This document shows, one piece after another, positions 1 through 64,000 of a stretch of 64,000 nucleotides of DNA. The notes below the pieces were generated by a model. That model ran no database searches. It worked only from the letters and a program-made list of their open reading frames with translations, and had not been told where the DNA came from. The DNA comes from a virus, in the IMG/VR virus record IMGVR_UViG_3300002225_000004; one strand, given 5' to 3'. The number at the start of each line of letters is the position of its first letter. The stretch's first letter is position 1. Made by a program: the position numbers and the translations under genes.

Positions 1-106
1 CTGGTGTTACGGAGTGACAGACGGCACGTATCGTGTTGATGTGGATAAAAATAATATTATTTTCTCACTGGGTGAGGATATGATTGCAACCATCGCACGG
101 TCATGA
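1..106 (+). CDS. Partial hypothetical protein (3' end)
   Basis: Frame 2 reads WCYGVTDGTYRVDVDKNNIIFSLGEDMIATIARS*. Its stop overlaps the ATG at 103 (ATGA). Confidence 0.6.
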   Translation, partial: WCYGVTDGTYRVDVDKNNIIFSLGEDMIATIARS

Positions 107-435
107 GTTTATTCCCTAAGATGTGCGCTTGCGCATACTGCGGTGCCACTGCTGACAACCTGCATGATGCAGCGGAACACCAGATGGCGTGCCATAAGAA
201 CCCGCAGAACATGGATCACCATGAGTTCTGGCTTCACTACTTTGGAGTCACAGAGTTTGAGCATATCTTCCTGCAAGATAAGTTCAAGCAGTTGATGAGG
301 CATGATGGTGAAGCTACACACCTGATGGTCAACGGCCCTCACTTGATGGTGAAGGTTGAAGATATGGTGTATAAGTTCCACCGTGATAACCCGGAGATGG
401 CATTGTCTTCAGGTGTCGTATATAAATCTCGATAG
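103..435 (+). CDS. Hypothetical protein with possible Zn finger
   Basis: CxCxxC...HxxxCH at the N-terminus; ATGA coupling to the upstream ORF. Confidence 0.65.
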   Translation: MSLFPKMCACAYCGATADNLHDAAEHQMACHKNPQNMDHHEFWLHYFGVTEFEHIFLQDKFKQLMRHDGEATHLMVNGPHLMVKVEDMVYKFHRDNPEMALSSGVVYKSR

Positions 436-438
436 TTG

Positions 439-467
439 TTGACACGATGATAACAAAGTGTTAATAT
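439..467 (+). promoter_or_regulatory. Sigma70-type promoter
   Basis: TTGACA-17 nt-TAATAT upstream of ATG 490. Shares ATAGTTGTTGAC with the promoter at 4748. Confidence 0.75.
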
Positions 468-489
468 CTATCCGTAACGAAAGAAAAAC

Positions 490-777
490 ATGAAAGTGTA
501 TAGAGCATTCACCTATAAGGTGAAAGAAAAAGAAGAGGCGGCTGAGTTTACGCCAGACCACATCGCATTGCGCGATGAGAACAATAGGGAGACGGCAAAG
601 ATTCCTTATGAGGAGTCACCACTTCTTACCCACGCCGGAAAGGCTATGCAAAGGAAGCAAGCCATCACTGAGTTCCTTGCTGAGAAAGGAATCAAGCTGC
701 TTGCTACCCACACATGGATAGATCCGAAGGGCATGGTCCTGTTGTCTAATAACATGAAGACGAGCATCAAAGAATAG
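490..777 (+). CDS. Hypothetical protein
   Basis: ORF directly behind the promoter. Confidence 0.7.
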   Translation: MKVYRAFTYKVKEKEEAAEFTPDHIALRDENNRETAKIPYEESPLLTHAGKAMQRKQAITEFLAEKGIKLLATHTWIDPKGMVLLSNNMKTSIKE

Positions 778-1043
778 TGCATCCGACACGTTACAAACTC
801 AAACCGTTTCCTCTTAAGATAGAGAGAGTCACTAAGTGTAAACCTTTAGTGACTGCCTGTATGCATATCACTGGTGTATTTCACTATCCCGATGGGTCTT
901 CTGATAGAGGACGTATTGAATATACTGATATGATGCCTAAGTATGTAGATGCCCAGGAAAGGGAGCGGTTTGACGTAACGTGGTTCATACCTGACACGAA
1001 TGAGATTCACCATGAAACCGGTGAGTGCGAAGACGAAGTGTGA
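777..1043 (+). CDS. Hypothetical protein
   Basis: GTG start overlaps the upstream TAG. Confidence 0.55.
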   Translation: MHPTRYKLKPFPLKIERVTKCKPLVTACMHITGVFHYPDGSSDRGRIEYTDMMPKYVDAQERERFDVTWFIPDTNEIHHETGECEDEV

Positions 1044-1236
1044 TGTAGTCGTTCCTGTCTATAGGATAGGGACGGCGACATTGCCTTCAGGTCGTATAGT
1101 TCACAACGTCAAGCGCAGGTTGGTATTCAATGAGTATGAATACTACCTTAACAATAAGGAGATTGAAGTGTCCGCTTTCTCCGTCGAAGAGTATATCGAT
1201 GAGACAGGACAAGGAAGAGATAACCAAACAAAATAA
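1012..1236 (+). CDS. Hypothetical protein
   Basis: ORF-track 1000..1236; stop TAA lies within the palindrome. Confidence 0.55.
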   Translation: MKPVSAKTKCDVVVPVYRIGTATLPSGRIVHNVKRRLVFNEYEYYLNNKEIEVSAFSVEEYIDETGQGRDNQTK

Positions 1237-1248
1237 TATTATTTAATC

Positions 1249-1641
1249 ATGAGCCTACCAAAATTCAACAAGAAGAACATCAAGTCCACGAAGGGGAGAC
1301 AGGGGTCTAAGTATGATGTGTATCTTCAGGAGTTCACCCAGCCGGGTGACTCATTGCAATTCGATGAGGAGGATATGTCACGACAGACTGCCTCGCAAAT
1401 CGCCAAGCGTTTCCGCGACTTGGAGGACAAGCCTTTCCATTCCTTCTGGGATGCTAAGGAGAAGAAGGTTACTATCCGCCTCCGCCTCGACTCTGAAATC
1501 GATCAAGATAAGGAGGAGGAGGATGAGCAGAACCCGTTCAATCAGGCACCTGACCCTGAAGAAGAGGCGAGCGATGAAGATGAGCCTTCCCCGTTCGACA
1601 TGCCTTCAACCCAAGAAGGATCAGCCTTTGACCTTGACTGA
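1249..1641 (+). CDS. Hypothetical protein: basic N-terminus, small domain, long acidic tail
   Basis: D/E-rich C-terminal half; starts 5 nt after a palindrome copy. Confidence 0.75.
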   Translation: MSLPKFNKKNIKSTKGRQGSKYDVYLQEFTQPGDSLQFDEEDMSRQTASQIAKRFRDLEDKPFHSFWDAKEKKVTIRLRLDSEIDQDKEEEDEQNPFNQAPDPEEEASDEDEPSPFDMPSTQEGSAFDLD

Positions 1642-1642
1642 T

Positions 1643-1882
1643 ATGCCTGAAGAAAACCAAGCGCAAAAACTTGCGGACAGCTTCCTTGCTGAAGTGTTCC
1701 CTGTTGAAAGCGAGAACAAACATCTTAGGAGTCTCTTGGAAATTGCTTTCGTTGGAGGCATGGCATCCTTCGAGGCTATGTCTTCTAGAATCTATGCAGA
1801 ACATCCTCAAGACATGAGTAAGAAAGTGATCTCGGAATTCACCAAGGATATGCATGACTTGATCAATAAGAACATGGCATGA
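1643..1882 (+). CDS. Hypothetical protein
   Basis: ATG 1643 (MPEENQ) follows the stop at 1641; the upstream part of the ORF-track 1313 frame is a shadow. Confidence 0.65.
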   Translation: MPEENQAQKLADSFLAEVFPVESENKHLRSLLEIAFVGGMASFEAMSSRIYAEHPQDMSKKVISEFTKDMHDLINKNMA

Positions 1883-2127
1883 CGTATGTATTCCAGTGTC
1901 CCTTCTTTAAAGATGGAGGGGGCGCTGTTCATGACTCATTCATGTATGTAGGGATTCTCCTCGACATTGCTATTGAGTCAACACTAAAAGAACTAACCGT
2001 CATGGATAAGGATGACGAGATAGTGAGCTGTGAGATTAATGGTCTCATGGTAGGAGATAGCGTTGTGATCGAGACGCTATTCATAGACGAGATCAAACTT
2101 AGAATAATAGATAAACACTATGGCTAG
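1879..2127 (+). CDS. Hypothetical protein
   Basis: ATGA overlap with the upstream gene. Confidence 0.65.
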   Translation: MTYVFQCPFFKDGGGAVHDSFMYVGILLDIAIESTLKELTVMDKDDEIVSCEINGLMVGDSVVIETLFIDEIKLRIIDKHYG

Positions 2128-3640
2128 AAAGAAGTATCAGAAGAAGGAACCTGTAACTAGGGTGCCTTTCAAGCTGAGCCATGCGGCTAGCGATGACCAG
2201 TTGGCAATTAAAGATTGCTGGCTCAACGATTTAGATAATATCTTTATCCCGGCAGTAGCAGGGTCAGGTAAGTCAAGCACGCTTGCATTCCTGATGGCGT
2301 GTGCCGCCAATGTGGTCGGTGCATACATCGCATTCAACAAGGACATCGTTACGGAAATGGAACCTAAGTGTCCTCCGGGTGTCACAGTTAAGACCAGACA
2401 TGCCTTCGGGTATGTTGCCTTCGCTAAGAAGGGAATCCGGCTCAAGGTTGAGAAGGATAAGCTCTCGCATGCCCTTGAGAAGAATGGATACGTGGTAAGC
2501 AAGGAGGATGAGCTATCGTATGAACGATGCCAGTCTATCAAGAGGCTCATCGATCAAATGAAGAACAACTTGATTGATGTCCATGACCATGAAGGCATCG
2601 ATCGAATGTGCTACTTCTATGACATCGACATCGATTGTCTGGATGAAGTGAAGGTGAAGCTGCCTAAGATCTTCGAGCTGATCGTAAGCTTAGGCATGGA
2701 AGGGATCATCGACTTCGTTGACATGAAGTGGTTGCCTGTTCACTTGAAGTGGGAGATGAATCGTTTCCCTGTCCTGTTCCTTGATGAGTATCAAGACTCT
2801 TCAAGCTTGGACATGGCGTTTGATAAGATGCTACTTGCTCCGGGTGGTCGTGTGGTAATCGTTGGTGATGCTCGTCAATCCATCTACGGATTTGCTGGTG
2901 CTAACTGTGACTCAATCGAGATCGCAAGTCAGCAATTCCTCTCGTCTGAGTTCGCATTGAACAAGACGTTCCGCTGTTCACCTGAAGTTGTGGCTCATGC
3001 CCAACGTATCGTCCCACATATTGAAGCATGGGAAGGGACTAAGCCGGGACGTGTCGTCCGTATGTTTGAGGAGTTTGAACCTACTAGCATGGACCCTAAT
3101 GCTATGGTCCTTTGCCGAAGGAACGCTCCGCTTGTCCGTCCATGCTTCAAGGCATTGAAGGCTGGAGTGAAGGCGAACATTAAAGGAAGGGACATCGGCG
3201 CTGGATTGATTACGATTATCAACAAGCAGAATGCTGAGACTATCCCAACCATGCTTGATAAGATGGAGGACTTCTTCCATCGGGCAAAGGAACGTGTGAT
3301 GTCTCGGAAAAGAGTAAACCCAATGACGCTTGAGTTGCTGGAAGATCAACAGAGTATCATCGAAGCGTTCGCCATGGAGCCAGACATCCAGACGATCTCT
3401 CAACTGAAGTCGAAGATCAAAGAGATGTTCACTGAAGACAAGACTGGCATGGTGTTCAGTAGTGTTCACCGTAGCAAGGGACTGGAGGCAGACCACGTTG
3501 TCATCCTTGATGCTAAGCGTATCCGCCTTTCCTTCGATAAGATGACAGACGAAGCGAGAACTCAGGAAGCTAACCTTGAGTATGTCGCAATCACCAGAGC
3601 GAAGGGCAACCTTTACCTCGACCTAGCCGAAAGAAAATAA
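2120..3640 (+). CDS. SF1 (UvrD/Rep-like) helicase
   Basis: AGSGKS Walker A, DEYQD, VGDARQSIYGFAG, SVHRSKGLE, YVAITRAK. Confidence 0.92.
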   Translation: MARKKYQKKEPVTRVPFKLSHAASDDQLAIKDCWLNDLDNIFIPAVAGSGKSSTLAFLMACAANVVGAYIAFNKDIVTEMEPKCPPGVTVKTRHAFGYVAFAKKGIRLKVEKDKLSHALEKNGYVVSKEDELSYERCQSIKRLIDQMKNNLIDVHDHEGIDRMCYFYDIDIDCLDEVKVKLPKIFELIVSLGMEGIIDFVDMKWLPVHLKWEMNRFPVLFLDEYQDSSSLDMAFDKMLLAPGGRVVIVGDARQSIYGFAGANCDSIEIASQQFLSSEFALNKTFRCSPEVVAHAQRIVPHIEAWEGTKPGRVVRMFEEFEPTSMDPNAMVLCRRNAPLVRPCFKALKAGVKANIKGRDIGAGLITIINKQNAETIPTMLDKMEDFFHRAKERVMSRKRVNPMTLELLEDQQSIIEAFAMEPDIQTISQLKSKIKEMFTEDKTGMVFSSVHRSKGLEADHVVILDAKRIRLSFDKMTDEARTQEANLEYVAITRAKGNLYLDLAERK

Positions 3641-3651
3641 TATTATTTATC

Positions 3652-3858
3652 ATGAAATTTATTACAGTTCCAATAATTGAAGGGATGAACAGCAATTTAG
3701 GTGACGCTCACGAGACTGAGGTATTGATACGTCCAGACTTCATCCTATCCATCACAAGCACAGTGCCAGGATATTGCCTCGTTGTGTATAGGGAGGGCAT
3801 CCGTTATGATGTTAAGCTTAGCTTGGATGAGCTTCTAACATTATGCAATCCTACTTAA
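3652..3858 (+). CDS. Small hypothetical protein (paralog 1, FlbD-like pattern)
   Basis: MKFI...LIRPDFILSI...YDVKLSLDELLTL; similar to the next ORF. Confidence 0.65.
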   Translation: MKFITVPIIEGMNSNLGDAHETEVLIRPDFILSITSTVPGYCLVVYREGIRYDVKLSLDELLTLCNPT

Positions 3859-3876
3859 CTAAAAGAAAATAATATC

Positions 3877-4083
3877 ATGAAATTTATTAGAATAACAGTA
3901 GTCTCAGGAGTCGATCAAGGCTTGTCTACTGCGGATAAGATCTGGATTAATGCAGATCATGTCCACTCAGTTAATGAGTTTGGAAAGGATCACTGCACGG
4001 TCAGGACTGTGCATAAGCTGGAGTATCTAGTGTCTATGTCCTGCTTGGACTTCTTAACCTTGATGGGGTGTGACAATGGATAG
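3877..4083 (+). CDS. Small hypothetical protein (paralog 2)
   Basis: MKFI...WINADHVHSV...YLVSMSCLDFLTL; same 68-aa length. Confidence 0.65.
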   Translation: MKFIRITVVSGVDQGLSTADKIWINADHVHSVNEFGKDHCTVRTVHKLEYLVSMSCLDFLTLMGCDNG

Positions 4084-4085
4084 TT

Positions 4086-4490
4086 ATGTATCTGATACTG
4101 AACAAAGAAAGGTTAGCACTGGGTCATGGAGAGCATGGCTGGGTGCTGCTGACAGAGACGGAGAAACTGCGGACCTTCCAAACATGGTTGTCCGCGAACC
4201 AGACGGCCATGAAACTCCAAGCACCGACAGTCGTATCATCGGAGGAGCTACTACTCAGGTTGATCGGCATACTGAGCTTCCTTGGAGAACCACTACATGA
4301 CATGCTTGTGAACCATGGTATGATTGGTGACGCCGCCATGGTAGGCGGTGTCATCGAACACAAGAAACATATTGCTGATCTTACCGAAGCGATGGAATCT
4401 TTGGTAGATGAGAACGACACTCTCCGCAAAGAGGTGGGGAAGCTTAGCCTGATGAGGGGTGAGCTTGAGGCGATAATAAACAATAAATAA
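4086..4490 (+). CDS. Hypothetical protein with C-terminal coiled coil
   Basis: Heptad-like tail; stop lies within the palindrome. Confidence 0.7.
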   Translation: MYLILNKERLALGHGEHGWVLLTETEKLRTFQTWLSANQTAMKLQAPTVVSSEELLLRLIGILSFLGEPLHDMLVNHGMIGDAAMVGGVIEHKKHIADLTEAMESLVDENDTLRKEVGKLSLMRGELEAIINNK

Positions 4491-4647
4491 TATTATTTAT
4501 TGTTAACACCAATGAGATATAATAATGCATTAACGAACGATGAGGATTGATTCTAAGCAGGGGGTTGGCAGGAGGTAACATGAACCTCACCCTTTGCATT
4601 CAAACGTCTGAGCGTGGACCTGTGTTCCAGCAATGACGTATCTAGCG

Positions 4648-4676
4648 GCCTTCCCCGTGGCACAGACGGGGAAGGC
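4648..4676. other. Perfect 11-bp GC-rich hairpin
   Basis: GCCTTCCCCGT-ggcacag-ACGGGGAAGGC; no U-tract. Confidence 0.8.
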
Positions 4677-4747
4677 TATACATATGGAGGCATAGATTGG
4701 CGGCCATGCCTGTAAATAACATACAGAAATACATGTGAAAATAGTTG

Positions 4748-4775
4748 TTGACTTATTCTGATGATATGTTAAGAT
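4748..4775 (+). promoter_or_regulatory. Sigma70-type promoter
   Basis: TTGACT-16 nt-TAAGAT; AT-rich upstream region. Confidence 0.6.
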
Positions 4776-4857
4776 GTTCTTAACGGTCAGCGGCCAAGGT
4801 ATTATGCAGAAGATATGATACTAAGGTTAAGTTAACCAAAAATAATATTATTGTTCC

Positions 4858-4925
4858 GAGCTGCTTTTGCTATGACGAACTTGATATACATAACGCAAGT
4901 TTCCTGAGCTGCTTTTGCTATGACG
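4858..4925 (+). repeat. 20-bp direct repeat, two copies, 48-bp period
   Basis: GAGCTGCTTTTGCTATGACG at 4858-4877 and 4906-4925; the spacer contains the inverted repeat AACTTG/CAAGTT. Confidence 0.9.
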
Positions 4926-5312
4926 GAGACATTCACAGAGAGGGTGAGACATATGCCTCTAATCTGAGTAACGACGTTCGAAAAAAAGGCGGCACTTACT
5001 TAATGTTCTAAGTTAAAGAAGATACAAATTCTGTGAGTGAGGTAAACTTACAGTCTTAGATAGGTGGGGGTAAGCTCGGTAAACACTCCAATCCCCTTAA
5101 TTACGGAAGAAACTTCCATGTCGCCAGATGATGCGTGCCTACTCGCAAGCTGGTCCCCGGTAACGGGGCTGTGTAATACGATGGTTCGACTGACGGAAAA
5201 TGTCATTCAATTATTTCATAGGTTCTCTCTTCTAGGGAGTCCTATGTCTACTCCGGTTCTCCCTCTGGAAAATAGGCGCGAAACAACAACAGAGGGGGGC
5301 AAGCGAAACAAG

Positions 5313-5861
5313 ATGAACAAGAAGAGAAAGAGAAAGATGAGAGACGAGAGGGGTTATCCAATCACCTCGTCTAAGAAGGATAGCATTATTGACTATTCAG
5401 TATTGAATGATGAGACTATACCTCCGTCATTGCATGGTTTCGCGCCAAGAAACTTCATGCCTAGAGAGTGGTGGAGCAAGACTAAAGCTAGCGCGATTGC
5501 AAAACATCAAGGCCGGTGTCACTGTTGCGGGCGAGCTGAAAGCAAATGGACCTCCATCACTAGGAAATCACCAAGACTTGAATGCCATGAGCGATACAAC
5601 ATGGACCATATAAATAAGATTATGGAATACGTTGAGACAGTTGCGCTTTGTAGCGACTGTCATGCCTGCATTCATATAGGCAGAGCATCCATCGTGCTAA
5701 GCAAGCATGACTTCAAGCGCCTTAAGGTGAGGAAGAGACGACTCGGATCTATATCCCACAAGCTGAGAGATCATGAGTGGGGATGGCAACTGTCAGTCTA
5801 CGGATTGATAATGGCTGTAGGGTTTGAGTCGCTAGAAGAATACAGAAAGAAATACCCATAA
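5313..5861 (+). CDS. HNH endonuclease-like protein
   Basis: RCHCCG...LECHE...LCSDCHACIH; start moved to ATG 5313. Confidence 0.75.
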   Translation: MNKKRKRKMRDERGYPITSSKKDSIIDYSVLNDETIPPSLHGFAPRNFMPREWWSKTKASAIAKHQGRCHCCGRAESKWTSITRKSPRLECHERYNMDHINKIMEYVETVALCSDCHACIHIGRASIVLSKHDFKRLKVRKRRLGSISHKLRDHEWGWQLSVYGLIMAVGFESLEEYRKKYP

Positions 5862-5873
5862 CCAAACGATACA

Positions 5874-6113
5874 ATGATAGAGATAACAGAAGAGAGACTA
5901 AAAGAGCTGGAGCGCAAAGAGAAAGATTATGACAAGATCCAAGAGAAAGAGAGGCTTGTCGAATTCGTGGAAGAATTCAAGGAGGCATGGGCAATCATGA
6001 TTTGCGTGACCCCTAAAGACCATTGGTCATCAAGAGAAGCGGTGGCATTCAGCCATGCCTACAATAAGTATCCGGCAGCAGGGCAGAAATACCTAAAGCT
6101 TTTGCCTGAATAA
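5874..6113 (+). CDS. Hypothetical protein
   Basis: ORF with coiled-coil N-terminus. Confidence 0.7.
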   Translation: MIEITEERLKELERKEKDYDKIQEKERLVEFVEEFKEAWAIMICVTPKDHWSSREAVAFSHAYNKYPAAGQKYLKLLPE

Positions 6114-6133
6114 TAAATAATATTATTTAACCA

Positions 6134-6904
6134 ATGATACATAGGATTATGAAACAACACGAACATATAGCAATGGTAGGTGTGCTTGTTAAAGCACCAG
6201 CAAAGATTAAGCAGTCACTTACATGGAGCAAGGTTCACCTGCTTCACATGCTGATTGGTATCGGAGATGAATACTTCGAGGCTGAAGAAGCCTTGATGGA
6301 TCTATCGGATGAGGATGTCACGGGGTCGCAAGTAGATGATCGACAGACTAAGATGGCTAAGGAGTTGGGTGACCTTCTCTTCTATACTGAAGGGACGATG
6401 CTGCACCTTGAGTTTGATGAGTCTGAATCCGCTCAACACACAATCCTAATGGCTGAAGGTAAGTCTGGTGACTATACTGAGTTGCCATTCAACCAAGCGA
6501 TGAAGGGATACTTCGAGCTTGGCAAGCGTCATGTAATCTATGAGGAACCGATGAACGTAAAGCTACTAGTGAGCTGCTACTTCAGCATACTTGAATGCAT
6601 CAGGTTTAATGCGGCAGAGATCGGCAAGACAATGGACGAGATCCGCCAGATGAACAGGGATAAACTCGGTGATCGGTATGAAGATCTAATCTATACAGAC
6701 CAGCGTGCGACGGATCGTAAGGATACCATCGAGAGCCCAGATGAATTGACTTCGGACCAACTGAAGTATAAGCAACTCAAGGATGAGGGATACCGCGCTT
6801 ACAACGGTCGATTCTATAAGACTAAGATCGGAGCTATGCCATTGAGCCACTGGGGTTTCGATGATGACACCTGCTTCTCATTCATGGAAAGGATGGGCAA
6901 GTGA
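6134..6904 (+). CDS. MazG-like nucleotide pyrophosphohydrolase
   Basis: GIGDEYFEAEE...KELGDLLFY acidic helix pattern; NRDKLGDRY tail. Confidence 0.72.
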   Translation: MIHRIMKQHEHIAMVGVLVKAPAKIKQSLTWSKVHLLHMLIGIGDEYFEAEEALMDLSDEDVTGSQVDDRQTKMAKELGDLLFYTEGTMLHLEFDESESAQHTILMAEGKSGDYTELPFNQAMKGYFELGKRHVIYEEPMNVKLLVSCYFSILECIRFNAAEIGKTMDEIRQMNRDKLGDRYEDLIYTDQRATDRKDTIESPDELTSDQLKYKQLKDEGYRAYNGRFYKTKIGAMPLSHWGFDDDTCFSFMERMGK

Positions 6905-7092
6905 TCGATGACACCAAGGTTACGCTGGATGGCGTGATCGATCAAGTCATCCACAATAATTACTACATCACAATTGATGGAGTTCAACATATCATACCTA
7001 AAACATATTGCACCATAGGTAGGGTGAATCGTAAGACAGGTGCATGTAGAATAGAAGTTAGCAAACTGCTAATAGAAAGAAAATTAAGATGA
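6901..7092 (+). CDS. Hypothetical protein
   Basis: Overlap-coupled small ORF. Confidence 0.6.
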   Translation: MIDDTKVTLDGVIDQVIHNNYYITIDGVQHIIPKTYCTIGRVNRKTGACRIEVSKLLIERKLR

Positions 7093-7628
7093 AACTAGAT
7101 CAAGGATTAATCTCCCAGTATCGGGAGATCCATAAGAGGCAACCTAAGTATGGACACGCCGCAACCTATCGCAACTGGATTGAGATGCTGGCAAAGGATA
7201 ACGATGTAAAGACCATACTTGATTATGGATGCGGCAAGGGCAAGCTGTCCGATGACATCGAGAAGCATACAGACATTAAGTGTTGGAAGTATGACCCTGC
7301 CATCGAGGAGTTTAGTGACCTGCCGCCAGGCATGAGTGACATGGTAGTATCTAACGATGTGCTTGAGCATCTGACTGGACTGACTGTCCGACCGGTTCTA
7401 AATGACATCTTCCTTCGTGGAAATAAAGTTATTTTTCTGAACATCTCTTGCCGTCCGGCACATCAGATCCTCCCCGATGGGAAGAATGCACACACCCTGA
7501 TTAAAGATCCGTTTGATTGGAAGACGTTCATCGATGACATTGCTACTCGGTTAGGGTGGGAGATGACTGAAGAGAAGTTCTCTCCTATCAACCGTAACTT
7601 GGTATTAGTTTATACCCGACCTGAATAA
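7089..7628 (+). CDS. Class I SAM-dependent methyltransferase (small-molecule or glycan type)
   Basis: ILDYGCGKG motif I; DMVVSNDVLEHL. Confidence 0.88.
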   Translation: MKLDQGLISQYREIHKRQPKYGHAATYRNWIEMLAKDNDVKTILDYGCGKGKLSDDIEKHTDIKCWKYDPAIEEFSDLPPGMSDMVVSNDVLEHLTGLTVRPVLNDIFLRGNKVIFLNISCRPAHQILPDGKNAHTLIKDPFDWKTFIDDIATRLGWEMTEEKFSPINRNLVLVYTRPE

Positions 7629-8299
7629 TGGAAAGAACAGTAATGATCCTTGGTAATCCGAGGAGTGGATCGACGCTGCTGATGCGTCTACTTAATAGAG
7701 TATGTCTTACGCCTTGTGTTGGTGACCGCCCGCCTGAATTTTACGGTGGCATCACGAACGTATGGAACCATAAGAGAGGGACGAAGCCATCCTATCGTGA
7801 GGATATGTGGTCCAATAAATGGGGTGATGAATACACATCATGCTATACAAAGGAAGCTCATGATCGTCAGATGCGCCGAGCTATAAGGGAGGCGTTGTTC
7901 GATAGCTGTTGGGGAGGCCAACATATGAAGTGCATGTCTCTTGGCTTCTACAATGATGGGTTAGTTCCATTCGTTGGAGCGATGCGCGATGCTTTCGGTG
8001 AGAGCCTTAAGATTGTATGGTTGCAGCGTCCACCTGATGAAGTTGCGGAGTCATATATCACATCGGTTGGATCGTGGTGGTATAAGAAGCCAGAGGAGAG
8101 ACATGAAATTATCCTCCATATAGAGGAGCAGAACGATAGGATCAAGGAGGCTGCTGAGTTTGAGGATTCATTCTTCACATACCAAGACGTATGCAAGACG
8201 CCTATAAAAGTGTTGTCGCATTGTGAACCACGTTATGATCCTATTCCTTCAGTAGTTCAGAAGGAGATGAAGATTAAACTTCGGGATGAAACTTCGTGA
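7628..8299 (+). CDS. Sulfotransferase-like protein
   Basis: ILGNPRSGSTLLMRLL PAPS-binding-loop pattern; KIVWLQRPPDEVAESY. Confidence 0.75.
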   Translation: MERTVMILGNPRSGSTLLMRLLNRVCLTPCVGDRPPEFYGGITNVWNHKRGTKPSYREDMWSNKWGDEYTSCYTKEAHDRQMRRAIREALFDSCWGGQHMKCMSLGFYNDGLVPFVGAMRDAFGESLKIVWLQRPPDEVAESYITSVGSWWYKKPEERHEIILHIEEQNDRIKEAAEFEDSFFTYQDVCKTPIKVLSHCEPRYDPIPSVVQKEMKIKLRDETS

Positions 8300-9674
8300 G
8301 CATCAGATCCTTGCAGTGGAGATGCTGCGTGAGTCCTTCAAGCGTCACAAACGGACGATCCTTAATGCAGGAACAGGGTTTGGTAAGTCGATCACCGCCG
8401 TCTTCATAGGTGTGGAGACGGTGAAGCGGGGAAATAATATTATTTTTCTAGTGCATCGGAAGGAGATCCTTCAACAGTTCTTCAAGACATTCAAATGGTT
8501 TGGGGTTACTCCAAGTTTAATCATACCCGGCAAGAAGCATACGCCTAATCAGCCAGTCTATCTAGGTATGGTTGAGACATATCGGAGGCGGATGAAGCAG
8601 CCAGGATTCATCGAGTCTCTCAATGCCCCTCTTCTTATATGTGATGAGGTGCATTGGGGATCGTATGAGTCAGTAGTCAATTGCTTTCCGGGTAGAGTGA
8701 TAGGCTTGAGCGCAACACCGAAGGCGGCAAGCGGTCAGGACTTGAACAAATACTTTGATGACTGCGTATGTCCTGTGTCTGTGCCTGAGTTAATCAATCA
8801 GGGATACCTCATGCCGGGGATGACCTTCTCTATTGAACATGACTTTTCTAAGCTTAAGTTGAAGGGCAAGGACTTTAATGCTGAGGATCTGTATCAGGAG
8901 TTCAAGTCACCTACCTTGTTTGAGGGATGCCTCGAAGAGTATGAGAAACATTGCAAAGATAAGAAGGCTATCGTCTACTCAGTGAATGTTCAGCACTCAA
9001 TTGAAACGTGCGAGATGTTTACTGAGGCAGGCTATCAGTGCTGGCATGTTGACGCTACTTCCACCCATCGTAACGAAATCTTTGAGGCGTTTGCCGAATC
9101 AAAGAAGGGCATACTATTCAACGTAGGTATTGCCACTACTGGATACGATGAGCCTAGTGTTGAGTGCATCATTGAGAACTTCGCTACCGCTCAACTGACC
9201 AAGCATCATCAGGTGGTAGGCAGAGGAGCGAGACCATGTGAAGAGATTGATAAGAAACAGTTCCACATCATTGACATGGGTAGGAACTACATGAGACATG
9301 GATTGTATGGTGAGGATATAGATTGGATTGAGATCTTCAACAACCCTAAGCTAGCCAAGTCGAAGAAGGAAGAGAAGGAAGCAAGCAATACAGAGTGTCG
9401 ATTGTGCGGCGCATTGATTAAGATAACAATGAAGGCGTGTCCCTACTGTCTGACTCCGGTGACAGAGAAGCAGGTAGAGGATGCCATCATGGAGAAGGGC
9501 GACACAAAACAGATAAAAGAATACCGACTACAGAACATGCCTCCTGATCTGCGAGGTATGAAACCGGGACATATGTCATACCAACAACTGAAGGAGTATG
9601 CTAAGCATATGAACTACAAGCCGGGATGGATCGGAATGCAGATGGGATTAAGAAACAGATACAATAGAAAATGA
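8286..9674 (+). CDS. SF2 (DExH) helicase with C-terminal Zn finger
   Basis: LREHQ, GTGFGKS, DEVH, LSATP, QVVGRGAR, CxxC...CPYC. Confidence 0.92.
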   Translation: MKLREHQILAVEMLRESFKRHKRTILNAGTGFGKSITAVFIGVETVKRGNNIIFLVHRKEILQQFFKTFKWFGVTPSLIIPGKKHTPNQPVYLGMVETYRRRMKQPGFIESLNAPLLICDEVHWGSYESVVNCFPGRVIGLSATPKAASGQDLNKYFDDCVCPVSVPELINQGYLMPGMTFSIEHDFSKLKLKGKDFNAEDLYQEFKSPTLFEGCLEEYEKHCKDKKAIVYSVNVQHSIETCEMFTEAGYQCWHVDATSTHRNEIFEAFAESKKGILFNVGIATTGYDEPSVECIIENFATAQLTKHHQVVGRGARPCEEIDKKQFHIIDMGRNYMRHGLYGEDIDWIEIFNNPKLAKSKKEEKEASNTECRLCGALIKITMKACPYCLTPVTEKQVEDAIMEKGDTKQIKEYRLQNMPPDLRGMKPGHMSYQQLKEYAKHMNYKPGWIGMQMGLRNRYNRK

Positions 9675-10087
9675 ATGATGCAGATAAACTATGGTCAGTC
9701 TTACTTGACAATGTGTATGATACGATCGAGATCAGGAGAGATCAACTGAAAGATTCAAAGGAATTAAACTTTGTGTTTTGCTTGACATGCTGTGGCGATA
9801 GCGAGAAGAAAAAACTATTAGCTAACATCGGGCGAATACTCGAATTGATTGCTTATGTTGGATCAGGAATATCTCTTGCCGTCACTAATAATTACTGTAA
9901 GGATGACAATCCTAACTTAGATAAAGCTAAGATTACTATCACTAGAAATAGGAATGCGAATAGTGATGAGCTTGTAAGCCTTCTCAGGAAAGCCATGTCC
10001 TTCGGCAGTTTGCCTCATGCTCTTGAGAAAGAAATTGAAGAGGCTATGCCTGATGAGAGAGTAGAAACCGTTAGTAAGAGATATTAA
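9671..10087 (+). CDS. Hypothetical protein
   Basis: ATGA overlap. Confidence 0.65.
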   Translation: MNDADKLWSVLLDNVYDTIEIRRDQLKDSKELNFVFCLTCCGDSEKKKLLANIGRILELIAYVGSGISLAVTNNYCKDDNPNLDKAKITITRNRNANSDELVSLLRKAMSFGSLPHALEKEIEEAMPDERVETVSKRY

Positions 10088-10312
10088 ATGAAATCAAAAT
10101 ATGGATTGAAGATGAGCGCTGGAGCAATAGCTGCATCACTCCATCACGACGCTGTTGAGCGACATCACGATCAAGCTGAAGTTACATGGGAGAAGAAGCA
10201 TACGCATTTCTACAAGGATGTAACTCCAGCAACTAGGACTCATGCTCAGGGTAGGAATTCTAAATGTGAGTGTGGAAGTGGATTGAAATACAAACGCTGC
10301 TGCATGAAATGA
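10088..10312 (+). CDS. SEC-C motif protein
   Basis: GRNSKCECGSGLKYKRCC. Confidence 0.85.
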   Translation: MKSKYGLKMSAGAIAASLHHDAVERHHDQAEVTWEKKHTHFYKDVTPATRTHAQGRNSKCECGSGLKYKRCCMK

Positions 10313-10563
10313 AAACTTACTGGACTATGGAGGGGGGTGGGCGCATCAAGATCAAGGAGATGACTACCTCTCACATTGAGAACACGTTGAAGATGCTTGA
10401 GCGCCAGCAAGAAAACATAGATGAATCACTAGCTGCTTCTTCATTGCGAGGAGAGATGGCACAATACTATGCCGAGAGAGACGCGCTTCATAATGAACGT
10501 CTTGGATGTGGGCATTCATGCTACCGTCCATTACTAAACGAACTAGAAAGAAGGAAAAAATAA
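10309..10563 (+). CDS. Hypothetical protein
   Basis: ATG 10309 overlaps the upstream TGA; stop lies within the palindrome. Confidence 0.65.
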   Translation: MKTYWTMEGGGRIKIKEMTTSHIENTLKMLERQQENIDESLAASSLRGEMAQYYAERDALHNERLGCGHSCYRPLLNELERRKK

Positions 10564-10601
10564 TATTATTTACTTGATTTAATCCATGAAAAGATTAAGC
10601 T

Positions 10602-10826
10602 ATGAACATGAACGTCCCAGTAATACCTGAGTCGAAGCCCCAAGCGTATGTTATTAACGTCTACTCCGAGCGGAGTGGGTCTGACATCCATCGGGTAACC
10701 GACGCAACTATCGAGGAGCTACAAGACATCGTTGTCTTCATGCATACTCAACTTGAAGAGTCCAAGAGATTAACAGAGCGGTCTCTTAGTGGAGTGAACC
10801 GGGCTCTAGGCTATGACGAGATATGA
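10602..10826 (+). CDS. Hypothetical protein
   Basis: ORF in operon context. Confidence 0.6.
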   Translation: MNMNVPVIPESKPQAYVINVYSERSGSDIHRVTDATIEELQDIVVFMHTQLEESKRLTERSLSGVNRALGYDEI

Positions 10827-11149
10827 CAGAGAGAAAATTTGTCCTCCTTCAGATGGGGGACGTTATTAAACACAAAGGCATTCACGGCGACCGCCTCTTC
10901 GTGGTGACCGGAAACCACGGAGGGCATGTCACCGCTGTAGCTAGCGTTAATGCTACTAACCCTGCCGAATGGGATCTGCTTATTAGCGGAGGGAAGAAGC
11001 ACGCCAACCCGGATCAGTGTAGCAACTGCCGATACTATCAGGAGGGCAAAGTAAGCTCAGTTAGTGGAGGATTAACTAGCGGATTCTGCTCCTGTGATTT
11101 TCGTAATGTGAAACCTCAAGATATTTGTGACGAATATGACAAAGGTTGA
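10823..11149 (+). CDS. Hypothetical protein with C-terminal Cys cluster
   Basis: CSNCRYY...GFC...C. Confidence 0.65.
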   Translation: MTERKFVLLQMGDVIKHKGIHGDRLFVVTGNHGGHVTAVASVNATNPAEWDLLISGGKKHANPDQCSNCRYYQEGKVSSVSGGLTSGFCSCDFRNVKPQDICDEYDKG

Positions 11150-11690
11150 ATATGAAAATCAATTCTTCCTCGCCCCAATCAAGGGATGGACATACCATGA
11201 AAACGGAAAACCAATCAAAGGATGGGACTCAACACACAAACTCTACTCAACAGGTGGTCTCATCTGGAGGGAGGCGGTGCTTAGCTTTGCGAAGACTCTG
11301 CCCAATGTTGAGTGCCGAGAGACAACGCTGCTATATGTATGTGATTCTTATGATTGTCCTGTTGGCCCGATGCGTGACCTACCTCATGACATGCTGATCC
11401 GAAATAATATTATTTTTCCCAAGGAGTTAAGGGATAACGGATTCGATACATGGGATGAAGGAATGGCGGCGCTGGGAAAAATAGAAAGATACTACAAGAC
11501 AATCAAGACATGCAAGATCAAGAAGAGCCTGAAGAAACTATTGATACACCTATGGCATCCAGTGATGATGTCGGAGGAAGCGGAGAGGAAACGGAGTATG
11601 AGCGATACGTTCGAGAAAGAAGCGAGGCAAAGAGAATCAAAGGACTCCCTAAGAAACGCACTCCTCTTAGACGATCAGGAAAACCCCTAA
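11136..11690 (+). CDS. Hypothetical protein
   Basis: Contains an in-frame palindrome (RNNIIFP); 3' end overlaps the next gene. Confidence 0.6.
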   Translation: MTKVEYENQFFLAPIKGWTYHENGKPIKGWDSTHKLYSTGGLIWREAVLSFAKTLPNVECRETTLLYVCDSYDCPVGPMRDLPHDMLIRNNIIFPKELRDNGFDTWDEGMAALGKIERYYKTIKTCKIKKSLKKLLIHLWHPVMMSEEAERKRSMSDTFEKEARQRESKDSLRNALLLDDQENP

Positions 11691-12013
11691 AGAAAACGAA
11701 GCTCCGACCCATAAGTAAACGGCACTCAGTAAAACTAAAGGAATACAAGAGGGCCAGGAAGGAACACTACAAGGATGAGGACAATAGATCATGTGCTATA
11801 TGTGGCACTGAGAATAATCTATCCGTCCATCACAAGAAGGGACGCAACGAACATATTGCTGATGTGGATACGTTCGTCACGTTATGCATAGTGGGTAACT
11901 GCCCACATGGAAACTCAATGTTGAGTGGTTTGAACCCAGCAAACGGAACAGGGTGTCATGGATTCGTCCATGCTAATCCTGACTGGGCAAGAGAGAAAGG
12001 ATACATAGAATGA
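11552..12013 (+). CDS. HNH-fold protein with basic N-terminus (NinG/Ref-like)
   Basis: RTPLRR...LRPISK; CAICG...SVHHKKGR...LC...CHGFVH; start uncertain. Confidence 0.7.
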   Translation: MASSDDVGGSGEETEYERYVRERSEAKRIKGLPKKRTPLRRSGKPLKKTKLRPISKRHSVKLKEYKRARKEHYKDEDNRSCAICGTENNLSVHHKKGRNEHIADVDTFVTLCIVGNCPHGNSMLSGLNPANGTGCHGFVHANPDWAREKGYIE

Positions 12014-12216
12014 AAGAAGTAAGAATAGTTTTAATGTGCATGTTGTTTGTAATCTGTTTGCTAGCTGCTACGATATGGCTTTCGATTACATACAATGAAG
12101 AGTATTCCGAATGGGAGAAGCTCTACTGGGAGGGAGGCGAGCCAGTCATGGTAGATGGAATGCAGATTATGATCAAGCGAGTCGATGGAAAGACTATAGT
12201 TGGGAGGGATGAGTGA
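12010..12216 (+). CDS. Small membrane protein
   Basis: N-terminal hydrophobic helix. Confidence 0.65.
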   Translation: MKEVRIVLMCMLFVICLLAATIWLSITYNEEYSEWEKLYWEGGEPVMVDGMQIMIKRVDGKTIVGRDE

Positions 12217-12674
12217 GCATCTCCCGCGACCGAAAGCATGAGGCTCCAGAAATACTGCAAATTAGTCACCTTTTTGCTTGCAAGAACAAGAGGATTATGC
12301 TAAAGTCTAATACAGATGAGCCGCTAGTGGCTCTGTCTAAGTTAAACTTTGACGAGAAAATAATATTATTGTTTGCCGGATATGACCATGACCACAACGC
12401 TTCATTCAAATGTGAAAACGCTATCGTCCACTGTAACCAGTGGGTAACATTCTCCCTCTTCTTCAAGCGACTAGAGTTCCCAATGGACTTTATCATAATG
12501 GATCGAGTAGACCAGTGGGATCTGAAACGTAAGAAGAAAGACATCGGAAGAATCCGAACACCAATCATCGCAAGGATGAACAAGAAAAGACTACAAGGAA
12601 CCAACATAATCTTTACCATTATGGGTGATGATGTTGGGCTTGAGGAACAGATGGATGAAGTCATCACAATTTAA
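12213..12674 (+). CDS. Hypothetical protein
   Basis: GTGA overlap; in-frame palindrome (EKIILLF). Confidence 0.6.
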   Translation: MSISRDRKHEAPEILQISHLFACKNKRIMLKSNTDEPLVALSKLNFDEKIILLFAGYDHDHNASFKCENAIVHCNQWVTFSLFFKRLEFPMDFIIMDRVDQWDLKRKKKDIGRIRTPIIARMNKKRLQGTNIIFTIMGDDVGLEEQMDEVITI

Positions 12675-12875
12675 ACACTCTCAGGCTGTTCAATAGATAG
12701 CTTATCACTAACGATAAGTGAACAGCTAAAGACAATGGGAAGGCAGCTTCAATTTGCAGCGAATCAAATAGAAACATAACATATAGTCTGACTGCTTGGG
12801 AGCGGTGCGACATAGTGTTACTGCTGCGCTTCCCGAATTTTCCTAGGACAAGACAAACGACAACAAGAAAAACAA

Positions 12876-13919
12876 ATGAGTATTAGTAGACCAAGTGAAC
12901 GAATGGCTCGACCAGCCAAGAAGTATATTAAGTTCAATGGGGCGGAGGACGATGGGTTCTTCTCCTATTGGGAGAAGTTCGGAGTAGATGACAAGAGATA
13001 TTCCGAAGACAACAAGGGACAGAATGTTCAGATCGACATTAGTGGAGGCATCGTCCTTGAAGGCGACCTGCATACGGTGACGGGATATGATAAGCGGAAT
13101 GGATTCTGCTGGTCTAATGAGGTTCGTGATGTTGAGGATGAATTGATCGTTCGCTATCATGGACAGAAGAGACCTGTTGCCACTGGTAACTGGAAAACAG
13201 TAAAGGATGAGATGGGTGATAAAGCTAAGTTCACCAAGTCTATCTACCTTTATCTTGATGGAGAGATCGTCAATGTCCACCTCTCTGGCGGTTGCCTTAA
13301 TTCATGGTTCAATGACATCCAAGCGAACCGACATCTGATGGGGACTAACTACATCCGTGTCAAGTCAATTGAATCAGGCAAGCAAGGCAAGGTTGAGTTT
13401 ACCTTTCCGATCTTTGAATTCGGTGAGCCAATCCCTAAGAGCGAACTCAACGCTGCTATCGGTGCGGATGAAGAGATCCTTCAGCCATACCTTGATAAAT
13501 ACTTTGAGGGTGCAACTGAGCAGAAGGACAATGATCGAACTGATGATTCTCCAACCGACAATGAAGGGTGGAGAGACTTCGATTCCCGTGAAGGGAAGCT
13601 CGGTAGCCTTATGATCTCAAGCATCAAGGCTCTTGCTGTTGCACTTGAAGAGACTGGCGCTGCCGATACAGATGAATACAACATGGTGTCGCAAGCCCTT
13701 GCTGACTACCGTGCTGCAATGAAGACTTGGCCAGATAAGAAGTCTAAAGGCAGAAGCCTTGAGGACTTCTCGCTTGCCGAGATCACTGACCTGTATAACA
13801 ACATCATGAAGCAGGCACCAGCTCACCCTTCGCGTCTCTTCGTTGAAGCAGCACTGCAAGCCAAGGAAGAAGAGGAAGCTGAAAAGAATTCCTTCGACGA
13901 CGATGACATCCCATTCTGA
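12876..13919 (+). CDS. Putative single-stranded DNA-binding or recombination protein
   Basis: Ends in the SSB-type acidic tip SFDDDDIPF. Confidence 0.6.
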   Translation: MSISRPSERMARPAKKYIKFNGAEDDGFFSYWEKFGVDDKRYSEDNKGQNVQIDISGGIVLEGDLHTVTGYDKRNGFCWSNEVRDVEDELIVRYHGQKRPVATGNWKTVKDEMGDKAKFTKSIYLYLDGEIVNVHLSGGCLNSWFNDIQANRHLMGTNYIRVKSIESGKQGKVEFTFPIFEFGEPIPKSELNAAIGADEEILQPYLDKYFEGATEQKDNDRTDDSPTDNEGWRDFDSREGKLGSLMISSIKALAVALEETGAADTDEYNMVSQALADYRAAMKTWPDKKSKGRSLEDFSLAEITDLYNNIMKQAPAHPSRLFVEAALQAKEEEEAEKNSFDDDDIPF

Positions 13920-14008
13920 TAAATAATATTATTTATTGCAACTCTCCGCAAGTATGCGGCACTGGCCCGGTGGTAGGGCAACCAAGACAAACAAGCACAA
14001 AGATAAAC

Positions 14009-15433
14009 ATGAAAATTGAAAACGTATTGACACAAGACGAGAACGGTGAGATCGGTGAACTTTGCAAGAAGGATTACTTGAAGGCTATCGTCAAGGAGAT
14101 GGAAGTTAAAGCATACCAAGACGAGCGCGTCGGTATCGTTGACCCTATCAAGATCGTGTCAACTATCTTCACTGCTGCCGCCAAGGGAGCAGAGCAAGCT
14201 GAACAGCTTACTGATGACTATCAGGAAGTTATCGACCGCATCACTGAGGATGTGGAGTTCACGACCAAGACTCTTGAGGAGCGCAAGACTGCTGCTGCTG
14301 ATGAGAAGGCTGCTGCCAAGAAGCAGAAGGAAGAAGAGAAAGCGAAGAAGGAAAAGGACGCGGCTGAACTTGCCGAGCGCCAGACTGGATTCGTTGCCGC
14401 CGTGTCTGAAGGTGCCGACAAGGCTGCCGAACAGTTCATGGGTGAGCTTGAAGCACTGAAGGAAAACCTTCCTGAGTCGGTTGCTATTGCCCGTGACGGT
14501 GATGGCTACGGCATCAACCTGAAGGAAGGTGCGTCTGACGAGGACTTGGGTAGTGCTATCGGTTACTTCATCGGGACCAGCGAGAACTCTCAGTTCTTGG
14601 CTAACCAGATCCAATGGTTCATTGGTGACTTGGCTGGTGCTGCTGTCGCAAAGGGCCTGTATAAGACTGCGCTCGAAGCATCGAAGTGCATCTCTACATT
14701 CCTTGCCGAGAAGGGAACCCGCATGGCTCCCGGTGCTATCGATACTTATCGTCGCATGTCTGACCGGACTGAGGTTTCCCTTCGTAACCCGAAGGCTGAT
14801 CCTACTGCTTACCTTGAACTCTCCCGTATGAAGCGTCCTAAGAAGGGCGACAAGGAGACCAAGGAAGCTTTCGCTGGTCGTCAGGAAGAATTCGAGAAGG
14901 ACATCAAGGAAGTTCAACAGAAGCTGTCCGATGGTGAGATCCTCCAGCGCAAGGAGATCCTCCCCGCTGCTCAGGAAATCAAGTATAAGCACGGCATCGA
15001 GGAGCGTCCTGATCCTAATGAAGTCACCGTCTCTGCTACCGACATGTTGAAGATCGTGGTCTTCGGGCAGATCTTCCTTGAAGAGGCGGTCGGAAACTAC
15101 ACCGATGAAGAAGGCGTGGTCCAAGAGGGCAAGCTTTGCTTCATTGATCCGAAGAATCCCACCGACAAGGTGTGGGTTACCGCCACTGAGATGGAAGCTA
15201 AGGTGGAAGAGGCGAAGAGCAACCTCATGAACATCTTCCTTAAGGGTAAGAAGTTCTCCGTTGAGGAAGTTCTTCAAGGATTCCGCAAGGAAGAGAAGGA
15301 TGTTCCTGTTGGCACTGATGGTGACGGCAAGGCCATCACTGAGAAGCGCATGGTCTCTGTGCCTGTGCTGATCCCAGCCTTCTTCCCATTCGAGTCCGCT
15401 TCAACGGACGAAACCGAAAATGCAACCGACTAA
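14009..15433 (+). CDS. Highly expressed-style hypothetical protein (helical, coiled coil)
   Basis: Strong AAG/GAG/ATC/TTC codon bias; A-rich leader; own terminator. Confidence 0.85.
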   Translation: MKIENVLTQDENGEIGELCKKDYLKAIVKEMEVKAYQDERVGIVDPIKIVSTIFTAAAKGAEQAEQLTDDYQEVIDRITEDVEFTTKTLEERKTAAADEKAAAKKQKEEEKAKKEKDAAELAERQTGFVAAVSEGADKAAEQFMGELEALKENLPESVAIARDGDGYGINLKEGASDEDLGSAIGYFIGTSENSQFLANQIQWFIGDLAGAAVAKGLYKTALEASKCISTFLAEKGTRMAPGAIDTYRRMSDRTEVSLRNPKADPTAYLELSRMKRPKKGDKETKEAFAGRQEEFEKDIKEVQQKLSDGEILQRKEILPAAQEIKYKHGIEERPDPNEVTVSATDMLKIVVFGQIFLEEAVGNYTDEEGVVQEGKLCFIDPKNPTDKVWVTATEMEAKVEEAKSNLMNIFLKGKKFSVEEVLQGFRKEEKDVPVGTDGDGKAITEKRMVSVPVLIPAFFPFESASTDETENATD

Positions 15434-15459
15434 ATAATATTATTTAAGTCTAGGTAATG

Positions 15460-15499
15460 AGGCGGCACTTGATCTAATCCAGATTGGGTGCCGCCTTTT
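15460..15499 (+). terminator. Intrinsic terminator
   Basis: AGGCGGCAC...GTGCCGCCT stem followed by TTT. Confidence 0.7.
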
Positions 15500-15507
15500 C
15501 TATAGAT

Positions 15508-16029
15508 ATGAAGGAGATAAGAACATGCTGCAAGTGTGGATGCTCGTATGACTACGATTCCAAGGCTAAGAAGGGATCATCATCAAGATGCTGTGGGAAA
15601 TGCACCAAGCAAAACTCTAGCGCAAGGACCAGGAGATACATGATAGACGCAGCCGGAGGTTCATGTCGTGCCTGCGGTTATGATGCAGATCCTTTCGCTA
15701 TCATGTTTGTTAGCCCTGTAGTAGAGCTAGTCAAGAAGAGAGCCCCAACAAAAGGAAGGGAGCGAATCAGATGGGCGGCGACACAGATTCCACTGTGCGT
15801 TAGATGCATTAGGGAACTGAAGAACGAGTTCATTAAGATGAAAGTATATGACGCCAAGGCTAGACCAGTCAAGGTGTCGTTCTTTACTGATGATGTAACC
15901 GAGGTGAGCCACCTCAAACCAACTGAACTCCTGTCAGCGAATCAGGAGATTGAGATTGTTCATGAGCGCGAGGAAACTTCAAAAGAAATCAGAACGATTG
16001 GTTCTGACAAGGTTAAAGAAATTAACTAA
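15508..16029 (+). CDS. Zn-binding, degenerate HNH-like protein
   Basis: CCKC...CCGKC; CRACGY...AIMFVSP...LCVRC, lacking the usual His residues. Confidence 0.55.
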   Translation: MKEIRTCCKCGCSYDYDSKAKKGSSSRCCGKCTKQNSSARTRRYMIDAAGGSCRACGYDADPFAIMFVSPVVELVKKRAPTKGRERIRWAATQIPLCVRCIRELKNEFIKMKVYDAKARPVKVSFFTDDVTEVSHLKPTELLSANQEIEIVHEREETSKEIRTIGSDKVKEIN

Positions 16030-16183
16030 GAACCCACCAGACTCCTGCCCGGAGTGCATATTCGGAGATGACTTTGAATTGCTGGACTGGTTTAACCTCC
16101 AAGCGAAACCGATTTGGAGATGCAAGAGATGCAAGAAAATGTTTAAATACGAACCACTAATACTAGATGACGATGACGAATAA
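15950..16183 (+). CDS. Small Zn-ribbon protein (start uncertain)
   Basis: CPEC...CKRC; acidic end. Confidence 0.45.
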   Translation: MRLFMSARKLQKKSERLVLTRLKKLTKNPPDSCPECIFGDDFELLDWFNLQAKPIWRCKRCKKMFKYEPLILDDDDE

Positions 16184-17090
16184 AGATTTGGTAATTTACC
16201 ACAACAAAGATAACGATGGCTACTGCTCAGGAACAATTGCTTACATGGCGCTGATCAATCAAGGTCGGCACGTTGACTTGCTCGGATGGAACTACGGGGA
16301 TGACGTTCCTAAGTTAGATCCAACTGCATACGACCATGTGTATATGGTTGACATCACCTTCCCGCTTAGTAATCTGCGCGAATTGAATAGTAGATTCGGA
16401 AAGCGACTTACGATCATCGATCATCATAAGTCATTCATTGATGCTGTGATGGAAGATGAATTCGATGAACTTGAATGCGAGCTGATTCTTAATGATGATA
16501 GCGCAGCGTGTGAACTGACATGGCATTACTTCAATACCAAACCTGTCCCTCTTGCCGTGTATGCTATCGCAGTGATGGACATCTATCGGAAAGATCCTGA
16601 TCCTATTGGGCCGTTGAGAACATTCAATCACTACAAGTTAGTAGGTGCGGCAATGTATGCAAGACTTGGGGACATCGATAACGATGAGTCTCTCGGTCTG
16701 TGGGTGGAGCGTATAAACTACTATAACGCGGAGTGTGCTATTCGTGACTTGGAGCTTGGGGAGATCCTCCAGCGCGGTCAGAAAGAGAAAGGAAAGCTTC
16801 TGTCCGCTTCGTCAGTAGTGGTTACTATCGCAGGTATCCCATTCAATGTAATGAACTCTTATGGGAATAAGTTTATCACAATCAAGAACGGGTTCCCTCT
16901 TCTATTCTTCATGCATGACATGCACGGTGGGATCATTTGTTCGTTGATTCAGAATGAATACATGGGGACCGAGTATTGTATCTTGAATATCGCAAAGGGA
17001 TTCGGAGGAGGCGGGCATCCTAATGCTTGCGGTTTCTCATTGCCTGTTGATGAGTTTATGATGTTCCTTAAAAATAATATTATTTCATGA
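16167..17090 (+). CDS. DHH/DHHA1 family phosphoesterase
   Basis: YHNKDNDG, MVD, IDHH, GGGGHPNACGF. Confidence 0.9.
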   Translation: MTMTNKDLVIYHNKDNDGYCSGTIAYMALINQGRHVDLLGWNYGDDVPKLDPTAYDHVYMVDITFPLSNLRELNSRFGKRLTIIDHHKSFIDAVMEDEFDELECELILNDDSAACELTWHYFNTKPVPLAVYAIAVMDIYRKDPDPIGPLRTFNHYKLVGAAMYARLGDIDNDESLGLWVERINYYNAECAIRDLELGEILQRGQKEKGKLLSASSVVVTIAGIPFNVMNSYGNKFITIKNGFPLLFFMHDMHGGIICSLIQNEYMGTEYCILNIAKGFGGGGHPNACGFSLPVDEFMMFLKNNIIS

Positions 17091-17506
17091 AGTCAGCAGA
17101 CGGATTATTCAAGGTCGGTGCAAAGCTTAGTGCTATGTATCCAGATAAGTATTGGGATGACGTAATGGAATCAACTAGCGCAAGGTCGATGTTCCTTAAG
17201 CATAGTATTGATGCGTTTGAATTACGTCTGATTAGGAATGGATACACTAACCATGTCGCTCCAGCCGAATGCCCTAGCCCTGATGCTCCATTCCCATTCG
17301 GCAAGCCTAAGAACTATGGGCGTAGGTATCGGGATGTTCATCCAGATTATTACAAGTGGTTCTTGAGTGAGGAGTGGTGCGACAAATGGCCACAGGTTCT
17401 CGCTTACTGTAAGTTCTATAAGGATGCGTTGGAAGCTAAGTCTCTTCAGTTAGCGTTTGAGGAGGATGAAGTGAAAGGGATCTTGAAGGATATAAATAAT
17501 CTATGA
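17087..17506 (+). CDS. Hypothetical protein with PFGK...P.DY..W motif
   Basis: FPFGKPKNYGRRYRDVHPDYYKWFL resembles the DUF3820/ExoX C-terminal motif. Confidence 0.6.
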   Translation: MKSADGLFKVGAKLSAMYPDKYWDDVMESTSARSMFLKHSIDAFELRLIRNGYTNHVAPAECPSPDAPFPFGKPKNYGRRYRDVHPDYYKWFLSEEWCDKWPQVLAYCKFYKDALEAKSLQLAFEEDEVKGILKDINNL

Positions 17507-17769
17507 AAGCAATAGGAAAAAACTTAATCGTAATCCCGCTTAAAGCGGAGAAGGGTGTAATCGAAACACCTGCAACAGTGCTTGAGACTCATGCCAAGGC
17601 AGAGGTTCTTGAGCTGGGAACAGGGGTGTCCGGTTTTGACTTTGAAGTCAAGGTAGGAGACATCGTAATAATAGACTTGAGGATGGCTATCCCTATATCG
17701 TGGACGAAAGACCATGATGATAAACGGATGGTAGTAGATCATGATGACATTCTCGGGAGGCATGAGTAG
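17503..17769 (+). CDS. groES: GroES-like co-chaperonin
   Basis: KAIGKNLIV...AEVLELGTG...VKVGDIVI...DHDDILG. Confidence 0.8.
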   Translation: MKAIGKNLIVIPLKAEKGVIETPATVLETHAKAEVLELGTGVSGFDFEVKVGDIVIIDLRMAIPISWTKDHDDKRMVVDHDDILGRHE

Positions 17770-18028
17770 CTTTAGTGAGTTCTGCAAACTGAGGGAAGGG
17801 ACACTGTTTGTGTTCAGCCGACAAGCACAGAACTCTTTATACTACATCAAAGAGCAACAGAAGGGGTTGGTCCTAGTTCAAGAATTTACTGGGAACCTAC
17901 CGCCACAAGCAATAACAAAAGAAATATGGGCTCAGAACAAGATAAGCATATACAAGATCTACACTATAGAAGATATGAATATGCTTGAGCTGACCCTAGC
18001 AACATTAATCGGACTATTAGAATTATGA
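17762..18028 (+). CDS. Hypothetical protein
   Basis: Overlap-coupled ORF. Confidence 0.6.
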   Translation: MSSFSEFCKLREGTLFVFSRQAQNSLYYIKEQQKGLVLVQEFTGNLPPQAITKEIWAQNKISIYKIYTIEDMNMLELTLATLIGLLEL

Positions 18029-18831
18029 GTGAATTTGACCTACAACATTCCAACGGGATTTATATCCCACACTTCAGCCCATCGACTATCACATCGTTCA
18101 TCTCCTACAAGGGGAGCTTCTACAATAACAAGGTAAAGCGTTCGCCGTTCGTCGGCAACCCTAACATGGCAAGGGGAACCGCCGTTGAACACGCTGTCAA
18201 TAAATGGCTTGAGGGTGAGGAGGTATGCAATCTCTGTGACTTCGCACTTGATAAGTATGATGATGAGATTGACGCATGGAAAGTGGCGATCAAGAAAGAG
18301 TATGTGGAGGCGGATGATGAGATCCGCGCATCTATCCCTAAGCTTGTCGAGTGCGCCTATCAGCACTTCAGTGATCTGTTTGGGCCATTCAATAAGCCTT
18401 CATCGCAAGAGTTTATCGAGTGTCATCTTGAAGGGGTGAACCGCAAGATCATTGGGTATCTTGATTACCGCATCAAAGAGCAGAAGCGAGTGCTTGACTG
18501 TAAGGTGGTGGCAAGAACGCCATCGAAGCTTTCACTGGCATACATCATCCAAGGATCTATCTACAGATGGGCGACTGATGATTCAACTGTATCATTTGAG
18601 TTTATCGTAGCTAACAAAAAGCCGGTAGGTAAGACTATCACATTGACCGATGAGCAGTATGTGTATGGATTGTCATACGCTAAGGTTGCCGCCAGGATTA
18701 TTGAGGAGCTTGAGACATGCGAAGATCCTAAGCGCGTGATGCAGATCATGACCTTCCCTGATCTGGATGCAATCTGGGATATTGGACAGAAGAGAGAAGC
18801 CGCTAAAGAATGGGGGATCTTCCTGCCGTGA
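18025..18831 (+). CDS. PD-(D/E)XK (RecB-like) exonuclease
   Basis: FSPSTI, RGTAVEHAV, IIGYLDY...LDCK. Confidence 0.8.
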   Translation: MSEFDLQHSNGIYIPHFSPSTITSFISYKGSFYNNKVKRSPFVGNPNMARGTAVEHAVNKWLEGEEVCNLCDFALDKYDDEIDAWKVAIKKEYVEADDEIRASIPKLVECAYQHFSDLFGPFNKPSSQEFIECHLEGVNRKIIGYLDYRIKEQKRVLDCKVVARTPSKLSLAYIIQGSIYRWATDDSTVSFEFIVANKKPVGKTITLTDEQYVYGLSYAKVAARIIEELETCEDPKRVMQIMTFPDLDAIWDIGQKREAAKEWGIFLP

Positions 18832-18983
18832 CGGATATAGTGATGAAGAAAGTAGCGAGGCTTATCAAGGAGATCTGTATCTACACTAAGGTTACTCCTC
18901 GCGAGTTCATTAGCATCAATGAAGATGTTCTCTTCACTCACGAAGAAGGCATTAAGATTGAGGAGATGATCGAAGTGATATGA
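18828..18983 (+). CDS. Small hypothetical protein (51 aa, below ORF-track cutoff)
   Basis: GTGA and ATGA overlaps on both ends. Confidence 0.55.
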   Translation: MTDIVMKKVARLIKEICIYTKVTPREFISINEDVLFTHEEGIKIEEMIEVI

Positions 18984-19699
18984 AGAGACCGCTCAGAGTA
19001 TTGGTAGCATGTGAGAGTTCCGGTGTAGTCCGAGATGCTTTCAATGCTCTGGGTCATGTCGCTACATCATGTGATCTGTTACCATGTGAGGGCAGGCATC
19101 ATCAAGGATCTGTCTTTGAGATAATAAATCAGAGATGGGACTTGATGATCTGCCACCCACCTTGCACATACCTTTCTTCCAGTGGAATGCATTGGACTAT
19201 TAATGGATACCGATGTCCGCTACTAACCTGTGAAGCAGTGCAGTTTGCTAAGCTTCTATGGAGCGCAGACATACCAAGAATAGCGATGGAAAATCCTGTT
19301 GGCGTATTGTCTACTGAGATACAGGAACCAGATCAATACATCCAACCGTATAGGTTTGGACACGATGCCAGCAAGGGAACCGGGTTATGGCTTAAGAATC
19401 TATCTAGACTGAAGAATACCAAGTATATCAAACCAAGGATTGTTAACGGCAGGAAAAGGTGGGGCAATCAAACTGATTCAGGGCAGAATGCATTACCACC
19501 TAGAGACGGTAGAGAGAAAGAGAGAAGTAAAACCTATGATGGCATAGCTCAAGCAATGGCTATACAGTGGGGTGGGGATACAGGGTGGAGGGACGCGGCG
19601 CATGTCGATGATCCCGAATCAGATCATTGCTTACTATTTCGAGGAGAATTAGAATACAGGACGTTTCATAATGTCCTGATGGCGAGACCAAAAAAATAA
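18980..19699 (+). CDS. DNA cytosine-C5 methyltransferase-like protein
   Basis: VLVACESSG, ICHPPCTY (PC motif), MENP. Confidence 0.75.
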   Translation: MKRPLRVLVACESSGVVRDAFNALGHVATSCDLLPCEGRHHQGSVFEIINQRWDLMICHPPCTYLSSSGMHWTINGYRCPLLTCEAVQFAKLLWSADIPRIAMENPVGVLSTEIQEPDQYIQPYRFGHDASKGTGLWLKNLSRLKNTKYIKPRIVNGRKRWGNQTDSGQNALPPRDGREKERSKTYDGIAQAMAIQWGGDTGWRDAAHVDDPESDHCLLFRGELEYRTFHNVLMARPKK

Positions 19700-19709
19700 T
19701 ATTATTGTT

Positions 19710-20495
19710 ATGGCTTATACAGACTTCGACATCTCGATGATGTTCGAGAAGCTGTGGGAAATATATCCTAGAAAGGACAGACCGGCAGCAGGACAGAAGG
19801 CACTAGGTGTTGCGTTGCGAACTGGTGCAGAATATAAGCAGATCGAACAAGCAGTTAAGATCTATTGCATGGAGTCAGCGAATGATGAGTTTCATTATCA
19901 CTTCGTCAACTTCATTAACGAGGATCACTGGAAGGACATCATCTCATATCATAAGGATGCTGCCGGACATGTTAAGATCCTTGAAGGAAGAAAGAAGCTG
20001 GCTTATGTCATAATCAAACACTGGAACGATACGTGTCTAGCTCACTGGTGTAAGTGCCTCGATTCTGATATGAGGGTTGGCATGGTGACTAATGCACTAG
20101 CTAATAAGTTCTTCCGTGAGAACTGGAAGAATGCGCTTGACAAAGCTGCTAAAATATTCTATCATACACTACATGAGAAGGACAAGTATCGTAACCTCAG
20201 TCTGACATTAAGGTGGTTTTGCAGGATAATACCAGACAAGCACACGGTCCTTCAGTTGATCGAAGGCGAGTATGGTAAACCTTATGATCCACCTAAGCGC
20301 AGAGTAAAACAAAATGAATCCTTAAACGAGGATGATAAAGTGAGACTAATAAAAGATATAGAAGATGTTTTCGGTGATACAGAGTGGCTTACTGATCCGG
20401 TTGTGGAGCCGGAGGAGGAACCGAAGATTAACAAAGAGATGAAGAAGCTTGTTGAGGCTTTAGAAATCGATGACCCATTTGAATTAGATGAGTAA
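19710..20495 (+). CDS. Putative replication initiator-like protein
   Basis: FEKLWEIYPRK...KA pattern typical of phage replication proteins. Confidence 0.5.
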   Translation: MAYTDFDISMMFEKLWEIYPRKDRPAAGQKALGVALRTGAEYKQIEQAVKIYCMESANDEFHYHFVNFINEDHWKDIISYHKDAAGHVKILEGRKKLAYVIIKHWNDTCLAHWCKCLDSDMRVGMVTNALANKFFRENWKNALDKAAKIFYHTLHEKDKYRNLSLTLRWFCRIIPDKHTVLQLIEGEYGKPYDPPKRRVKQNESLNEDDKVRLIKDIEDVFGDTEWLTDPVVEPEEEPKINKEMKKLVEALEIDDPFELDE

Positions 20496-21042
20496 CACAA
20501 TAATTATGGGGATAGATCTATCCTTCAGGAATACAGGCGTAGCAGTCATCGATAGGATTAAACATGGTGATTCCGTCGAGCTGAGACCAAGACTGGCTAC
20601 AGTTGTCACTACTAAAAAGCCAGAGAAATGCGAGACTCTGGACAGGGTGCGAAGAGAGATCAATAATATCAAGAGGCTTCGTATGGGGATAGAGGAGATG
20701 ATAGATAAATACAATCCTGACATAATCGTAATCGAGATCCCGCACTTCAGTCAGAGCGCATCTGGCTCATACGCTATGGGTATCTGTCACAGCATGGTTG
20801 AATCTATTCGCGACACCTACGACCTAAAGAAATTCGGTATCATCTTGCCTAAGCGGTTGAAAGACTGGGCTGGTTCCCTGAAGGGAGACGGCAAGGCAGC
20901 AGTGAAACATAAAGTGAGAGGGTATGACTGCTACTCCGAAATAAGAAACGACAACATTATAGACGCTATAGGCATAGCTCTGCTATGGTGTGACAAGCTA
21001 ACACTAGACGAACATGACCAAGAAGACTTTAACAATTGGTAA
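20488..21042 (+). CDS. RuvC-like Holliday junction resolvase
   Basis: MGIDLSFRNTGVA, VIEIP, NIIDAIGIA acidic triad. Confidence 0.85.
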   Translation: MSNTIIMGIDLSFRNTGVAVIDRIKHGDSVELRPRLATVVTTKKPEKCETLDRVRREINNIKRLRMGIEEMIDKYNPDIIVIEIPHFSQSASGSYAMGICHSMVESIRDTYDLKKFGIILPKRLKDWAGSLKGDGKAAVKHKVRGYDCYSEIRNDNIIDAIGIALLWCDKLTLDEHDQEDFNNW

Positions 21043-21574
21043 ACAGAAGGTGGTATTGATTCCTAATAAGAGTCGATCCTATGGGCAGATCGTAACACCC
21101 GAAGCATACTTCAATACAGCCGTATGCATGGTGCAGAACTTCGGCAGAGGATTGCACAAGGCGATCAAGAATGGAGCTATCGTTCTAGTAAGCAGCAAGT
21201 TTACCGAGCGTGCTTACCAGTTGCTTGATAAGACAACCGGTATGTTCATCTGTGAAGGCGCGCACATCTTTGGTGTCATCATTAAGAATAAGGTGTATCC
21301 ATTAGGAAACAAGGTTGTCTTTGAGCGGAACGTCGATGAGGTTCAGAAAGGAGCAATCGTCATCCCGGCTGCCCAGACATCTACGGATCAATCACTTAAT
21401 GGAACTATCTATGGATTTGGATTACCCGGAAGGAACATCCACATCAAGACGAAAGGACTTACTATAGGTAAGAAGGTTCGTCTCAGAAGTTGGGGAGAAA
21501 ATATGATCGAAGTCGGATGGCAGGACCGATATTTCCTGTTTGTAAATGAGGAAGATATTGTATGCGAACTGTAA
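21014..21574 (+). CDS. Tandem two-domain GroES-like protein
   Basis: C-half YPLGNKVVFER..GAIVIP..GTIYGFG..VNEEDIV; N-half is a diverged second GroES pattern. Confidence 0.65.
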   Translation: MTKKTLTIGKQKVVLIPNKSRSYGQIVTPEAYFNTAVCMVQNFGRGLHKAIKNGAIVLVSSKFTERAYQLLDKTTGMFICEGAHIFGVIIKNKVYPLGNKVVFERNVDEVQKGAIVIPAAQTSTDQSLNGTIYGFGLPGRNIHIKTKGLTIGKKVRLRSWGENMIEVGWQDRYFLFVNEEDIVCEL

Positions 21575-21606
21575 CAATACTAGCAACACCAAAGAACACT
21601 GATGCT

Positions 21607-21765
21607 ATGAATGACAAATGGGAATTCTATCAAGACAAAGCTGGAGAGTGGCGATGGCGTCGCACTGCCAGCAATGGCGAGATCGTAGGCGCAGCCACCG
21701 AGGGCTACGAAAACTATTCTTCATGTGAAGCTAACGCTATCCGTAATGGATACATCAAGCAATGA
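21607..21765 (+). CDS. YegP/DUF1508 family protein
   Basis: WEFYQDKAGEWRWRRTASNGEIVG..EGY. Confidence 0.85.
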   Translation: MNDKWEFYQDKAGEWRWRRTASNGEIVGAATEGYENYSSCEANAIRNGYIKQ

Positions 21766-21927
21766 AAAAAATAATATTATTTATCCTAGTGCTGCCAGGA
21801 TGTAGCTTCCTTGACAATTATTCACGCAGCTACTCGATTGGCTACGAGGATGAGGGCGGTCATCGGCTAGACTTCGGAATTGAATTATCTCCGATAGAGC
21901 CTCGTAAGTAATCGAACGCTAACAATC

Positions 21928-22233
21928 ATGGATCAAGAAGAACAAACTCGCGGTGGTTGCGTCACCGAATCAATCTTCGATGGCCCCTCAATCGTGCCTC
22001 TCGCAGATGTCCAACACATCGAAAAGCGCGGCGACGGGGGTATTATGGTCATCATGAAATCCACGACCTACGCCTTTGAGCAGGATGAGTGGATGAACTC
22101 CGTCTATTTTGCGAAGGGCGACGCTCAACGATTCATCGCCGCATGGTGCGGATACCGCTCCGAATTGGAGGCTTCGACACTGGCCGACATTTCTCCCGCG
22201 AACTCCGGTGATGACTCATCGCAAAGCGATTGA
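21928..22233 (+). CDS. Hypothetical protein
   Basis: GC-richer ORF at the end of the left arm. Confidence 0.65.
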   Translation: MDQEEQTRGGCVTESIFDGPSIVPLADVQHIEKRGDGGIMVIMKSTTYAFEQDEWMNSVYFAKGDAQRFIAAWCGYRSELEASTLADISPANSGDDSSQSD

Positions 22234-22263
22234 GTCTATCATATTTATCCCGTAAGGGAAGGT

Positions 22264-22305
22264 ATGAGGGAGACAGTTTCATAGGACTGCTTCTGTCTCC
22301 CTCAT
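22264..22305. terminator. Hairpin or terminator between the convergent arms
   Basis: 13-bp stem ATGAGGGAGACAG / CTGTCTCCCTCAT. Confidence 0.7.
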
Positions 22306-22309
22306 TAGA

Positions 22310-25300
22310 TCATCTTGTAAGACGCTTGATTAATTCAATCCTCTTCTTCTCGCGTGCCTCTATAGCTTTCGCTTGAGCTTCCGGCAGCTTCTCTTCAAGC
22401 GCTGTATCAATATCATACAGCTTATCCTCAACCTTGTCCCACTCCTTGAGGATCTTAAGCATGTCCGCTTGACCGAATCCTGCCGAACGACCTGCCAATA
22501 CCAGATCGTTCCAGTTGAATTCCTCAAGGCCAAGCACCCCATCACTAGCCTCCTTAAGTGAAGCATACCCCTGCTCCATGGTGGTTCCAGTGATACCACC
22601 AACACCCAAGTTGCTGAAGTTGGGATATGAATACGGAATATATTCAGACGCCTCCAGCAAAACCAATTGTTCAGATAACATTGCAGCTTCACCGAATCGC
22701 TTCCGATCTTTAAGGTCAGCGATCTGTGCAGACATTACATCTGCCTTGGCAGAGATCTCCTCCTTCATCAGTTCCTTGCTGTATCGATCAGGGACCATGA
22801 ACAGAAGTTTCTGAGGGATCTGCGGTCCTTGCATAAACAAGTGAAGCACTCCAAGCTCTTCTCTAAGGACAGCTTTGCCAAAGGCGGCAGGTGAGAAGTT
22901 CCTATTGGAGTATCTGTAGAGATGCTTCTTGATTGCTGTCGCTGCTTGTAGTTCAGCTTCCGCGTGCGCAACTAGAACATGGTCTCCAGTCGCCCTTGCG
23001 TCTTGCAGCTCACCTTCAATCTCCGCGATCTTTCCATCTTCATCATCATAGAGATCACGGATGAGCCCTGTGATAAGCATCGCGATACTCCCATTGATAA
23101 GGAATCTGCTCGATGTGAACATGAACGTCTGACCAAGGATGGCTCCAATCGTTTGTAGCTTTGACTTGATCTCCTCCTTATTCTCTCCAGTCTTAGCCAG
23201 CTCAATGATGTCCCGTGTTGCGAGATTCAACTGAGCGCCAAGCATGGTAACGTGTCCACTGAATGCCAGCGTGATGTTACGTGCGAATGAATACTTGGCA
23301 TCTCTGTCTGTGAATAGCTGACCACGTAGCACCTTGTTTGATGCGTTGAAGTTGCGCTCCACGTTAATGATGGCTTGCGATAGCTCAAGTCCATCTGGAT
23401 TAGCCCAGTCAACATCGGAGAGTTCCCCGATCTGACGACCCTTGACCTTCATCAAGCGAACGTATTCAGCAATAACCAGAGTCTTTGCCGTAAAGTCATC
23501 CCCTTGCCTAAGCGAGAACGTGATGACCTTTCCGGCGTCCTTGTTGAACTTCTCCAGACCCTTGACGATAGGCATTGCACGGATAGAATCCTCATCGATG
23601 ATTGGATTCTTCTTACGGTCAAGTTCTACCTCACCCATGAGTGAGCGGTTGGCAATCCACCTTGCATTCTCCGAGAAGAACTCATTCATCTTCTCACGAT
23701 TGGAAACATAATACAGCGAAGCATCCATCGCTCCACCAAGATTACCAGTCCTTGCTGTATAGTCTGAGAAGCCAGCAATACTTTGAGTGACGCCTTGATG
23801 GACTCCTGACAGAGCAACCCTAGCATACATCTCATTGAACAACTTCATGGTGGCAGACATTGCATCCAGGCTATCACCATTAAACATGGCGTTGTAGACT
23901 AGATCCTTAGCCCATGCCTCAAGTTGGTTTACCCTAGTATCAGAAGTGTGTTCACCTTTGATAAGCTTGTTGATAGGGTTTCCCTTCTTTAGCCTCTCCT
24001 TAAGGATGAACCGTTCTGCCGTAGTCTTAACAGTCATGGCAGAGATGCGCGCAGCTCTATCGAATGTGTTCTCGATATTGTTTGCGTAGTATCTTGTGCC
24101 GGGGCCAAGTGAGTCAGACCTGCGCTTCAAGTGACTCGGCCTTCCCGTCACAGACTTGCCTTGGAATTGGTTCTCGTCGAACGTATCCATCTTAGCATCG
24201 ATACTGACAGCCTCAAGCTCGCCAGTTGTCTTGGTCGCCATAGCTTCGATGACATGACGAGGGACATAGTTTGCCCACTGCTCAAATGGCTCGCCGTAGA
24301 ATCCTTCTGAGATGACTTCATTGGACAACCTTGATCTGTCAAGAATGTCGATCATCTTGTTGAGGGACGCGAGTCTTGCTTCACCCACCTTGAAGTCACC
24401 TGTTCCGATGCGTTCTTCGGCGGACTCCATCAATACATCCATAGGCGCATCGAGGTTATCCGCTTCAAGCCCAACTACCATCCGATCAAAGATAGGAATA
24501 ATATTATTTTTATGGGAGGAAACCGTCTCGCTGTCACCTTGATCCAGAGCGTTCTTATGTGACTGACGCTCGTTCTTAATGTTGCGCATGAGCGCCTTAT
24601 TGGGATCTTCACCAATGCGGAACTGAGTAAGGCGAGAGTAGATTGACATAGCTACATTGTCTGCTCCCTTCATCTCACGACCAAGCTTAGCCTCCAGTTC
24701 CTTGCGGTGCTGAATATATTCATCTACATCCTTATCGCGCATGTTCTCCGCATCGAGCATGATCTTCTGCATAAGCGGACCCATGAGATCTGCTTGAAGG
24801 AATGCGCGGGCTTGTGAGTGAGCGGACCAGCGATCAAGCTGAGTCTGCATGAGTTCTGTCAAGCGGACCAATCCATCGATAGACTTCAGGAACTTGTTCT
24901 TGTATAGGACTGGATCACGGAACTTAGACTTAAGCTCACTGAACTTCACCTTGCCGTCACGAACTCTCTGAATGTATGGGACTGTTGTCTTGTTGACGTA
25001 AGCAATCCTTCCGTCCATCAAGTTGTTCACCGCATAGAAGTGAGTGTAGAGTTCCTTACCTGTCATCTCGCCTACGTTAGCGATCTTGGTAAGGTAATCG
25101 AAGTGAGACATGACCACCTTCCTGAGATCAGGATCAATCTTACTTCCATTAATAAGCTCAAACTCTTCCACCCAATCGCTAGCAGACTTGTATTCAGATT
25201 TAATTTCCTCTACTGCTTCCGAATATTTCTTGCGCCATGCTTCTTGCTTCTTGTTTAGTCTGTTTGCTTGTGCTGCTGATCTGTTTGCTGTTGCTGTCTC

Positions 25301-28300
25301 ACGATCATTCTTCTCTGCTTGAGTCTCATTGGCAATCGCGCTATCATTAATGAACTTCTCAACCTCTTGACGATTGTCTGGATCACCCTTGAATTGGCTC
25401 ATATCAAACAGACCTGCATTAGCTGCTTTAATCTTGTTGATAGCAACCTGATCGATGAGGAACTTATACTTTACGAGCGCGTTAATTGTAGCCGCATTGC
25501 CTTCACGAAGGGCGGGATCTTTTACTTGGTTGTTCCGAGCATCATAGACATTATCAATGATCCGCATGAACTCTTTAACCGCTGTGTCTGGCAGAGCTAA
25601 GATTTCTTTAGGGTTGATCGACTTGACGATCTTCATGATCGTGGCAGTATTGCGATCTGTCTTGTCGCTAATCTTGCCCTTCCTGATTGCACGGAACTTA
25701 CGTCCAAACTCCTTGATCCCTCCGTCATTCTTGCTGTCGGGATTGATAGCATTCAGAGTCTCATTCGAGTGCATGAATGGAAGCGTATGCGATACGATGT
25801 TCTCATCGATGGCGAAGTCGATCATCGCATCGAATGCATCAGATACGTTTTGCTTCTGGATTACTCGACCGAAGCCAAACACATCCATTACCATCTGCTT
25901 GAACTTCTGCCATGCGGTAAGCTGTTGATCCGCTGCCGATGCGTGCATCATGCCACGGAAGTTCACATCAGACATTGCTGCTGCTACAAATTCATCTGCT
26001 GAAGTGAGCGCATAAGCGGCACGGATTTCTACTGCGGAAGCATTAGTTTTTTGGCGTAGTTGCTTATGGTTCATGGAGAACCACTTACTGAATGACGTAG
26101 CCTTATTTGGATTGGCCTTTTGATATTCGGCAAACTCTTGCTCGGCAAGCTCAAGAACCTCCTTCATCTTAGGGTCCGCACTTTCATAGTTGCGGACATC
26201 CTGCATCAGTCCTTCGATGTCAGCTTTAAACTTAGGATCACGGGCGATAGCATTACTGAGAACCGCGTGGGTGGATTCATGTAGAGCCATTACGGCTACG
26301 TCCGACCCGTCGAAGTTCAAAGAAATAATATTATTTACTGGATCATATGAGTTGAATGGGGATGACTGAACCTTAACCGTGTTGAGGAAATTGGCGATCT
26401 CCCTATTATTGATAGCCTTGGAGAAGAATCTTTTGAAGGGAGCGGCGATGAGATCCTTCTCGATCATCCAGTTGAATAGATCCGTTGCGTTTCTTACCGC
26501 TGTAGTAGACCCATCCTTGTTGGTGATGATTGTATCTGGTTCTGTCTGCTGGGATGGAGGTGCCGGAGCTTGACCGTCGTCTTGCAGTGCGCCGACATCA
26601 GTAGATTCCTGACCAAACCTTTCAGAGATAGGGATTAATTTTCCTTCCTCATCAGTAGGGAGAACTTCTTCGGTCTCGATTTGCTTATTGTCAAATACAA
26701 GAACAGCCGCCGCATCACTAGGATTATCCCCGCCTTCAAGCTGGCCTACCGAATCGAATCCTAGATCCTTGAGAGCATAAATAAGATCAGTTTTACTAAA
26801 GAAGTTTGCCTTGCTATCCAGTTCTTTAGTTGAAAACGGAATATCATAACCGTCAACATTCCAGTAAAGTTCATTAGGATCAGCGTCAGGGTCAAGCCTT
26901 ATTTCTTCACGGCGCTTCAACATGCTTTTCTGCATGTTCTCCCAAGTCTTCTCTTCTTTATCGAATTTTGCGCGCTCCGCGTCCGTGAATTGATAACTGA
27001 ATCCGTCGAACTCCATTGAGTAAGCATACTTGGCTATCGCATTCTCTAGTGCGGTAGTATCTTTTCCGCTAGACTTAATTGACTCTACTACATCAACCCA
27101 GTCCTTAAACTCCCAGAGCTTCAATGAGTTTCCGAGATTAAGATAAGCTTTATACAAGCCTCCTTTTACTGGTCCTTCTTTGTTGTAACTACCCGCAAAA
27201 TCCCTAGATAAAGACTCGGACTTTGAAAAGAATATAGGAACCCCAAACTTCTTAATGCCTTTGATTGCGGACCCGTGAAAGAACCCTCCTTCAAATCCTA
27301 ATGACTCAGCTATCCTGTCTTGGATTTCCTTTGCTTTTATGAGATCGTTATCAGCAATAGCTCTGTTAAATGAATTTTCAGCTAGAGTATTTGATTGTGA
27401 TTGTCCGTCTTGCAGTGCGCCCATCTCTGCCTTAACTTCATCTGCTTTCTCCTTAGATACTGGATCTCCATTCTTCTCTAAGATCTCAATATCTTTACCG
27501 TCAAAGGCCACGAAGTTGCTATACCCTTCGCCGCGCATACGACTCATTCCGTCGAGGAACTTAATTCCTTTAATGCCATGCTTGAGAAGCAACTCGCTGC
27601 GCTCTTTATCTGATTTTAGTCCATCCCTCTTTGTGGTTCCCGTGTAGAATATGCTGTTATATATTGACGATCCTTTTGTGGAGTTTTCTATTCCATTTTC
27701 AACGGATGGAATCCATACTCCGGCCTCCTTTAATTTTTCAATTACTTCTGGATGTTGATCTTCTGGTCTCTTATCCCAATCAAGAAGCTCGTTATCCTCT
27801 GCTTTGAAATCAATCTTATAGAGGTTGCCTTTAAAGTCGTCACCTTTTCGGTCTGGATTTAAAGTGATGTCACCTGACTTAACCAGATCAGCAAGCTTGT
27901 GTAGATATTTAGACGTTGTGTTTCTTCTGATTGCTGCGGCAGTGGCTCGTTTGCTTTGTCCGGGAGCGAACGCTTTGGATATATTTAGCAAGTCAGATTG
28001 GCTAACCATTGGCATTGAAGCCATCGCCTTATTAGCCTTATCTGTAAAAATAAGATTATTTTTACCTCTAGCTTGTTGTCCAATTTTCTCTTGGTAGAAT
28101 TTACCTACTGATTTGTTCTCCGCGAAGTAAAGCCCCCATCCATATGCCTGCACTCCTTCACCTGTTCCGACGTAATCAGTATCGAATCCTCCTTCAATAT
28201 CAGCACCGGTCCCGTGGTAAGCAAGAGCATAGTCATTAATCTGGCGAAGCATAAGCTTCTTCGCTCGGTTGAGCGCACCTTGCGGAATGGTTGAGCGTAG

Positions 28301-31300
28301 GTTCTGCTTTACTGCTGCAAGTTTCTCATCGATGTTCTCATCTGTAACCGTATCAGAGAATGATACAATCTGATTCCACTTAGTTTCAGTTTCATTATTA
28401 GAGCGCCCTTCAATATTAGCAATTCCATCCTGGTCGAATCCAATCTCAGCCATGCCGGGAATGTCCCTAGCGGCAGACTCGAATGCCATAAGTTGCTTAG
28501 CGAGATTTTCGGCAACCACGTATCGTCCCATGCCATAAGCTATGGCGATGTTTCGCGCAATGGCTTGCTGTGGAGTGTATGCTTTAAGTGATGAATACAT
28601 ATCCGCATATAGCAAGCCGGACAGCTCACGATATTTCTTTGCGGTCTTAAACTCTTCCTGAATCTCCTTCTCTCTAGCAAGGGTTGGGATTGTGTCCTGA
28701 TCTATCTCAAGCCCACGTTCCTCCGCCCGCTTTAAAATAATATTATTTAATAAGTCGGTATCAAGCTCCTCTTGAAGATCATGGAATCCCAGATTAGCAT
28801 TGATCTTCTGGCGAATCTCCTTGATGTCATTACTGGAGCTTGCATGGTTATACAGATCTCCGAGGTATTCCATCGCCTCATCATACATGCCTTTGCCGTA
28901 TGAAAAAATCTTCGCCATGCCTGTATTAGTATTCTCAGCAATGGTTGAGATAGTCGCGAATGATTCTGGATGTCCTCGCTGTATATTGCGGGAGTCCTGA
29001 AGTGTAGCCTGAGCTTGCGATGATACGCGGGGATCAATGGTGAGTGCGTCTAGGGTTTCTCCTACAATTTCTTCCCTTGTTTCTTTTGAGACTGGCGTGT
29101 CATTTTTTTCTAGTATCTCAATGTCCGCGCCGTCGAAGACTACAAAGTTATATGTCCCTTCTCTATTTCTTCTACTCTGCCCATCTAGGAACTTAATTCC
29201 TTTAATTCCTATATCAAGCAATGCTAAGCTTCTTGCTTTATTGTCTTCACTGCTAAATAAAGAGCCATCATTGATAAAGTTATAAATTTGTTGTCCTGTG
29301 TAAGGGTGATCCACTTCCGATTTAAGTCCTAATCCAAGCTTGACAAGTTTCTTTTTTACTTCTGGATGCTGATCTTTAAAATCCTTATCCCAATCGAGAA
29401 GCTCATTATCCTCTGCTTTGAAGTCTACTTTGTAAAGATTGCCTTCGTGATTAAACTCTTTAATCGAAGGTATGTTCTCCAAATTAAAGTATGACATCCA
29501 TGCAAGTCTCTGTGTTGCATCTTCATAATAATCTTCACTAACCTTTCCTTCGCGCTCAAGCCCAGGACCTTCTATTGCGTCTTTCTGAGCCCAGCCATGA
29601 ACAGTGTCATATCCAAACTGAGCGATGTCGTTTAGGAGTTCGTCAAACCTTAAATCACCTTCGATTAAGCCTGCTCCCACTGTCTCCATAAACTTATTGC
29701 GACCATATTTCCTTGAAAGAGTTTCGCGATAATCTTTGGCTACATCTTTTGCTGTAGCGAAGTAGAGACCCCATCCGAACACCTGTAGCCCTTCACCAGT
29801 TCCCATGAACTTAGTGCTGAACCCTCCAAGGATCTCATGCGGTGTTCCGTGGAATGCAAGTGCGTCTAGTGTTTCGGACTCGGTATCAAGATCATCATCA
29901 GTAATATCAATTCCGAATAGATCCTTGGATGATGCTTCTGCTGCTTCTAGCGCTGCTTTAATCTTTGGATCTTCTTCTGCCGCTTGCTCGCGATCTGGAT
30001 TGATCGGTGGCGTAGTTGGCGAGGTAACTGGAGTGACGGCAGGTTGGACTGCGGGCTGCGCTACTGGTGTAGGTGCGCCAGCGGCTAACCTTGTTGCTGC
30101 TCGACTCCTAGATAGCGGTGAGTTGACATCTGGGTTCAGCTCCGATGTAGTTTGCTCACGACCGAATGACTGAGGGGTTCCTGCCGTTGGATCGAATCCA
30201 AATAACTTTGCGAACTGCTCATCCAATTTCTTGTTAGCTTGAAACTTGGATGGAAGGAATTGAGCAAAGTAATCACGAACACCTTTATAGACATCGCCTA
30301 CCCAGTTCTTCAGCTTGCCAAAGACTTCGGCTTCAACCTCATTCTTGGGCTCTGCTCTAGCCATCCAATCAAGAGCATTATTAGCAAGCCTCTGGTCAGA
30401 CTCAACTCCAAGTTCGTTTGTCTGTAAGTTCTCACGGATAACTTCCATGCCGTCTGCGCCAAGGATGTCTTCCATGATTCCGGTCTGACGAAGCGCGCTC
30501 ATCACCCCAGCGAATAGAGATCCTACTTCTCCGTTCTGAGTGAACGCAATATTAGTATTGCCGTCTACATCCTGATAAGTAGTAGCGCCTTGGTTGTCCT
30601 TACCGGTGATGAACTTGCCTACGATGTCTTGAAATGGGATGAGTGAATCCGCGCCTTCAAAGTTAAGCTTCTTGAAGAAATCATTAGCAACTCTGCCTGC
30701 TCCTGAATCAGCCCACTTATTAGCTAGGATGTCTAGGATGCCAAGAATCTCGGTAGAGCGTTCAGGGTCTAATGCGCCATCATCACCTAGACCGTCGATC
30801 TCATCTTTGACTCTAGCTCTGTCTGGGATAAGTTTATTAACTTTATCTTGTGTCCCCTCATTTGGATTGGTGAGAACGTCAGACAATGCCTGAGCTTCTG
30901 CGCTTTCTGATAATGGGAATAGCGATGGCTGCTCTGGTCTAGCTTGGTTAGCCGTTCCTTCCCCTGATTGCGCGGCAGCTTGACGAGCTAGATTTTCGGG
31001 TAATACTTCTGCTGGTTTAGTTGATGCACCAAACGAGTCGGGGAATAAAGCATCTGGATTGTCACCTTCTACTACTGTATTCGCTGCTTCATAAGCTTCC
31101 TTGTAGCGACCTTCGTTGACAAGCTTGCTTACGCTTTCGTTTACTTCTGCTTGAGTGAGTGAAGAACGCTTGCCAGAAGTATCATCAAGTGCCGCTTGGG
31201 TCTTACCTAAAATAATATTATTTTTTGTAGTGAATCCCTCCGGTCCTTTGCGGATTCCTCCAATCTCTGTAGCTGAGGCAACACCACCGCCAAGGACTGC

Positions 31301-32356
31301 GCCAAGCGCGAACGATTCAAACTGAGATGTAGCATCGGGAATGAACGACTCTTCTTCAGTCATCAGGTATGATCCATATCCAGACGACAAATCTCCCATC
31401 CACTCAGATGCACCCTCACCAAATCCATCACGCATCACTCCGAAAGCTTTCTTGCGAAGGCTTTCGTCGTTCATGATCTGAGAGATTGTCTTACGTTTAA
31501 CCGAGTCAGCACCCTTAAGCCCACGAATAAACTTCTTAGGAAGGAAGCGACCAGCAATAAGTCTATCACCAATCATTTCAATAGCAGCGCCAGGAATTGC
31601 ACCTACGCCTGCATCGTTAGCTTTCTCCTGAGACATGCCCATATCGATAGCCTGATTGTAAGCGTCCTGATATTTACGGGTGGATGTTCCTGCAAGCAAG
31701 AATCCTGTTCCTCCTACTGGTGATCCGGTTACGATAGATCCCGCTACGAATACAGCGGTAGACGATCCTAGATCTCCCAATCCTGTAGCAAGCTTTGCCG
31801 TGAAGTCGTCGTCATAGTCTGGGTTATCCGCCACCCAGTTACGAACGTCCTGAGCTTTCTCATCCGCACCTACGAACCCAAGGATGCCTGCGGTGAATCC
31901 CTCAAAGACTCTCTTGAACTTATCCGATGCCCACCCTGTGTCTCCACCGATAGCTTTGCGTAATGCGTGATCTGTTACTGCGTTAAGATAGAATCCGCGA
32001 TCCTCCTTGTTGACGGGATCTTGCGCCGCGAGATCAGGAATGGTTCCACGGAAGTCTTCCAGTAGCTTCTCCTTTACATCCTCGCTTTTGATTGCCCAGT
32101 CTTGATCCTCCCAAGGAAGCGGAGCATCGATCTCTGAACGCATAGGAATATACCTTCCTTGCCCGGTGGCGCGGAGGTGCTTCTTATTGATAGACTCAGA
32201 GATGCGATTTACCGCCTCCTCCTCGAAAGGACGCTCCTTTAGGTATTCCGATCTAAGCCCTTGGAGAACAGCTTGTTGCCTTTCTTGCGGAAGACTGTTA
32301 TAAGCATCAGTCCTTACAGCCGCATTGACTGAATCTTGGTATTCTACTAAGTTCAT
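22310..32356 (-). CDS. Giant polyvalent virion or injected protein (3348 aa) with three ART-like modules and an HExxH zincin module
   Basis: FHGT..GTGEG.Q.FGWGLYFA, YHGT..GTGEG.QAYGWGLYFA, FFHGS..IFFS, ALHESTH; position at the end of the structural operon. Confidence 0.85.
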   Translation of the reverse strand: MNLVEYQDSVNAAVRTDAYNSLPQERQQAVLQGLRSEYLKERPFEEEAVNRISESINKKHLRATGQGRYIPMRSEIDAPLPWEDQDWAIKSEDVKEKLLEDFRGTIPDLAAQDPVNKEDRGFYLNAVTDHALRKAIGGDTGWASDKFKRVFEGFTAGILGFVGADEKAQDVRNWVADNPDYDDDFTAKLATGLGDLGSSTAVFVAGSIVTGSPVGGTGFLLAGTSTRKYQDAYNQAIDMGMSQEKANDAGVGAIPGAAIEMIGDRLIAGRFLPKKFIRGLKGADSVKRKTISQIMNDESLRKKAFGVMRDGFGEGASEWMGDLSSGYGSYLMTEEESFIPDATSQFESFALGAVLGGGVASATEIGGIRKGPEGFTTKNNIILGKTQAALDDTSGKRSSLTQAEVNESVSKLVNEGRYKEAYEAANTVVEGDNPDALFPDSFGASTKPAEVLPENLARQAAAQSGEGTANQARPEQPSLFPLSESAEAQALSDVLTNPNEGTQDKVNKLIPDRARVKDEIDGLGDDGALDPERSTEILGILDILANKWADSGAGRVANDFFKKLNFEGADSLIPFQDIVGKFITGKDNQGATTYQDVDGNTNIAFTQNGEVGSLFAGVMSALRQTGIMEDILGADGMEVIRENLQTNELGVESDQRLANNALDWMARAEPKNEVEAEVFGKLKNWVGDVYKGVRDYFAQFLPSKFQANKKLDEQFAKLFGFDPTAGTPQSFGREQTTSELNPDVNSPLSRSRAATRLAAGAPTPVAQPAVQPAVTPVTSPTTPPINPDREQAAEEDPKIKAALEAAEASSKDLFGIDITDDDLDTESETLDALAFHGTPHEILGGFSTKFMGTGEGLQVFGWGLYFATAKDVAKDYRETLSRKYGRNKFMETVGAGLIEGDLRFDELLNDIAQFGYDTVHGWAQKDAIEGPGLEREGKVSEDYYEDATQRLAWMSYFNLENIPSIKEFNHEGNLYKVDFKAEDNELLDWDKDFKDQHPEVKKKLVKLGLGLKSEVDHPYTGQQIYNFINDGSLFSSEDNKARSLALLDIGIKGIKFLDGQSRRNREGTYNFVVFDGADIEILEKNDTPVSKETREEIVGETLDALTIDPRVSSQAQATLQDSRNIQRGHPESFATISTIAENTNTGMAKIFSYGKGMYDEAMEYLGDLYNHASSSNDIKEIRQKINANLGFHDLQEELDTDLLNNIILKRAEERGLEIDQDTIPTLAREKEIQEEFKTAKKYRELSGLLYADMYSSLKAYTPQQAIARNIAIAYGMGRYVVAENLAKQLMAFESAARDIPGMAEIGFDQDGIANIEGRSNNETETKWNQIVSFSDTVTDENIDEKLAAVKQNLRSTIPQGALNRAKKLMLRQINDYALAYHGTGADIEGGFDTDYVGTGEGVQAYGWGLYFAENKSVGKFYQEKIGQQARGKNNLIFTDKANKAMASMPMVSQSDLLNISKAFAPGQSKRATAAAIRRNTTSKYLHKLADLVKSGDITLNPDRKGDDFKGNLYKIDFKAEDNELLDWDKRPEDQHPEVIEKLKEAGVWIPSVENGIENSTKGSSIYNSIFYTGTTKRDGLKSDKERSELLLKHGIKGIKFLDGMSRMRGEGYSNFVAFDGKDIEILEKNGDPVSKEKADEVKAEMGALQDGQSQSNTLAENSFNRAIADNDLIKAKEIQDRIAESLGFEGGFFHGSAIKGIKKFGVPIFFSKSESLSRDFAGSYNKEGPVKGGLYKAYLNLGNSLKLWEFKDWVDVVESIKSSGKDTTALENAIAKYAYSMEFDGFSYQFTDAERAKFDKEEKTWENMQKSMLKRREEIRLDPDADPNELYWNVDGYDIPFSTKELDSKANFFSKTDLIYALKDLGFDSVGQLEGGDNPSDAAAVLVFDNKQIETEEVLPTDEEGKLIPISERFGQESTDVGALQDDGQAPAPPSQQTEPDTIITNKDGSTTAVRNATDLFNWMIEKDLIAAPFKRFFSKAINNREIANFLNTVKVQSSPFNSYDPVNNIISLNFDGSDVAVMALHESTHAVLSNAIARDPKFKADIEGLMQDVRNYESADPKMKEVLELAEQEFAEYQKANPNKATSFSKWFSMNHKQLRQKTNASAVEIRAAYALTSADEFVAAAMSDVNFRGMMHASAADQQLTAWQKFKQMVMDVFGFGRVIQKQNVSDAFDAMIDFAIDENIVSHTLPFMHSNETLNAINPDSKNDGGIKEFGRKFRAIRKGKISDKTDRNTATIMKIVKSINPKEILALPDTAVKEFMRIIDNVYDARNNQVKDPALREGNAATINALVKYKFLIDQVAINKIKAANAGLFDMSQFKGDPDNRQEVEKFINDSAIANETQAEKNDRETATANRSAAQANRLNKKQEAWRKKYSEAVEEIKSEYKSASDWVEEFELINGSKIDPDLRKVVMSHFDYLTKIANVGEMTGKELYTHFYAVNNLMDGRIAYVNKTTVPYIQRVRDGKVKFSELKSKFRDPVLYKNKFLKSIDGLVRLTELMQTQLDRWSAHSQARAFLQADLMGPLMQKIMLDAENMRDKDVDEYIQHRKELEAKLGREMKGADNVAMSIYSRLTQFRIGEDPNKALMRNIKNERQSHKNALDQGDSETVSSHKNNIIPIFDRMVVGLEADNLDAPMDVLMESAEERIGTGDFKVGEARLASLNKMIDILDRSRLSNEVISEGFYGEPFEQWANYVPRHVIEAMATKTTGELEAVSIDAKMDTFDENQFQGKSVTGRPSHLKRRSDSLGPGTRYYANNIENTFDRAARISAMTVKTTAERFILKERLKKGNPINKLIKGEHTSDTRVNQLEAWAKDLVYNAMFNGDSLDAMSATMKLFNEMYARVALSGVHQGVTQSIAGFSDYTARTGNLGGAMDASLYYVSNREKMNEFFSENARWIANRSLMGEVELDRKKNPIIDEDSIRAMPIVKGLEKFNKDAGKVITFSLRQGDDFTAKTLVIAEYVRLMKVKGRQIGELSDVDWANPDGLELSQAIINVERNFNASNKVLRGQLFTDRDAKYSFARNITLAFSGHVTMLGAQLNLATRDIIELAKTGENKEEIKSKLQTIGAILGQTFMFTSSRFLINGSIAMLITGLIRDLYDDEDGKIAEIEGELQDARATGDHVLVAHAEAELQAATAIKKHLYRYSNRNFSPAAFGKAVLREELGVLHLFMQGPQIPQKLLFMVPDRYSKELMKEEISAKADVMSAQIADLKDRKRFGEAAMLSEQLVLLEASEYIPYSYPNFSNLGVGGITGTTMEQGYASLKEASDGVLGLEEFNWNDLVLAGRSAGFGQADMLKILKEWDKVEDKLYDIDTALEEKLPEAQAKAIEAREKKRIELIKRLTR

Positions 32357-33987
32357 TTCGTGCTTTGTTCTAATCCTGCAATAACTAAGGCGGAGTAAAT
32401 ATCAATGAAGTTTCTGCGAGTTTCTGCTTCATTCATGCCTGAAGACTTAATCATTTTCTTTAATTCATCCATGCTAGAAATAGCATATCTTTCTTTATTC
32501 GCCCTACCCTCAGAGATAAATCCTTCTCCTCCTAAATTAGAATCAATGCTAAGGGCGGTAGCTCCCTTTCCAATGATGTATTCCTTGCCGGGCTTAGAGC
32601 TTTTAACTATGATTGGTTTTCCCGAAAGGACAACATCCTCAATGGCTGGATTATGGATGAGAGACACAAGATCATCATTGCTCATCCTGTTTAATCCAAC
32701 ATTAAGATTTCTGTGCAGAAGCCCCCTTACTGCTCCGATCTTATTCTGCGAGTCGGCAGGTTCCGACAGCCAATCTACAGTCCAATCGTCTTGTCCGGCC
32801 TTAATCAGAGATTCATTAAGCCCGCCTAATGGATTAACCGGATTGCCTTCCTTGTCCTCAGTAATTAGTTTAGACGAAAAATCACGAACCGCAATATCTT
32901 TTTTCTCTACTGCGCTATCTTCTTGTTTATTGAACGGGTCTAGCTTAGATGGCGGAACCTTATCTAAGTTTGCCTCTTTGGTAACCTTGTCTAAGTCTGA
33001 CTCTGATTTGCTTGGGGGAGGTGTGCCTTTAGGGGTGATCTTGATTCCTCCTAGCGCATTAGCAAGAGTCTGCCTTCTTCTTTCTGTAGCGGCGGCAATG
33101 TCATCGTGGTTTTGCTTGATTGCTTTATCAAGTGATCCGGTTGGATCAGCTAAAGCGGCAGTAGAAAGCTTAGATCCTTGTTCAAATAATAGTTTGATTT
33201 CAAAATCCTGATAAGCAAGATCGTCTCTTGTGATTTGCAGAGACGAAAGTTCTTCTGGTGTGAACTTATTGCCATGACTATTCATGACTTTAACCATATC
33301 GGAATCACTTCCGGTAAGGATAGTTCCACGAATGCCAGACATCGCTTTGCTGATATTAGGATCGTGCGCTCCATCATACCTAGCCTTACCACTAGTATCC
33401 CCAAGCGCACCCATAAGGAATGATACCTCTGGATTGTATTCTGTATCTACTGGAGCAGTGACACCCTTGAATCCATCGTTCAGTTTCCTGATCTCCTTCG
33501 CGTAAGCTTCGTCATCCCATGTCCCACCCTTCAGTATATTGGATTCATACTTGGATTTAATAGCCAGATACCCTTTAGCATATTCGGGGCTCTGGTTCTT
33601 CATGAAGTTAGCCGAGATGATAGTATCAAATGGCTTCGTCAATGAGTTGAACTGACCCTGATTGTAAAGAGTCGTCTGGCGTTGAGCGTTAGTCTTCGCA
33701 TTCTGAAGCTTAAGTTGCTCGGTCTCAATCTGGAGAGGCATCAGTTGCTTCTTAACCTCATACTCAGCGGCAAGGATGCTATTCCTGAAAGCGGTCTCAC
33801 GAAGCTGCGCGTCATTATAGCGACTCTGCTCTGCGAACTCAGCTTGACGCATAGCTTGCTCTGCGATGAACCGCTCCTTCTGAAGTGTGAGGCTAGCAGT
33901 CTGGGTCATCTGCTGGCTAATCAAACCCATAGCTTGCGCAGCTTGTTGCTGCGAGCTATTCAGGATCTCTAATGCTGTATTAGACAT
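32353..33987 (-). CDS. Putative internal virion or injection protein
   Basis: Q/A-rich helical N-terminus; lies between the pilot-like and giant proteins. Confidence 0.55.
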   Translation of the reverse strand: MSNTALEILNSSQQQAAQAMGLISQQMTQTASLTLQKERFIAEQAMRQAEFAEQSRYNDAQLRETAFRNSILAAEYEVKKQLMPLQIETEQLKLQNAKTNAQRQTTLYNQGQFNSLTKPFDTIISANFMKNQSPEYAKGYLAIKSKYESNILKGGTWDDEAYAKEIRKLNDGFKGVTAPVDTEYNPEVSFLMGALGDTSGKARYDGAHDPNISKAMSGIRGTILTGSDSDMVKVMNSHGNKFTPEELSSLQITRDDLAYQDFEIKLLFEQGSKLSTAALADPTGSLDKAIKQNHDDIAAATERRRQTLANALGGIKITPKGTPPPSKSESDLDKVTKEANLDKVPPSKLDPFNKQEDSAVEKKDIAVRDFSSKLITEDKEGNPVNPLGGLNESLIKAGQDDWTVDWLSEPADSQNKIGAVRGLLHRNLNVGLNRMSNDDLVSLIHNPAIEDVVLSGKPIIVKSSKPGKEYIIGKGATALSIDSNLGGEGFISEGRANKERYAISSMDELKKMIKSSGMNEAETRRNFIDIYSALVIAGLEQSTK

Positions 33988-34000
33988 AAAATAATATTAT

Positions 34001-35026
34001 TTAAATGACAAGCGAATTCCAAAGATTGTAAGAGCTGGCATATGGAGATCCGGCATTCCAGTATTCCATAAGAGGAGACACTGAAGAAACTGCATTTGTT
34101 GGAACTTCTCCTGGCAATGGCGGAAGAACGGAATTATAACCATACGGATCACCATTAGAAGGAGGTGGGCCTAAGTCTCCGTAAGTGGTTGGCAAGGCTC
34201 CCCCATAATCACCTCCGCCGCCTCCGGCATAGTTGCCAGCATAGTTAGTTTGCGGTGGCTGGAATGCTGCTGGCGCTCCGTATCGTGCGGATGCAGGTTG
34301 ACTTGAAGCTACGTCAACTGGCCCACGGAACATAGGCACTGCATTGTTTGCAATACCATAACCAAGCGTAGACGCATAACCTCCTATGGAAGTGAGTGCC
34401 GATCCGAACGCTGCCGTTCCGATGCCTTGTGCTTCTGCTCGTTGCTGAACCGCACCCGTCTTAACCGCAAGTTCCTGATTATCGATCTGCTGTTGACGCT
34501 CAAACCTTTCATCAAGTAATCCAAACTCAGTGCCAAGCATATTCATGCTTTCTCCTCCAAGGAAGGAAGAGATCTGCAATCCAGTATTGACACCTTGCTG
34601 TCTAAGGTTGCTGACGTTCTGTGCTGATAGCTGAGTGAATGCCCCTACTGGTGACCCGGCACCAAACGTATTGGCAACCGTGGAAGACATAATATCTTTG
34701 AGCTGATCCTCAAATGCACCGAAGTCTCCTGCCGCTAGACGCAAGTAATCATTCTGCCCTTTACGAAGTAGATCAAGATTCTCCTGAGTCTGCAATGATG
34801 GACCGCCACCAAACCTATCAAGCGTAGTATTGATATTGTCAAGCTTCTCAGTCTTGTCCTTAAGCATCGCATCAAGCCTTTCAGATTGCTTCTTAGCATT
34901 CTTCTTAGCCATCTGCGAATTCACATAAGCAGCGGTCTTGCTTGCTTCCGCCGCTTCAGATGCACCAAATGCAGAAGCAATAGAACCAAGTGCTGATGTA
35001 GCCAATCCTCCAATAATTAGTGCCAT
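34001..35026 (-). CDS. Putative DNA injection (pilot-like) protein
   Basis: G/A-rich N-terminus MALIIGGLATSALGSIASAFGA; G-rich segments. Confidence 0.55.
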   Translation of the reverse strand: MALIIGGLATSALGSIASAFGASEAAEASKTAAYVNSQMAKKNAKKQSERLDAMLKDKTEKLDNINTTLDRFGGGPSLQTQENLDLLRKGQNDYLRLAAGDFGAFEDQLKDIMSSTVANTFGAGSPVGAFTQLSAQNVSNLRQQGVNTGLQISSFLGGESMNMLGTEFGLLDERFERQQQIDNQELAVKTGAVQQRAEAQGIGTAAFGSALTSIGGYASTLGYGIANNAVPMFRGPVDVASSQPASARYGAPAAFQPPQTNYAGNYAGGGGGDYGGALPTTYGDLGPPPSNGDPYGYNSVLPPLPGEVPTNAVSSVSPLMEYWNAGSPYASSYNLWNSLVI

Positions 35027-35028
35027 GA

Positions 35029-36081
35029 TTAAATTTGTTTTAGAATTTCTGGAGTGTCGTCTGCCGTCATGCCAATCAACTGCAACGGGAAAACATCTGG
35101 AGATTCCTTTTCGCGCTTCTCTTTCTCCAGCGCGTTGATTCCTTGATTGATATACACGGTCCCCTTCTCGATGTCTTGCTTATGATACACTAAATAGATA
35201 CCCATTGCAAGAGAAATAATAGCCTCATCATCGGAAATAATAATTGGCTGGCTTTCATCTACAATGATCGGCTGTTCATCAATCTTAAATAGACCATGAA
35301 CCGTGTCGCAACAAGTCTTCGGGATTCTATACCGTTTGATTGGTGACTTATATTCCCAAGGATACAATGTGTTTACCCGCTTACCTACTCCTGTAGCTGG
35401 ATCTACCGCAATAACCTCGATCAAGCCCATAGTGATAGTCTTGTTGATGGATGCGATGTCCGAGAAAATAATATTATTTATATATTGGAAATCACTGGTA
35501 ATGGTAAACTCAATGCCGTGAACCGTTCTCGCGAGGGAGGCTTCTTCAACCGCAACACAGTTGCACCCAGAGGGGAACTTATCCTTGATTGACTCGTAAG
35601 AGAATGCTTGCTCTCCATCTGCTGTCGGTCCCTGAATCCAAAGCTTCTCACCTTCGCCAGCATCCGATAACGATCTGACTCCAAGCATAGCTCCGTCAGG
35701 AAAGTGAGCCTTGAAATCAAATAAACAATTCTGAACTCCTTCATCATATACGTCTTCATTCCAACAGGCTTCTCCACTTTGATCTACATCACCGTATCCG
35801 TTCTTATGGAACATGAAGTGAATGTCGCGAAAGGTGCGAGGTTCACAATTCACATTCAAGCCAATCATATTTGAGTATCCGAAAGGCGAGATAATAAATT
35901 TACCCCCACATAAATCCTCTTGAACCGGGACAAACATCTCTGCCGTCATCCCGAACCACTTGCCTTCCTTCCATGCACGGTTGATTCCCAGCCGTAGAAT
36001 GTTCCAGATCTTTACGGAATCCTGCGGGTAAACACAATCGACAAACTGTGCGATAGTTTCTGCTCCTTGCCCTGCGTTCAT
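35029..36081 (-). CDS. Structural protein (possible adaptor or tail tubular protein A)
   Basis: Synteny only; in-frame palindrome INNIIFS. Confidence 0.45.
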   Translation of the reverse strand: MNAGQGAETIAQFVDCVYPQDSVKIWNILRLGINRAWKEGKWFGMTAEMFVPVQEDLCGGKFIISPFGYSNMIGLNVNCEPRTFRDIHFMFHKNGYGDVDQSGEACWNEDVYDEGVQNCLFDFKAHFPDGAMLGVRSLSDAGEGEKLWIQGPTADGEQAFSYESIKDKFPSGCNCVAVEEASLARTVHGIEFTITSDFQYINNIIFSDIASINKTITMGLIEVIAVDPATGVGKRVNTLYPWEYKSPIKRYRIPKTCCDTVHGLFKIDEQPIIVDESQPIIISDDEAIISLAMGIYLVYHKQDIEKGTVYINQGINALEKEKREKESPDVFPLQLIGMTADDTPEILKQI

Positions 36082-36491
36082 GGTTCAAGTATAACGTGGA
36101 AGTAGTCTTCAATGACTGGGTTGTCTAACTCATAGTTATCCAGCTCATCAGACGTAAGCTTACGCAAGTATGTTGGAAGCGAATCATCTCCCGACACCCA
36201 TAAGAATGGGACGTTAGGAGGGTATGGGTATATGACTGTGTATTCGTTTCCGAAAGGGATGCCGATTCCTGGCGGCGAGGAGATCTTCACCCAAAGCAAT
36301 TCGGAGTCAGACCCTTCTGGTTTCTCGGTAGATGTGACGAACTTTGATTCATCCGCAATATCCGTGATGTCAACCGCGAAGGTGCGCTCGATCCATTCCG
36401 CAAGCATTGGAAGCTCACGCATTACCGCATCCCAATCCTGCTTCTTCTCGGTAGGGTTGGCTACCTTCAGTGGAGCGTATTTGATAGGCAT
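36078..36491 (-). CDS. Hypothetical structural-region protein
   Basis: ORF in operon. Confidence 0.65.
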   Translation of the reverse strand: MPIKYAPLKVANPTEKKQDWDAVMRELPMLAEWIERTFAVDITDIADESKFVTSTEKPEGSDSELLWVKISSPPGIGIPFGNEYTVIYPYPPNVPFLWVSGDDSLPTYLRKLTSDELDNYELDNPVIEDYFHVILEP

Positions 36492-36500
36492 AAAATAATA

Positions 36501-38276
36501 TTATTTAATTGGTTGACCGTTAAGAATGTAATAAGAAAAGTCATCCTTGATCTCATAGCTCACCGAGATCGAAGTCTTCTCTTCTTGGTAAACGGATGTT
36601 TCTAATGTGTGGGCGCTTCCTGCGCGAATGAATGAGTCTAAGTGTAGCGGTCCGGTAAATTCAATACGATCTTGAATCCACAAGAATGAATCCCTCTCCT
36701 TGCATCGGTTAAAGTTTACACCCGGAAGGTTGACTTGTGATCTGGTTTGCGGTCTTGATGTTACTGGGGTGATAGACCCATTGGCTTCTCTGGTGTATGA
36801 ATCACCTACTTTATGGGTGGTGGTAAAGTAGTCAATCCACCTTCCTGTATCCTCCTTGCGTGCCGCCATCTTGATAGTGATGTCGCGGTTGAATGGCCTC
36901 AGTGAATAGAACTTCGTCCCTTCCTTCTTGAGAGAAAACCTTTCCTTAAAATCATATCCCTTCGTCTCGATCCATCCCTCGATCTCCACACGTTTTCCTT
37001 CACTATTGATGTCGAAGGAGGAGTTGCGAACCATTCTGTAAAGGCGGTTGATTCCGTCGATGTCGAATGAATGAATAAAGAGTTGGTCTCCTTCATTTGG
37101 TGATTTGACTGAGGACACACACCAAGGTCGGACCCCGGTAATTAGAGATTCATACCTGCGTGGAGCCGCTTCTTGATTCGCATAGATTGCAGCCGGATGA
37201 AATGAAATCAATCCTCCCCAATATACGCGCTGCTCATCATCCTGCTGCGGTGCAACTGTTGTGAAGAGACGACTATTCCATGAGCGGGTATAACACTTGT
37301 CAAGCATCCACTCTGTATCATGCTCAAGCCAATAGGAAGCTTCGATAGATTCACTAACGATTCCATCCATCTGAGCAAACTGATACTGTGATTGCTTCAG
37401 GTCCGCAATACCAAATTGAGAGTTGCGGAAGTAGACATTAGTCCCGAACGCCTCAAAGGAATACGAGCTAGATGCATTCAGTCCCTCTACTGTCTGGGTA
37501 ACCTTTCCTACCCTAGATCCTTGTGATGCCCATGTATTCCTGTCACCCCTTACATCTACTGAATAGATATTATTCCTAGTCGAGAACATTAAGGCTCCAC
37601 CCTCCGCGTATTCCAGCATGACTTTCTGCTTTCCTACGGCTGTGATAGTATCTTGATTCTCTGGTGGGGAGAACCCATAGATTCCTGTCAATCCATGTTC
37701 CTTGATTCCTACTGGGTTTCCATAGTCTGAAGCATAGATAATATTTCCTTTATCGTTTGAATAGAAGAATCTATTCTGGACATACACACCCATCTTGCCG
37801 GGACCGATCTCATTATTTGATGGATCAGTTCTTCGGATAGAATTAGCCGTCACATACAGAGGGAGGTTCACGCCGTTATTGACAATAGCACCATTGGGAA
37901 CCCTGCAAACCCAATGCTTGTCAGTAACTTGATTTGGGGAATTAGCATTTAAGACTTCGGCAGCAAACGTAGATTTGTTTACCGGAGTTAACTTAAACAC
38001 GTAACCATCTACTACAACCAACAAGTAGTATTTCCCTTTGTCCGTGAACCATCCCTCTGCTGAGATGTGACCCTTCTCATACAGAAGCTTATCCTTTGAG
38101 CTTCTGTATGTGATGAATTGATAATGTATTCCGTCTCTATGTCTGACTCCTCCAAGTGATCTTGGGATGAAAACATTGCACGCCCTTGAATATTGCAAGT
38201 CAGATATATCTACCGGGGATCGACTTGTGTCCATCCCTCCGATCCAGCTCGCAGTCCCATCACTCAGTTGATTCAT
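36501..38276 (-). CDS. Tail tubular B / packaged-DNA stabilisation-like beta-propeller protein
   Basis: N-terminal GGMDT...GG..R.G pattern; beta-rich; podovirus synteny. Confidence 0.6.
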   Translation of the reverse strand: MNQLSDGTASWIGGMDTSRSPVDISDLQYSRACNVFIPRSLGGVRHRDGIHYQFITYRSSKDKLLYEKGHISAEGWFTDKGKYYLLVVVDGYVFKLTPVNKSTFAAEVLNANSPNQVTDKHWVCRVPNGAIVNNGVNLPLYVTANSIRRTDPSNNEIGPGKMGVYVQNRFFYSNDKGNIIYASDYGNPVGIKEHGLTGIYGFSPPENQDTITAVGKQKVMLEYAEGGALMFSTRNNIYSVDVRGDRNTWASQGSRVGKVTQTVEGLNASSSYSFEAFGTNVYFRNSQFGIADLKQSQYQFAQMDGIVSESIEASYWLEHDTEWMLDKCYTRSWNSRLFTTVAPQQDDEQRVYWGGLISFHPAAIYANQEAAPRRYESLITGVRPWCVSSVKSPNEGDQLFIHSFDIDGINRLYRMVRNSSFDINSEGKRVEIEGWIETKGYDFKERFSLKKEGTKFYSLRPFNRDITIKMAARKEDTGRWIDYFTTTHKVGDSYTREANGSITPVTSRPQTRSQVNLPGVNFNRCKERDSFLWIQDRIEFTGPLHLDSFIRAGSAHTLETSVYQEEKTSISVSYEIKDDFSYYILNGQPIK

Positions 38277-39412
38277 TACATCATCACCCCTTGCAACTTA
38301 GCTTGCAAGAAATACTTGCCGTTAGTATAAGATTCTGTCTCCAAGTCCAATGTGATTTGGCGAGTAGTTTTGTCCACTGGGACAGTGACCATGACTGAGG
38401 ATGTGCCATATGCCTTGGTGTAGCTATAGACCTGACCTTCAACCGTCCCGTTAATTTTCAGTGTGGCTTGCGCTCCATAGTTCAATCCTTGCGTTGCGCC
38501 TAGATCAATCTTCAAGATGGCGTAGAAGTCTCTTCCGATATTAAGATCATTAAGCGATGTGATGTTAAGGTCGAGAGTGAAGCTCTTGGTGTCACCGTCA
38601 TTAACTTTAATCCATGAGCTTGGATCATTGTAATCCGTGCCAAGACTAGCAAGGATGTCAAATGACGGAGCCCAAGTGTATTGTTGCGCAGGTGTTGATA
38701 GGGAATCCAGCTCCGCTCTCGACACTTCATGTGTAGCCGGATCAATAATCAGGACTTGCTTTCCTGTAGTAGCGATCTTCCTGAGATTGGAGAAGTATGG
38801 GATTCCGTTCTTGAACCAGTTTCCAATAACTCTCTTGATGCACTTAGTGAATCCTGGGTTAGCGGAATCAGCTCTAGTCCATCCAGTCATTTGCTGTTCG
38901 GCAGATGTGCTACCTTCCTCAGTCAATGACGGAGCGCAAATCTCCTCGATAGACGATAGATCATTTGATAGCTTTTCTGCTTGCTCCTCGTCGGTTAGGC
39001 AGTCAGGCGAGTCAATCACTACGATTGCCTCATTCTTCCTGATAATCGTTCCTGCCGTTGGGTTCCTGAACACCGCAGAACCATTAGAGCAAATGCCTTT
39101 TACAGTAAGCTCGTTTACATTGATTGCTACGATTTGCACCCGTGCTTCCGAGTCGGTAAATTGAATCCACTCTCCAACGGAATAGATAGATCCATCACAT
39201 ACCAACACTGGAACAGAATCAGTATCAGGAAACGCGAAGTCAGCAAGAAGCAGATCATAAGTAGAGTCTGACTTCTGGCAATCTTCTGTCTGAGTTTGAA
39301 CCGCTCCGGGTGGTCCGCATTTGGACGCAGACTTACTCGTAGCTTTAACCATCAGAAACTCCTCATTGTCAGGAGGTGTTACATTAGGGTCATTACATCC
39401 ACAATTGCTCAT
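38276..39412 (-). CDS. Cys-rich structural or tail protein
   Basis: MSNCGC...; beta-rich C-terminal domain. Confidence 0.55.
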   Translation of the reverse strand: MSNCGCNDPNVTPPDNEEFLMVKATSKSASKCGPPGAVQTQTEDCQKSDSTYDLLLADFAFPDTDSVPVLVCDGSIYSVGEWIQFTDSEARVQIVAINVNELTVKGICSNGSAVFRNPTAGTIIRKNEAIVVIDSPDCLTDEEQAEKLSNDLSSIEEICAPSLTEEGSTSAEQQMTGWTRADSANPGFTKCIKRVIGNWFKNGIPYFSNLRKIATTGKQVLIIDPATHEVSRAELDSLSTPAQQYTWAPSFDILASLGTDYNDPSSWIKVNDGDTKSFTLDLNITSLNDLNIGRDFYAILKIDLGATQGLNYGAQATLKINGTVEGQVYSYTKAYGTSSVMVTVPVDKTTRQITLDLETESYTNGKYFLQAKLQGVMM

Positions 39413-39424
39413 AATTAAATAATA

Positions 39425-39655
39425 TTATTTTTTGTCCGGCTGGTATTTGCATCCTGTCTTTTCAACGAGTGACCTCTGAACATCAGTAGTTAATGCAATT
39501 ACCATCTTTGCTAAATCTCTATTTTCTTCGTCCTTAGTCTTAACTTGTTCAATCAGTGACGCTTTATCAGATTGGAGGGACCGAATCCAAAAGAACAATG
39601 CAACCATCGCGCCTCCTGAGCCAGTAACTAAACTTACCATCTGCCCAGTATCCAT
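39425..39655 (-). CDS. Holin-like small membrane protein
   Basis: One TM helix then coiled coil; next to the endolysin. Confidence 0.5.
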   Translation of the reverse strand: MDTGQMVSLVTGSGGAMVALFFWIRSLQSDKASLIEQVKTKDEENRDLAKMVIALTTDVQRSLVEKTGCKYQPDKK

Positions 39656-39659
39656 ATAT

Positions 39660-39968
39660 TTAGTCGATCATGTTTAACTTCTCTTTGATTGATTCCAAGT
39701 CTGATAATGCTAATCCCATCTGAAAATGAAGTTCTCTTATCTCGTTAGAGATATGATTAAATCTTTCATCTGATACATCCTTAGACATGAACTTACTTTC
39801 GTCTACTGTTTGTCTTGCGTGGTGAGCCTCTTCGTCTTTAAGGTGTTTTGAAAAACTCTCCAGTGTTTCCTCTTTGAACTTCTCGTTATCTGATTGGAAC
39901 ATCAACAGCATGTTGCCATTGAGGACCAACAATAAAACCGCTAAAATGTATGGGGCAAATGAATTCAT
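39660..39968 (-). CDS. Membrane-anchored coiled-coil protein (lysis module)
   Basis: N-terminal TM helix and heptads. Confidence 0.5.
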   Translation of the reverse strand: MNSFAPYILAVLLLVLNGNMLLMFQSDNEKFKEETLESFSKHLKDEEAHHARQTVDESKFMSKDVSDERFNHISNEIRELHFQMGLALSDLESIKEKLNMID

Positions 39969-40669
39969 TTAATATAAGTATGGATTGCCTGCGCATATAG
40001 ATCCGCTAGATCAACCACCCCCTCATCAGTCATGTATTTATTTACCTCACTTTGATTGCTTCCGAAGAACGGTTCGCAAATGACTGCCGGGCATTTTGTC
40101 TTCTTGCAAAACAACGCCCCTCTGCTCTTGTTGTTCAAGGGTTTAACACCCCTGTTTAAAGCTGATGGGAAGATTGTCTTGTGGGTCTCTGATAGCGCAA
40201 GGGCTAGGCTTTTTGCTTTTTCGCTAGAGTGCCAATAAAGATATTCGTATCCTAACGCTTCACTGTTATACGAGTTAAAGTGAAGCTCGATTGCTAATGT
40301 GATATTCCGCTCATCGAGGTAGCGACTCAGCCATTCCATTGCTGCGCCATAAGATGAATGCTTATATTCATCCACGATGATAGAACTGATCCCAAGAGAA
40401 TCTAGGTTTTCCTTTACCTTTACAGCTACCCTCTTATTAAAATCTTCTTCATAAATACCGCTGACTGACACCGCCCCCTTATCCCCTCCTCTTGAGTGAC
40501 CAATGCATATGGCTATGCTTTGTTTGGAATGTCTAATGCTTTGGTGGCACGGCTTAGACTTGGGGATTTTTTCGTCAATAAGCCCAAGCAACAAATCAGA
40601 AACATCTGAAGTGATGTTGGGCGAATCAACTACTTGTTGACGGGCGGTTGCCAGCAGCGAAGTATTCAT
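39965..40669 (-). CDS. Endolysin, N-acetylmuramoyl-L-alanine amidase (Amidase_3)
   Basis: IGHS...E..N..VA, IELHFNS, G.E, PAVICEPFF. Confidence 0.9.
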   Translation of the reverse strand: MNTSLLATARQQVVDSPNITSDVSDLLLGLIDEKIPKSKPCHQSIRHSKQSIAICIGHSRGGDKGAVSVSGIYEEDFNKRVAVKVKENLDSLGISSIIVDEYKHSSYGAAMEWLSRYLDERNITLAIELHFNSYNSEALGYEYLYWHSSEKAKSLALALSETHKTIFPSALNRGVKPLNNKSRGALFCKKTKCPAVICEPFFGSNQSEVNKYMTDEGVVDLADLYAQAIHTYIK

Positions 40670-40674
40670 AGGAA

Positions 40675-40962
40675 TTAGGTAAACTCTAATGCATTGACCA
40701 CCAACTCATCACATGAGTTAATATCAGGCATCGTGTTTGGATCTATTCCGGCGGTGTAAGCTGCAACGTAAAACTTAACGTATGCATTCTTACGACATTC
40801 AGTAACCTTCAAGTGACTGGGTGAGCAGTCTGGGCTAAGGATAGCGTATTTACCTTCTTCTTCTCCGTTGTTTACTACCAACTTTACAAGCAGGTTGTAA
40901 TACAATTGATATAGCGGAAAGTAAAACTCCGAGTCTTGGTGGGATGTAATTACTCTGTTCAT
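40675..40962 (-). CDS. Hypothetical protein
   Basis: ORF downstream of the capsid gene. Confidence 0.6.
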   Translation of the reverse strand: MNRVITSHQDSEFYFPLYQLYYNLLVKLVVNNGEEEGKYAILSPDCSPSHLKVTECRKNAYVKFYVAAYTAGIDPNTMPDINSCDELVVNALEFT

Positions 40963-40988
40963 AAAAATAATATTATTTAAAGTGGTTG

Positions 40989-41018
40989 AGGGGCGCTCAG
41001 TATTACTTGAGCGCCCCT
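40989..41018 (-). terminator. Stable hairpin after the capsid gene
   Basis: 11-bp stem AGGGGCGCTCA/TGAGCGCCCCT; no immediate U-tract; palindrome 10 nt further on. Confidence 0.55.
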
Positions 41019-41029
41019 ATGTGAACAGA

Positions 41030-43120
41030 TTAACTGGAGCTAGAGCTAGAGCTGGAGCTAGTGCTGGAACTAGAGCTAGAGCTTGCACTATTAGATCCAC
41101 CTGCGCAAGACACTCCCATTGCCGCCTGAGTCTCGAAGGCAGAACAGGCGAAGCCTTCTACTACCGAAGAGATCTGGTAAGTGTATTGCTCATGGTTTGC
41201 CACAGCAAGAGTTCCTGCCGTAGTTCCAAGAACTACACCGTCTGCATCGTAGTAAGACACAGTGACCGGATCACCGACTTCGCATCCAATTGGCGAATCA
41301 ACGATGACTTGAATGTCTCCAGCGAGAACCTCATAGCCTTCGTCAGACTCATCCCAACAGTTGATGACGTTAGCTTGCAGTGGAGTGCTGTCCTCGCAGA
41401 CAATACCCTTAATGCAGTGGCCTTCACCAAGATCCTCCTGAGTTTCCACCAAGTGGTAGTTCTCTGGATGAGCGAACTTGTTAGCCTTAACAACACCGGT
41501 GACCTGACGATCATATGCACCTTCTTCATCGTAAACGAAGAGGGTAACATTAGATCCGCAGTCACAGCCAAGTGAGTTAAATCCTGGAGATAGAGCCTTA
41601 TGCTCAACCTTAACCCAGAAGAGATAAGGCGCAGACTCTCCATTACCACAAGCGGCGGCAGAACAAACAACCTGCTTAGTGTCAGATTGGGCAGTGATAG
41701 AATCATCAGCACGACGCTTGTTGTCTTCGCAACCGATAGGCGTAAACGCACAGTCAACGGTGTTCGGCTCGACCGGGAAGATCGGAGCAAGATCACAATC
41801 GTTCAGAGGCTTGAGGCGGAACTTACGACGACGGAACAGAACACCCAAAGAGGAGTCCGGGTTGTCCATCATGAAGCCCATCTCATAACGCTTCTTGGAG
41901 AATGGCTTGTTCAGATCCTCGTTACAATCCTTATCATAGTCGTTACGGATCATCCAATCTCCGCCACCAGTGATAGCTTGGATTGGGAACCCTGCACCGG
42001 AATGGGTAAGGTCAGGACGACGAAGGATCTTGCCTTGATCCGGCGAAGGAGACATAGCAATGCCGAACGGAGCATTCTCAAAGTTACGCGCACCAACTGC
42101 TTCTGATCCAACTTCGATAGGCACGTTCTCATGGGTATCAACCATGATAAGCCCTCCTTGAGTAGACTCAGTGAAGCGAGGAAGCCAAGGCATACAACGC
42201 ATGGCCCAGTTTCCAATAACCTCACGGGCATTAGGATTCTGAGAGTAACCAGCGAAGAGATTGGAAGGCATCATAACCTTCAGCTTCTCCATGTAGTCTG
42301 GGTTATGAATTGCTTCAGCCTGATACCAGTCATCTGGATACCAGAATTCAAAGATCAACTCACCACGCCCACCAGTGGCAACGTGATTGCTTTTCGGGAA
42401 CTGTGTCCAGTGGCGCGATACAATATCAAGGATGTCAGTCGTGAGAGGCAAGACATCGTTGAGGTTTGTAGGACGCGGGAACAACTCCTCCATGTAGTTG
42501 TAAGCGAATCCACGGAAAGGGTTCCGAGGGTTATCGTTCGCAATAGGAACAAGATTGTTATTCGCGTCACGCTCACCCTGAAGCAAGACCTTATGGCCAA
42601 GAGTCCGAATAGCGGAGAAGGTATAGAAGAGGTTGATAACAGCCTCATCCATAAGTTCACGCCCACGAATGATCTTACGAGCCCAGTCGTAGAAGTCCTT
42701 GATGTGGCGAATGTTTGCGATGCAATCGCGAGGTGTCTTAAGTCCCCACTTGAACATCGAAATGTCAGGGAGGGTTCCGCGTCCACCTTCTGGAACGTCG
42801 CAGTAAGTAGTGTCACACTCATTAGCGAGGTTAGGATCACACACCTGCATCGTCTTGACGAAGTGAGAGAACGTGAGAGGGATGTAAGGATCGGTATAGA
42901 ACTCACGCTTGAGGTTCTGCCCTTGTCCATCTTCCCATACTTCCGTTCCGAAGAATCCGGTGAAATAGTTACATCCACCTGCTGGATTCTGGAACAAACG
43001 CTGCTCAACCTTTTCGTTAAACTTGACGTTTGTGTGCGTAGAAGTGACGAGTTCGCTGACCTGATTCGGGTCGCGGAAGTCACATGCAATCAATGCTGCT
43101 TTGTATTCTTCTGAAGTCAT
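41030..43120 (-). CDS. Major capsid protein with C-terminal extension and poly-Ser tail
   Basis: Follows portal and scaffold; own promoter; biased codons; ends SSSSSSSTSSSSSSSS. Confidence 0.7.
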   Translation of the reverse strand: MTSEEYKAALIACDFRDPNQVSELVTSTHTNVKFNEKVEQRLFQNPAGGCNYFTGFFGTEVWEDGQGQNLKREFYTDPYIPLTFSHFVKTMQVCDPNLANECDTTYCDVPEGGRGTLPDISMFKWGLKTPRDCIANIRHIKDFYDWARKIIRGRELMDEAVINLFYTFSAIRTLGHKVLLQGERDANNNLVPIANDNPRNPFRGFAYNYMEELFPRPTNLNDVLPLTTDILDIVSRHWTQFPKSNHVATGGRGELIFEFWYPDDWYQAEAIHNPDYMEKLKVMMPSNLFAGYSQNPNAREVIGNWAMRCMPWLPRFTESTQGGLIMVDTHENVPIEVGSEAVGARNFENAPFGIAMSPSPDQGKILRRPDLTHSGAGFPIQAITGGGDWMIRNDYDKDCNEDLNKPFSKKRYEMGFMMDNPDSSLGVLFRRRKFRLKPLNDCDLAPIFPVEPNTVDCAFTPIGCEDNKRRADDSITAQSDTKQVVCSAAACGNGESAPYLFWVKVEHKALSPGFNSLGCDCGSNVTLFVYDEEGAYDRQVTGVVKANKFAHPENYHLVETQEDLGEGHCIKGIVCEDSTPLQANVINCWDESDEGYEVLAGDIQVIVDSPIGCEVGDPVTVSYYDADGVVLGTTAGTLAVANHEQYTYQISSVVEGFACSAFETQAAMGVSCAGGSNSASSSSSSSTSSSSSSSSS

Positions 43121-43274
43121 TTGTCTATTACTTGAATGCTATGAAAAATAATATTATTTATTCTTCCCGTTGTCGGCTTGCCGGACCTGACACTCTATGG
43201 CATTCAACATTCTCCTCCGCGACGAGTAAGACAAATGGGATAACAGCTTCCCGATGCTGAACTGACTATGCTGA

Positions 43275-43303
43275 ATACTACTATATCTGCTAGTATTTGT
43301 CAA
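43275..43303 (-). promoter_or_regulatory. Sigma70-type promoter for the capsid gene
   Basis: TTGACA-17 nt-TAGTAT with AT-rich upstream element. Confidence 0.75.
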
Positions 43304-43327
43304 CCTTTTATTTAATTATTTTAAGCA

Positions 43328-43359
43328 TAAAAAACCCCGACCCAATCAAGGGCCGGGGT
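43328..43359 (-). terminator. Intrinsic terminator after the scaffold gene
   Basis: ACCCCGGCCC-ttgatt-GGGTCGGGGT followed by TTTTT. Confidence 0.8.
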
Positions 43360-43375
43360 AAATAATATTATTTAT

Positions 43376-44599
43376 TTACATGTCGATCCAGTCGCCGGTA
43401 TCCTTGACGGTCTTTGATCCTTTTCCTTTGGAGTCGTCCCCGTCCTCTTCTTCTTGGGACTTCTTCCACTCAAGCAGCTCTTTGTATTTAGCTGCCATCT
43501 CATCAAACAGTTTAGCTTTGACTGTCCTTTGAGTTAGGATGTCATATGTTGGGACATTAGATACGTCATCAAACAATGACTCATTCTCTTGGAACACAGC
43601 TCTGAACTCTTTCTCAATCTCCTCTTTGGTCTTGAAGTCCTCGACTAGATCCATGTTAAATGATCGGAGCCCTTTGATTGCTCCAGCCCTACGCTCATCC
43701 TTGCCCTGCTTAATCTCAAGCAACCGCTTCTCCTCATCAAGCTTTCCGCCACGATCAGCGGCATCCTTCTTTTCTGTTTGCCATGTCTTATAGGCTTCAC
43801 CCATTTTGACATCAACCTTCTTGAACTTGCGGTATGATTCAGACACTGCGGCTACTGATGGAGCCTCATACTTCTCGCCTGACTCAGCCTCAAACTCCTT
43901 ACCGAACTTGGTAAGCATCTGCTTGATCTTCATCGAGGTGAGCGAGCTTGACTTCATAAGCTCATTATGAAACTTACGAGTAGCCAATGGAGCTAAGACT
44001 TCTGCCGAATCAGGATCAATGTTTGCAATCTCAACCTGCAAGTCTGCCGCCACCGCTTTAAGCGGCTCGACATATTGATCGTTGAAGTCTTTGCTTGAGC
44101 GAATGTCGAGATCCTTAATGCGAGAGTCTCGATCACTAAGCTCCTTCTCCATTTCCTCAACCTTCTTCTTCGACTCCTTAGCTTCATCAAGGAAGGCAAT
44201 GACTGCATCCTCAGTGGGGATGTCATCCTTGAATTGCTCTCCAATGAATGCTCCAATCTGCTTAATGATTCCAACATCAAGATCGCCAATTGCGCTAGTG
44301 AATGAATCATTGGTTGTCTTCAGATCATCCCTTTGCTTCCGCAATTCAGCAAGTGATTCCTCTTTGGTCGGTTTCTTTTTGACCGTCTTCTTTTTCTCTC
44401 CAAACGTGAAGCCGTCGTCATCGTCATCGTCTTTTTTCTTTTTCGCAGCCGCTGCCCTCGCTGCCTCAGCCGCTTCTTCAGCTTCCTTTTCTTTGGCTAT
44501 TTCTTCTGGCGATTTCTCAAGCGTCTTTACTGCGGGCTCATCAAGAACTCCTACGTCTAAGTTCTTGTCAAAATCAAAGGTGTCATCTTCTGGTGTCAT
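43376..44599 (-). CDS. Putative capsid scaffolding protein
   Basis: Highly charged coiled coil between portal and capsid. Confidence 0.65.
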   Translation of the reverse strand: MTPEDDTFDFDKNLDVGVLDEPAVKTLEKSPEEIAKEKEAEEAAEAARAAAAKKKKDDDDDDGFTFGEKKKTVKKKPTKEESLAELRKQRDDLKTTNDSFTSAIGDLDVGIIKQIGAFIGEQFKDDIPTEDAVIAFLDEAKESKKKVEEMEKELSDRDSRIKDLDIRSSKDFNDQYVEPLKAVAADLQVEIANIDPDSAEVLAPLATRKFHNELMKSSSLTSMKIKQMLTKFGKEFEAESGEKYEAPSVAAVSESYRKFKKVDVKMGEAYKTWQTEKKDAADRGGKLDEEKRLLEIKQGKDERRAGAIKGLRSFNMDLVEDFKTKEEIEKEFRAVFQENESLFDDVSNVPTYDILTQRTVKAKLFDEMAAKYKELLEWKKSQEEEDGDDSKGKGSKTVKDTGDWIDM

Positions 44600-44607
44600 G
44601 GTATTGT

Positions 44608-44922
44608 TTAGTTAAATGGATCTTCTTCTTCTTGCGGGAGTTCGTCCTCGTTGTCAGTAGTTACAGCTTGATGGCTTCTCACTACCGACTCAATATCCAT
44701 CATTAGAACCATACCTTGCAGCTTGCCAAGCAAAGCTCTATTTCTTTCGTCCGAGTCTGTGCTTGGGTTAGACCCCCTTAACTCATTAATCATTAGAATG
44801 TTAAGTGATTCTCTCCATTCCTTTGATCCGGCTACGTCGTAGAACGGGTGAACTTTTCCTGTCGGTCCCGGCTTAATACTGGGCAGGTCTTTCAGATCGA
44901 TTCGATCAATTGCATGGTCCAT
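44608..44922 (-). CDS. Hypothetical head-module protein
   Basis: Small ORF between portal and scaffold. Confidence 0.65.
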   Translation of the reverse strand: MDHAIDRIDLKDLPSIKPGPTGKVHPFYDVAGSKEWRESLNILMINELRGSNPSTDSDERNRALLGKLQGMVLMMDIESVVRSHQAVTTDNEDELPQEEEDPFN

Positions 44923-44930
44923 AAATAATA

Positions 44931-47303
44931 TTATTTAATTGTTTCGCGTTGGTTTTCGAGAAGGATCTTAGCCATCTCTTCTTTGTGTTCATTGGCCATT
45001 TCTTGTTTAGCCAAAGAGTGTTTCATTTCAAGCTCCTGCTCTTTGAGTGAGCCGCGCTGCTGTGTCTTAAACTGATTGCGCTGCTCCTGTGCTTGCGCTT
45101 GCGCTGACTTAAGCCTCATGTCATGCTGATCTTTCGGGCTAATGCCTGGGTTGTTCTGCTTCGCTTCCTCCTCACGCCTTGCGACTTCCTTGCTTGAAGC
45201 ATAAGAGATCTGATCAATGACCTTCTTCCGGCCCTTCATGTCAACAAGATAGTCTTCGGCTTGTCCTTTAAGGACTGGATCTTTTAACAGCGCATCCACA
45301 TGAAGCAGAATGTGCGTATAAAGATTGATAGTATATTCATATGTAGCTACCACATCAAGCTCGCCAGCTCTAAGCTTATCAAAGACTTGATCTAGTTTAC
45401 CGGAATGATTCTCGTAATGAATAACATGATCGTCTGTCTCGCTGAACGAAACTTCATTCGTTGTCCAGAACATATCATTCTCGATAAGGGCAACACGGGT
45501 GTCATCAAACGAGCGGAACTTATCAGTAATGATTGGAACCATGATGTTGATCTCGCGGATAGAAAACCCCTCAGTCACAAGCATCATACGCTTAATCCTG
45601 TTCCTCGCATACGGAGTCTCTGCTAGCTGCATTGCCGTCTGTAACGATGAGATGCTCATGTTCACGATGTCAATCGTGTATCCATCTACTAGCTTGATAA
45701 GATCCTTTACGTCTGCATCATCCTCGCAGATGTCTGGCAGGTTTTGCTTAAGCAGCTTAAAGAACTTGCGCCTAGCATTGAATCCAGCCGATCCCTTCTT
45801 AGGATTCGTATCAGCCATAAGCTGGATGATATGATAGAACATTCCAGAATAATCGCGAAGCTTCACGATCTCCTTTGACACCTTTGCTCCAGCCGATTCT
45901 GCTTTTGCTAGCTGAACTTCATCGGATGTAGGTCTGCTTGATAGCTTGCCGGTAGCTTGAACATCATAGTGAGAACTTAGCTCGGAGAACTCTCTGTTCT
46001 CCGCGTTCATAATAGCTAGGTGTGACTGAATATCGTAGTTAGGCTGATGCTCAATAGGAACAAACCCCGGCTGAAGGAGAGTGAACCCTTGAGAGTGAGT
46101 GATCTTCACCTTCTCCGCTGTCTGTGTAGATGGCTGTTCAAACATAGGCGAGCCAATCAACTCAGACTTATTATTCATAGAGTTTCGCAAGCGGTTATAC
46201 CGGATGCTATTCTCAGTTGCCATCTTGCCTGCGCCTCTGGATGAGTGAATGTCTCCTGAGTTTGTGAAAGCTGAATCTTGGATGATGCGAAGTAAGTCCT
46301 TCCACTCTTTGCCTTTGTGGACACGCTTGTAAAGAAGTTCGGGGACATCATCTGCTTTATGGCCTACTCTTGTCTTTGGTTTTCCATACCAGTCGTATCC
46401 CCTTGGAATATAAACAACTGTAATATCTCCATTAGCTTCTACCTTATGGATGGCAGCTATGTTAAGGTCTTCCGTTTGAGCCACTACAGTTCCTGGCGAC
46501 TCAGTGTATAGCGGTAAGATGTCTGCCCAGTCCTCATACGTTCCGTTCTTTTCCTTTCGCCCTGAATATAACTTAGTCAGAATCTCACCAAGAGCCTTCT
46601 CGTTCCAATGATACTTAATTTCAGGAACCTCCTCGCCAACCTCCTGCTTGCTTTTCTGGATAGTCTTCTTGTTTCTGATCCTTATGTATGTGTCATATAG
46701 ATCGATGGCTCTTTCTGTCCTGAAGATTACCCATGTCGCCACCTCTTTGGCTGTTGTCCCCGGAGGGAACGCGATGTTTGATACATCAACCGGATCAGGA
46801 ACCCAAGTATTCTCCTTCCATACTACCGGCGAGTATCCAAATGTATATGAGAAGTATTCAATCCTATTCGCCCAAACATAAAAGTCTCCCTCTTCCTCAA
46901 TTGCCCTAGCAAAACAATACCCAATAGTAGATGAGACCGATCCCCTTAGATTAATATCATAAAGGAATTGTTTCTTCGGGTCTGATCTGTATTCCTCTTT
47001 AGGTAATACGAACTCAGGAGATCCTACCGACATCGCATTCTTAAGGCTTCTTACATTCTCTGATACGTTCTTCTCGATCTGAGCCTTGCCTTTCCCGTAG
47101 TTCCAGTTGGATGCCCATGACAATCCTTGCTTCTTTAGCTTGGCGGATGGGATTGGCTTCTTGCCTTCTAGGTGATCTCTAATTGATTTGTATAATTCCC
47201 ACTGAAACTTATGACTCTTCTCTGCTTCACGGACAATGTTAGTAGCGGATGCGTATGTAGGGATGGAGTCATTTACATACTTCAATAATAGTTCTTCGCT
47301 CAT
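44931..47303 (-). CDS. Portal protein
   Basis: 790 aa downstream of the terminase; Q/K-rich coiled-coil C-terminus typical of podovirus portals. Confidence 0.7.
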   Translation of the reverse strand: MSEELLLKYVNDSIPTYASATNIVREAEKSHKFQWELYKSIRDHLEGKKPIPSAKLKKQGLSWASNWNYGKGKAQIEKNVSENVRSLKNAMSVGSPEFVLPKEEYRSDPKKQFLYDINLRGSVSSTIGYCFARAIEEEGDFYVWANRIEYFSYTFGYSPVVWKENTWVPDPVDVSNIAFPPGTTAKEVATWVIFRTERAIDLYDTYIRIRNKKTIQKSKQEVGEEVPEIKYHWNEKALGEILTKLYSGRKEKNGTYEDWADILPLYTESPGTVVAQTEDLNIAAIHKVEANGDITVVYIPRGYDWYGKPKTRVGHKADDVPELLYKRVHKGKEWKDLLRIIQDSAFTNSGDIHSSRGAGKMATENSIRYNRLRNSMNNKSELIGSPMFEQPSTQTAEKVKITHSQGFTLLQPGFVPIEHQPNYDIQSHLAIMNAENREFSELSSHYDVQATGKLSSRPTSDEVQLAKAESAGAKVSKEIVKLRDYSGMFYHIIQLMADTNPKKGSAGFNARRKFFKLLKQNLPDICEDDADVKDLIKLVDGYTIDIVNMSISSLQTAMQLAETPYARNRIKRMMLVTEGFSIREINIMVPIITDKFRSFDDTRVALIENDMFWTTNEVSFSETDDHVIHYENHSGKLDQVFDKLRAGELDVVATYEYTINLYTHILLHVDALLKDPVLKGQAEDYLVDMKGRKKVIDQISYASSKEVARREEEAKQNNPGISPKDQHDMRLKSAQAQAQEQRNQFKTQQRGSLKEQELEMKHSLAKQEMANEHKEEMAKILLENQRETIK

Positions 47304-47316
47304 GGTATAAATAATA

Positions 47317-47868
47317 TTATTTTTTAATCCAGCAATTATCTGGTCTCATCTGACTTTGAATGGGATCATCGTCCGGTAGATATTCTTTGTTCGTAGCCAG
47401 TAGCAATGGAAGGCTGCATCCACACACGCCACAAAACTGGGTCTTCATCTTTGGGTTGAATACCAGTTGCTTTTTAGTTAATCTCCTTGCATCATTCAGC
47501 ATCATCGTAGCCTTTCCGAGTCCACCGCACCCAGTGCAGAAGGTGCTAGTATCTCTTAATGGACAATTCTGACATATTTCTTGCCGTTCGTCAAGCTCTT
47601 TCTGGTCTATTGTTTTCTGACCTGCAAATCTAAACAATGCAAGTGATGCATGATATGCTTCTGAAAGCTTTGGCTTGCTGGGCTTAGTCTTCTTGAGCGG
47701 AACGAACTTAAGCTGATTGACGATGGCTTGCTTTGTGCTTTCCATCTCTGCCTTCTCGCCTTGATTAGCTAAGAATGTTACAACCTTGATGGCTATCTTA
47801 TCTACGGATGTTCCTGTGATCTTAATCTTCCGACCATTCCGTATCATTATGTATTCGTATGCATCCAT
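47317..47868 (-). CDS. Cys-rich hypothetical protein
   Basis: CQNCP..CTGCGG..CGVCGC..CW; start moved to MDAYEY. Confidence 0.65.
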   Translation of the reverse strand: MDAYEYIMIRNGRKIKITGTSVDKIAIKVVTFLANQGEKAEMESTKQAIVNQLKFVPLKKTKPSKPKLSEAYHASLALFRFAGQKTIDQKELDERQEICQNCPLRDTSTFCTGCGGLGKATMMLNDARRLTKKQLVFNPKMKTQFCGVCGCSLPLLLATNKEYLPDDDPIQSQMRPDNCWIKK

Positions 47869-47869
47869 T

Positions 47870-49969
47870 TTAGTATTCTGGTAGTAGGTCATCCTCATAC
47901 ATCTCACGATGCATATCCATTTCCTCCTCGTAATCTAATTCTTCCATCGGCTCCTCACCTTGATCTGTGATGGGGGAGATCGGGAAGTGCCTATATGTAA
48001 ACATATAGTATGCCGCCATGATCCATACATCCATTACGTCTGGCGAGAACCTGAATTGATTCTTGAATTCTTTCTTTGAGTTAAGACTGAACAGCTCTCC
48101 ATACTTCTGAGAGATATGCGTATGATACTTACGGGAAAACATCTCCTCTTCAATGCCATTGTTCGCTATAAACTGTAGCATATCATCATTCAATCCTCTA
48201 ACCTTACTAGCTTGAACATACTCTTTAAGTAACCATGCGCCAAATGACATCATGTTTAAAGCTACTTCATGCGCGTGCAATCTATTCTCTGGGTCTGGAT
48301 TCACCAACACCTTGCTCTCTCGTCTTCCAGTCTTAGGATCTTTCTTCTTCCCGTCCGGTAATGCTTGATGGAAGATAAACTGCTTAGTATTAAACCCGCT
48401 CGCAGCCATGATCTCCGCCTGTGCCGGTCTCCCAGACCAGTCAAGAATTAGATTGCCTGACTTAACTCCCCTGTTCTTGGCTCTGTTAATCATGTATGCC
48501 GCTGACTCAGTATAGTATTTGAGGGCGTCAGATGTCTTTAAGTTCTCTGTAATCTGTGACACCCCCCACACCCGTATCTTATGCTTTCGGTCTATGCCAT
48601 CATGAAATTCTCCTAGGACATTGCGGTCTCCTTCTCCTTGAGCGGAATCAAATGAGAAGAACTTATGTAATACAGATGATAAGTCTAGTGGTAGGTCGCA
48701 GCTAGTCTCCTTTACTAACGATTGAGTAAGGACTGTATCGCTGTCGGCATTGACAATACGCCATCCTAGCCAGAATCTACGGTATTGTTTATTCTCGATA
48801 GTCCTTGACGCTAGTCTAGGGTATAGTCTGCTAAGCTTCTTCTCACTAGGTAGGTATGGATACAGCTTTGCCCCCTCCTTTGTCATGGCTGGAGATCTGT
48901 TATTAGAGAAGTGCATCACGATAGCAGGCTGGTGGTTCACTAGATAAGCAATCCACTGGCATGTCTCATCAGTTACCGTGTCCCATCCTGTAGAAGGCTT
49001 AGCGTTCTTGCCTAATGTATCCGTGTCTTCGTTGTAGTTACCGGTAAGCATCACGCGATAGTCCCCCGCGTGCATAGTATAGTTGGATGCTGAAGTGATC
49101 GGGGCCTCTGGAGTGGACTGAGCCTCGTCCATGATGTATCCGATATAAGGGTGACCGTGCGTTCCGGTCAGCTTATCAATAACTCCTGAGTCATCGATCC
49201 TGTCACCAAGCAGAATGCCCTTGAATACACCAGCAATGTCCCTAGTTCCTGGCCTTTTGATTGTGTGATCTCCTGCGATTACCCCCTGACCAGCACTAAG
49301 ACTGATCTCTTTCTCTGTAGATTGAATGAGTTGCTGTAGATAAGACCATGATGCGGAGTTAAGCTTGTCCTTTGATACTGTAGAGATCATACAACGAGCC
49401 CCCTTCTGGGTGAACATATAGTAATCCCATATAACCAGATTGAATGCTAGGAATACAAGCGTCTTTCCTTGTCCGCCACCACCGAAAGCAATGAGGAACT
49501 TATACTTCTCATCCGAAAATGCGGTGGCTTTCTCCTCCATCCAAGGGTCTCGCACTAGCGGACCACGGTATGATCCCTTCATTAGGGAGCTTGGCCATCT
49601 TAATTCACATGCTCCATATAGGAAGTCAACCCTCTCCATTCCATATATGGAGTTGGTTGCTACTATCTCATCAGCTCTATCACTTAATGTCTGGTTGTTA
49701 TCCTTGATCGCCATCTTTCTAAGGATGACAACCTCATCATTGAGGATTTGTCGGAAGTTAATCCAGCAATATACCAGTAAATCATACTGGCTAGCAAAAG
49801 GATTAGGCTCATAGAACCTATCGAACTGGTCTATCTTGTGCTTGTTTGCTTTATAGAATGCATTATAATGCTCTCGAATCGCATAGCTATTGAAGGCAAA
49901 GATGTTACCTATGCCCTTGTTATGCGCTTCGAGTGACGCTTGGAACCAGCGCTCTTTAAGATGCTTCAT
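47870..49969 (-). CDS. terL: Terminase large subunit
   Basis: GGGGQGKT Walker A, YIMDEA Walker B, FSFDSAQGEGD and SPDVMD nuclease motifs. Confidence 0.88.
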   Translation of the reverse strand: MKHLKERWFQASLEAHNKGIGNIFAFNSYAIREHYNAFYKANKHKIDQFDRFYEPNPFASQYDLLVYCWINFRQILNDEVVILRKMAIKDNNQTLSDRADEIVATNSIYGMERVDFLYGACELRWPSSLMKGSYRGPLVRDPWMEEKATAFSDEKYKFLIAFGGGGQGKTLVFLAFNLVIWDYYMFTQKGARCMISTVSKDKLNSASWSYLQQLIQSTEKEISLSAGQGVIAGDHTIKRPGTRDIAGVFKGILLGDRIDDSGVIDKLTGTHGHPYIGYIMDEAQSTPEAPITSASNYTMHAGDYRVMLTGNYNEDTDTLGKNAKPSTGWDTVTDETCQWIAYLVNHQPAIVMHFSNNRSPAMTKEGAKLYPYLPSEKKLSRLYPRLASRTIENKQYRRFWLGWRIVNADSDTVLTQSLVKETSCDLPLDLSSVLHKFFSFDSAQGEGDRNVLGEFHDGIDRKHKIRVWGVSQITENLKTSDALKYYTESAAYMINRAKNRGVKSGNLILDWSGRPAQAEIMAASGFNTKQFIFHQALPDGKKKDPKTGRRESKVLVNPDPENRLHAHEVALNMMSFGAWLLKEYVQASKVRGLNDDMLQFIANNGIEEEMFSRKYHTHISQKYGELFSLNSKKEFKNQFRFSPDVMDVWIMAAYYMFTYRHFPISPITDQGEEPMEELDYEEEMDMHREMYEDDLLPEY

Positions 49970-49983
49970 TAAATAATATTATT

Positions 49984-50169
49984 TTAATCCCAGTATTCTT
50001 CTTGGTTCTCAAATCTCCTCACCATGCGCTGAATAGACTTAAGGTTCTTGCGGCAGGCACCTCTATGGTTCTCGTCCATAGCACGTATAGCCCTGCCTGA
50101 GCAGTCTGAAATAATCTTGATTAGGTGATCTATAGTTATCTCCTCCTTTATGTTATCTTCGTCGCTCAT
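49984..50169 (-). CDS. Small hypothetical protein
   Basis: Overlap-coupled ORF. Confidence 0.55.
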   Translation of the reverse strand: MSDEDNIKEEITIDHLIKIISDCSGRAIRAMDENHRGACRKNLKSIQRMVRRFENQEEYWD

Positions 50170-50855
50170 TTAATATGCGGTTTGAATGCTTGAAGTATCT
50201 CAAAGCATTCTGATGAGAAAGAGAAGTTTGGATGGAACATGATATTGTCTATCATCCACTTCATCTCCTCTCTGTAATGGTGGTTGAAGTGTCCAGCCTT
50301 TCGCATGTCCATCTTCCTCCCTTGAATGGTAAGCTTGTCCTTGTCTGAATACCAATTGAATCCACAGATATGAATCTTTGGATTCCAGTTACGCTGGAAC
50401 TTAATCAATTGATAGATGTGCCATACCGCTGTAAGTCCTACCGACGGGATCGGATGCTGGTCACCAAGAGAATCAAGCCCAAGGGCATCGCATAACTCCA
50501 TATTAACATACGGGTTAAGCACGAATGGCGCTGATTTCGGATACCATTTATTAAGTTTCCGTGGTATATCTTTTGCATGGAATGGAAATGGTATAGCTAT
50601 TACTGTTGTTGCTGGCTCTGCTCCTGTTGAATGAAGATCGAATGTAGAGAATAGCGTGTCACACCTGAATCTCTCTGCTGTGTATTCTATCTTCTCCCTA
50701 GTTGCATAGTTATTAAACCTTACTACGCAGTCGCACTGGTTAATGACTTCATTGTCACTAGGTGATATGCCGCCATTACCAACTATAGCAATAGTTTTTG
50801 CATTATTAAACGCCCTAGATGAGAGGGTATTAATCCTTCTTATTGTTCTGTTCAT
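50166..50855 (-). CDS. GT29 (sialyltransferase L-motif)-like glycosyltransferase
   Basis: IAIVGNGG...IN.CDCVVRFNN...PSVGL...ICGF..Y...H. Confidence 0.7.
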   Translation of the reverse strand: MNRTIRRINTLSSRAFNNAKTIAIVGNGGISPSDNEVINQCDCVVRFNNYATREKIEYTAERFRCDTLFSTFDLHSTGAEPATTVIAIPFPFHAKDIPRKLNKWYPKSAPFVLNPYVNMELCDALGLDSLGDQHPIPSVGLTAVWHIYQLIKFQRNWNPKIHICGFNWYSDKDKLTIQGRKMDMRKAGHFNHHYREEMKWMIDNIMFHPNFSFSSECFEILQAFKPHIK

Positions 50856-51111
50856 CTTCTCTGCGTTTAGCTATTAGCTTTAAAACCATATATCCTACCA
50901 GATCAAGCAAGACATCCTCTCCTTCTTCTGATCCTCTGGCTATTCGTGATAGCTTATCATCCATCCTTATATTAATGCCCTCGATGGGATCAGCCTTAGA
51001 GAATACCCTTACCGGATTCAATGCTGAATCCCCATAAGCTTTATTCTTTTTCAGTAAAAGCTCCTTGATTTCATCGCAAGTCGATGCGATTAATTGCTGT
51101 GTGTCAGTCAT
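50830..51111 (-). CDS. DUF1599 / nucleotide modification associated domain-like protein
   Basis: KKNKAYGDS...RMDDKLSRI...ED...DLVGY. Confidence 0.75.
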   Translation of the reverse strand: MTDTQQLIASTCDEIKELLLKKNKAYGDSALNPVRVFSKADPIEGINIRMDDKLSRIARGSEEGEDVLLDLVGYMVLKLIAKRREDEQNNKKD

Positions 51112-52136
51112 TTGAATACCTTATTAAAGAATTTGCTCCACGATTTCTTAGCTACGCTTACACCTGATGCCATAATCGCCCATTGCTTTGCTGCATCTGC
51201 TATCTCTGAGCGTAATTCAGGCTCAAACGCTAGGCGTGATGTCCAGTATATGAACTCTTGCGGTGTATTGCACCTGAATCCAGTCACCTCATGCTCAATC
51301 ATGTGCTTCCATCCACCGCGATTGTCCACTACTAGCGGAATCCCTGCGTGCATAGCCTCAAATCCTATACGTGGTAGGTTTTCTGTTGTATCCGTGGACT
51401 GAACTATGACATCACAGCTAGCATAGAAGTCTGATACCGATAATGCGTTCTGATCCCGGAAAGTCTGCACCCATCCCGGCGGCTTGCCTGTCTTTTTCTC
51501 TGATCTGCCGTCATATCCAAGGACTAGCCCGCGCTTCAGCACTGGTGCTACCGCATATTCCCAAATATGGAAAGTATTCTTGGCGAACTTGTCCGTATCC
51601 TGCCTAGATATACGACCAATTGTAAACCTGTCGTCTACTCTTAGGTTTTCGTTAGGCGATTCCTTGTGATAGAAGTATGGATTGAACAATATGAACTCAG
51701 CTTGCGAGTTGAAGTCGTTTCTCAGTATAGCTTTGTGCGGTTCAAGCACCCCTTGCCTCTGATATAGGGAATATTTAATAAGTCCATCCCTGTGCATCTT
51801 CTTTTCATTGTCGAAAAGGAAGGTCATGCAGTTGATGAACGCAGTTTTCTTGGTGTGCTTGTTGATTAGCGGCAGATCCTCTAGGAATTCCTTCCCGCAG
51901 AAGTTCATTACTAGATCATCTTCAGTAACTAGGGAGTAATCCCTTGCTTTGTCGGCGTATTTAACGCCCAAGTCTAGCATCTCTTGCCTTAGCGGCTCGC
52001 CTTTAAAGCCTTCCATGGATGGGATGATGGTAACATCCAAATCCATGTGCTTTCTCCAAAGGATTATCTGGTGGTGTAGCTCTGATCCTGCTCCCCCATA
52101 TAGCCCAGGATGGCCAACAATAAATATCTTACTCAT
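51108..52136 (-). CDS. GT-B (GT4-like) glycosyltransferase
   Basis: GGAGSE; FYASCDVIVQST..ENLPRIGFEAMHAGIPLV. Confidence 0.88.
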   Translation of the reverse strand: MSKIFIVGHPGLYGGAGSELHHQIILWRKHMDLDVTIIPSMEGFKGEPLRQEMLDLGVKYADKARDYSLVTEDDLVMNFCGKEFLEDLPLINKHTKKTAFINCMTFLFDNEKKMHRDGLIKYSLYQRQGVLEPHKAILRNDFNSQAEFILFNPYFYHKESPNENLRVDDRFTIGRISRQDTDKFAKNTFHIWEYAVAPVLKRGLVLGYDGRSEKKTGKPPGWVQTFRDQNALSVSDFYASCDVIVQSTDTTENLPRIGFEAMHAGIPLVVDNRGGWKHMIEHEVTGFRCNTPQEFIYWTSRLAFEPELRSEIADAAKQWAIMASGVSVAKKSWSKFFNKVFK

Positions 52137-52152
52137 TAATGTGTAAATTTAC

Positions 52153-52171
52153 GGGCTAGGTTTACTAGCCC
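52153..52171 (-). terminator. Weak hairpin or terminator
   Basis: GGGCTAG-gttta-CTAGCCC. Confidence 0.35.
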
Positions 52172-52178
52172 AGTTATG

Positions 52179-52778
52179 TTATGCTGTGATTTCTTCTAGT
52201 GGTGGTGGTTCTGGTCTAGGGTCTTTGGCTCCAAGGGGGATTCTCTTTCCTTCTACAATGCGGTAAAATGATAAGTCGTCCGTGTCATCATTTCTTACAA
52301 CCTGATACACCGTGCCTAGTTCATCCTTCCATTGAACTACAATTCCGTTACCGCATCTTCCAATGTAATAGGTTTGACCGTTACTTGCTTCTACCGGCAT
52401 GGCAATACAGTCAGGAATCAGAACGACTGGTGGGTGGATATGCTCACAGCCTCCGAAGAAAAGGGACGCCGGGATCAAAAGGATAAGCCACAAGATATGG
52501 AATGATCCATCTTGCTTTCCATTATCCAGTAGATCTCCTAGCCACATCACTGCCTGCTTGGCAGACATGCACATCAGCCCTACAAACGTAATCCATCCGG
52601 CTACATTCTCGGGAAGTAACGCTGCAACCCCTGCTAGGTTGAGCGTTCCAATTGCAGCCAAGATGCCTCCGACCATTGAGAGAATCCTCAACGCTTGGAT
52701 TTTAAAGCGAGCTGCTTCGACTTTCATTTTATCTGTAATCTCCTCTGGAGATAACTTTGTTTCTTCTTTGTTGTCCAT
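52179..52778 (-). CDS. Membrane protein: two TM helices plus an internal lipobox-like segment
   Basis: TM segments; ILWLILLIPASLFFGGC. Confidence 0.65.
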   Translation of the reverse strand: MDNKEETKLSPEEITDKMKVEAARFKIQALRILSMVGGILAAIGTLNLAGVAALLPENVAGWITFVGLMCMSAKQAVMWLGDLLDNGKQDGSFHILWLILLIPASLFFGGCEHIHPPVVLIPDCIAMPVEASNGQTYYIGRCGNGIVVQWKDELGTVYQVVRNDDTDDLSFYRIVEGKRIPLGAKDPRPEPPPLEEITA

Positions 52779-52809
52779 TGTTTCTATTGGTGGGAAAATA
52801 ATATTATTT

Positions 52810-54084
52810 TTACGGACTGCCTGAGACTCCTACTTCCAAAAGCGTTGATACGGAAGCGTCGGCATCGGACAAAAGGATCTGCTGATTGAGGTGCCATCCA
52901 TCGAGAGATCCGTGGTAAGCTCCATTTACTACGGTCGTAAAGCAGGAGACAAGAACTAGATCTCCTCCAATGACCATCATCACGGGCATTCCTGAATCGC
53001 CAGTCTTGATTAAGACCCCTGCCCACGGCCAATTCTCAACAAGGAATGGTGGAGCTGAAGCGCCTTGACCAACACTAATGTATCGCGTGTATCCTAAGTT
53101 GTCCTCGAAAGGATTTCCATTAATCGTTCCATGATACACAAATGTTTGATAAGTCCCATCATTGTTCCCGATCTGCATAACAGATGCTTTGAAATACTGA
53201 TCGAAGGATACCGCATAGCTACCAATCCAAGTCTTGATCCCGCGAGACCCATAAGGAGTAGCGGGCTTGTCAGCTAGATACTCCTTGTCTTGGACGAACC
53301 ATGACTGAGGAGCAATTGACATAGGTTTCACGGTGGAGGGAAGCGGCGAATCTAGGGTGCAAACAAGCTCATCGCCAATTCCGTCCTCTCCGATTATTCC
53401 TCCATCTCTTGGGCAAACACCAATAACTGTCCTGATGTGAATCGTTCCATCAGACCCTCTGAACTTAAACTTTGTAACGCCCTTTGTATAGAAGAATGAA
53501 GGGAAATGCCTGATGCCAATAACATGCTGCGGTGTAATTAGAGCGCCGCAATTAGCAACATAATAATTAACACCACCCGGCACGCTTGTCACTCCGACTG
53601 GAATTCCTGAAGCGTCAATCCCAGCCATCCAGCAATTAGGATTAAGAACAAACGAATCATTAAGAAGCGGACCATGGCCCGTCTGTCCACCAATATCAGA
53701 ATAAAGCTCAAGCTCAGTATTGCCGGAATTCAAGAATGGCAATAGCTCATTCAGTGATGCATCCTTAATCGATGTGTCCGATGAGGATGAAGATGAGGAA
53801 GAAGATGAGGATGAGATAGACGAAGAAGAAGATGGCGAATTGCTGGACGATGAAGAAGATGAGGAGTCTGAACTGGTAGCTCTATTTCTCGCATATCTAC
53901 ATCCATCATTGCGGAGGTAATATCCTCCATCAGACCTCAAATAATAACTAGGACAGCAATAAGTATATGCCTCAATAAGCTCATCAAATTTTACATTGAT
54001 CGCTTCCATAGAATCCTTGAGGCACTCCATCCTCTGGAGGAGCAACGCATTGGACTCTTCGTAATCATTATTAACCTTTGACAT
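52810..54084 (-). CDS. Poly-Ser linker protein with C-terminal trypsin-like serine protease domain
   Basis: GALITPQHVIGIRH, GDELVCTL, TGDSGMP; start at MSKVNN. Confidence 0.7.
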   Translation of the reverse strand: MSKVNNDYEESNALLLQRMECLKDSMEAINVKFDELIEAYTYCCPSYYLRSDGGYYLRNDGCRYARNRATSSDSSSSSSSSNSPSSSSSISSSSSSSSSSSSDTSIKDASLNELLPFLNSGNTELELYSDIGGQTGHGPLLNDSFVLNPNCWMAGIDASGIPVGVTSVPGGVNYYVANCGALITPQHVIGIRHFPSFFYTKGVTKFKFRGSDGTIHIRTVIGVCPRDGGIIGEDGIGDELVCTLDSPLPSTVKPMSIAPQSWFVQDKEYLADKPATPYGSRGIKTWIGSYAVSFDQYFKASVMQIGNNDGTYQTFVYHGTINGNPFEDNLGYTRYISVGQGASAPPFLVENWPWAGVLIKTGDSGMPVMMVIGGDLVLVSCFTTVVNGAYHGSLDGWHLNQQILLSDADASVSTLLEVGVSGSP

Positions 54085-54085
54085 A

Positions 54086-54238
54086 TTACGGAATGCTAGA
54101 TGATGATGGTGATTCGCAGCAATATGAATACGCTTCAATCAGCTCATCAAATTGGCTGTCAATGATTTCCATGATGTCCTTCAAGCACTCCATGCGCTCT
54201 AGGATTAGGTCGTCTCCTTCTTGTGTCAGCTCAGGCAT
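54086..54238 (-). CDS. Small paralog of the N-terminal coil-Cys module (50 aa)
   Basis: ERMECLKDIME..FDELIEAYSYCC matches the next gene; TAATG overlap. Confidence 0.6.
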   Translation of the reverse strand: MPELTQEGDDLILERMECLKDIMEIIDSQFDELIEAYSYCCESPSSSSIP

Positions 54239-55377
54239 TAGTAGATGTTGATTATTTCTCCAGCGCAAGGGAATCCTGCGAGAACCTCATAAGGTCCGAT
54301 TGGTGAACATGGATCGACTGAATCCATTTCAGCAATTATGCCAAGACCGGCAGAATATATCTTCCACTTCTCTTCCACTAGATCATAATAAACCCTCTTG
54401 AATGTTGGGCCGGATGGAAGCGGCGTTGACGACGAAGAGACTGAAGATGACTCTGAGGAAGATTCCGATGAGGATGGTGACGAGCTAGACCCAGATGGAG
54501 GAATAGAGGAGGAGCTAGATACAGATGAGGACTCCGAAGAAGACTCCGAAGAAGAAGAACTTACAGAAGACGAAGGCTCTATTTCGCTATTAATGTATGC
54601 GCAGTCACCCTCTTGATATACATTATGATCCTCATATTCAAGCGGAACCAGAATTGGAAGAGGATTAAATTCACCCCCCAACTCTTCACATGGGATCTCC
54701 ATAAGAACCAATCCCTCACAGCAATTTGAAGATGAGGATGATTGAGAAGGGGAAGAGGATGAAGAGTGACTTGTTGAATCCGAATTAGGACTTGAGCTAG
54801 ATGATGTGCTTGAGCTTGGGTATGAAGAAGAGGACGACGAAGAAGAGGACGACGAAACGTGGCTAGATGAAGACGACGACGAGGATGATGATTCTGAAGA
54901 CGAAGAAGACGAAGACGACGATGAAGAGATTCCACTAGATGAAGACGACGAAGATGAAGAGGACGACGACGAATAGATTCCGCTAGATGAAGAGGAAGAT
55001 GAAGAGGAAGATGAAGAGCATGGCTGAGAATACAATACATCCATCGCTTGCTTCTTAGCCCTCAGATTACATGCGAGAATCTTAAGCACCCTTAGTGAAT
55101 TCAGGTGATCTTGAGTAGGCTTTCCAATACGGTAATACTTAGGGCAGCAATCCGGCACCTCCCACAGCGGGCAATCCGATGAGGAGGATGAGGAAGAAGA
55201 TGAAGCGGATGAGAACGGGTAATCACAATCACTAAACTGCAATGCGAATTCATTAATCGCATCGATCATTTCGCAATTGCTTTCCTCGATAGCGTTTATC
55301 TCCTCAATCAACGCCTTGCCATAGCGATTGCTGGAAATAAAAATAATATTATTTGATTCTTCGCAGTCTTTAGTCAT
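54238..55377 (-). CDS. Ser-rich, Cys-containing structural protein
   Basis: Several long poly-Ser tracts; duplicated SESSSESSSVSSSS. Confidence 0.7.
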   Translation of the reverse strand: MTKDCEESNNIIFISSNRYGKALIEEINAIEESNCEMIDAINEFALQFSDCDYPFSSASSSSSSSSSDCPLWEVPDCCPKYYRIGKPTQDHLNSLRVLKILACNLRAKKQAMDVLYSQPCSSSSSSSSSSSSGIYSSSSSSSSSSSSSGISSSSSSSSSSSESSSSSSSSSSHVSSSSSSSSSSSYPSSSTSSSSSPNSDSTSHSSSSSPSQSSSSSNCCEGLVLMEIPCEELGGEFNPLPILVPLEYEDHNVYQEGDCAYINSEIEPSSSVSSSSSESSSESSSVSSSSSIPPSGSSSSPSSSESSSESSSVSSSSTPLPSGPTFKRVYYDLVEEKWKIYSAGLGIIAEMDSVDPCSPIGPYEVLAGFPCAGEIINIY

Positions 55378-55394
55378 GGTTGAAGTAGGTAAAA

Positions 55395-56813
55395 TTAACC
55401 GTTCACCGTTGGCGGAACGTATCGATACTGGAAGATGACATCAATTGCGCTTACGGAGTCGGTGATGTCGTCGTTGTATTCCTGTTCAAACTTGCTGCCT
55501 TTATTCATAACGAACGGACGCTCGATAGTTTGCGTAGCTACCTGAATTGCCCTGACGCCAGTAAGAAGAATATCACTTCTTTTCATGTTCTCGTCCTCGA
55601 TGTAAAGGGTCGTCTCTGAGTTGCTGCCAGGAGCCGCGTCAATCACTTGGGTCATCTCTGTGACATATACATCCTGCGTTGAAAATATCAAGAAGCACAG
55701 ATCGATCTGAGATCCTAGTTCTTCAATCTCGCTATACTCATCGCTTGCCGTGAATGCATATCCATTGGCGTAGTAGTCATCCCATGACTCATTTGGCCCA
55801 TAGACTGTAACGTCCGTGTCCACATAATGAATCGTAATAGCATAATAGTTGCCGACCGTAAGCAGCTCGTTGCTTGGAATCTCTCTAGCGACGCCCGCAA
55901 CAAAGTTATTAACCTGATAGAATCTCTTTCCGCCTAATAGATTTATTGGGACTTCTGGTAGTTGCGCTCCGCTAATACCAAGGTCTCCAAGTCTGCTATA
56001 CTGGGATGCATTATCCAGAATGTCCACTCCTGACTCTGGAAGGGTGGAACCCATATCCCATAGCTTTAACACAACAGATCCCGGAGGAGGGACTGAGATC
56101 ATGTAGTCAATAATTGCAACCCCGTCTTTCTTTTCTTTCTCTACACGGAATCCGATTCCTACAATTTTTGATAAATCGGCAGCGGTAGCTCCATCAGCAA
56201 CCAATGAGTTCACATCAATTACGATATGTGTCCATAGATCCTTATCTGTTTGGACAACCTCGCGACTACTTGTGTTTCCTAGGGAGTCCCGAACAAAGAC
56301 GCGCATCTGAACGTCACTGTATTCTTTGTTTGAGCGAAGCTGAAATTGACCAGTGTAATCAGTGAAGTCTGTTTCTGCAAATGTATTCTCCCATTCATCT
56401 CCTACGCTGCCAGTGCCAGCATCAAGAACCATTGCTTTATTCCCTTCATAAACAATAGAAGAGATTCCGGCTAGTCCCCCAGTCTCAACCCATACTGCTT
56501 GAAGCGCAGCTTCGTTAGCATATCCCTCAAAGTCATCCAAGACAACTCCAGCCGCAGATTCCATCGATAGCGAGATGCCATTAATGTTATCTTGCGAAGC
56601 CTTAAAGATTTGCCCCACAATAGTATCTGTGTCTACCGTTGCTTGCGCTACACGGGAAGACTCCGCATGTTCGTTCCTGATTTGTGGGCGAAGACGGAGA
56701 CTGTTAGCTTGTCCTTTCTGAATAAGGAATGACCCTCCGCTAGCAGTCTGCTTTGTGTATTCCGGTGGGACTCCGTTGGAGTGATTTGTATTTACGTTTC
56801 TTAGAATGCTCAT
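55395..56813 (-). CDS. Structural protein with carbohydrate-binding-like beta-sandwich
   Basis: VLDDFEGY...W pattern; beta-rich. Confidence 0.5.
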   Translation of the reverse strand: MSILRNVNTNHSNGVPPEYTKQTASGGSFLIQKGQANSLRLRPQIRNEHAESSRVAQATVDTDTIVGQIFKASQDNINGISLSMESAAGVVLDDFEGYANEAALQAVWVETGGLAGISSIVYEGNKAMVLDAGTGSVGDEWENTFAETDFTDYTGQFQLRSNKEYSDVQMRVFVRDSLGNTSSREVVQTDKDLWTHIVIDVNSLVADGATAADLSKIVGIGFRVEKEKKDGVAIIDYMISVPPPGSVVLKLWDMGSTLPESGVDILDNASQYSRLGDLGISGAQLPEVPINLLGGKRFYQVNNFVAGVAREIPSNELLTVGNYYAITIHYVDTDVTVYGPNESWDDYYANGYAFTASDEYSEIEELGSQIDLCFLIFSTQDVYVTEMTQVIDAAPGSNSETTLYIEDENMKRSDILLTGVRAIQVATQTIERPFVMNKGSKFEQEYNDDITDSVSAIDVIFQYRYVPPTVNG

Positions 56814-56825
56814 CTGTTTAAGTTG

Positions 56826-57194
56826 TTAAAGAAGTATGTAGTTGCCCGTGTTGTCCGCTTGGATCTGGAAGTTTTCTAGCTCAAATATCTCGGCATCACC
56901 TGACTCCAAATCTAAATTCTTTCCGTTAAGACCAATCACCGAAGTGAATGTAGCGTCCTTGCATTTAATGTTCCATGTCTTTCCTTCGGTTGGAATTGCC
57001 GGTAATGTTGCCGTGACGGTATTATTGCTGGCATCAATAATAACAGTTCCGTCATCATTGGTGATTTGATAATCTTCTGTAACAACCTTAATCTCTCCTT
57101 GCGTGATCTCAAGAACTTCACGTAACTCCTTCGGAGTATTTGAAGTCATCAACGAATCAATTAAATCGTTATTTCCTACTAGTATGTCTCCCAT
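56826..57194 (-). CDS. Small tail-associated protein
   Basis: DY.IT..D.T.IIDAS...TATLP...GK...IK motif common in phage fibres. Confidence 0.55.
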   Translation of the reverse strand: MGDILVGNNDLIDSLMTSNTPKELREVLEITQGEIKVVTEDYQITNDDGTVIIDASNNTVTATLPAIPTEGKTWNIKCKDATFTSVIGLNGKNLDLESGDAEIFELENFQIQADNTGNYILL

Positions 57195-57231
57195 GCGATT
57201 AAGTTGTTTAGTGAAAAAATAATATTATTTA

Positions 57232-57567
57232 TCATCCGTAGCGGACGATGTTCCAGTCGGAGTGGGTGAGTTCGTTGACGTGAGGGTGATTAAGGCGGAT
57301 GATGTCTTCGTCACCTTCGATGAGGATGCGCATGGGGATGGCTACCATTTTAACGGACTCATCAGCAGAGACGATTGCTTCATCGGGCGGCGGGGCGAAG
57401 TGATGGGTATTCTTTTTAGGCATCTTGTGGGATGCGTTCATGGAGGTGTGCCAGCCATTGTAGAATCCGGCCTTGAAAGTCATGAACATCTGTCCGGTAG
57501 CCTCGCGTGAAGCTTGGACTTCGGGGTCGTGTGAGGGTGGGTAGACCCATGGTTCTTCTTCGGGCAT
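57232..57567 (-). CDS. Hypothetical protein (fibre cassette)
   Basis: ORF following the fibre gene. Confidence 0.6.
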   Translation of the reverse strand: MPEEEPWVYPPSHDPEVQASREATGQMFMTFKAGFYNGWHTSMNASHKMPKKNTHHFAPPPDEAIVSADESVKMVAIPMRILIEGDEDIIRLNHPHVNELTHSDWNIVRYG

Positions 57568-57571
57568 GGTG

Positions 57572-59671
57572 TTATGGGGTGATGGCTACGAGCCAGTCCT
57601 TGGCTTCGAGGTTGGTTATTGCTGTAAGGGTGGCAGGCGTGAGACTACTCCCGTCGTAGCCGATGTCGATGGTGTGGTCACCTAGCTGGGTGCCGCCTTC
57701 AACCCCTGAGTAGGTTCCCCAGACGCCGGAGGTGTCGATGGAAACTAGGATGTTCTCGACTGATTCAGCGGAGAGGGCAGGGCAAGAAGTGATGAAAGCG
57801 TTGAACACCGCGTTTTCTACGCTGACTGGCGACCAGTTATCAAAAACGCCCGCTGGAAAAGTTACAAGGCTAGTGCATAAGACGCACATGGCATTGGCAT
57901 CAGTCATTGACCGGAGATCGAACGCCGGGAGTGCAGTCATGGAGCTGCACCCTCGGAACGTATGCGATAGATTCTCGGCATTAGACAGGTCGATTAGTGG
58001 GAACTCGCCAACAATGTCAGTGCGCTCCCGCCAGAAATAACTGGCATCGGTAACCCCTGAGAAATTACCCGCGCCGCGTGCGACGTAGTATGCCTTGATT
58101 TTCTCCTTCTCCTCGTCGGTGAAAGTGTGGTCGTAAAGGTCGATGCTGACGACTTCGCCCGGTTGTGGGTCATATGCCGTCGTCCCCAACACGTCAAAGC
58201 TCCAAGCGCCTGCGGGCAGGTCCACCTCGTAGATTGCAACGCCGAGACTGGATGCTGCAACCATGGTCCCGCCTGTGAGAGCGTTGGTCAGCGTTGCGGT
58301 CATGTGGTCGTTGATGCCGTCGTAGGAGAGGACGGAGTGACCGATGACCTTGGCATCGCCGTTGACGGTCACCGTGCCTCCGACTGTGGCGGTGAAGGAG
58401 GTGTCGAGGTGGGTGGCGTCAACCGGGATGTTGATGTCTAGGACTGGGGTGCCGTCATCGACAACTAGCACTCGATGGATCTTACCGTCCAGTTGCGCTC
58501 CGCCAACACTTCTCCATGTGCCAACGTATGTTGCTGCCACGGTATACACCAAGCCCGTATACTCTTCGGTCCCGAGAGCCTCCCATGTTTCCCCATCTTG
58601 AGATGTGTAGAGGGTTAACGTAGATCCGACACGGGTGACTCGGTAACCTTTAATATTCGTGGGGTTGATAATATCTTTGTTGATGCGCCTAACGCTATCA
58701 CCCCAGAATTCAAGCTTATCGGCGACTCTGCGAAAGAGGCACGTTGCCGTCCCGCCGAGGAAAGCATGTCCTGCACCAGTGGGGTTTGCGATGTCGGCAA
58801 CCGCAGTTATCTCAAAGTCACCAGCAAGGCTGAACGGGTCGCTTTCCAGAAAACTATCAACAGCTAATGAGATGTAAGCATAAGTCCCGTCGTCCCCTTT
58901 CGGGTAGTAGACAGGCTGGTCAGTCGCAACGATCTGGGTGGCGTCTGTGACTGCCTGCTCTGCGGTGATGATGGCGTAAGGGTCGCCATCTTGGTTGATC
59001 GTGACGGTTTGTCCGGTGAGTGCGGTTCCAGTGGTGGCGTTGCGGGTGAAGGCGGAGAAGTCGATGTCAAGGGTGGGAGCGCCCGTTCCAGCGAACTTAA
59101 CAGAATATATGCGCCCCGCCATCCTGCCACCAACAGGCCCGTCCGTCGTGTTGCCATCATTGATGTTTGTCCCAATGAAAGGTTGGTCCAGAAAAGTCTC
59201 AGCAGCCTCCCCATCGAGCTTGGCAGTTAGTGTTACGTTGCCTGCCGGGTCATACATGGCTACCAGAGTGATGTCGGCGTCTAGGTATTTAGCTGCCAAA
59301 GGCGTCGAGTCGTAGAAACGCTGTGTTAGCGTCTCATCATACCAGTAGACGCGCACGGCGTTAGAAGCTAACTTAAGTAACAAATTCTGCCTCTTAGACG
59401 CAGACGCAGGCCAAATCCCACAAATATACCCAGCCCCGCCGTCTGTTAACCGTCCTTTGAACTCCCATGACTGCTCGCCGGGAACGGATAACGCAACGTC
59501 AAAGGACACGGAGAAATCGTTATCCACAGTCCCCGGAAGCTCAAGGAAGTTCCCCTCCTCGTATGCTTGATTACCCCAACGGGTAACGTTGTCGCCAAGG
59601 TGCGCGTTCTCCCCGACCGTGGCAAGAGTTTCGGCGGAGTTAGGTCCGGTAATTTCTGTTCCTAGGGACAT
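57572..59671 (-). CDS. Tail fibre or receptor-binding protein: LamG-like domains plus BspA/DUF285-like repeats
   Basis: T/G/A-rich beta domains; FPLIDLSNAENLSHTFRGCSSMTALPAFDL repeats. Confidence 0.65.
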   Translation of the reverse strand: MSLGTEITGPNSAETLATVGENAHLGDNVTRWGNQAYEEGNFLELPGTVDNDFSVSFDVALSVPGEQSWEFKGRLTDGGAGYICGIWPASASKRQNLLLKLASNAVRVYWYDETLTQRFYDSTPLAAKYLDADITLVAMYDPAGNVTLTAKLDGEAAETFLDQPFIGTNINDGNTTDGPVGGRMAGRIYSVKFAGTGAPTLDIDFSAFTRNATTGTALTGQTVTINQDGDPYAIITAEQAVTDATQIVATDQPVYYPKGDDGTYAYISLAVDSFLESDPFSLAGDFEITAVADIANPTGAGHAFLGGTATCLFRRVADKLEFWGDSVRRINKDIINPTNIKGYRVTRVGSTLTLYTSQDGETWEALGTEEYTGLVYTVAATYVGTWRSVGGAQLDGKIHRVLVVDDGTPVLDINIPVDATHLDTSFTATVGGTVTVNGDAKVIGHSVLSYDGINDHMTATLTNALTGGTMVAASSLGVAIYEVDLPAGAWSFDVLGTTAYDPQPGEVVSIDLYDHTFTDEEKEKIKAYYVARGAGNFSGVTDASYFWRERTDIVGEFPLIDLSNAENLSHTFRGCSSMTALPAFDLRSMTDANAMCVLCTSLVTFPAGVFDNWSPVSVENAVFNAFITSCPALSAESVENILVSIDTSGVWGTYSGVEGGTQLGDHTIDIGYDGSSLTPATLTAITNLEAKDWLVAITP

Positions 59672-60873
59672 TAGAGATCAGCTTGAAGTTTTGGCCAGAC
59701 AATGAGGCGAGTGAGGATACCGTTTAATTGTGAAGCGCCCGATGCATCACAGCCGATATTGATTTGCGATGACAGCCCGATCAACCCGCTGGATATTGGA
59801 AGACCTGCGCTTTCTGTGCCGTCTGCGTATAGATCCCATGTGGGGATACCGAATGAACCGAAGAGCTTGGATACCCCATTCCCTAGATCGTCGAAGGCTG
59901 GATAGGATTTAGCTGAACCATCGTATGCCTTTGCTCCTGCTTCTGTCGCTACAATGTAGGCAAATGAGTCTGTCGCGTTTCCATCGACAATGATGCGCTC
60001 AGCGGATGAGATTGCTTCTCTGGCGACGAACTCCATATAGACGCTGCAAACACCAGTGAGGATTTCCGATGTGTCGAGGATTCGTGGGATGTCAGCGGCA
60101 CGGGTGACTGGGGAGCCTGTGACGTTGGGGATGAAGGAGGTTGGGACGGTGCCAACTTCGACTTGTGGCATGGCAACTTCTACAACTCCCCCAGTCGTTG
60201 CGATGCGAATACGTGCTTCCGTAGAAACCCCACCACCAGTGAAACTATAAGCAACCCTCGTCCATTCCTCTGTAACTGATACATAGGCAAAACTTGCGCC
60301 AACGTATAAGCGCAAATCAACGACTTGTGCATCAAGCTTTCTTACCCAAACAGAAAACGTGCAAACGACTCCATTGGGTGGAGTGAAACTTTCGCTGTAA
60401 AATGAAGAAGAACCAGTGTTTTCAAGGTGTATAGCATCCTGCCCCGCATAAGTGCCTGATGGAGTTGATACCATTCCGCCGCTCGCACTCCAGTCATCCC
60501 AGTCGGTTGAGATCAACTGCTCCGCTTCAGGCTCAATCAGCGCGCCCGTCACGCCGTTCTCGGTGGTTATCCGTGGCTCATTGACCGCTGCAACTTGGAG
60601 GATGCCGTCCTCATCAAAATAAGTCCCCGGCACTCCTGTTGCTCCATTCTCATAAGTGGGTGTTGGTCCGAACTCAGGTTCCCAGATTCTTGTCGAGGGG
60701 TTGAAGTCTAGCGCAGGTGCTTCGTAGTCTGAGAAGACCTGTGTGTCCGCATCGGTAATAAACAGCCCACCCCACTTGGGGTCGAGTGGATCGAAACCTA
60801 AAGCAAGACCGCCTTTGACGATACCCTTAGCAATGCTTCTAGCAATCCCCTTGACTATGCTGGTGGTGGACAT
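59671..60873 (-). CDS. Fibre or spike protein
   Basis: PRI...GALIEP...QVEVGTVPTSFIP...VTRAAD pattern. Confidence 0.6.
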   Translation of the reverse strand: MSTTSIVKGIARSIAKGIVKGGLALGFDPLDPKWGGLFITDADTQVFSDYEAPALDFNPSTRIWEPEFGPTPTYENGATGVPGTYFDEDGILQVAAVNEPRITTENGVTGALIEPEAEQLISTDWDDWSASGGMVSTPSGTYAGQDAIHLENTGSSSFYSESFTPPNGVVCTFSVWVRKLDAQVVDLRLYVGASFAYVSVTEEWTRVAYSFTGGGVSTEARIRIATTGGVVEVAMPQVEVGTVPTSFIPNVTGSPVTRAADIPRILDTSEILTGVCSVYMEFVAREAISSAERIIVDGNATDSFAYIVATEAGAKAYDGSAKSYPAFDDLGNGVSKLFGSFGIPTWDLYADGTESAGLPISSGLIGLSSQINIGCDASGASQLNGILTRLIVWPKLQADL

Positions 60874-60898
60874 TAAATAATATTATTGTTACCGTTCC

Positions 60899-61357
60899 TC
60901 AAACGATTGCAACCAACGTATAGTTTACCGAAGTAACCGCGCCGGATGGGACAAGCTTGATTTGTGTTTCGGCGGCAACAAACTCAATTGATCCCGGCTC
61001 ATCGAACGCAACGTAATCGGTAATGTAGGCACCGGGAACAGGAAGCGGGGAGACGGAAGTCCCATTAGAATGGGAAACGCCGATAGTCTGGGAATTGAAG
61101 TCGTCTCCGGTGTAGCCTACAATCAAGGCGTAGCGCCTACCTTGAGTAACCTCGACGCTAATAGCACCTGCGGAAGTAAGCGTTCCGCTTTGAGGGACCG
61201 GATTGTTATTAGCATTCGATTCCTCGTAAATCAATCCAACCATTGCCGCCGTAACTGCGGGCGCATAATTGTAAGGAACTAGATGGATCGCCGCCGCCTG
61301 CTCCTCGGTAAGCAAACCTGCATCGATCAAACATTGAAGTGGGTCTATAGTATCCAT
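60899..61357 (-). CDS. Hypothetical protein, first gene of the late arm
   Basis: ATG 2 nt from a palindrome; downstream of the leftward promoter. Confidence 0.65.
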   Translation of the reverse strand: MDTIDPLQCLIDAGLLTEEQAAAIHLVPYNYAPAVTAAMVGLIYEESNANNNPVPQSGTLTSAGAISVEVTQGRRYALIVGYTGDDFNSQTIGVSHSNGTSVSPLPVPGAYITDYVAFDEPGSIEFVAAETQIKLVPSGAVTSVNYTLVAIV

Positions 61358-61407
61358 AAAATAATATTATTGTTTGGGTGTAGCGGGTTCACCTAGAATG
61401 TAAAGAC

Positions 61408-61435
61408 ATCCTAACCTATTCTCAGAAAAAGTCAA
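61408..61435 (-). promoter_or_regulatory. Leftward promoter
   Basis: TTGACT-16 nt-TAGGAT. Confidence 0.5.
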
Positions 61436-61455
61436 GCAAAAAGAAAAGTTTTTTC

Positions 61456-61483
61456 TTGCTATATTTCACCAATAGGTTATACT
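61456..61483 (+). promoter_or_regulatory. Rightward promoter (divergent pair)
   Basis: TTGCTA-16 nt-TATACT; the ATG at 61490 is close enough to be leaderless. Confidence 0.5.
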
Positions 61484-61489
61484 GCTCGT

Positions 61490-62059
61490 ATGGATCTGGA
61501 AAGGATTTCTAATATAGTGTCTGGATGGACACCCCACGACAAGCGCGTTTACGGTTCGGATGGCGGGAGGGCGATGCTGAGTGAATACAAGTTCATTAAA
61601 GGGATGCGGAATTGGGAAATGGATGAAGATAGATGGATCTACGATCCCTTGAAGGTTATACTTCAAGCGCCCAAACAACCAATACTAATTCAACTAGAAG
61701 AAGGCTACATAGTATTACCCGCATGGGTTAAGAACGTCATCCAATATGTAGGTAAGCTACAATCAGATAGAGTAACACGTTGGAGATTCCTAAAGAACCC
61801 ACATAAAAATAATATTATTTTCTACCTCGAAACAGGCCAAAAGAAAGAAGCGGTAATTGACCGAGAAATACTATGCCAGATAAACCTAAACGGAGATATA
61901 GAAAAGATCATGGAGTCTTTACGATCGCAGTGGAGGAACGCATCCGATACTATTACCTACTCGGATATGCGCCGGAAAACATCTCAAAGTGTGTATCAAC
62001 TGAGTATCAACTGTTCGAAGTTGCAGAAATTAACATTGAATCGGTTCGAAAGTTTATAA
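61490..62059 (+). CDS. Hypothetical protein
   Basis: In-frame palindrome KNNIIFY; 3' end overlaps the next gene by 187 nt. Confidence 0.6.
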   Translation: MDLERISNIVSGWTPHDKRVYGSDGGRAMLSEYKFIKGMRNWEMDEDRWIYDPLKVILQAPKQPILIQLEEGYIVLPAWVKNVIQYVGKLQSDRVTRWRFLKNPHKNNIIFYLETGQKKEAVIDREILCQINLNGDIEKIMESLRSQWRNASDTITYSDMRRKTSQSVYQLSINCSKLQKLTLNRFESL

Positions 62060-62520
62060 TGAAGAATCGAGCTGAGTTATTAGAAGCCCGCGCCGAACGA
62101 GCTTTAGCTATACGGGAAGCTAATAACATAAAGATGCAAGAGAACTTCATGACCGCTCAGGCTACTGAGATCAAGGTCGTCGAAGTCTACTCAAAGAAGA
62201 TCATCGAACTAGTAAACGAACTAGACGGGCTAGATGTCACCGAACAAGATGACCAAGGCTTCTATGTAAACATGGGTCCATACGCTACAATCGTAATGGG
62301 AATCAACAAGACTCATGAAATGATGTCTAAGCTTAGTGGAACCGAGTCCGCTAGGGCGGTGATGGAACACATGCGTAAAGCCTACGCTAAAGAAGTTGCC
62401 GCTAAGGCTTCGGGGATGCACGATGCCGCCCAGAAGATGGAAACAATTTTCCACGATGATGTGGAAACAATGAAAGAATATGGTCCGTGCGGATTGCCGG
62501 ATCTCAAAAAGATAAACTAA
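61873..62520 (+). CDS. HTH plus coiled-coil protein (possible terminase small subunit)
   Basis: YYLLGYAPENISKCV HTH-like segment then helices; function is inference. Confidence 0.5.
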   Translation: MPDKPKRRYRKDHGVFTIAVEERIRYYYLLGYAPENISKCVSTEYQLFEVAEINIESVRKFIMKNRAELLEARAERALAIREANNIKMQENFMTAQATEIKVVEVYSKKIIELVNELDGLDVTEQDDQGFYVNMGPYATIVMGINKTHEMMSKLSGTESARAVMEHMRKAYAKEVAAKASGMHDAAQKMETIFHDDVETMKEYGPCGLPDLKKIN

Positions 62521-62804
62521 TGAGCAAGCAAGATAAAACACTCCACAACTGTGATGCAGACGGAGCAAGGAAAAACGTAAGTGATCTTAAGATCGTAGGG
62601 AATGGAGATATGTTCCAGCTATTATGCAAGGCTTCATCTAAGTCTGAAGGCTGGATGAAATCAACTAAAGCGATGCAGCTTCCTAATGGTTGTTTAGTCC
62701 AAGTAACCACACAGCAAGGTGAAAACGTAGCGGAAGCACTGGTATATGTTCATGATGCTATGATCATTGATGATGTAAATGGAGGAAAGAAGCTGACTCA
62801 ATGA
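62520..62804 (+). CDS. Conserved-looking phage hypothetical protein
   Basis: GNGDMFQLLCKASSKSEGWMKSTKAM...VQVTTQQ; TAATG overlap. Confidence 0.7.
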   Translation: MSKQDKTLHNCDADGARKNVSDLKIVGNGDMFQLLCKASSKSEGWMKSTKAMQLPNGCLVQVTTQQGENVAEALVYVHDAMIIDDVNGGKKLTQ

Positions 62805-63013
62805 AAGCAATTGACCACCGCAAAAAGATGAGGGGACCGCATAACCACCCGAACACCCAAAGGCAAGCCGATGGAATGCCAAAGACAACCGCAAGGGAAA
62901 CGCCTAGCGAGAAGAAGGAACGAATGGCATCACTCTCAAAGGAGCTAAATACATTCGACCCGCTAACCATAGCCACCGCCCTTAAGATGGGTGAAGCAAA
63001 CCCTACGATATGA
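62801..63013 (+). CDS. Hypothetical protein
   Basis: ATGA overlap. Confidence 0.6.
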   Translation: MKAIDHRKKMRGPHNHPNTQRQADGMPKTTARETPSEKKERMASLSKELNTFDPLTIATALKMGEANPTI

Positions 63014-63090
63014 GCCCGGAACTAAAGGAGGTTCTAACCCTAGCCATCTTCGCCACTATCATAATAACCACAATTATATGTAACCGATGA
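63010..63090 (+). CDS. 26-aa hydrophobic peptide
   Basis: MSPELKEVLTLAIFATIIITTIICNR; ATGA overlaps on both ends. Confidence 0.5.
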   Translation: MSPELKEVLTLAIFATIIITTIICNR

Positions 63091-63179
63091 TAGCAATGCA
63101 TATCTTCCATCAACTCCTAATCGCAATCCCAGTCGGCTTAGGATTCTTCTTCCTGATCTACTTCCTAACCATAAAGTGA
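63087..63179 (+). CDS. 30-aa hydrophobic peptide
   Basis: MIAMHIFHQLLIAIPVGLGFFFLIYFLTIK; ATGA and GTGA overlaps. Confidence 0.5.
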   Translation: MIAMHIFHQLLIAIPVGLGFFFLIYFLTIK

Positions 63180-63430
63180 AGACTAGAACCAACCACGGCG
63201 CAGAGATCGACATGTTCGTAAAGCGCATCCAATATGTAAAGGCTGGCACAACCGCAGAAGCGAAGCGATCCCCTAAGTCCAGAGGTATACGCATACCCAC
63301 ACCTACCGCTACACGGACTGCATCAAACCCATACACTTACCCTTGTAACCACTTCTGGGTCTGGAACAGCCACGAAAAGGTATGGAAATGCAAGTGCGGT
63401 CAGATAATAAAAAAGCTACCGTATATGTAG
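63176..63430 (+). CDS. Small basic protein with C-terminal Zn-finger-like motif
   Basis: CNHFW...WKCKCG; GTGA overlap. Confidence 0.5.
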   Translation: MKTRTNHGAEIDMFVKRIQYVKAGTTAEAKRSPKSRGIRIPTPTATRTASNPYTYPCNHFWVWNSHEKVWKCKCGQIIKKLPYM

Positions 63431-63449
63431 CGTAAATACATAGCGACAC

Positions 63450-63490
63450 AAAAACACCCCCTTCCGTGACCAATGGAAGGGGGTGCTTTT
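63450..63490. terminator. Bidirectional intrinsic terminator
   Basis: AAAAA-CACCCCCTTCC-9 nt-GGAAGGGGGTG-CTTTT. Confidence 0.85.
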
Positions 63491-63532
63491 AGCAAGACAA
63501 CACTAGATAACCGTTTCCAGAGTGACGCAAGC

Positions 63533-63560
63533 AGTGTAACATATCTGGAGGTAATGTCAA
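63533..63560 (-). promoter_or_regulatory. Leftward (antisense) promoter
   Basis: TTGACA-16 nt-TACACT; palindrome abuts the -35. Confidence 0.55.
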
Positions 63561-63579
63561 CAATAATATTATTTTAATT

Positions 63580-63864
63580 ATGATCGCATTTATAGATTTC
63601 GACCAAGGATTACCAAGGTATGATAAACCCATGCCGGAACACCTTCCAACAGAGACTCAAGCAAAGCTACGTGCCGTATTGGCAGCAATGGAAAACAAGA
63701 AGGTAGTCAAAGTCCTCAAAGAACTAAAGACTCAAATGGCTACGACTATCACGGAACTACGCCCTGAGTGGACCCTCTACTCAATCGATTATGGTAAATG
63801 GTCCTACGTGTCTAATGAAGACATCCTCGACGAATGGATTGATAAGAACAAGCATCAGCTATGA
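63580..63864 (+). CDS. Hypothetical protein
   Basis: Starts 6 nt after a palindrome. Confidence 0.7.
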   Translation: MIAFIDFDQGLPRYDKPMPEHLPTETQAKLRAVLAAMENKKVVKVLKELKTQMATTITELRPEWTLYSIDYGKWSYVSNEDILDEWIDKNKHQL

Positions 63865-64000
63865 ACTACAAAGACTGGTTTAACGAAGCGGAACCTAAGC
63901 AGGGGGGTCGCTCCGCTTCAACCACGCAAGAAGATATGGTGAATGATCTGATAGGCTATAGGTATGTCTTCATCCATCGGGATGATGCGGACAAATTCAT
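63861..64000 (+). CDS. Partial hypothetical protein (5' end)
   Basis: ATGA overlap; open to the window end. Confidence 0.55.
   Translation, partial: MNYKDWFNEAEPKQGGRSASTTQEDMVNDLIGYRYVFIHRDDADKF

Follow-up and report, generated by a model that had tools for sequence, protein, structure and literature searches.

Phage repressors that act at stoperators can bind 20-30 scattered sites, with a consensus that is not the same from one related phage to the next (PMC6550527), and KorB is described as using a palindromic operator array and acting at kilobase range (PMC11790492, PMC13768133). A third comparison is HIP1 of cyanobacteria, an abundant palindrome that is conserved in and between ORFs and for which no gene-level function was found (PMC5861425). 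The array described here is like the mycobacteriophage stoperators in its dispersed sites and like the KorB operators of plasmid RK2 in forming an array, but it is evenly spaced and found in apparently lytic phages and, unlike the stoperators, its sites are symmetric; its palindromes, at 14-18 bp, are also far longer than HIP1 or methylase sites. From sequence comparison, we tentatively favor the reading that these are the binding sites of a lineage-specific, phage-encoded, homodimeric DNA-binding protein, which would form a chromosome-wide grid.

The 64,000-nucleotide viral stretch analyzed here (the window) is part of a circular contig of 70,890 bp and is rotated relative to it, and the genome recurs 100% identical in a second dataset. 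An exact scan of the window found 36 copies of the core AATAATATTATT compared with 0.00 in 100 dinucleotide-preserving shuffles, so the first-pass annotation, which had counted 36 copies against about 0.01 expected by chance, is confirmed and the observation is stronger than first reported. The 6.9 kb of contig beyond the window hold 6 more exact copies, giving 42 per genome, or roughly one per 1.7 kb throughout its length. The 12-bp core is invariant in 36/36 copies, and the full 14-mer AAATAATATTATTT is present in 29, with one flanking base altered in the remaining 7. Degenerate copies are almost absent: only two further window sites, 7422 and 28049, lie within one mismatch of the core, both with intact half-sites and a centre of AG or GA replacing TA. 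Sub-words of the palindrome outside the motif are neither enriched nor avoided. The 36 copies, followed by the two one-mismatch sites, are listed by window position, with no strand assigned to any of them.

50-61: intergenic, 41 nt upstream of ATG 103
1232-1243: junction; the TAA within it ends ORF 1000-1236; 5 nt before ATG 1249
3636-3647: junction; stop of SF1 helicase gene 2120-3640; 4 nt before ATG 3652
4486-4497: supplies the stop of ORF 4086-4490
4841-4852: in non-coding 4491-5063, 66 nt downstream of sigma-70-like promoter 4748-4775
6116-6127: junction, 6 nt before ATG 6134
8433-8444: inside SF2 helicase ORF 8286-9674, read N-N-I-I; fills a 4443-bp junction gap
10559-10570: junction; stop of ORF 10270-10563
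11403-11414: inside ORF 11127-11690 (gene call uncertain), N-N-I-I frame
12359-12370: inside ORF 12213-12674, read I-I-L
13922-13933: upstream of the 487-aa gene; position occupied in 6/6 genomes compared
15433-15444: overlaps the 487-aa gene's stop; the 181-aa Cys-rich gene lies downstream
17073-17084: last codons (N-N-I-I) of DHH gene 16167-17090; 2 nt before ATG 17087
19695-19706: junction; stop of 18980-19699; 3 nt before ATG 19710 (wHTH initiator-like gene)
21770-21781: near the plus-arm end, immediately past ORF 21562-21765
24497-24508: inside the 3348-aa ORF (22310-32356, minus strand), N-N-I-I, frame taken from coordinates
26324-26335: inside the 3348-aa ORF, N-N-I-I
28736-28747: inside the 3348-aa ORF, N-N-I-I
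31211-31222: inside the 3348-aa ORF, N-N-I-I
33990-34001: fills junction 34001-35026 / 32353-33987
35467-35478: inside ORF 35029-36081, N-N-I-I
36494-36505: fills junction 36501-38276 / 36078-36491
39418-39429: junction before gene 38276-39412; kept in 8/9 related loci (absent only in G001)
40966-40977: before gene 40675-40962; position kept in every relative having that gene
43147-43158: 26 nt upstream of the ATG, in the transcribed leader of 696-aa structural gene 41030-43120; position kept in all relatives
43361-43372: between the stop of 43376-44599 and an intrinsic terminator
44924-44935: fills junction 44931-47303 / 44608-44922
47310-47321: before 790-aa gene 44931-47303; position kept in 4/6 related loci
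49972-49983: 2 nt before terminase-like gene 47870-49969; position kept in all relatives
52797-52808: junction before gene 52179-52778
55342-55353: codons 9-12 (N-N-I-I) of ORF 54238-55377; fills a 4421-bp junction gap
57218-57229: junction before gene 56826-57194
60876-60887: 2 nt before the ATG of 59671-60873
61360-61371: minus-arm leader, between promoter candidate 61435-61408 and ATG 61357
61808-61819: plus-arm leader, downstream of promoter candidate 61456-61483, 53 nt before ATG 61873
63562-63573: 6 nt before ATG 63580
7421-7434: one-mismatch site, centre AG, half-sites intact
28048-28061: one-mismatch site, centre GA, half-sites intact, inside the 3348-aa ORF

The copies are more evenly spaced than chance allows. 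Gaps in the window average 1815 bp with a CV of 0.46, compared with 0.98 under uniform placement (0/100,000 simulations as low), and the longest, 3658 bp, compares with a simulated mean of 7522 (P = 7e-5). A single gap exceeds 3 kb where 6.75 are expected; short gaps are scarce too, with a minimum of 214 bp (P = 0.014) and 4 below 500 bp versus 8.2 expected. The earlier annotation had argued the same from largest gaps of 3658 and 2924 bp, a random longest gap of about 7.5 kb and an even cover of both arms, and its figures proved correct. It had also named gaps indistinguishable from random, once gene junctions are controlled for, as the outcome that would count against a grid. When copies were placed on a random subset of the 74 gene junctions plus random ORF positions (50,000 runs), the simulated CV was 1.05; when junction copies were fixed and the 10 ORF copies randomized (50,000 runs), it was 0.89 with a longest gap of 7916 (P = 1.4e-4), and in neither case did any run give a CV as low as that observed. 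Evenness survives this control because the in-ORF copies occupy the gaps left by junction copies: with junction copies only, the large gaps are 12220, 4443, 4421, 4262, 3658 and 3363 bp, and ORF copies fill all six but the 3658-bp one. Even spacing and gap-filling ORF copies in one reading frame speak against a sequence without function spread by a tiny mobile insertion or biased gene conversion, for which the identical copies, as after recent spread, might otherwise be taken; target duplications and carried sequence are absent, and positions are kept while the sequence switches in a family reaching down to 44% protein identity. Such selfish or mutational spread was already disfavored and is highly improbable.

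Placement relative to genes is also selective. All 21 motif-bearing junctions have a spacer of at least 8 nt, compared with 39/50 motif-less junctions at which the genes overlap or lie at most 5 nt apart, and the motif often provides the stop codon. Both arms appear to be single, divergent operons of 30-40 kb, and of the five best promoter candidates, four are followed by a palindrome at a distance of 30-330 nt. One such case is the 696-aa structural gene, where the order in 6/6 genomes is conserved terminator, TTGACA-N17-TAGnnT promoter, leader of about 115 nt, palindrome and ATG.

43275-43303, minus strand: sigma-70-type promoter (TTGACA, 17 nt, TAGTAT) that serves the 696-aa structural gene; five relatives conserve it
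43334-43359, minus strand: strong intrinsic terminator lying between two palindrome copies; stem of 10 bp with 8 G-C pairs, followed by a T run

Since this gene has a separate conserved promoter, the palindrome is not itself a promoter; copies lie downstream of sigma-70-type promoters. The transcription-roadblock role proposed at first pass gains some support, because sites closely follow four of those five promoter candidates and also occupy the 696-aa leader, which is conserved. Roadblock models alone, however, require neither even spacing nor sites inside a 10-kb ORF.

The tight link to uncoupled junctions is also compatible with an RNA-level role in gene expression, in which an A/U-rich self-complementary element in the transcripts of both arms would either act as a landing pad, promoting initiation of translation at uncoupled genes independently of Shine-Dalgarno sequences, or fold into a hairpin for a phage antiterminator or processing factor, renewed every few kilobases of the long operons. 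Shine-Dalgarno sequences are missing ahead of the genes. Many start codons have the motif 1-6 nt upstream, and this is confined to junctions without translational coupling; its places ahead of highly conserved structural genes have been maintained, and in the 696-aa leader of relatives the motif is embedded in a longer G+C-clamped inverted repeat. Yet the ten in-ORF copies have no consistent in-frame start after them, and cleavage or termination there would destroy a 10-kb message. Within one genome the stems match exactly instead of varying in a compensatory way, hairpin energy is marginal (-1.1 to -2.7 kcal/mol as DNA), the central dinucleotide is randomly oriented relative to the transcript, and both symmetry and lineage-specific exactness would be superfluous in a translation pad. 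We regard an RNA-level element as distinctly unlikely.

The palindrome was compared with those of relatives in this uncultured aquatic phage family, recovered from marine and freshwater samples: a second complete genome (G001, 65 kb) and seven other phages. As the first-pass annotation had suggested looking for, each relative compared carries a palindrome of its own built to one plan, two TT-xx-TT half-sites flanking a central dinucleotide, at similar density. It is AAATAA-TA-TTATTT in the window, L021 and G001; AATAAA-nn-TTTATT in L001/L005 and L002, with the same half-sites around CG, CC or GG in L003 and L006; AATTAA-TA-TTAATT in L004 and L007; and AGAATTAA-CA/TG-TTAATTCT in L008. One-mismatch variants are tolerated in relatives. 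The earlier remark that the site has no C or G and cannot be masked by their modification holds for this lineage only, as relatives have CG, CC, GG or CA centres. Spacing is even in G001 (CV 0.57, P = 4e-5), where ORF copies again fill gaps (P = 4e-5), and in 7/8 partial relatives (Fisher combined P = 1.3e-12). Positions before the terminase-like, 696-aa, 95-aa, 378-aa and 487-aa genes have persisted through long evolution while the sequence switches.

Two features of this comparison bear on the reader of the site. First, the two half-sites always switch together across lineages, only positions 4-5 from the centre varying, which is the pattern expected of drift in a dimer's specificity and one that a shared host factor would not give. 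Second, several lineages leave the central dinucleotide free, and which way round it lies is independent of transcription direction (on the coding strand, 8 CA versus 7 TG in L008; mixed in L006), which argues for a strand-symmetric reader of double-stranded DNA. That the palindrome is a protein-binding site at the DNA level is probable. A host protein, or a host-like function of a highly iterated palindrome (nucleoid, uptake, methylation) differing as hosts differ, would have HIP1 as a precedent (PMC5861425) and a hint in the cyanophage-like gene content (MazG, Cpn10, ThyX, Kyano_Gp96, Pam3_Gp34-like). Against it, one motif is shared by a marine and a freshwater phage whose terminase-like proteins are only 44% identical, while a relative with 64% identity has a different one, the sole DNA methyltransferase-like gene is of the C5 type, to which an A/T-only site offers no substrate, and neither the length of the sites nor the neutral frequency of their sub-words resembles such systems. 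This alternative is quite improbable.

Candidates for the binding protein were sought among the phage genes.

13970-15433, plus strand: 487-aa protein, restricted to this phage family
15484-16029, plus strand: 181-aa Cys-rich protein with two CxxC pairs, conserved in all relatives

Residues ~185-340 of the 487-aa protein, a helical domain, resemble ParB/Spo0J/KorB DNA-binding domains (Z 5.5-6.3), the protein has a long coiled coil and the palindrome is always in its leader; sequence searches gave no support for a ParB/KorB-like match, and it may be considered a weak candidate. The 181-aa protein, with a predicted HNH-like fold that lacks the catalytic His, may be a second weak one. The window contains no Pfam-level HTH repressor, and no protein has residues common to the same-motif genomes (window, G001) but excluded from the others.

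The gene content also bears on two further explanations. Okazaki fragments are of a scale comparable to the site spacing. A replication or recombination signal, with lineage-specific initiation points on both strands (lagging-strand priming, restart, or nick- or break-induced recombination-dependent replication), would thus account for mean spacings of 1.2-2.3 kb across the phages with few gaps above 3 kb, and a palindrome would serve both strands; a recombination set (RecE-like exonuclease, RuvC, SSB-like protein, DHH/RecJ-like protein and two helicases) and the conserved HNH-fold protein are present. However, no primase or DNA polymerase was recognized in either complete genome, nor did fold searches match the 487-aa protein to one (model size limits the weight of this result), host DnaG needs no such site, the HNH-like protein has no catalytic histidines, a separate iteron cluster resembles an origin, and a preference for leaders or positions just after promoters is not predicted. 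We consider a replication signal unlikely. Cleavage or nicking by a phage nuclease could take the form of T5-like programmed single-strand interruptions or of site-assisted headful cutting, the terminase cutting the first site reached in a nearly full head so that capsid tolerance bounds the spacing. The all-or-none exactness in the window is typical of nucleases, the maximum gap (~3-4% of genome length) would be about as large as headful tolerance, the circular closure of the assemblies is what permuted genomes would give, and a site always directly precedes the terminase-like gene. But multi-site headful cutting has no precedent known to us, cleavage at a symmetric site would break both strands at 42 places, one-mismatch variants persist in relatives and no active nuclease is tied to the palindrome, making this improbable.

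The first-pass proposal of a dimeric protein bound at fixed intervals has thus gained same-architecture palindromes, co-changing half-sites, a free unoriented centre and conserved even spacing; that a protein binds the sites, that it is a dimer of phage origin and what its binding achieves are inferred. In the docking-grid reading, each monomer would read one A/T half-site, TT-xx-TT, leaving the central 2 bp unread, and it is fairly likely that the sites are selected for coverage. Selection would keep one of the 42 sites within ~1.5 kb of every base pair, using spacers between uncoupled genes cheaply, writing the motif into ORFs in the tolerated N-N-I-I frame where no spacer is available, and letting redundant close copies be lost. 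Under such a coverage rule, the reach of the bound protein along the DNA would therefore be limited, whether it blocks, slides or spreads. The phages look lytic, because searches of both complete genomes turned up no integrase, partition or recombinase gene and no relative was found among 185,579 species genomes, which removes the usual reason for a genome-wide repressor. The likeliest read-out of the grid, itself possible but doubtful, would be global transcription control, of the kind exerted at stoperators or KorB operators, along the two long divergent operons.

An exact scan found 36 copies of AATAATATTATT in the window and none in 100 dinucleotide-preserving shuffles, bearing out the first-pass annotation, which had counted 36 copies and judged them far above chance. 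The full 14-mer, AAATAATATTATTT, was present in 29 of these copies, and the remaining 7 had one flanking base changed. Allowing one mismatch in the 12-mer added only two further sites in the window, at 7422 and 28049, both of which kept the two half-sites and had the change confined to the central dinucleotide. The sub-words AATATT, AATAAT and TAATAT showed no clear enrichment or avoidance outside the full site. The exactness of the copies fits a nuclease site, as it does recognition by the dimeric protein proposed below. The window is a rotated part of a circular metagenomic contig of 70,890 bp. Six more exact copies lay in the 6.9 kb of this contig beyond the window, giving 42 copies per circle. 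Since the same sequence was found at 100% identity in a second dataset, the palindrome array is not an assembly artefact.

The genome is organised in two divergent arms. The + arm extends from ~61.5 kb to 22.2 kb by way of the end and start of the window, and its genes for replication and recombination encode SF1 and SF2 helicases, an SSB-like protein, a RecE-like exonuclease, RuvC and a DHH protein, along with MazG and Cpn10 homologues and a winged-helix initiator-like protein. The − arm, from 61.4 down to 22.3 kb, holds structural genes, the terminase-like gene and a gene for a 3348-aa polyvalent protein with an ART domain. Each arm looks like roughly one operon of 30–40 kb, and the few non-coding regions contain sigma-70-type promoters and one strong intrinsic terminator. 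The window features discussed here are as follows.

13970–15433, + strand: gene for a 487-aa protein
15484–16029, + strand: gene for a 181-aa protein
18980–19699, + strand: methyltransferase-like gene
22310–32356, in the − arm: giant 3348-aa ORF
41030–43120, in the − arm: 696-aa structural gene
43160–43275, − strand: leader of the 696-aa gene, between its promoter and the palindrome
43334–43359: terminator with a G+C-rich stem

No Shine-Dalgarno sequences were found before window genes; upstream regions in the window are A-rich, and overlaps of 1 or 4 nt link most adjacent genes. The lack of Shine-Dalgarno sequences, together with the sigma-70 promoters and the MazG, Cpn10, ThyX, Kyano_Gp96 and Pam3_Gp34-like proteins, is a hint that the host is cyanobacterial or of a similar kind. 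The window yielded no match in Rfam or tRNA scans. The tetranucleotide GTAC occurs 0 times in the 64-kb window (~246 expected) and 6 times in G001, a second complete genome of the family (~251 expected), while GGCC (0.28x) and CGATCG (0.23x) are depleted in the window, which looks like strong restriction-site avoidance. In the early arm of a close relative, a precomputed Pfam match marks a Tad2-like (anti-Thoeris) gene (L021:418–792, − strand).

Within the window, 26 palindrome copies were intergenic and 10 lay within ORFs. At gene junctions the motif made up nearly the entire spacer, its TAA often terminating the gene upstream and the next ATG following 1–6 nt downstream. All 21 same-strand junctions with a copy had a spacer of at least 8 nt, and 39 of the 50 junctions without one were overlapping or at most 5 nt apart. 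This tight tie of the motif to uncoupled junctions also fits a less likely alternative in which it would act at the RNA level, in translation or antitermination. The ORF copies were read in a nearly constant frame, as deduced from site and ORF coordinates: AAT AAT ATT ATT (N-N-I-I) in 9 of 10, including all four in the 10-kb gene, with the tenth read I-I-L.

Gaps between sites in the window averaged 1815 bp with a coefficient of variation (CV) of 0.46, compared to 0.98 under uniform placement; not one of 100,000 simulations reached this regularity. Neighbouring sites were at most 3658 bp apart, against an expected longest gap of 7522 bp (P = 7e-5), and short gaps were likewise fewer than expected. 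This regularity was not explained by gene layout. When random junctions and random ORF positions were drawn, the CV was 1.05; when junction copies were held fixed and only ORF copies randomised, it was 0.89 with a longest gap of 7.9 kb; in neither control did any of 50,000 simulations reach the regularity of the genome. The even, apparently capped spacing that had been noticed on first inspection thus holds in gap simulations, also after control for gene junctions. Junction copies alone would leave gaps of 12.2, 4.4, 4.4, 4.3, 3.7 and 3.4 kb, and ORF copies fall within all but one of these six. Spacing on the kilobase scale would fit equally well with sites of lagging-strand or recombination initiation.

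Homologues of the terminase-like and giant proteins revealed a family of ~65–72 kb contigs in marine and freshwater metagenomes, from which we compared pieces of seven relatives and the complete G001 (65,261 bp), most relatives being known as 12–30-kb pieces. No close or cultured relative was present among INPHARED phages, only one was found in IMG/VR, and neither a relative nor a prophage copy was detected in the 185,579 species genomes of GTDB. The first-pass annotation had raised the prospect of the same or a different evenly spaced palindrome in related phages, and this is what we found: every relative examined carries a palindrome of its own, over-represented and built on the same architecture, again regularly spaced. 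Over ten genomes the sites fall into three half-site classes. AAATAA-TA-TTATTT is shared by the window, L021 and G001 (70% and 44% identity, respectively, in the terminase-like protein); AATAAA-nn-TTTATT is found in L001/L005 (64% identity in the same protein), L002, L003 and L006; and AATTAA-nn-TTAATT in L004, L007 and L008. Differences between classes are confined to positions 4–5 from the centre, and both half-sites always switch together. The central dinucleotide is free in several lineages (CG, CC, GG, CA, TG), with an orientation unrelated to transcription direction, and site length across the family is 14–18 bp.

Site density in the relatives was 0.44–0.82 per kb. The 40 sites of G001 had a spacing CV of 0.57 (P = 4e-5), and there too ORF copies fill junction gaps (P = 4e-5); among the partial genomes, regular spacing was significant in 7 of 8 taken singly, with a Fisher combined P of 1.3e-12. 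In-frame copies occur in the giant genes of relatives as well, read I-N-I-N or I-N-V-N. Several positions are kept family-wide despite the switched sequence, namely directly before the terminase-like gene, before the genes for the 95-aa, 378-aa and 487-aa proteins, and 32–54 nt 5' of the 696-aa structural gene. Together, these observations amount to a coverage rule with four parts. First, the distance between neighbouring sites is limited to about 3 kb. Second, redundant close sites are scarce. Third, where a spacer is missing, the price of four fixed codons is paid. Lastly, this rule recurs throughout the genomes examined. Such a rule suggests that the bound factor acts roughly 1.5 kb to each side.

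Several conventional identities for the palindrome could be set aside. In all six of six genomes, the order before the 696-aa gene is terminator, TTGACA-N17-TAGnnT promoter, ~115-nt conserved leader, palindrome and ATG. The sigma-70-type promoter lies ~130 nt 5' of the palindrome copy in this leader, and most copies end 1–6 nt before an ATG; the symmetry of the motif, its closeness to the ATG and the separate conserved upstream promoter rule it out as a promoter. The leader itself contains conserved blocks (GCATAaTCAGTTCAG, TCGTCGCGGAG and GAATGCCATAGAG, shared with L001–L003, pieces of related phages) and internal complementary stretches, has no Rfam match, and may be a structured regulatory RNA. 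A stable hairpin or intrinsic terminator was rejected on a folding energy of only −1.1 to −2.7 kcal/mol, the genuine terminator nearby being a G+C-rich stem.

The methyltransferase-like gene, the only one for a DNA enzyme of this kind, was also considered as a partner of the motif. It belongs to PHROG 757 and is present only in two genomes that share a motif (the window and G001); in four other relatives the syntenic region lacks it. Its product, a small protein, is 62% identical between these two genomes, compared to 26–54% for their other proteins, which suggests recent exchange or strong constraint. However, the PPC and ENP motifs of this protein are of the C5-cytosine type, so it cannot act on a site that contains only A and T. 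An origin iteron was excluded too, since a separate repeat cluster exists outside the window: about 20 closely packed AGTGTTCA repeats lie in a 1-kb gene-free region beside G-rich tracts (L009:4290–4620, in the remainder of the circular genome), and G001 has its own 22-nt repeat in six copies (in its piece L011). They probably serve as origin iterons, or else form a protein-binding array of their own, separate from the palindrome.

The exact symmetric site, the co-evolving half-sites, the unread and unoriented centre, the marginal hairpin energy and the lineage-specific specificity point to reading of the sites as duplex DNA by a putative phage-encoded homodimer. Because sites occur 30–330 nt downstream of 4 of the 5 best promoter candidates and the arms resemble operons of 30–40 kb, we favour a global transcriptional role for the array, in which the bound dimer would act as a transcription roadblock or as a sliding or spreading silencer. 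Against this role stands the apparent lifestyle of these phages, which look lytic, given that no integrase, partition or recombinase gene was found in either complete genome and that no prophage copy appeared in GTDB.

In the search for the putative dimer, two + arm proteins emerged as weak candidates. The leader of the gene for the 487-aa protein always contains a palindrome. This protein has a long coiled coil with an 80-residue helix, and its family numbers just 89 clusters in a set of 1.84 billion representatives. It had no sequence or profile match in Pfam, NCBIfam or PDB, and its predicted structure gave nothing significant in a Foldseek search against PDB. Residues 185–340 of the model aligned with Spo0J (Z 6.3), ParB-parS (6.1) and KorB-operator (5.5) DNA-binding domains, a range common for helical domains. 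The 181-aa protein is conserved and carries two CxxC pairs; its fold is HNH-like, with other residues in place of the catalytic histidines. Its model yielded only weak HNH matches with Foldseek against PDB, and it may be an inactivated nuclease retained as a DNA-binding module. Sequence searches of candidate proteins in Pfam, PHROG, NCBIfam and PDB revealed no repressor, ParB, primase, polymerase, RNA polymerase or sigma factor. One Xre-type HTH match was obtained for a pool of 75 proteins as a whole (55 from G001 and 20 from the − arm of the window). The ParBc and ParA families had no match in Pfam overviews, where divergent versions could be missed, and no KorA-like partner was detected. A gene co-varying with the motif, as envisaged by the first-pass annotation, did not emerge: across 12 usable orthologous families, no residues were common only to the window and G001 as against relatives with other motifs, and an apparent signal in the 696-aa protein proved to be an artefact of truncated loci.

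The closest described counterparts are the stoperators of Cluster A mycobacteriophages such as L5 and Bxb1, 20–30 near-identical 13–14-bp sites found on both arms, mostly outside promoters and many in short intergenic spacers (PMC6550527; excerpts of PMC9283540). Their consensus varies among related phages, tracking the specificity of the phage protein (PMC6550527; excerpts of PMC9283540). Stoperators have an asymmetric sequence, are oriented in the direction of transcription and bind a monomeric immunity repressor of temperate phages. The array described here resembles them in its 42 dispersed near-identical sites per 70.9 kb and in a consensus that changes between relatives. Unlike stoperators, its sites are perfect palindromes without orientation, evenly spaced and written into ORFs, and no lysogeny genes, integrase, ParA/ParB or recognisable repressor were found in either complete genome. 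A second counterpart is KorB, which is described in excerpts of PMC11790492 and PMC13768133 as acting kilobases from its palindromic operator by sliding. The KorB operators (OB) of RK2, like ParB-parS, share with our array a palindrome for a dimer, here a putative one, in copies dispersed over a 60–70-kb replicon, and a sliding protein would have a natural reach, from which a maximum spacing would follow. RK2 carries 12 OB; the present array differs in having ~3–4 times more sites, in being A/T-only and in residing in a phage rather than a plasmid. Placing the array in the ParB/KorB family would call for a CTPase domain, which did not emerge in Pfam overviews, and for a DNA-binding domain firmer than the candidate one of the 487-aa protein.

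The temperate Streptomyces phage phiC31 is said to carry many intergenic copies of a conserved 17-bp inverted repeat, the CIRs, bound by its repressor. The likeness lies in a highly conserved inverted repeat present in many copies of one phage genome; neither even spacing nor copies in frame within ORFs are, to our knowledge, reported for the CIRs. In Cluster K mycobacteriophages, a conserved 13-bp motif (SAS) reportedly precedes the start codons of some genes by a few bases. Our motif shares this position shortly before certain start codons; it differs from SAS, which are asymmetric, contain the ribosome-binding site and are not known to occur in ORFs or to be evenly spaced. Finally, HIP1 (GCGATCGC) is a hyper-abundant palindrome of cyanobacteria, kept by selection both inside and between ORFs, for which no RNA, peptide or gene-level role was found and a role in chromosome structure is suspected (PMC5861425). 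Strong over-representation, copies kept inside and between ORFs and no gene-level role are common to both. HIP1 is, however, an 8-bp, G+C-rich, methyltransferase-tied sequence of cellular genomes with a periodicity of 10–90 kb, whereas the sites here are 14–18 bp long (A/T-only in the window), belong to a phage and follow a coverage rule of 1–3 kb. HIP1 itself is absent from this phage.

What the array has in common with KorB operators, stoperators and the phiC31 CIRs is the presence of many dispersed near-identical sites of lineage-specific sequence. Operator arrays dispersed in this way have been described for one plasmid family and a few temperate phages. The array is akin to these, with an appreciable chance of being more distant in kind. 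The motif strings appeared in no phage paper, and nothing relevant emerged from a phrase search on palindromes evenly distributed in phages; the literature searched held no description of even spacing, in-frame ORF insertion or coordinated family-wide switching in apparently lytic phages. A more far-reaching reading, which we regard as rather unlikely, is a new 'addressing' system of phage chromosomes in which lysogeny plays no role. A phage-encoded clamp or spreading protein would load at the lineage-specific palindromes and coat the whole genome, and the maximum spacing would be a record of its ~1.5 kb reach. The coat would mark phage DNA as self during lytic infection and would protect it, organise packaging or switch transcription as one unit, and the address would evolve between lineages through coordinated change of 40-odd sites.

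In this uncultured phage family, the rule that sites lie no more than ~3 kb apart is upheld even at the cost of four codons in essential genes, and it holds while the site sequence itself switches. The motif can serve as a lineage marker for sorting the family's metagenomic contigs, and the spacing rule provides a measurable length scale for a DNA transaction. If the reach reflects sliding or spreading, long-range control of the ParB/KorB kind would extend to lytic phages.

Follow-up and report, generated by a model that had tools for sequence, protein, structure and literature searches.

The window analyzed here, a stretch of 64,000 nucleotides, belongs to the circular genome of an uncultured marine phage (70,890 bp, ~71 kb). 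Its genes include one of 10 kb for a giant polyvalent protein, a capsid gene, and a conserved early module that joins an HNH-fold zinc protein, a RecE-like exonuclease, a RuvC-like resolvase, and helicases. Within genes and at the junctions between genes of the window lie 36 exact copies of the 12-mer AATAATATTATT (Table 1), compared with 0.00 in 100 dinucleotide-preserving shuffles. The full circular genome holds 42 copies, with the remaining 6 in the 6.9 kb beyond the window, for a mean density of one copy per ~1.7 kb. The word is A/T-only, perfectly symmetric, and spacerless, and it is the same on both arms. In the window, the copies are flanked by A in 34 of 36 cases and by T in 31 of 36, extending the 12 bp to a 14-bp palindrome. 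Only two near-misses (≤2 mismatches of 14) were found in 70,890 bp, which is the chance level; the copies are exact.

The copies are also evenly spaced. Gaps between the 42 copies of the circular genome had a coefficient of variation (CV) of 0.49 and a maximum of 3658 bp. When copies were placed uniformly in simulations, a maximum gap no larger than that observed had P = 1e-4, and the observed CV was not reached in any run; when just the 8 clearly intragenic copies were re-placed, P was 6e-4. About 25 copies in the window phage are at junctions and 8 to 12 are within coding sequences, and the gaps at long genes are filled by in-gene copies. A sequence-only reading of this DNA had listed copies from 21769 to 33989 with gaps of 2727, 1827, 2412, 2475, and 2779 bp. 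The gaps are all exact and the copies are real, at 21770, 24497, 26324, 28736, 31211, and 33990; the earlier coordinates equal the 12-mer positions minus 1 because that reading counted the 14-mer. The four copies between 21770 and 33990 divide the 10-kb gene nearly equally (P = 3.5e-4 for their evenness), and copies within the giant gene of a relative, L121, were likewise even (P = 0.007). Close pairs of copies, 121 to 216 bp apart, also occur.

Table 1. Palindrome copies and associated genes in the window
Feature	Coordinates	Strand	Remarks
Whole array	50..63573	.	36 exact AATAATATTATT copies in the window
In-frame copy, GNNIIF	8433..8444	.	In SF2 helicase gene 8286-9674; divides a gap otherwise of 4443 bp
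In-frame copy, RNNIIF	11403..11414	.	In gene 11127-11690
EKIILL copy	12359..12370	.	In gene 12213-12674; sole clear copy in the other open frame
181-aa protein, four CxxC pairs, HNH-type fold	15484..16029	+	Weak candidate reader; in all 9 relatives examined
KNNIIS-stop copy	17073..17084	.	3′ end of DHH gene; next ATG 2 nt on
Junction copy	21770..21781	.	4 nt past the stop of gene 21562-21765; left edge of a 12.2-kb stretch without another junction site
Giant "polyvalent" protein gene, 3348 aa	22310..32356	-	ART-PolyVal domain at aa 1693-1893; four in-frame copies
In-frame copy, giant gene, KNNIIP	24497..24508	.	aa 2617-2620; orthologues QTIV, KVVI, DTIV
In-frame copy, giant gene, VNNIIS	26324..26335	.	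aa 2008-2011; orthologues SNTI, DNRI, HNYI
In-frame copy, giant gene, LNNIIL	28736..28747	.	aa 1204-1207; orthologues gapped or poorly conserved there
In-frame copy, giant gene, KNNIIL	31211..31222	.	aa 379-382; orthologues gapped there
Junction copy, entire spacer	33990..34001	.	Last base overlaps the stop of gene 34001-35026; ATG of gene 32353-33987 2 nt off
In-frame copy, INNIIF	35467..35478	.	In gene 35029-36081; orthologues NNVS, CNIK, NNVT
Copy pair 43147 + 43361, 214 bp apart	43147..43372	.	Encloses an intrinsic terminator, a TTGACA-17-TAGTAT promoter, and the capsid gene 5′ leader
SNNIIF copy	55342..55353	.	Codons 9-12 of gene 54238-55377; may precede the true start

The in-gene copies reveal selection on the DNA word. 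The earlier reading had placed four of them in frame in the 10-kb gene, within KNNIIP, VNNIIS, LNNIIL, and KNNIIL, and had named an SF2 helicase and a DHH protein as further hosts, all of which was confirmed (the latter two genes at 8286-9674 and 16167-17090). Its count of 12 coding copies, 11 reading NNII and one KIIL, can be accounted for: conservative gene calls gave nine NNII copies plus KIIL (12359), and 11 is reached with two further readings, at copy 50 (in a gene crossing the window start) and copy 61808 (in an alternative open reading frame [ORF]). The copy at 21770 can be read as KIIL only in a doubtful 49-aa ORF. As claimed, the codons AAT AAT ATT ATT lie behind every NNII peptide; AAT makes up 50% of Asn codons and ATT 35% of Ile codons. 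NNII peptides were observed 9 times against 0.2 predicted from composition, a 45-fold excess. Orthologues do not conserve NNII (Table 1), and relatives carry their own sites mostly elsewhere in the genes, at similar spacing, with 3 to 6 copies per giant gene, in agreement with the prediction of the earlier reading. The fixed codons and the lack of peptide conservation thus bear out the proposal that the DNA word, and not the peptide, is selected. Orthologue alignments show that sites arose by substitution, with no four-codon insertions, and a mobile 12-bp insertion was rejected on that ground. A protein repeat was also rejected, as the residues flanking NNII are unrelated.

No fewer than nine further related phages have arrays of this kind, whose sites occupy the same gene junctions and, inside long genes, new in-frame positions. 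Across 16 loci (the window phage and at least nine relatives), there was one site per 1.1 to 2.0 kb, and the gap CV was 0.36 to 0.71 in the six loci with gaps tabulated. The conserved junctions carry lineage-specific versions of the word, with at least six half-sites (AAATAAT, AATAAAT, AATTAAT, AATAAAC/G, AATTAAC/T, and ACTTAAT), each with its mirror image on the opposite arm. Two versions leave the innermost 2 bp free; a CA or TG center relative to the coding strand showed no bias (5:7 and 6:3). Hybrid sites made of two different half-sites are used, and mixed or hybrid versions coexist within single genomes (L121, L127, and L131 to L133). The deviant half-site was always downstream on the coding strand in L121 (6/6) and L122 (5/5), which hints at a polar component unexplained by a purely symmetric reader. 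The version does not simply follow phylogeny, because L127 to L129 share AAATAAT with the window phage despite core proteins only ~35% identical to its own, while L121, at 47% identity, has a different version. A hairpin or cruciform was rejected, since hybrid half-sites would break it and the motif RNA is predicted to be unstructured (minimum free energy [MFE], 0 kcal/mol). Site-specific recombination sites were rejected as well, since identical unoriented sites would scramble the genome. No cultured relative, close or distant, was found in 50,697 phage records by DNA, terminase, or tail protein. IMG/VR scans with the terminase and with an alignment of a 487-aa protein did not find relatives, a 14-mer scan of IMG/VR returned single chance matches only, and just 4 short loci came from a metagenome scan. 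GTDB genomes scanned with a terminase alignment had no match, and binning therefore gave no host clue. Among sequencing runs, the phage was listed in a single DNA data set, a marine metagenome that is probably its source, and in no RNA data set.

Among 124 copies tallied in the clade, 75 are at junctions and 49 are internal to genes. A start codon follows within 0 to 9 nt in 46 of the 75 junction copies, and most junction copies contain or touch a stop codon; if the start is distant from the stop, it is the stop that the copy adjoins. No use of Shine-Dalgarno sequences was detected in the phage, no conserved −35 element and no conservation past position −4 were seen around the motif, and no Rfam family was found in the window or in one relative, L124. 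In-gene copies have no start codon after them, and the window motif, being perfectly symmetric, is without orientation. Relatives share the arrangement at the capsid gene, with copy pairs 203 and 216 bp apart. The sequence-only reading had argued against a simple promoter, operator, or translation signal. Its doubt about a simple promoter or translation signal is supported by the unoriented motif, the in-gene copies, the separate sigma-70-type promoter and terminator between the two copies upstream of the capsid gene, and the unfolded RNA. Its exclusion of an operator was not supported, as an array of protein-binding (operator-like) sites, comparable to stoperators and Cluster O repeats, is the best reading.

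A protein that could read the palindrome was sought in the phage. Pfam and PHROGs scans of ~60 proteins found no helix-turn-helix, ribbon-helix-helix, or ParB-type domain; ParBc had no match in these proteins or in the relatives' precomputed Pfam hits, a search that could miss divergent members. PDB sequence profiles yielded nothing. In column-by-column covariation analysis, none of seven conserved early proteins tracked the half-site version, and the zinc/HNH protein had only 2 tracking columns. This 181-aa protein is nonetheless a weak candidate for the reader, judging from fold and dimer predictions. It matched an HNH PHROG (E = 1.8e-4), and its AFDB fold-cluster matches were almost all HNH (best E = 3e-4), while fold matches to solved HNH nucleases were weak (Z ≤ 3.6). 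Its 9 orthologues lack conservation of the canonical HNH His and Asn but do conserve Tyr22 and Tyr66. PacI was absent from the results of every search. A homodimer model scored 0.55, against 0.00 for the best of 3 controls, and was predicted to be symmetric, with 100% of contacts agreeing between runs and a partner pLDDT of ≥80. Among proteins solved as one-chain pairs, 20 of 30 attained that mark, compared with 1 of 23 among single-chain structures; these counts hold only roughly because our own alignment was used.

Other proteins were considered. A 261-aa protein has a weak likeness to a replisome organizer and probably reads a separate iteron array rather than the palindrome. A 347-aa protein resembles the Pam3_Gp34/DUF5895 families. 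The 487-aa protein has a confident predicted fold (pLDDT, 79) that matched no solved fold. The DNA methyltransferase at 18980-19699 (phrog_757) cannot be the reader because relatives lack it.

We judge the chances to be about even that a sequence-specific double-stranded DNA (dsDNA)-binding protein with two-fold symmetry (a homodimer) docks at the palindrome; it would most likely be encoded by the phage. A dimeric dsDNA-binding protein is suggested because the site has two-fold symmetry, its central 2 bp are free in some versions, and hybrid half-sites are tolerated; these features suit an RNA hairpin, a promoter, or a translation signal less well. The spacing statistics suggest a dependence on distance along the DNA. 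The phage keeps a site within ~1.5 to 2 kb of every point on its chromosome, and the protein would act locally from each site, by spreading, sliding, bridging neighboring sites, or forming a roadblock, such that the whole genome is covered. Sites would be placed where their cost is lowest. At junctions, the A/T-only word forms the whole spacer, giving the upstream gene its TAA stop and the next gene an A/U-rich leader free of Shine-Dalgarno sequence. In an over-long gene, point mutations would make a site where Asn, Ile, Lys, or Tyr residues were already plentiful, and the reading frame would be the one with common codons. In relatives, the half-site has drifted in step on both arms. The close pairs count against this coverage model, as coverage does not need them.

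It is a speculative possibility, and an unlikely one, that the array is a nucleation grid for a system that coats or organizes the phage chromosome, with a dimeric reader (e.g., a degenerate HNH-type zinc protein) acting over ~1.5 to 2 kb. The reader would load at each palindrome, with a fold not previously used for such a role. Its reach would be only ~1.5 to 2 kb, and a site would therefore be needed at least every ~3.5 kb, even at a cost to protein sequence.

A stoperator-like operator array, in which a phage regulator blocks or tunes RNA polymerase at each gene boundary, is unlikely. The even spacing would then be only a by-product, with one block required for each gene-sized unit and hence also within very long genes. 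The number and density of sites resemble those of stoperators (~30 per 50 kb), copies lie between the promoter and start codon of first genes (61360 and 43147, the latter 26 nt before the capsid ATG), and copies bracket intergenic regions with a promoter and a terminator. Against this, no repressor, integrase, or partition gene was recognized in the window genome or the relatives' loci by Pfam, PHROGs, or precomputed hits, most proteins being without a family, and the phage looks lytic. The sites are symmetric, unlike the transcription-oriented stoperators, and the four near-equidistant copies in one ORF (P = 3.5e-4) exceed what one site per gene would need.

Less probable is that the palindromes are sites of a phage nuclease or nickase, such as the conserved HNH-fold dimer, whose regular nicks or breaks would seed recombination-dependent replication or serve packaging. 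Small HNH dimers can read A/T-only palindromes, as PacI does, and site-specific nicks exist in phage T5. Nuclease sites are typically all-or-none, as the exact 42 copies are; the early module sets the HNH-fold protein beside recombination and helicase functions, and that protein is predicted to be a symmetric dimer. However, its canonical catalytic residues are not conserved and its matches to solved nucleases are weak. The genome would fall apart if both arms of all 42 palindromes were cut, and the assemblies are contiguous circles, with which nicks are still compatible.

We give little credence to a host-encoded protein (a nucleoid protein, regulator, or defense component) whose site the phage exploits, with versions reflecting different hosts. 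Distant members share a version while closer ones differ, and no phage reader was found, as this explanation would have it; the hybrid versions within single genomes look like gradual coevolution and not like host switches. An RNA-level signal, with the A/U-rich word acting in translation initiation or stop-start reinitiation in a host that does without Shine-Dalgarno pairing, is very improbable. The junction copies just before start codons, the stops within the word, and the absence of Shine-Dalgarno motifs would suit it. However, 49 of 124 copies are inside genes with no start codon after them, and the copy stays by the stop when the start is far away. RNA does not require a palindrome, yet all six versions are palindromic; they also differ among close relatives, and the RNA is unstructured. 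Least likely of all is a promoter made of a −10 element alone, used by a phage-modified RNA polymerase as the T4 late promoter TATAAATA is, and palindromic to work on both arms. In its favor, TAATAT and TATTAT are both found in the word, ATAAATA is found in the version of one relative, and many genes are preceded by copies. However, T4-type −10 elements are asymmetric, at a fixed distance from transcript starts, and read with a gp55-like sigma, whereas these sites are symmetric and 0 to >50 nt from the ATG. Pfam and PHROGs scans revealed no RNA polymerase or sigma-like gene, a symmetric promoter would produce antisense transcripts everywhere, and the in-gene copies and the copy just before the terminator (43361) would be senseless as promoters.

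To our knowledge, a single publication (Cluster O, 2015) has described genome-wide arrays of an invariant short palindrome in phages, and it presents them as a curiosity with no known function. The present array is an unusually clean case: its copies are exact, the 10-kb gene is a natural test of selected spacing, and relatives show the word changing in step at ~40 places. Identifying the reader and its action would account for a constraint that recurs in the genome architecture and protein sequences of phages and could reveal a new viral means to organize, protect, or regulate a whole chromosome. If the nucleation grid were true, it would represent a widespread, undescribed layer of phage chromosome biology. 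With their putative readers, the lineage-specific words would be ready-made orthogonal protein-DNA recognition pairs.

The known systems ParB/parS, Noc/NBS, and KorB/OB rely on 13- to 16-bp palindromes scattered along a replicon, from which the protein spreads or slides. The likeness is in logic only, in that spreading would naturally set a maximum useful spacing; those systems use far fewer sites per kilobase, and no ParB-type domain was found among the proteins scanned here. The start-associated sequences (SAS) of Cluster K phages are tied to translation starts and include the ribosome-binding site. SAS are a conserved 13-bp word a few base pairs upstream of a subset of start codons (PMC4351075). 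They are not known to lie in genes and are not perfect palindromes, unlike the copies here, which lie deep in genes or beside stops far from starts. The hyperabundant palindrome HIP1 (GCGATCGC) of cyanobacterial chromosomes is selected both inside and between genes (Xu et al. 2018, PMC5861425); its distribution is nonrandom, and peptide, RNA, and expression roles are unsupported (PMC5861425). Unlike the present word, HIP1 is 8 bp and GC-rich, belongs to cellular chromosomes rather than to phages, has a 10- to 90-kb periodicity, and is not at gene junctions.

The stoperators of Cluster A phages are up to ~30 near-identical 13-bp sites for an L5 gp71-type repressor (PMC6550527, PMC9283540), and their motif covaries with the repressor between related phages (PMC6550527). 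Both arrays consist of near-identical sites throughout the genome, mostly in short intergenic spaces, with a motif that differs among relatives. Stoperators, however, are asymmetric and transcription oriented and serve a monomeric immunity repressor in temperate phages, whereas the present site is a perfect 12- to 14-bp palindrome in a phage with no recognizable repressor or integrase, and its spacing is kept via in-frame copies.

Together with the stoperators, the closest published comparison is with Cluster O mycobacteriophages. Their 17-bp dyad repeats (TGTTCGG-N3-CCGAACA) number 34 invariant copies, of which one-third fall within genes (Cresawn et al. 2015, PMC4351075), and were proposed to be binding sites of a dimeric protein (PMC4351075). 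Both systems have more than 30 invariant inverted-repeat copies over a genome of ~70 kb (42 in 70,890 bp here), located in short intergenic spaces and coding regions, with a variable center. Cluster O repeats are unoriented with respect to transcription; the window motif is perfectly symmetric, but the deviant half-sites of L121 and L122 are always downstream. In Cluster O, the density of sites rises at one end of the genome, and the sites were not reported as even or as filling long genes, unlike those here. The present word is A/T-only and spacerless, can form a whole stop-start junction, and has at least six lineage-specific versions. The two systems share no relationship in phage lineage, host, or sequence, with no DNA or terminase match in the 50,697 phage records, and the likeness of the two arrays is one of kind, not of descent.

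The 64-kb window contains 36 copies of the palindrome core AATAATATTATT; dinucleotide-preserving shuffles contain none. The 12-mer is flanked by A in 34 of 36 copies and by T in 31 of 36, with no conservation further out, and the unit is therefore a perfect 14-bp palindrome, AAATAAT-ATTATTT. The window represents 64 kb of a circular contig of 70,890 bp, the remainder of which (locus L124) was recovered via a window protein; the whole circle carries 42 exact copies. Only two words in the genome lie within two mismatches of the palindrome, which is near the chance level. The sole one-mismatch relative, AAATAAGATTATTT, sits in the giant gene at a distance of 688 bp from an exact copy; it could be a site in decay or one that is just arising.

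The genome is that of a novel tailed phage that encodes tail-like proteins and has no relatives among 50,697 phage records. A marine metagenome is the only sequencing run listed with its DNA; a second sample contains a 10.5-kb stretch with 100% identity to it. Outside the array, several short palindromes are under-represented genome-wide (AATT, 214 versus 271-385 expected; AACGTT, 2 versus 10-14; AATTAAT, 0 versus 4-6), which may reflect restriction avoidance. Coordinates and versions of the site are collected in the table.

Features of the window phage and half-site versions in relatives
Feature	Position	Strand	Remarks
487-aa protein	13970-15433	+	Early module; conserved across clade; modelled with confidence (pLDDT 79)
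181-aa protein	15484-16029	+	Early module; four CxxC pairs; in all nine relatives
347-aa protein			Early module; Pam3_Gp34/DUF5895-like
RecE-like exonuclease			Early module
261-aa replisome-organiser-like protein			Early module
RuvC-like nuclease			Early module
Tandem GroES			Early module
239-aa methyltransferase	18980-19699	+	PHROG 757 "DNA methyltransferase", E = 5e-51
Giant gene, 3348-aa "polyvalent" protein	22310-32356	-	ART-PolyVal domain
One-mismatch relative of palindrome	28048-28061		In giant gene
Terminator, promoter and leader of 696-aa capsid-like gene	43148-43372	-	GC hairpin and T-run, TTGACA-17-TAGTAT
Terminase-like gene	47870-49969
Overlapping ORF calls, start of early arm	61490-62059 and 61873-62520	+	Region 61490-62520
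Iteron array, CAGTGTTCA-based	L124:4245-4632		15-bp spacing; gene-free; ~380-770 bp past window's right end
AAATAAT-ATTATTT (window version)	L127-L129
AATAAAT-ATTTATT	L118, L121
AATTAAT-ATTAATT	L120, L122, L126
AATAAA(C/G)-..TTTATT	L119, L123		Central 2 bp free
AATTAA(C/T)-..	L130-L132
ACTTAAT-ATTAAGT	L133

The even spacing of the array is real and has firm statistical backing. Around the circular genome, gap lengths average 1688 bp, with a coefficient of variation (CV) of 0.49 and a maximum of 3658 bp. Uniform placement gave a mean largest gap of 7308 bp (P = 1e-4 for a maximum no larger than observed), and no simulation attained the observed CV. When the junction copies were held fixed and only the eight clearly intragenic copies were re-placed, the observed maximum was attained in 6 of 10,000 trials. 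The four giant-gene copies divide the 12.2-kb stretch between the junction copies at 21770 and 33990 so evenly that its largest piece is 0.227 of the whole (minimum possible, 0.200; P = 3.5e-4). The sequence-only reading had proposed that proteins accept an amino acid constraint in order to preserve this spacing; a spacing constraint acting through selection on the DNA is supported, with replication in relatives. Site pairs 121 to 216 bp apart, closer than coverage would demand, do not fit the idea neatly.

The four giant-gene copies were confirmed exactly as reported earlier, with the same encoded peptides and the same five gap lengths. Of the eleven copies said to read NNII, nine were found with conservative gene calls; the others are the copies at 50, inside a gene crossing the window start, and at 61808, inside an alternative ORF. 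The single KIIL copy was found with conservative calls, and the codons AAT AAT ATT ATT encode NNII in every case, as had been stated. AAT accounts for half of the Asn codons of the phage and ATT for a third of its Ile codons, and NNII was seen 9 times versus 0.2 predicted from composition. The NNII frame is preferred over the KIIL frame because of codon usage, ATA making up 16% of Ile codons and TTA 12% of Leu codons. The third frame contains TAA and is also in use; in 11 or 12 junction copies, the stop codon of the preceding gene lies within or overlaps the palindrome, and 15 copies are followed by the next start codon at a distance of 1 to 6 nt.

A terminase search returned about 100 homologues, many on contigs of about 70 kb, and the giant protein, used as a query, recovered its orthologues. 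Nine further phages were examined over 20 to 30 kb each, and all nine had their own over-represented 14-bp dyad. Across 16 loci, there is one site per 1.1 to 2.0 kb; in the six loci with tabulated gaps, the CV is 0.36 to 0.71 and the largest gaps are 2.1 to 4.3 kb. Placement is likewise similar, with a stop codon within or touching the site and, for 46 of 75 junction copies, a start codon 0 to 9 nt past the site; a further 49 copies are internal to genes. Giant genes carry three to six in-frame copies, and those of L121, a relative, are nearly equidistant (1489, 2886, 2448 and 2900 bp; P = 0.007).

Protein alignments decided the check that the sequence-only reading had proposed. The window NNII columns align without gaps to QTIV/KVVI/DTIV, SNTI/DNRI/HNYI and NNVS/CNIK/NNVT in orthologues, and the relatives' ININ, INVY and NKYY sites lie opposite unrelated residues in the window protein. 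Sites tend to originate at protein spots that are rich in Asn, Ile, Lys or Tyr or are poorly conserved. Occasionally, two lineages have a site in the same column, each with its own version (GKININSL versus AKINVDFL). The DNA word is therefore under selection, at a small cost to the protein, and sites within genes change position while their spacing persists. Both expectations of the sequence-only reading, that NNII would not be conserved and that relatives would place sites differently at similar spacing, were thus borne out.

Half-site version and phylogeny disagree: the window phage has the same version as L127-L129 (~35% core-protein identity) and not that of the closer L121 (47%). Either AAATAAT is ancestral, or the reader protein (the putative protein that binds the palindrome) was exchanged, or it is host encoded. 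In L121 and L122, sites with a single deviant half always carry it downstream relative to the coding strand (6 of 6 and 5 of 5 sites, respectively), in both genome arms, suggesting a degree of polarity or a constraint imposed by the neighbouring start codon.

All versions have dyad symmetry, and a change in one arm is matched in the other. Two versions leave the central 2 bp free, and the orientation of these bases shows no relation to the coding strand (5:7 and 6:3). Hybrid sites, in which the two half-sites differ, occur in several genomes and suit a dimer with monomers that accept either base. Ahead of the capsid gene, the coding strand carries, in succession, stop codon, palindrome, strong intrinsic terminator, A/T-rich stretch, TTGACA-17-TAGTAT, leader of ~100 nt, palindrome, 26 nt and ATG; two other lineages have the same two-site bracket, with sites 203 and 216 bp apart. 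Since TTGACA-17-TAGTAT lies between two copies, a conventional promoter exists apart from the palindrome, and the host therefore uses sigma-70-type promoters. Together, symmetry, hybrid sites, the absence of an RNA fold for the word and the separate promoter best fit a putative homodimeric protein that binds double-stranded DNA. The same observations argue against a pure translation signal, a promoter, a terminator or an RNA hairpin, upholding the earlier case against a promoter or translation signal. A hairpin or cruciform would be broken by the hybrid half-sites. The array most likely constitutes genome-wide docking sites for a putative dimeric DNA-binding protein. Almost no gene in the window phage has a Shine-Dalgarno motif. 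This lack may explain how a word of A and T alone can stand in for the intergenic spacer with no harm to translation, and also the A/T richness of every version in genomes of 37 to 52% G+C.

Comparison of about 60 proteins with Pfam and PHROGs yielded no DNA-binding family. A conserved early module of seven members is common to all nine relatives. Its 181-aa protein is predicted to have an HNH-type fold, from a PHROG match (E = 1.8e-4) and matches to AFDB fold clusters, almost all of them HNH (best E = 3e-4). Against solved HNH nucleases it reached only Z <= 3.6, and the canonical catalytic His and Asn are absent. Its homodimer model passed a controlled test (0.55 versus 0.00 for the best of three controls); 20 of 30 proteins solved as one-chain pairs and 1 of 23 solved as single chains attain that mark (own alignment; counts are rough). 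Contact agreement between runs was 100% with pLDDT >= 80, and the predicted homodimer is symmetric, with the degenerate HNH core (residues 66-72 and 105-116) as its interface. The sequence shows no visible correspondence with the half-site version. On these models, we regard the 181-aa protein as a candidate reader of the palindrome, nothing more.

The 487-aa protein, modelled with a single helix of about 80 residues, matched nothing in Pfam, PHROG, PDB-sequence or Foldseek searches. For the 261-aa protein, the CAGTGTTCA iterons are a more likely target than the palindrome. Their array has at least 11 registered copies plus inverted copies, is bracketed by palindromes at L124:4018 and 4806 and, judged by its sequence, looks like a replication origin. 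The methyltransferase, which matches no Pfam family, is absent from the relatives examined; its gene is inserted between the exonuclease and replisome-organiser-like genes, which are adjacent in relatives. Two identical contigs have conflicting public gene calls in the region that opens the early arm; a 215-aa product of this region has an N-terminal segment that is helix-turn-helix-like by eye and no family match.

Among known systems, a ParB, Noc or KorB mechanism would impose an upper limit on spacing; the about 60 proteins scanned included none of this kind. Cyanobacterial HIP1 is a selected in-gene palindrome of cellular genomes whose function is unexplained (PMC5861425). Cluster A stoperators resemble the array in density and in having a lineage-specific motif, but they are asymmetric and oriented, bind a monomeric immunity repressor and belong to temperate phages (PMC6550527). 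Among published cases, the closest is the 17-bp dyad repeat in Cluster O mycobacteriophages, which is present in 34 invariant copies, has a variable centre and lacks orientation; one in three copies lies in a gene, and its function is unexplained (PMC4351075). The window phage array is a particularly clean case of an already known, unexplained feature of phage genomes.

Follow-up and report, generated by a model that had tools for sequence, protein, structure and literature searches.

Short Ala-Leu/Ile peptides at the cargo-domain boundaries of a giant phage polyvalent protein

A virus contig in IMG/VR (record IMGVR_UViG_3300002225_000004) carries a giant gene whose product contains a run of enzyme-like domains, and similar short peptides ending in Ala-Leu or Ala-Ile stand between them. 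The question that this locus raises is whether the peptides are processing sites in an ejected polyprotein, working parts of a chain that stays intact, recombination sites in the DNA that happen to be translated, or a product of duplication and chance. We examined the window (the whole 64,000-nucleotide stretch of this record), orthologs of the giant protein and other phage proteins that share its domains. All coordinates given below refer to features on the minus strand.

The giant gene and its variable cargo slot

The open reading frame at 22310..32356 is uninterrupted and encodes 3348 amino acids (P0001). It is the final gene of a leftward late (virion) operon, convergent with a rightward replication arm, and its synteny is kept at the ortholog locus L001. 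Phage genes in the window encode helicases, a tail protein and an amidase, with a weak match to TerL, and contigs carrying the giant gene or its orthologs are 70.9 to 73.7 kb long. The late-operon position, the synteny, hydrophobic segments in the product and the match of one of its folds to an ejection protein of phage A4 give indirect support to a virion or ejection role. Most likely, virions of a ~71-kb phage contain the protein and eject it along with their DNA.

In 16 orthologs, all from ~71-kb phages, the scaffolds are retained, whereas the cargo domains between them vary in number, kind and order. We are highly confident that the architecture consists of an N-terminal and a ~1140-residue C-terminal scaffold module around a variable cargo slot. 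The N-terminal module (aa 1 to 450, 31007..32356) is kept in all 16 orthologs and contains Gly/Ala-rich hydrophobic segments at about aa 196 to 225 and 349 to 370. It is followed by a variable N-proximal region with a Pro-rich low-complexity tract (aa 451 to 832, 29861..31006), common only to P0122, P0131 and P0132. The C-terminal module (aa 2204 to 3348, 22313..25747) is 32 to 54% identical in 15 orthologs and 26% identical over 74% of its length in the 16th, P0135; it has a single hydrophobic segment near aa 3077 to 3105, and neither the PDB nor the set of deposited phages yielded a detectable relative. The slot holds five enzyme-like domains of ~275 residues each: three with an ADP-ribosyltransferase (ART) fold, two of which are old intragenic duplicates, one rare domain and one zincin-like domain. 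The first-pass annotation had suggested that such cassettes are exchanged as units, and this is what the 16 orthologs show between their conserved terminal scaffolds. A homolog of the zincin-like domain is present in 13 of them; in six, it directly adjoins the C-terminal module.

Cargo domains and junction peptides

The first cassette, C1 (aa 833 to 1104, 29045..29860), had been labeled ART-like, and it does have an ART fold, with VIA-align Z scores of 7 to 8 to PARPs and diphtheria toxin (6.5 to 8.1 across tankyrase, PARP1-3, diphtheria toxin, MbcT and ParT). Its type is a widespread polyvalent-protein module of ~230 to 320 aa that runs from A-[FY]-HGT to ..NGxPV. C3 (aa 1378 to 1647, 27416..28225), also labeled ART-like, is its sister paralog (41% identity end to end, SH-aLRT 99), which is why the two are equal in length. 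The H-Y-[E/D] clade of ADP-ribosyltransferases is marked by HG[ST] in the first strand, an aromatic Y motif and, in a late strand, an acidic residue. The corresponding AFHGT, GWGLYFA and NFVVFD motifs are kept in C1, C3 and 60 aligned homologs, placing both domains in this clade as putative enzymes. C4 (aa 1648 to 1923, 26588..27415) had been called divergent ART-like; the ART assignment stands, and the domain proves to be the canonical ART-PolyVal (PF18760) of this protein rather than a divergent one. It has two helices at its N terminus and an insertion of ~100 aa. The whole protein scores 36.7 bits against PF18760, passing the curated cut-off of 31.2 only by summing three stretches, of which C4 scores best.

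C2 (aa 1105 to 1377, 28226..29044) remains, as first described, without an assigned fold: it is a discrete domain (core aa ~1117 to 1365) for which 1.84 billion representative proteins include only seven relatives, among them a stand-alone protein of 313 aa. For C5 (aa 1924 to 2203, 25748..26587; core aa ~1939 to 2194), the HExxH zincin label is tentatively supported. Zincin metallopeptidases have their HExxH helix after a small beta-sheet, with a third zinc ligand downstream. C5 has HESTH at aa 2026 to 2030; in the model of its zincin-like fold, this motif falls in a confidently predicted helix that follows three strands, and its H, E and H do not vary among seven orthologs. Structural similarity is modest: residues 2128 to 2367 of N4 gp50 match at Z 6.1 over 170 aligned residues, anthrax lethal factor matches at Z ~5, and the third zinc ligand was not located. 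The domain lacks a Pfam match, and its nearest ESM Atlas clusters include LPD23 and LPD1 members, which serves as a lead only.

Translation of the reading frame places the six junction peptides where they had been reported. The Ala of each AL or AI is at aa 832, 1104, 1377, 1647, 1923 and 2203, and the resulting spacing of 272, 273, 270, 276 and 280 aa agrees with the intervals of 816 to 840 bp given earlier. In order, and with the residues that follow, the peptides read ETLDAL-AF (J0, aa 828 to 833, 29858..29875), ETLDAL-TI (J1, aa 1100 to 1105, 29042..29059), NDYAL-AY (J2, aa 1374 to 1378, 28223..28237), EMGAL-QD (J3, aa 1644 to 1648, 27413..27427), DVGAL-QD (J4, aa 1920 to 1924, 26585..26599) and ETLNAI-NP (J5, aa 2199 to 2204, 25745..25762). 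All six coincide with domain boundaries as judged by homolog alignment, which spans cassette residues 2 to 260 of C1 and C3, 12 to 260 of C2 and 19 to 274 of C4, and by two AlphaFold models. In the models, J1 closes a helix predicted with low confidence, after which comes a stretch with a pLDDT of <50, and J3, the positional homolog of J1, J4 and J5 lie in linkers with a pLDDT of <50. The AL of J0 and J2 is modeled as the start of ART beta-strand 1 and not as a free linker: J0 opens the strand of C1 (ALAFHGT), and J2, which is similar to the ..NYSIG and ..MYAL peptides upstream of C1-type domains in relatives, directly precedes AYHGT of C3. The conserved core of each cargo domain ends 5 to 15 residues before an [E/D]-x-(L)-[D/G/N]-A-[L/I] peptide, which is followed by a polar flexible spacer or, where the next domain is a C1-type ART, abuts its first strand.

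Ala and Leu are the two commonest residues of the 3348-aa protein, and the bare A[LI] dipeptide occurs in it 50 times. The equal spacing of this dipeptide was not significant, with a six-site chain arising in 8.5% of shuffles when the spacing window was left free (P ~ 0.085). Furthermore, the cargo blocks of orthologs range from ~125 to 630 aa, the C4 type measures 160 to 375 aa elsewhere, and motif-to-motif spacing in relatives is 68 to 525 aa. The proposal that the cassettes are standardized in size is therefore not sustained. An extended motif, E.L[DN]A[LI] or [ED].GAL, which was defined after the fact, has six copies in the protein, at five of the six junctions and at aa 525. The last copy, DDGAL|DP at aa 525 to 531 in the variable N-proximal region, is a possible seventh junction. 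The narrower junction pattern had five matches versus 0.2 in shuffles, while the rest of the window (~16,000 aa) contains the extended motif once, with 0.86 expected.

The earlier observation that two pairs of junctions share DNA was reproduced, with TGCGTCTAG found at 29045 and 29861 and TCTTGCAGTGCGCC at 26580 and 27408. J0 and J1 are identical at 16 of 18 nucleotides and differ at two synonymous sites. J3 and J4 share an exact match of 16 nucleotides, the third-longest exact repeat within the gene, in which both copies use the same five codons for GALQD (P ~ 0.005 given this gene's codon usage).

Comparison with known ejected proteins

Multiple unrelated domains, the PF18760 signature and a phage late-gene context identify the 3348-aa product as a polyvalent protein, a class described in phages and conjugative elements by Iyer, Burroughs, Anand, de Souza, and Aravind (2017, PMC5512222). 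It shares with that class a giant chain of unrelated effectors that includes ART-PolyVal and a zincin-like domain, a late virion context and a mosaic turnover of domains between relatives. Unlike polyvalent proteins as published, it has a short peptide at every cargo boundary, and its cargo slot lies between scaffold modules specific to the ~71-kb phage family. No text on a junction or boundary peptide was found in Iyer et al. 2017.

In layout, the protein resembles the N4 virion RNA polymerase gp50 (3500 aa; PDB 9pnr/9pnt). The two are similar in length, come from genomes of ~70 kb and are encoded by the last gene of a leftward late operon, in the same orientation and convergent with the replication genes; both have a zincin-like domain after a central module, followed by ~1130 to 1145 aa. 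Structural similarity to gp50 is confined to C5, and in an hhalign comparison of C5 with N4 the pairing was limited to the HELxHA motif and the strand of the active site (probability 8%, with a low-diversity N4 profile). The N- and C-terminal modules gave no tblastn, hmmsearch or hhalign match to N4, and we claim no scaffold homology. A Pfam scan of the whole protein (E ≤ 1) returned PF18760 and a chance match but no N4-type RNA polymerase domain, and RNA polymerase families were also missing from the central regions of 13 orthologs scanned; N4-like proteins carry PF21769, PF21894, PF21624 and PF21867. The protein was therefore rejected as an N4-type virion RNA polymerase, for which the central T7-like single-subunit polymerase domain is required.

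The fold of C1 is best matched by a pre-ejectosome protein of cyanopodophage A4 (PDB 9k3a chain B, probably gp27). This large ejection protein has been resolved within a podophage capsid (PMC12002296). C1 aligns with its residues 1418 to 1604 over 146 residues (Z 10.7, rmsd 4.2), and no sequence-level similarity was detected between them. The A4 paper makes no mention of an ART domain or of processing. The A4 phage differs in its genome type and its set of ejection proteins.

Phage T4 packages an ADP-ribosyltransferase, Alt, in its head, processes it at a short motif and injects it with the DNA, where it acts on host targets. Alt and the T4 internal proteins carry a capsid-targeting sequence that the prohead protease gp21 cuts at L/I-x-E. 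Unlike the giant chain here, the T4 proteins are small and individually encoded, each with its targeting peptide at the N terminus. Glu is the last residue of the motif at which they are cut, and the junctions end in Ala-Leu/Ile. The late genes of the window include no recognizable prohead protease of the T4 type, and on both grounds processing of the T4 type was rejected. In the polyproteins of picornaviruses (3C) and potyviruses (NIa), lineage-specific consensus peptides stand at every boundary and covary with the enzyme. These are an analogy only. The protein here is a predicted virion component of a DNA phage, and its cleavage is conjectural.

Junction peptides in relatives and the case for processing

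Related short peptides bracket the C1-type ART in many other phage polyvalent proteins. In 75 representative C1-type ART domains (<50% identical), the upstream peptide matched the downstream peptide of its own protein better than those of other proteins (permutation P < 1e−4), with a mean best 6-mer score of 15.3 versus 11.7 and the own partner ranking first in 14 of the 75. Matched upstream and downstream pairs include ASFSIL/ASFSIL, ASFSIG/ASFSIG, NYSIGA/NYSIGA, LGAASP/LGAASP and DQMFAL/DEMFAL. The bracketing peptide recurs at further junctions in relatives, also beside unrelated domains. Within the ~71-kb family, the equivalent of J5 reads ELYNIP, ELYSIP, ERYNVP, NINYSP or NISFLP, and a degenerate, loosely matched motif precedes the C-terminal module in at least 10 of the 16 orthologs, whatever domain lies upstream.

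In the genes of four relatives, the bracketing copies differ at 4 to 6 of 6 codons, with most synonymous sites changed. This indicates selection on the peptide and not on DNA repeats, and swapping at the junction DNA is not supported as a general mechanism. We consider it very improbable that the junctions are in essence short direct repeats that drive in-frame cassette exchange, the peptide being merely translated. C4 is flanked by the 16-nucleotide exact repeat and C1 by the 16/18-nucleotide one, whole cassettes differ among orthologs, and GC3 is lower in the ART cassettes (0.36 to 0.39) than in the scaffold (0.41 to 0.53), all as expected of such exchange. However, repeats of 15 to 18 nucleotides are short for homologous exchange, J0 and J1 differ at two synonymous sites, and the closest ortholog is only 48 to 53% identical, leaving no near relative to reveal a recent swap. 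It is likewise improbable that history and chance suffice, with duplication yielding J0/J2 and J1/J3, J4 being the normal ART-PolyVal tail, the rest coincidence and the equal spacing a matter of five ordinary-sized domains in an Ala- and Leu-rich protein. The paralogy of C1 and C3, the residue composition and the nonsignificant dipeptide spacing fit this account; domain cores of 240 to 260 aa are unremarkable, and an exact 6-mer repeat unrelated to the junctions, DDFTAK, occurs in the same protein. Against it stand the excess of the narrower pattern over shuffles, the identity of J0 and J1 despite cores of C1 and C3 that are only 41% identical, and the bracketing seen in many independent lineages with differing peptide sequences.

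A function for the peptide in a protein that is never cut and acts as one chain is possible but doubtful. As a structural or recognition element, it could be a strand or helix cap that closes the domains, a docking tag for a chaperone or for the portal and ejection machinery, or a signal for ordered unfolding and refolding during tail passage. The AL of J0 is modeled inside beta-strand 1, and J4 aligns with a conserved ART-PolyVal tail, RF-x6-[DN]-I-x-[FY]-S-[ILV], that looks internal to the domain. N4 gp50, which bears a zincin, was reported to be packaged unprocessed (PMC5512222), and the A4 ejection protein with its ART-like domain (gp27) is a single chain in the capsid model; both count against processing, as does the absence of motif enrichment in the other proteins of this phage, where a general head-protease site might be expected to recur. 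About half of the motif-bearing relatives have no zincin. A purely structural role, however, does not need identical, lineage-covarying peptides on both sides of a domain, the models predict flexibility and no packing against a domain at J1, J3, J4 and J5, and the motif also adjoins domains that are unrelated to one another.

The reading that we tentatively prefer, at slightly under an even chance, is that the junction peptides mark places where an ejected polyprotein is recognized or processed. The scissile bond would probably lie between the small residue and Leu/Ile, so that P1' would be hydrophobic, a preference of many zinc metallopeptidases. Processing is favored by the presence of a zincin-like domain in cis, C5, and Iyer et al. 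2017 (PMC5512222) proposed, in general terms, that zincin domains might set other domains free through autoproteolysis. Of 15 relatives that bear the motif, only 7 have an HExxH, which excludes a cis zincin as the general protease; cutting would be done either by the zincin-like domain of the protein itself or in trans by another protease. The modular anatomy of the protein, the turnover of cargo among its orthologs and the protein-level conservation and lineage-specific covariation of the junction peptide are direct observations. Matched, lineage-specific peptides that bracket the ART domain and are kept at the protein level lend comparative support to the A-L peptide as a cut site, and cutting there would free effectors of ~30 kDa in the manner of a viral polyprotein.

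Genomic setting of the giant gene

The giant protein is encoded by one open frame of 3348 codons (22310-32356, minus strand), the last gene of a leftward operon that starts at ~60.9 kb and contains a tail protein, glycosyltransferases, a weak terminase match, and an amidase. The amidase gene (Amidase_3, N-acetylmuramoyl-L-alanine amidase; 39965-40669, minus strand) lies in the middle of the late structural operon, and PHROGs and Pfam recognized almost none of the neighboring late genes. The operon converges head-on with a rightward replication arm (helicases, DHH phosphoesterase). A tRNA search of the window found none, and short plus-strand ORFs inside the giant gene (25557-25928 and 29805-30173) are without support. 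Four copies of an A/T-only palindrome, AATAATATTATT, lie inside the giant ORF at window positions 24497, 26324, 28736, and 31211 and are the source of several of its longest exact DNA repeats. A 442-aa ORF at 52810-54138 (minus strand) has a GDSG motif toward its C terminus and a poly-Ser stretch of ~40 residues. It was weighed as a candidate trans protease and set aside: neither Pfam nor PHROGs places it in a family, and no link to the giant protein was found.

No near relative was found among 50,697 deposited phages by megablast of the cassette DNA or by tblastn of the conserved N-terminal (aa 1-450) and C-terminal (aa 2204-3348) modules. The "Poorviridae" phage vB_PunP_Y3 (PMC11654794), which carries its polymerase and ADP-ribosyltransferase (ART) on separate ORFs, was rejected as a relative; with no match in the deposited phage records by either method, it was treated as unrelated. 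The giant protein's own cluster has a single member, with contigs of up to 71,031 bp, and an IMG/VR search for related loci with the C-terminal alignment confirmed none.

Cargo domains and their turnover

Five cargo cassettes (C1 to C5) lie between the two modules. C1 (aa 833-1104) and C3 (aa 1378-1647) align end to end with 41% identity and group as sisters (SH-aLRT 99) in a tree that also includes 94 homologous domains of other proteins. The two arose by an old duplication within the gene, from which they inherited their equal length. The C1-type module is present in more than 100 other giant proteins, where homology always spans A-[FY]-HGT (cassette residue 2) to ..NGxPV (about residue 260). 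Four of these proteins (P0002, P0010, P0037, and P0059) carry two such modules in one chain, and intragenic duplication of this module is therefore recurrent. An AlphaFold model of C1 (60 sequences, mean pLDDT of 77) has an ART fold, matching tankyrase, PARP1-3, diphtheria toxin, MbcT, and ParT with Z scores of 6.5 to 8.1 (VIA-align, used for all fold assignments). Its best match is residues 1418-1604 of a cyanophage A4 pre-ejectosome chain (9k3a_B; Z of 10.7, rmsd of 4.2, 146 residues aligned).

The other cassettes are of different kinds. C2 (aa 1105-1377) is a discrete and very rare domain with seven relatives among 1.84 billion representative proteins, all covering cassette residues ~12-260 and one of them a stand-alone protein of 313 aa; the ESM Atlas returned no informative neighbor. 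C4 (aa 1648-1923) contains the best-scoring stretch of a Pfam ART-PolyVal match and has a ~100-aa insertion; elsewhere, domains of this type measure 160-375 aa. In our alignment of ART-PolyVal homologs, strong conservation continues past the last matched position of the Pfam model into a C-terminal extension of the PF18760-type domain, which reads QIKSADPVTYD..G.VIPLSQRF and then, six residues on, [DN]-I-x-[FY]-S-[ILV]. C5 (aa 1924-2203) folds confidently (pLDDT of 80-97 over aa ~1939-2194), with HESTH on a helix after three strands in the model, and best matches N4 gp50 residues 2128-2367 (Z of 6.1) and the anthrax lethal factor catalytic domain (Z of ~5). Foldseek found no match in the PDB at E<=0.001 for either model. 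Third-position GC content is 0.36, 0.39, and 0.39 in C1, C3, and C4, compared with 0.52 in C5, 0.53 in the C-terminal module, and 0.41-0.42 in the N-terminal part. Such a split would be consistent with ART cassettes that have had a history of their own and a C5 long tied to the C-terminal module.

A search with the C-terminal 1145 aa identified 16 orthologous proteins of 2213-4191 aa, on contigs of up to 70.9-73.7 kb with syntenic neighboring late genes. All 16 have the N-terminal ~450 aa and the C-terminal module, which is 32-54% identical in 15 of them and 26% identical over 74% of its length in the most distant, P0135. A profile of the C-terminal module had no match among PDB sequences. Gly/Ala-rich hydrophobic segments (Kyte-Doolittle 19-residue mean of >1.2) occur in these scaffold modules at aa ~196-225, 349-370, and 3077-3105 (window ~31680-31770, ~31245-31310, and ~23040-23125, minus strand) and could be membrane-active parts of an ejection protein.

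Between the two modules, the orthologs differ in how many domains they have, of what kinds, and in what order. Thirteen of the 16 have a zincin-like domain, which stands directly before the C-terminal module in six; in P0129, the order is zincin-like domain, C2-type domain, C-terminal module. P0123, P0125, and P0118 have one C1-type ART each, and other orthologs have ATP-grasp-like or other blocks, including an ATP-grasp-like block of ~275 aa that is common to eight (P0118 and P0124-P0130) and absent from the window's giant protein. No RNA polymerase domain was found in the 13 orthologs scanned. The blocks that orthologs have in common span about 125-630 aa. Therefore, the cassette-wise exchange of cargo that the first-pass annotation had proposed is real, and the standard cassette size that it had also proposed is not supported.

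A boundary peptide at domain junctions

The six peptides that had been marked as cassette junctions (J0 to J5: ETLDAL, ETLDAL, NDYAL, EMGAL, DVGAL, and ETLNAI) were recovered at the same positions, with the A of AL or AI at aa 832, 1104, 1377, 1647, 1923, and 2203 and intervals of 272, 273, 270, 276, and 280 aa. The two DNA strings reported as shared between junction pairs are also present, and the J3/J4 match of 16 exact bases is the third-longest exact repeat in the giant gene. The A[LI] dipeptide by itself proves nothing: A and L are the two commonest residues of the giant protein, A[LI] occurs 50 times, and in 8.5% of shuffled sequences six such dipeptides fall into a chain of near-constant spacing when that spacing is left free. 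A longer motif (E.L[DN]A[LI] or [ED].GAL) has six copies, comprising five of the six junctions and an extra one at aa 525, and a narrower junction pattern has five matches versus 0.2 in shuffles. In the other ~16,000 aa that the window encodes, the longer motif occurs once (0.86 expected). The candidate seventh site (DDGAL, aa 525-531) is only weakly conserved in the three orthologs that have this region. J1, J3, J4, and J5 fall in model stretches of low confidence or pLDDT below 50. At J0, AL forms the first two residues of ART beta-strand 1 (ALAFHGT), and by homology AL at J2 likewise begins this strand. This placement of the peptides in the models indicates that the junctions coincide with domain boundaries.

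In other proteins, C1-type domains are flanked by a short peptide just upstream that is repeated 0-20 residues downstream and varies from lineage to lineage. Upstream/downstream pairs include ASFSIL/ASFSIL, ASFSIG/ASFSIG, NYSIGA/NYSIGA, LGAASP/LGAASP, TSFAIR/TSFSIR, DQMFAL/DEMFAL, and INFLPA/IQFMPA. Among 75 representatives whose ART cores share <50% identity, a protein's own upstream and downstream flanks were more alike than flanks taken from different proteins: best 6-mer BLOSUM scores averaged 15.3 for own pairs versus 11.7, and the own-pair mean was reached in 0 of 10,000 permutations; the own partner ranked first in 14 of the 75. In several proteins the peptide also recurs along the chain (four NYSIG copies in each of P0046 and P0039, five LGAASP-like copies in P0038, and four D.M.AL copies in P0065) at spacings of 68-525 aa. 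In the four genes for which DNA was fetched, the copies differ at 4-6 of 6 codons (e.g., GCA TCG TTT TCA ATT GGG versus GCT TCA TTC TCG ATC GGC). Peptide identity has therefore been kept by selection on the peptide and not by recent duplication or gene conversion.

A strict regular expression for the junction motif gave no match in the orthologs, a misleading negative, since degenerate forms came to light once the sequences were anchored where the conserved C-terminal module begins. The junction before this module reads ELYNIP, ELYSIP, ERYNVP, NINYSP, or NISFLP, or ETLNAINP in the window's protein, in at least 10 of the 16 orthologs, whatever domain precedes it. The ART-PolyVal tail RF-x6-[DN]-I-x-[FY]-S-[ILV] is also conserved, and J4 (DVGAL) aligns to it. 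The A-L peptides are the local version of a boundary signal that is widespread and has the form (hydrophobic or aromatic)-(small residue)-(Ile/Leu/Val).

Possible roles of the boundary peptide

It is quite possible, if somewhat short of probable, that the junction peptides are processing sites. A small residue followed by Ile or Leu (..D/G-A-L here) would be the cut site for a zincin in cis or a protease in trans, and cleavage after packaging or ejection would release effectors of ~30 kDa. If the chain were cut after the small residue, Leu/Ile would become a hydrophobic P1' residue, which suits many zinc metallopeptidases, and a zincin-like domain lies in cis to the peptides in the giant protein. 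Their position at every boundary, flexible surroundings, conservation at the protein level, and lineage-specific covariation give them the look of viral polyprotein cleavage sites, and this reading is plausible and has gained support from the comparison among proteins. The release of other domains by zincin domains through autoproteolysis was proposed in general terms by Iyer et al. 2017 (PMC5512222), in a text that describes no boundary peptide.

An uncut structural or recognition signal is a possible but distinctly less likely role. Of 15 relatives that bear the motif, only 7 have an HExxH; at J0 and J2, AL is modeled as part of a strand; the ART-like domain of A4 belongs to an ejection protein modeled as one chain; and N4 gp50 is reported to be packaged uncut (PMC5512222). 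That the peptides reflect history plus chance is improbable, given as counterweights to the abundance of A[LI] the excess of the narrower pattern over shuffles and the permutation result for the flanks. A role as DNA-level recombination sites, which the first-pass annotation had offered as the route of cassette swapping, is likewise improbable: the codon differences between bracketing copies count against it, and the one thing here that still speaks for it is the 16-nt J3/J4 identity, in which all five GALQD codons are the same (P~0.005 under this gene's codon usage).

The giant protein is by definition a polyvalent protein. Its layout resembles that of N4 gp50 in genome size (~70 kb), gene position and orientation, length, a zincin-like domain after the central module, and about 1140 aa after that domain; the RNA polymerase domain that defines N4 gp50 was not detected in it. 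No sequence similarity to N4 gp50 was detected outside the zincin motif by hhalign with a single sequence or a 12-sequence profile. The giant protein is not treated as a member of the N4 gp50 family. From its gene position, hydrophobic Gly-rich segments, and A4 fold match, we infer that it is packaged in the virion; a phi24B preprint describes a 2811-aa polyvalent protein that is abundant in virions and proposed as an ejection protein. We consider it conceivable but rather unlikely that both parts of a broader proposal hold, namely, that polyvalent proteins are true polyproteins cut at lineage-specific junction peptides and that an N4 gp50-type scaffold has had its RNA polymerase slot refilled by ADP-ribosyltransferases. 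In that case, host takeover in this phage family would work through modification of the host machinery, in contrast to the injected polymerase of N4.

Phages and conjugative elements commonly encode giant polyvalent proteins, and their first description already raised the question of how unrelated enzymes strung on one chain of 300-400 kDa are put to use. The junction peptide gives a concrete handle on this question, as its reading as a processing site predicts exact neo-termini. As a boundary mark, it offers a rule by which thousands of uncharacterized proteins can be divided into their cargo domains; if it is a true cut site, it would constitute a natural release system for injected effectors. 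A conserved two-part scaffold with a freely exchanged central slot bears on the evolution of virion-delivered host takeover.
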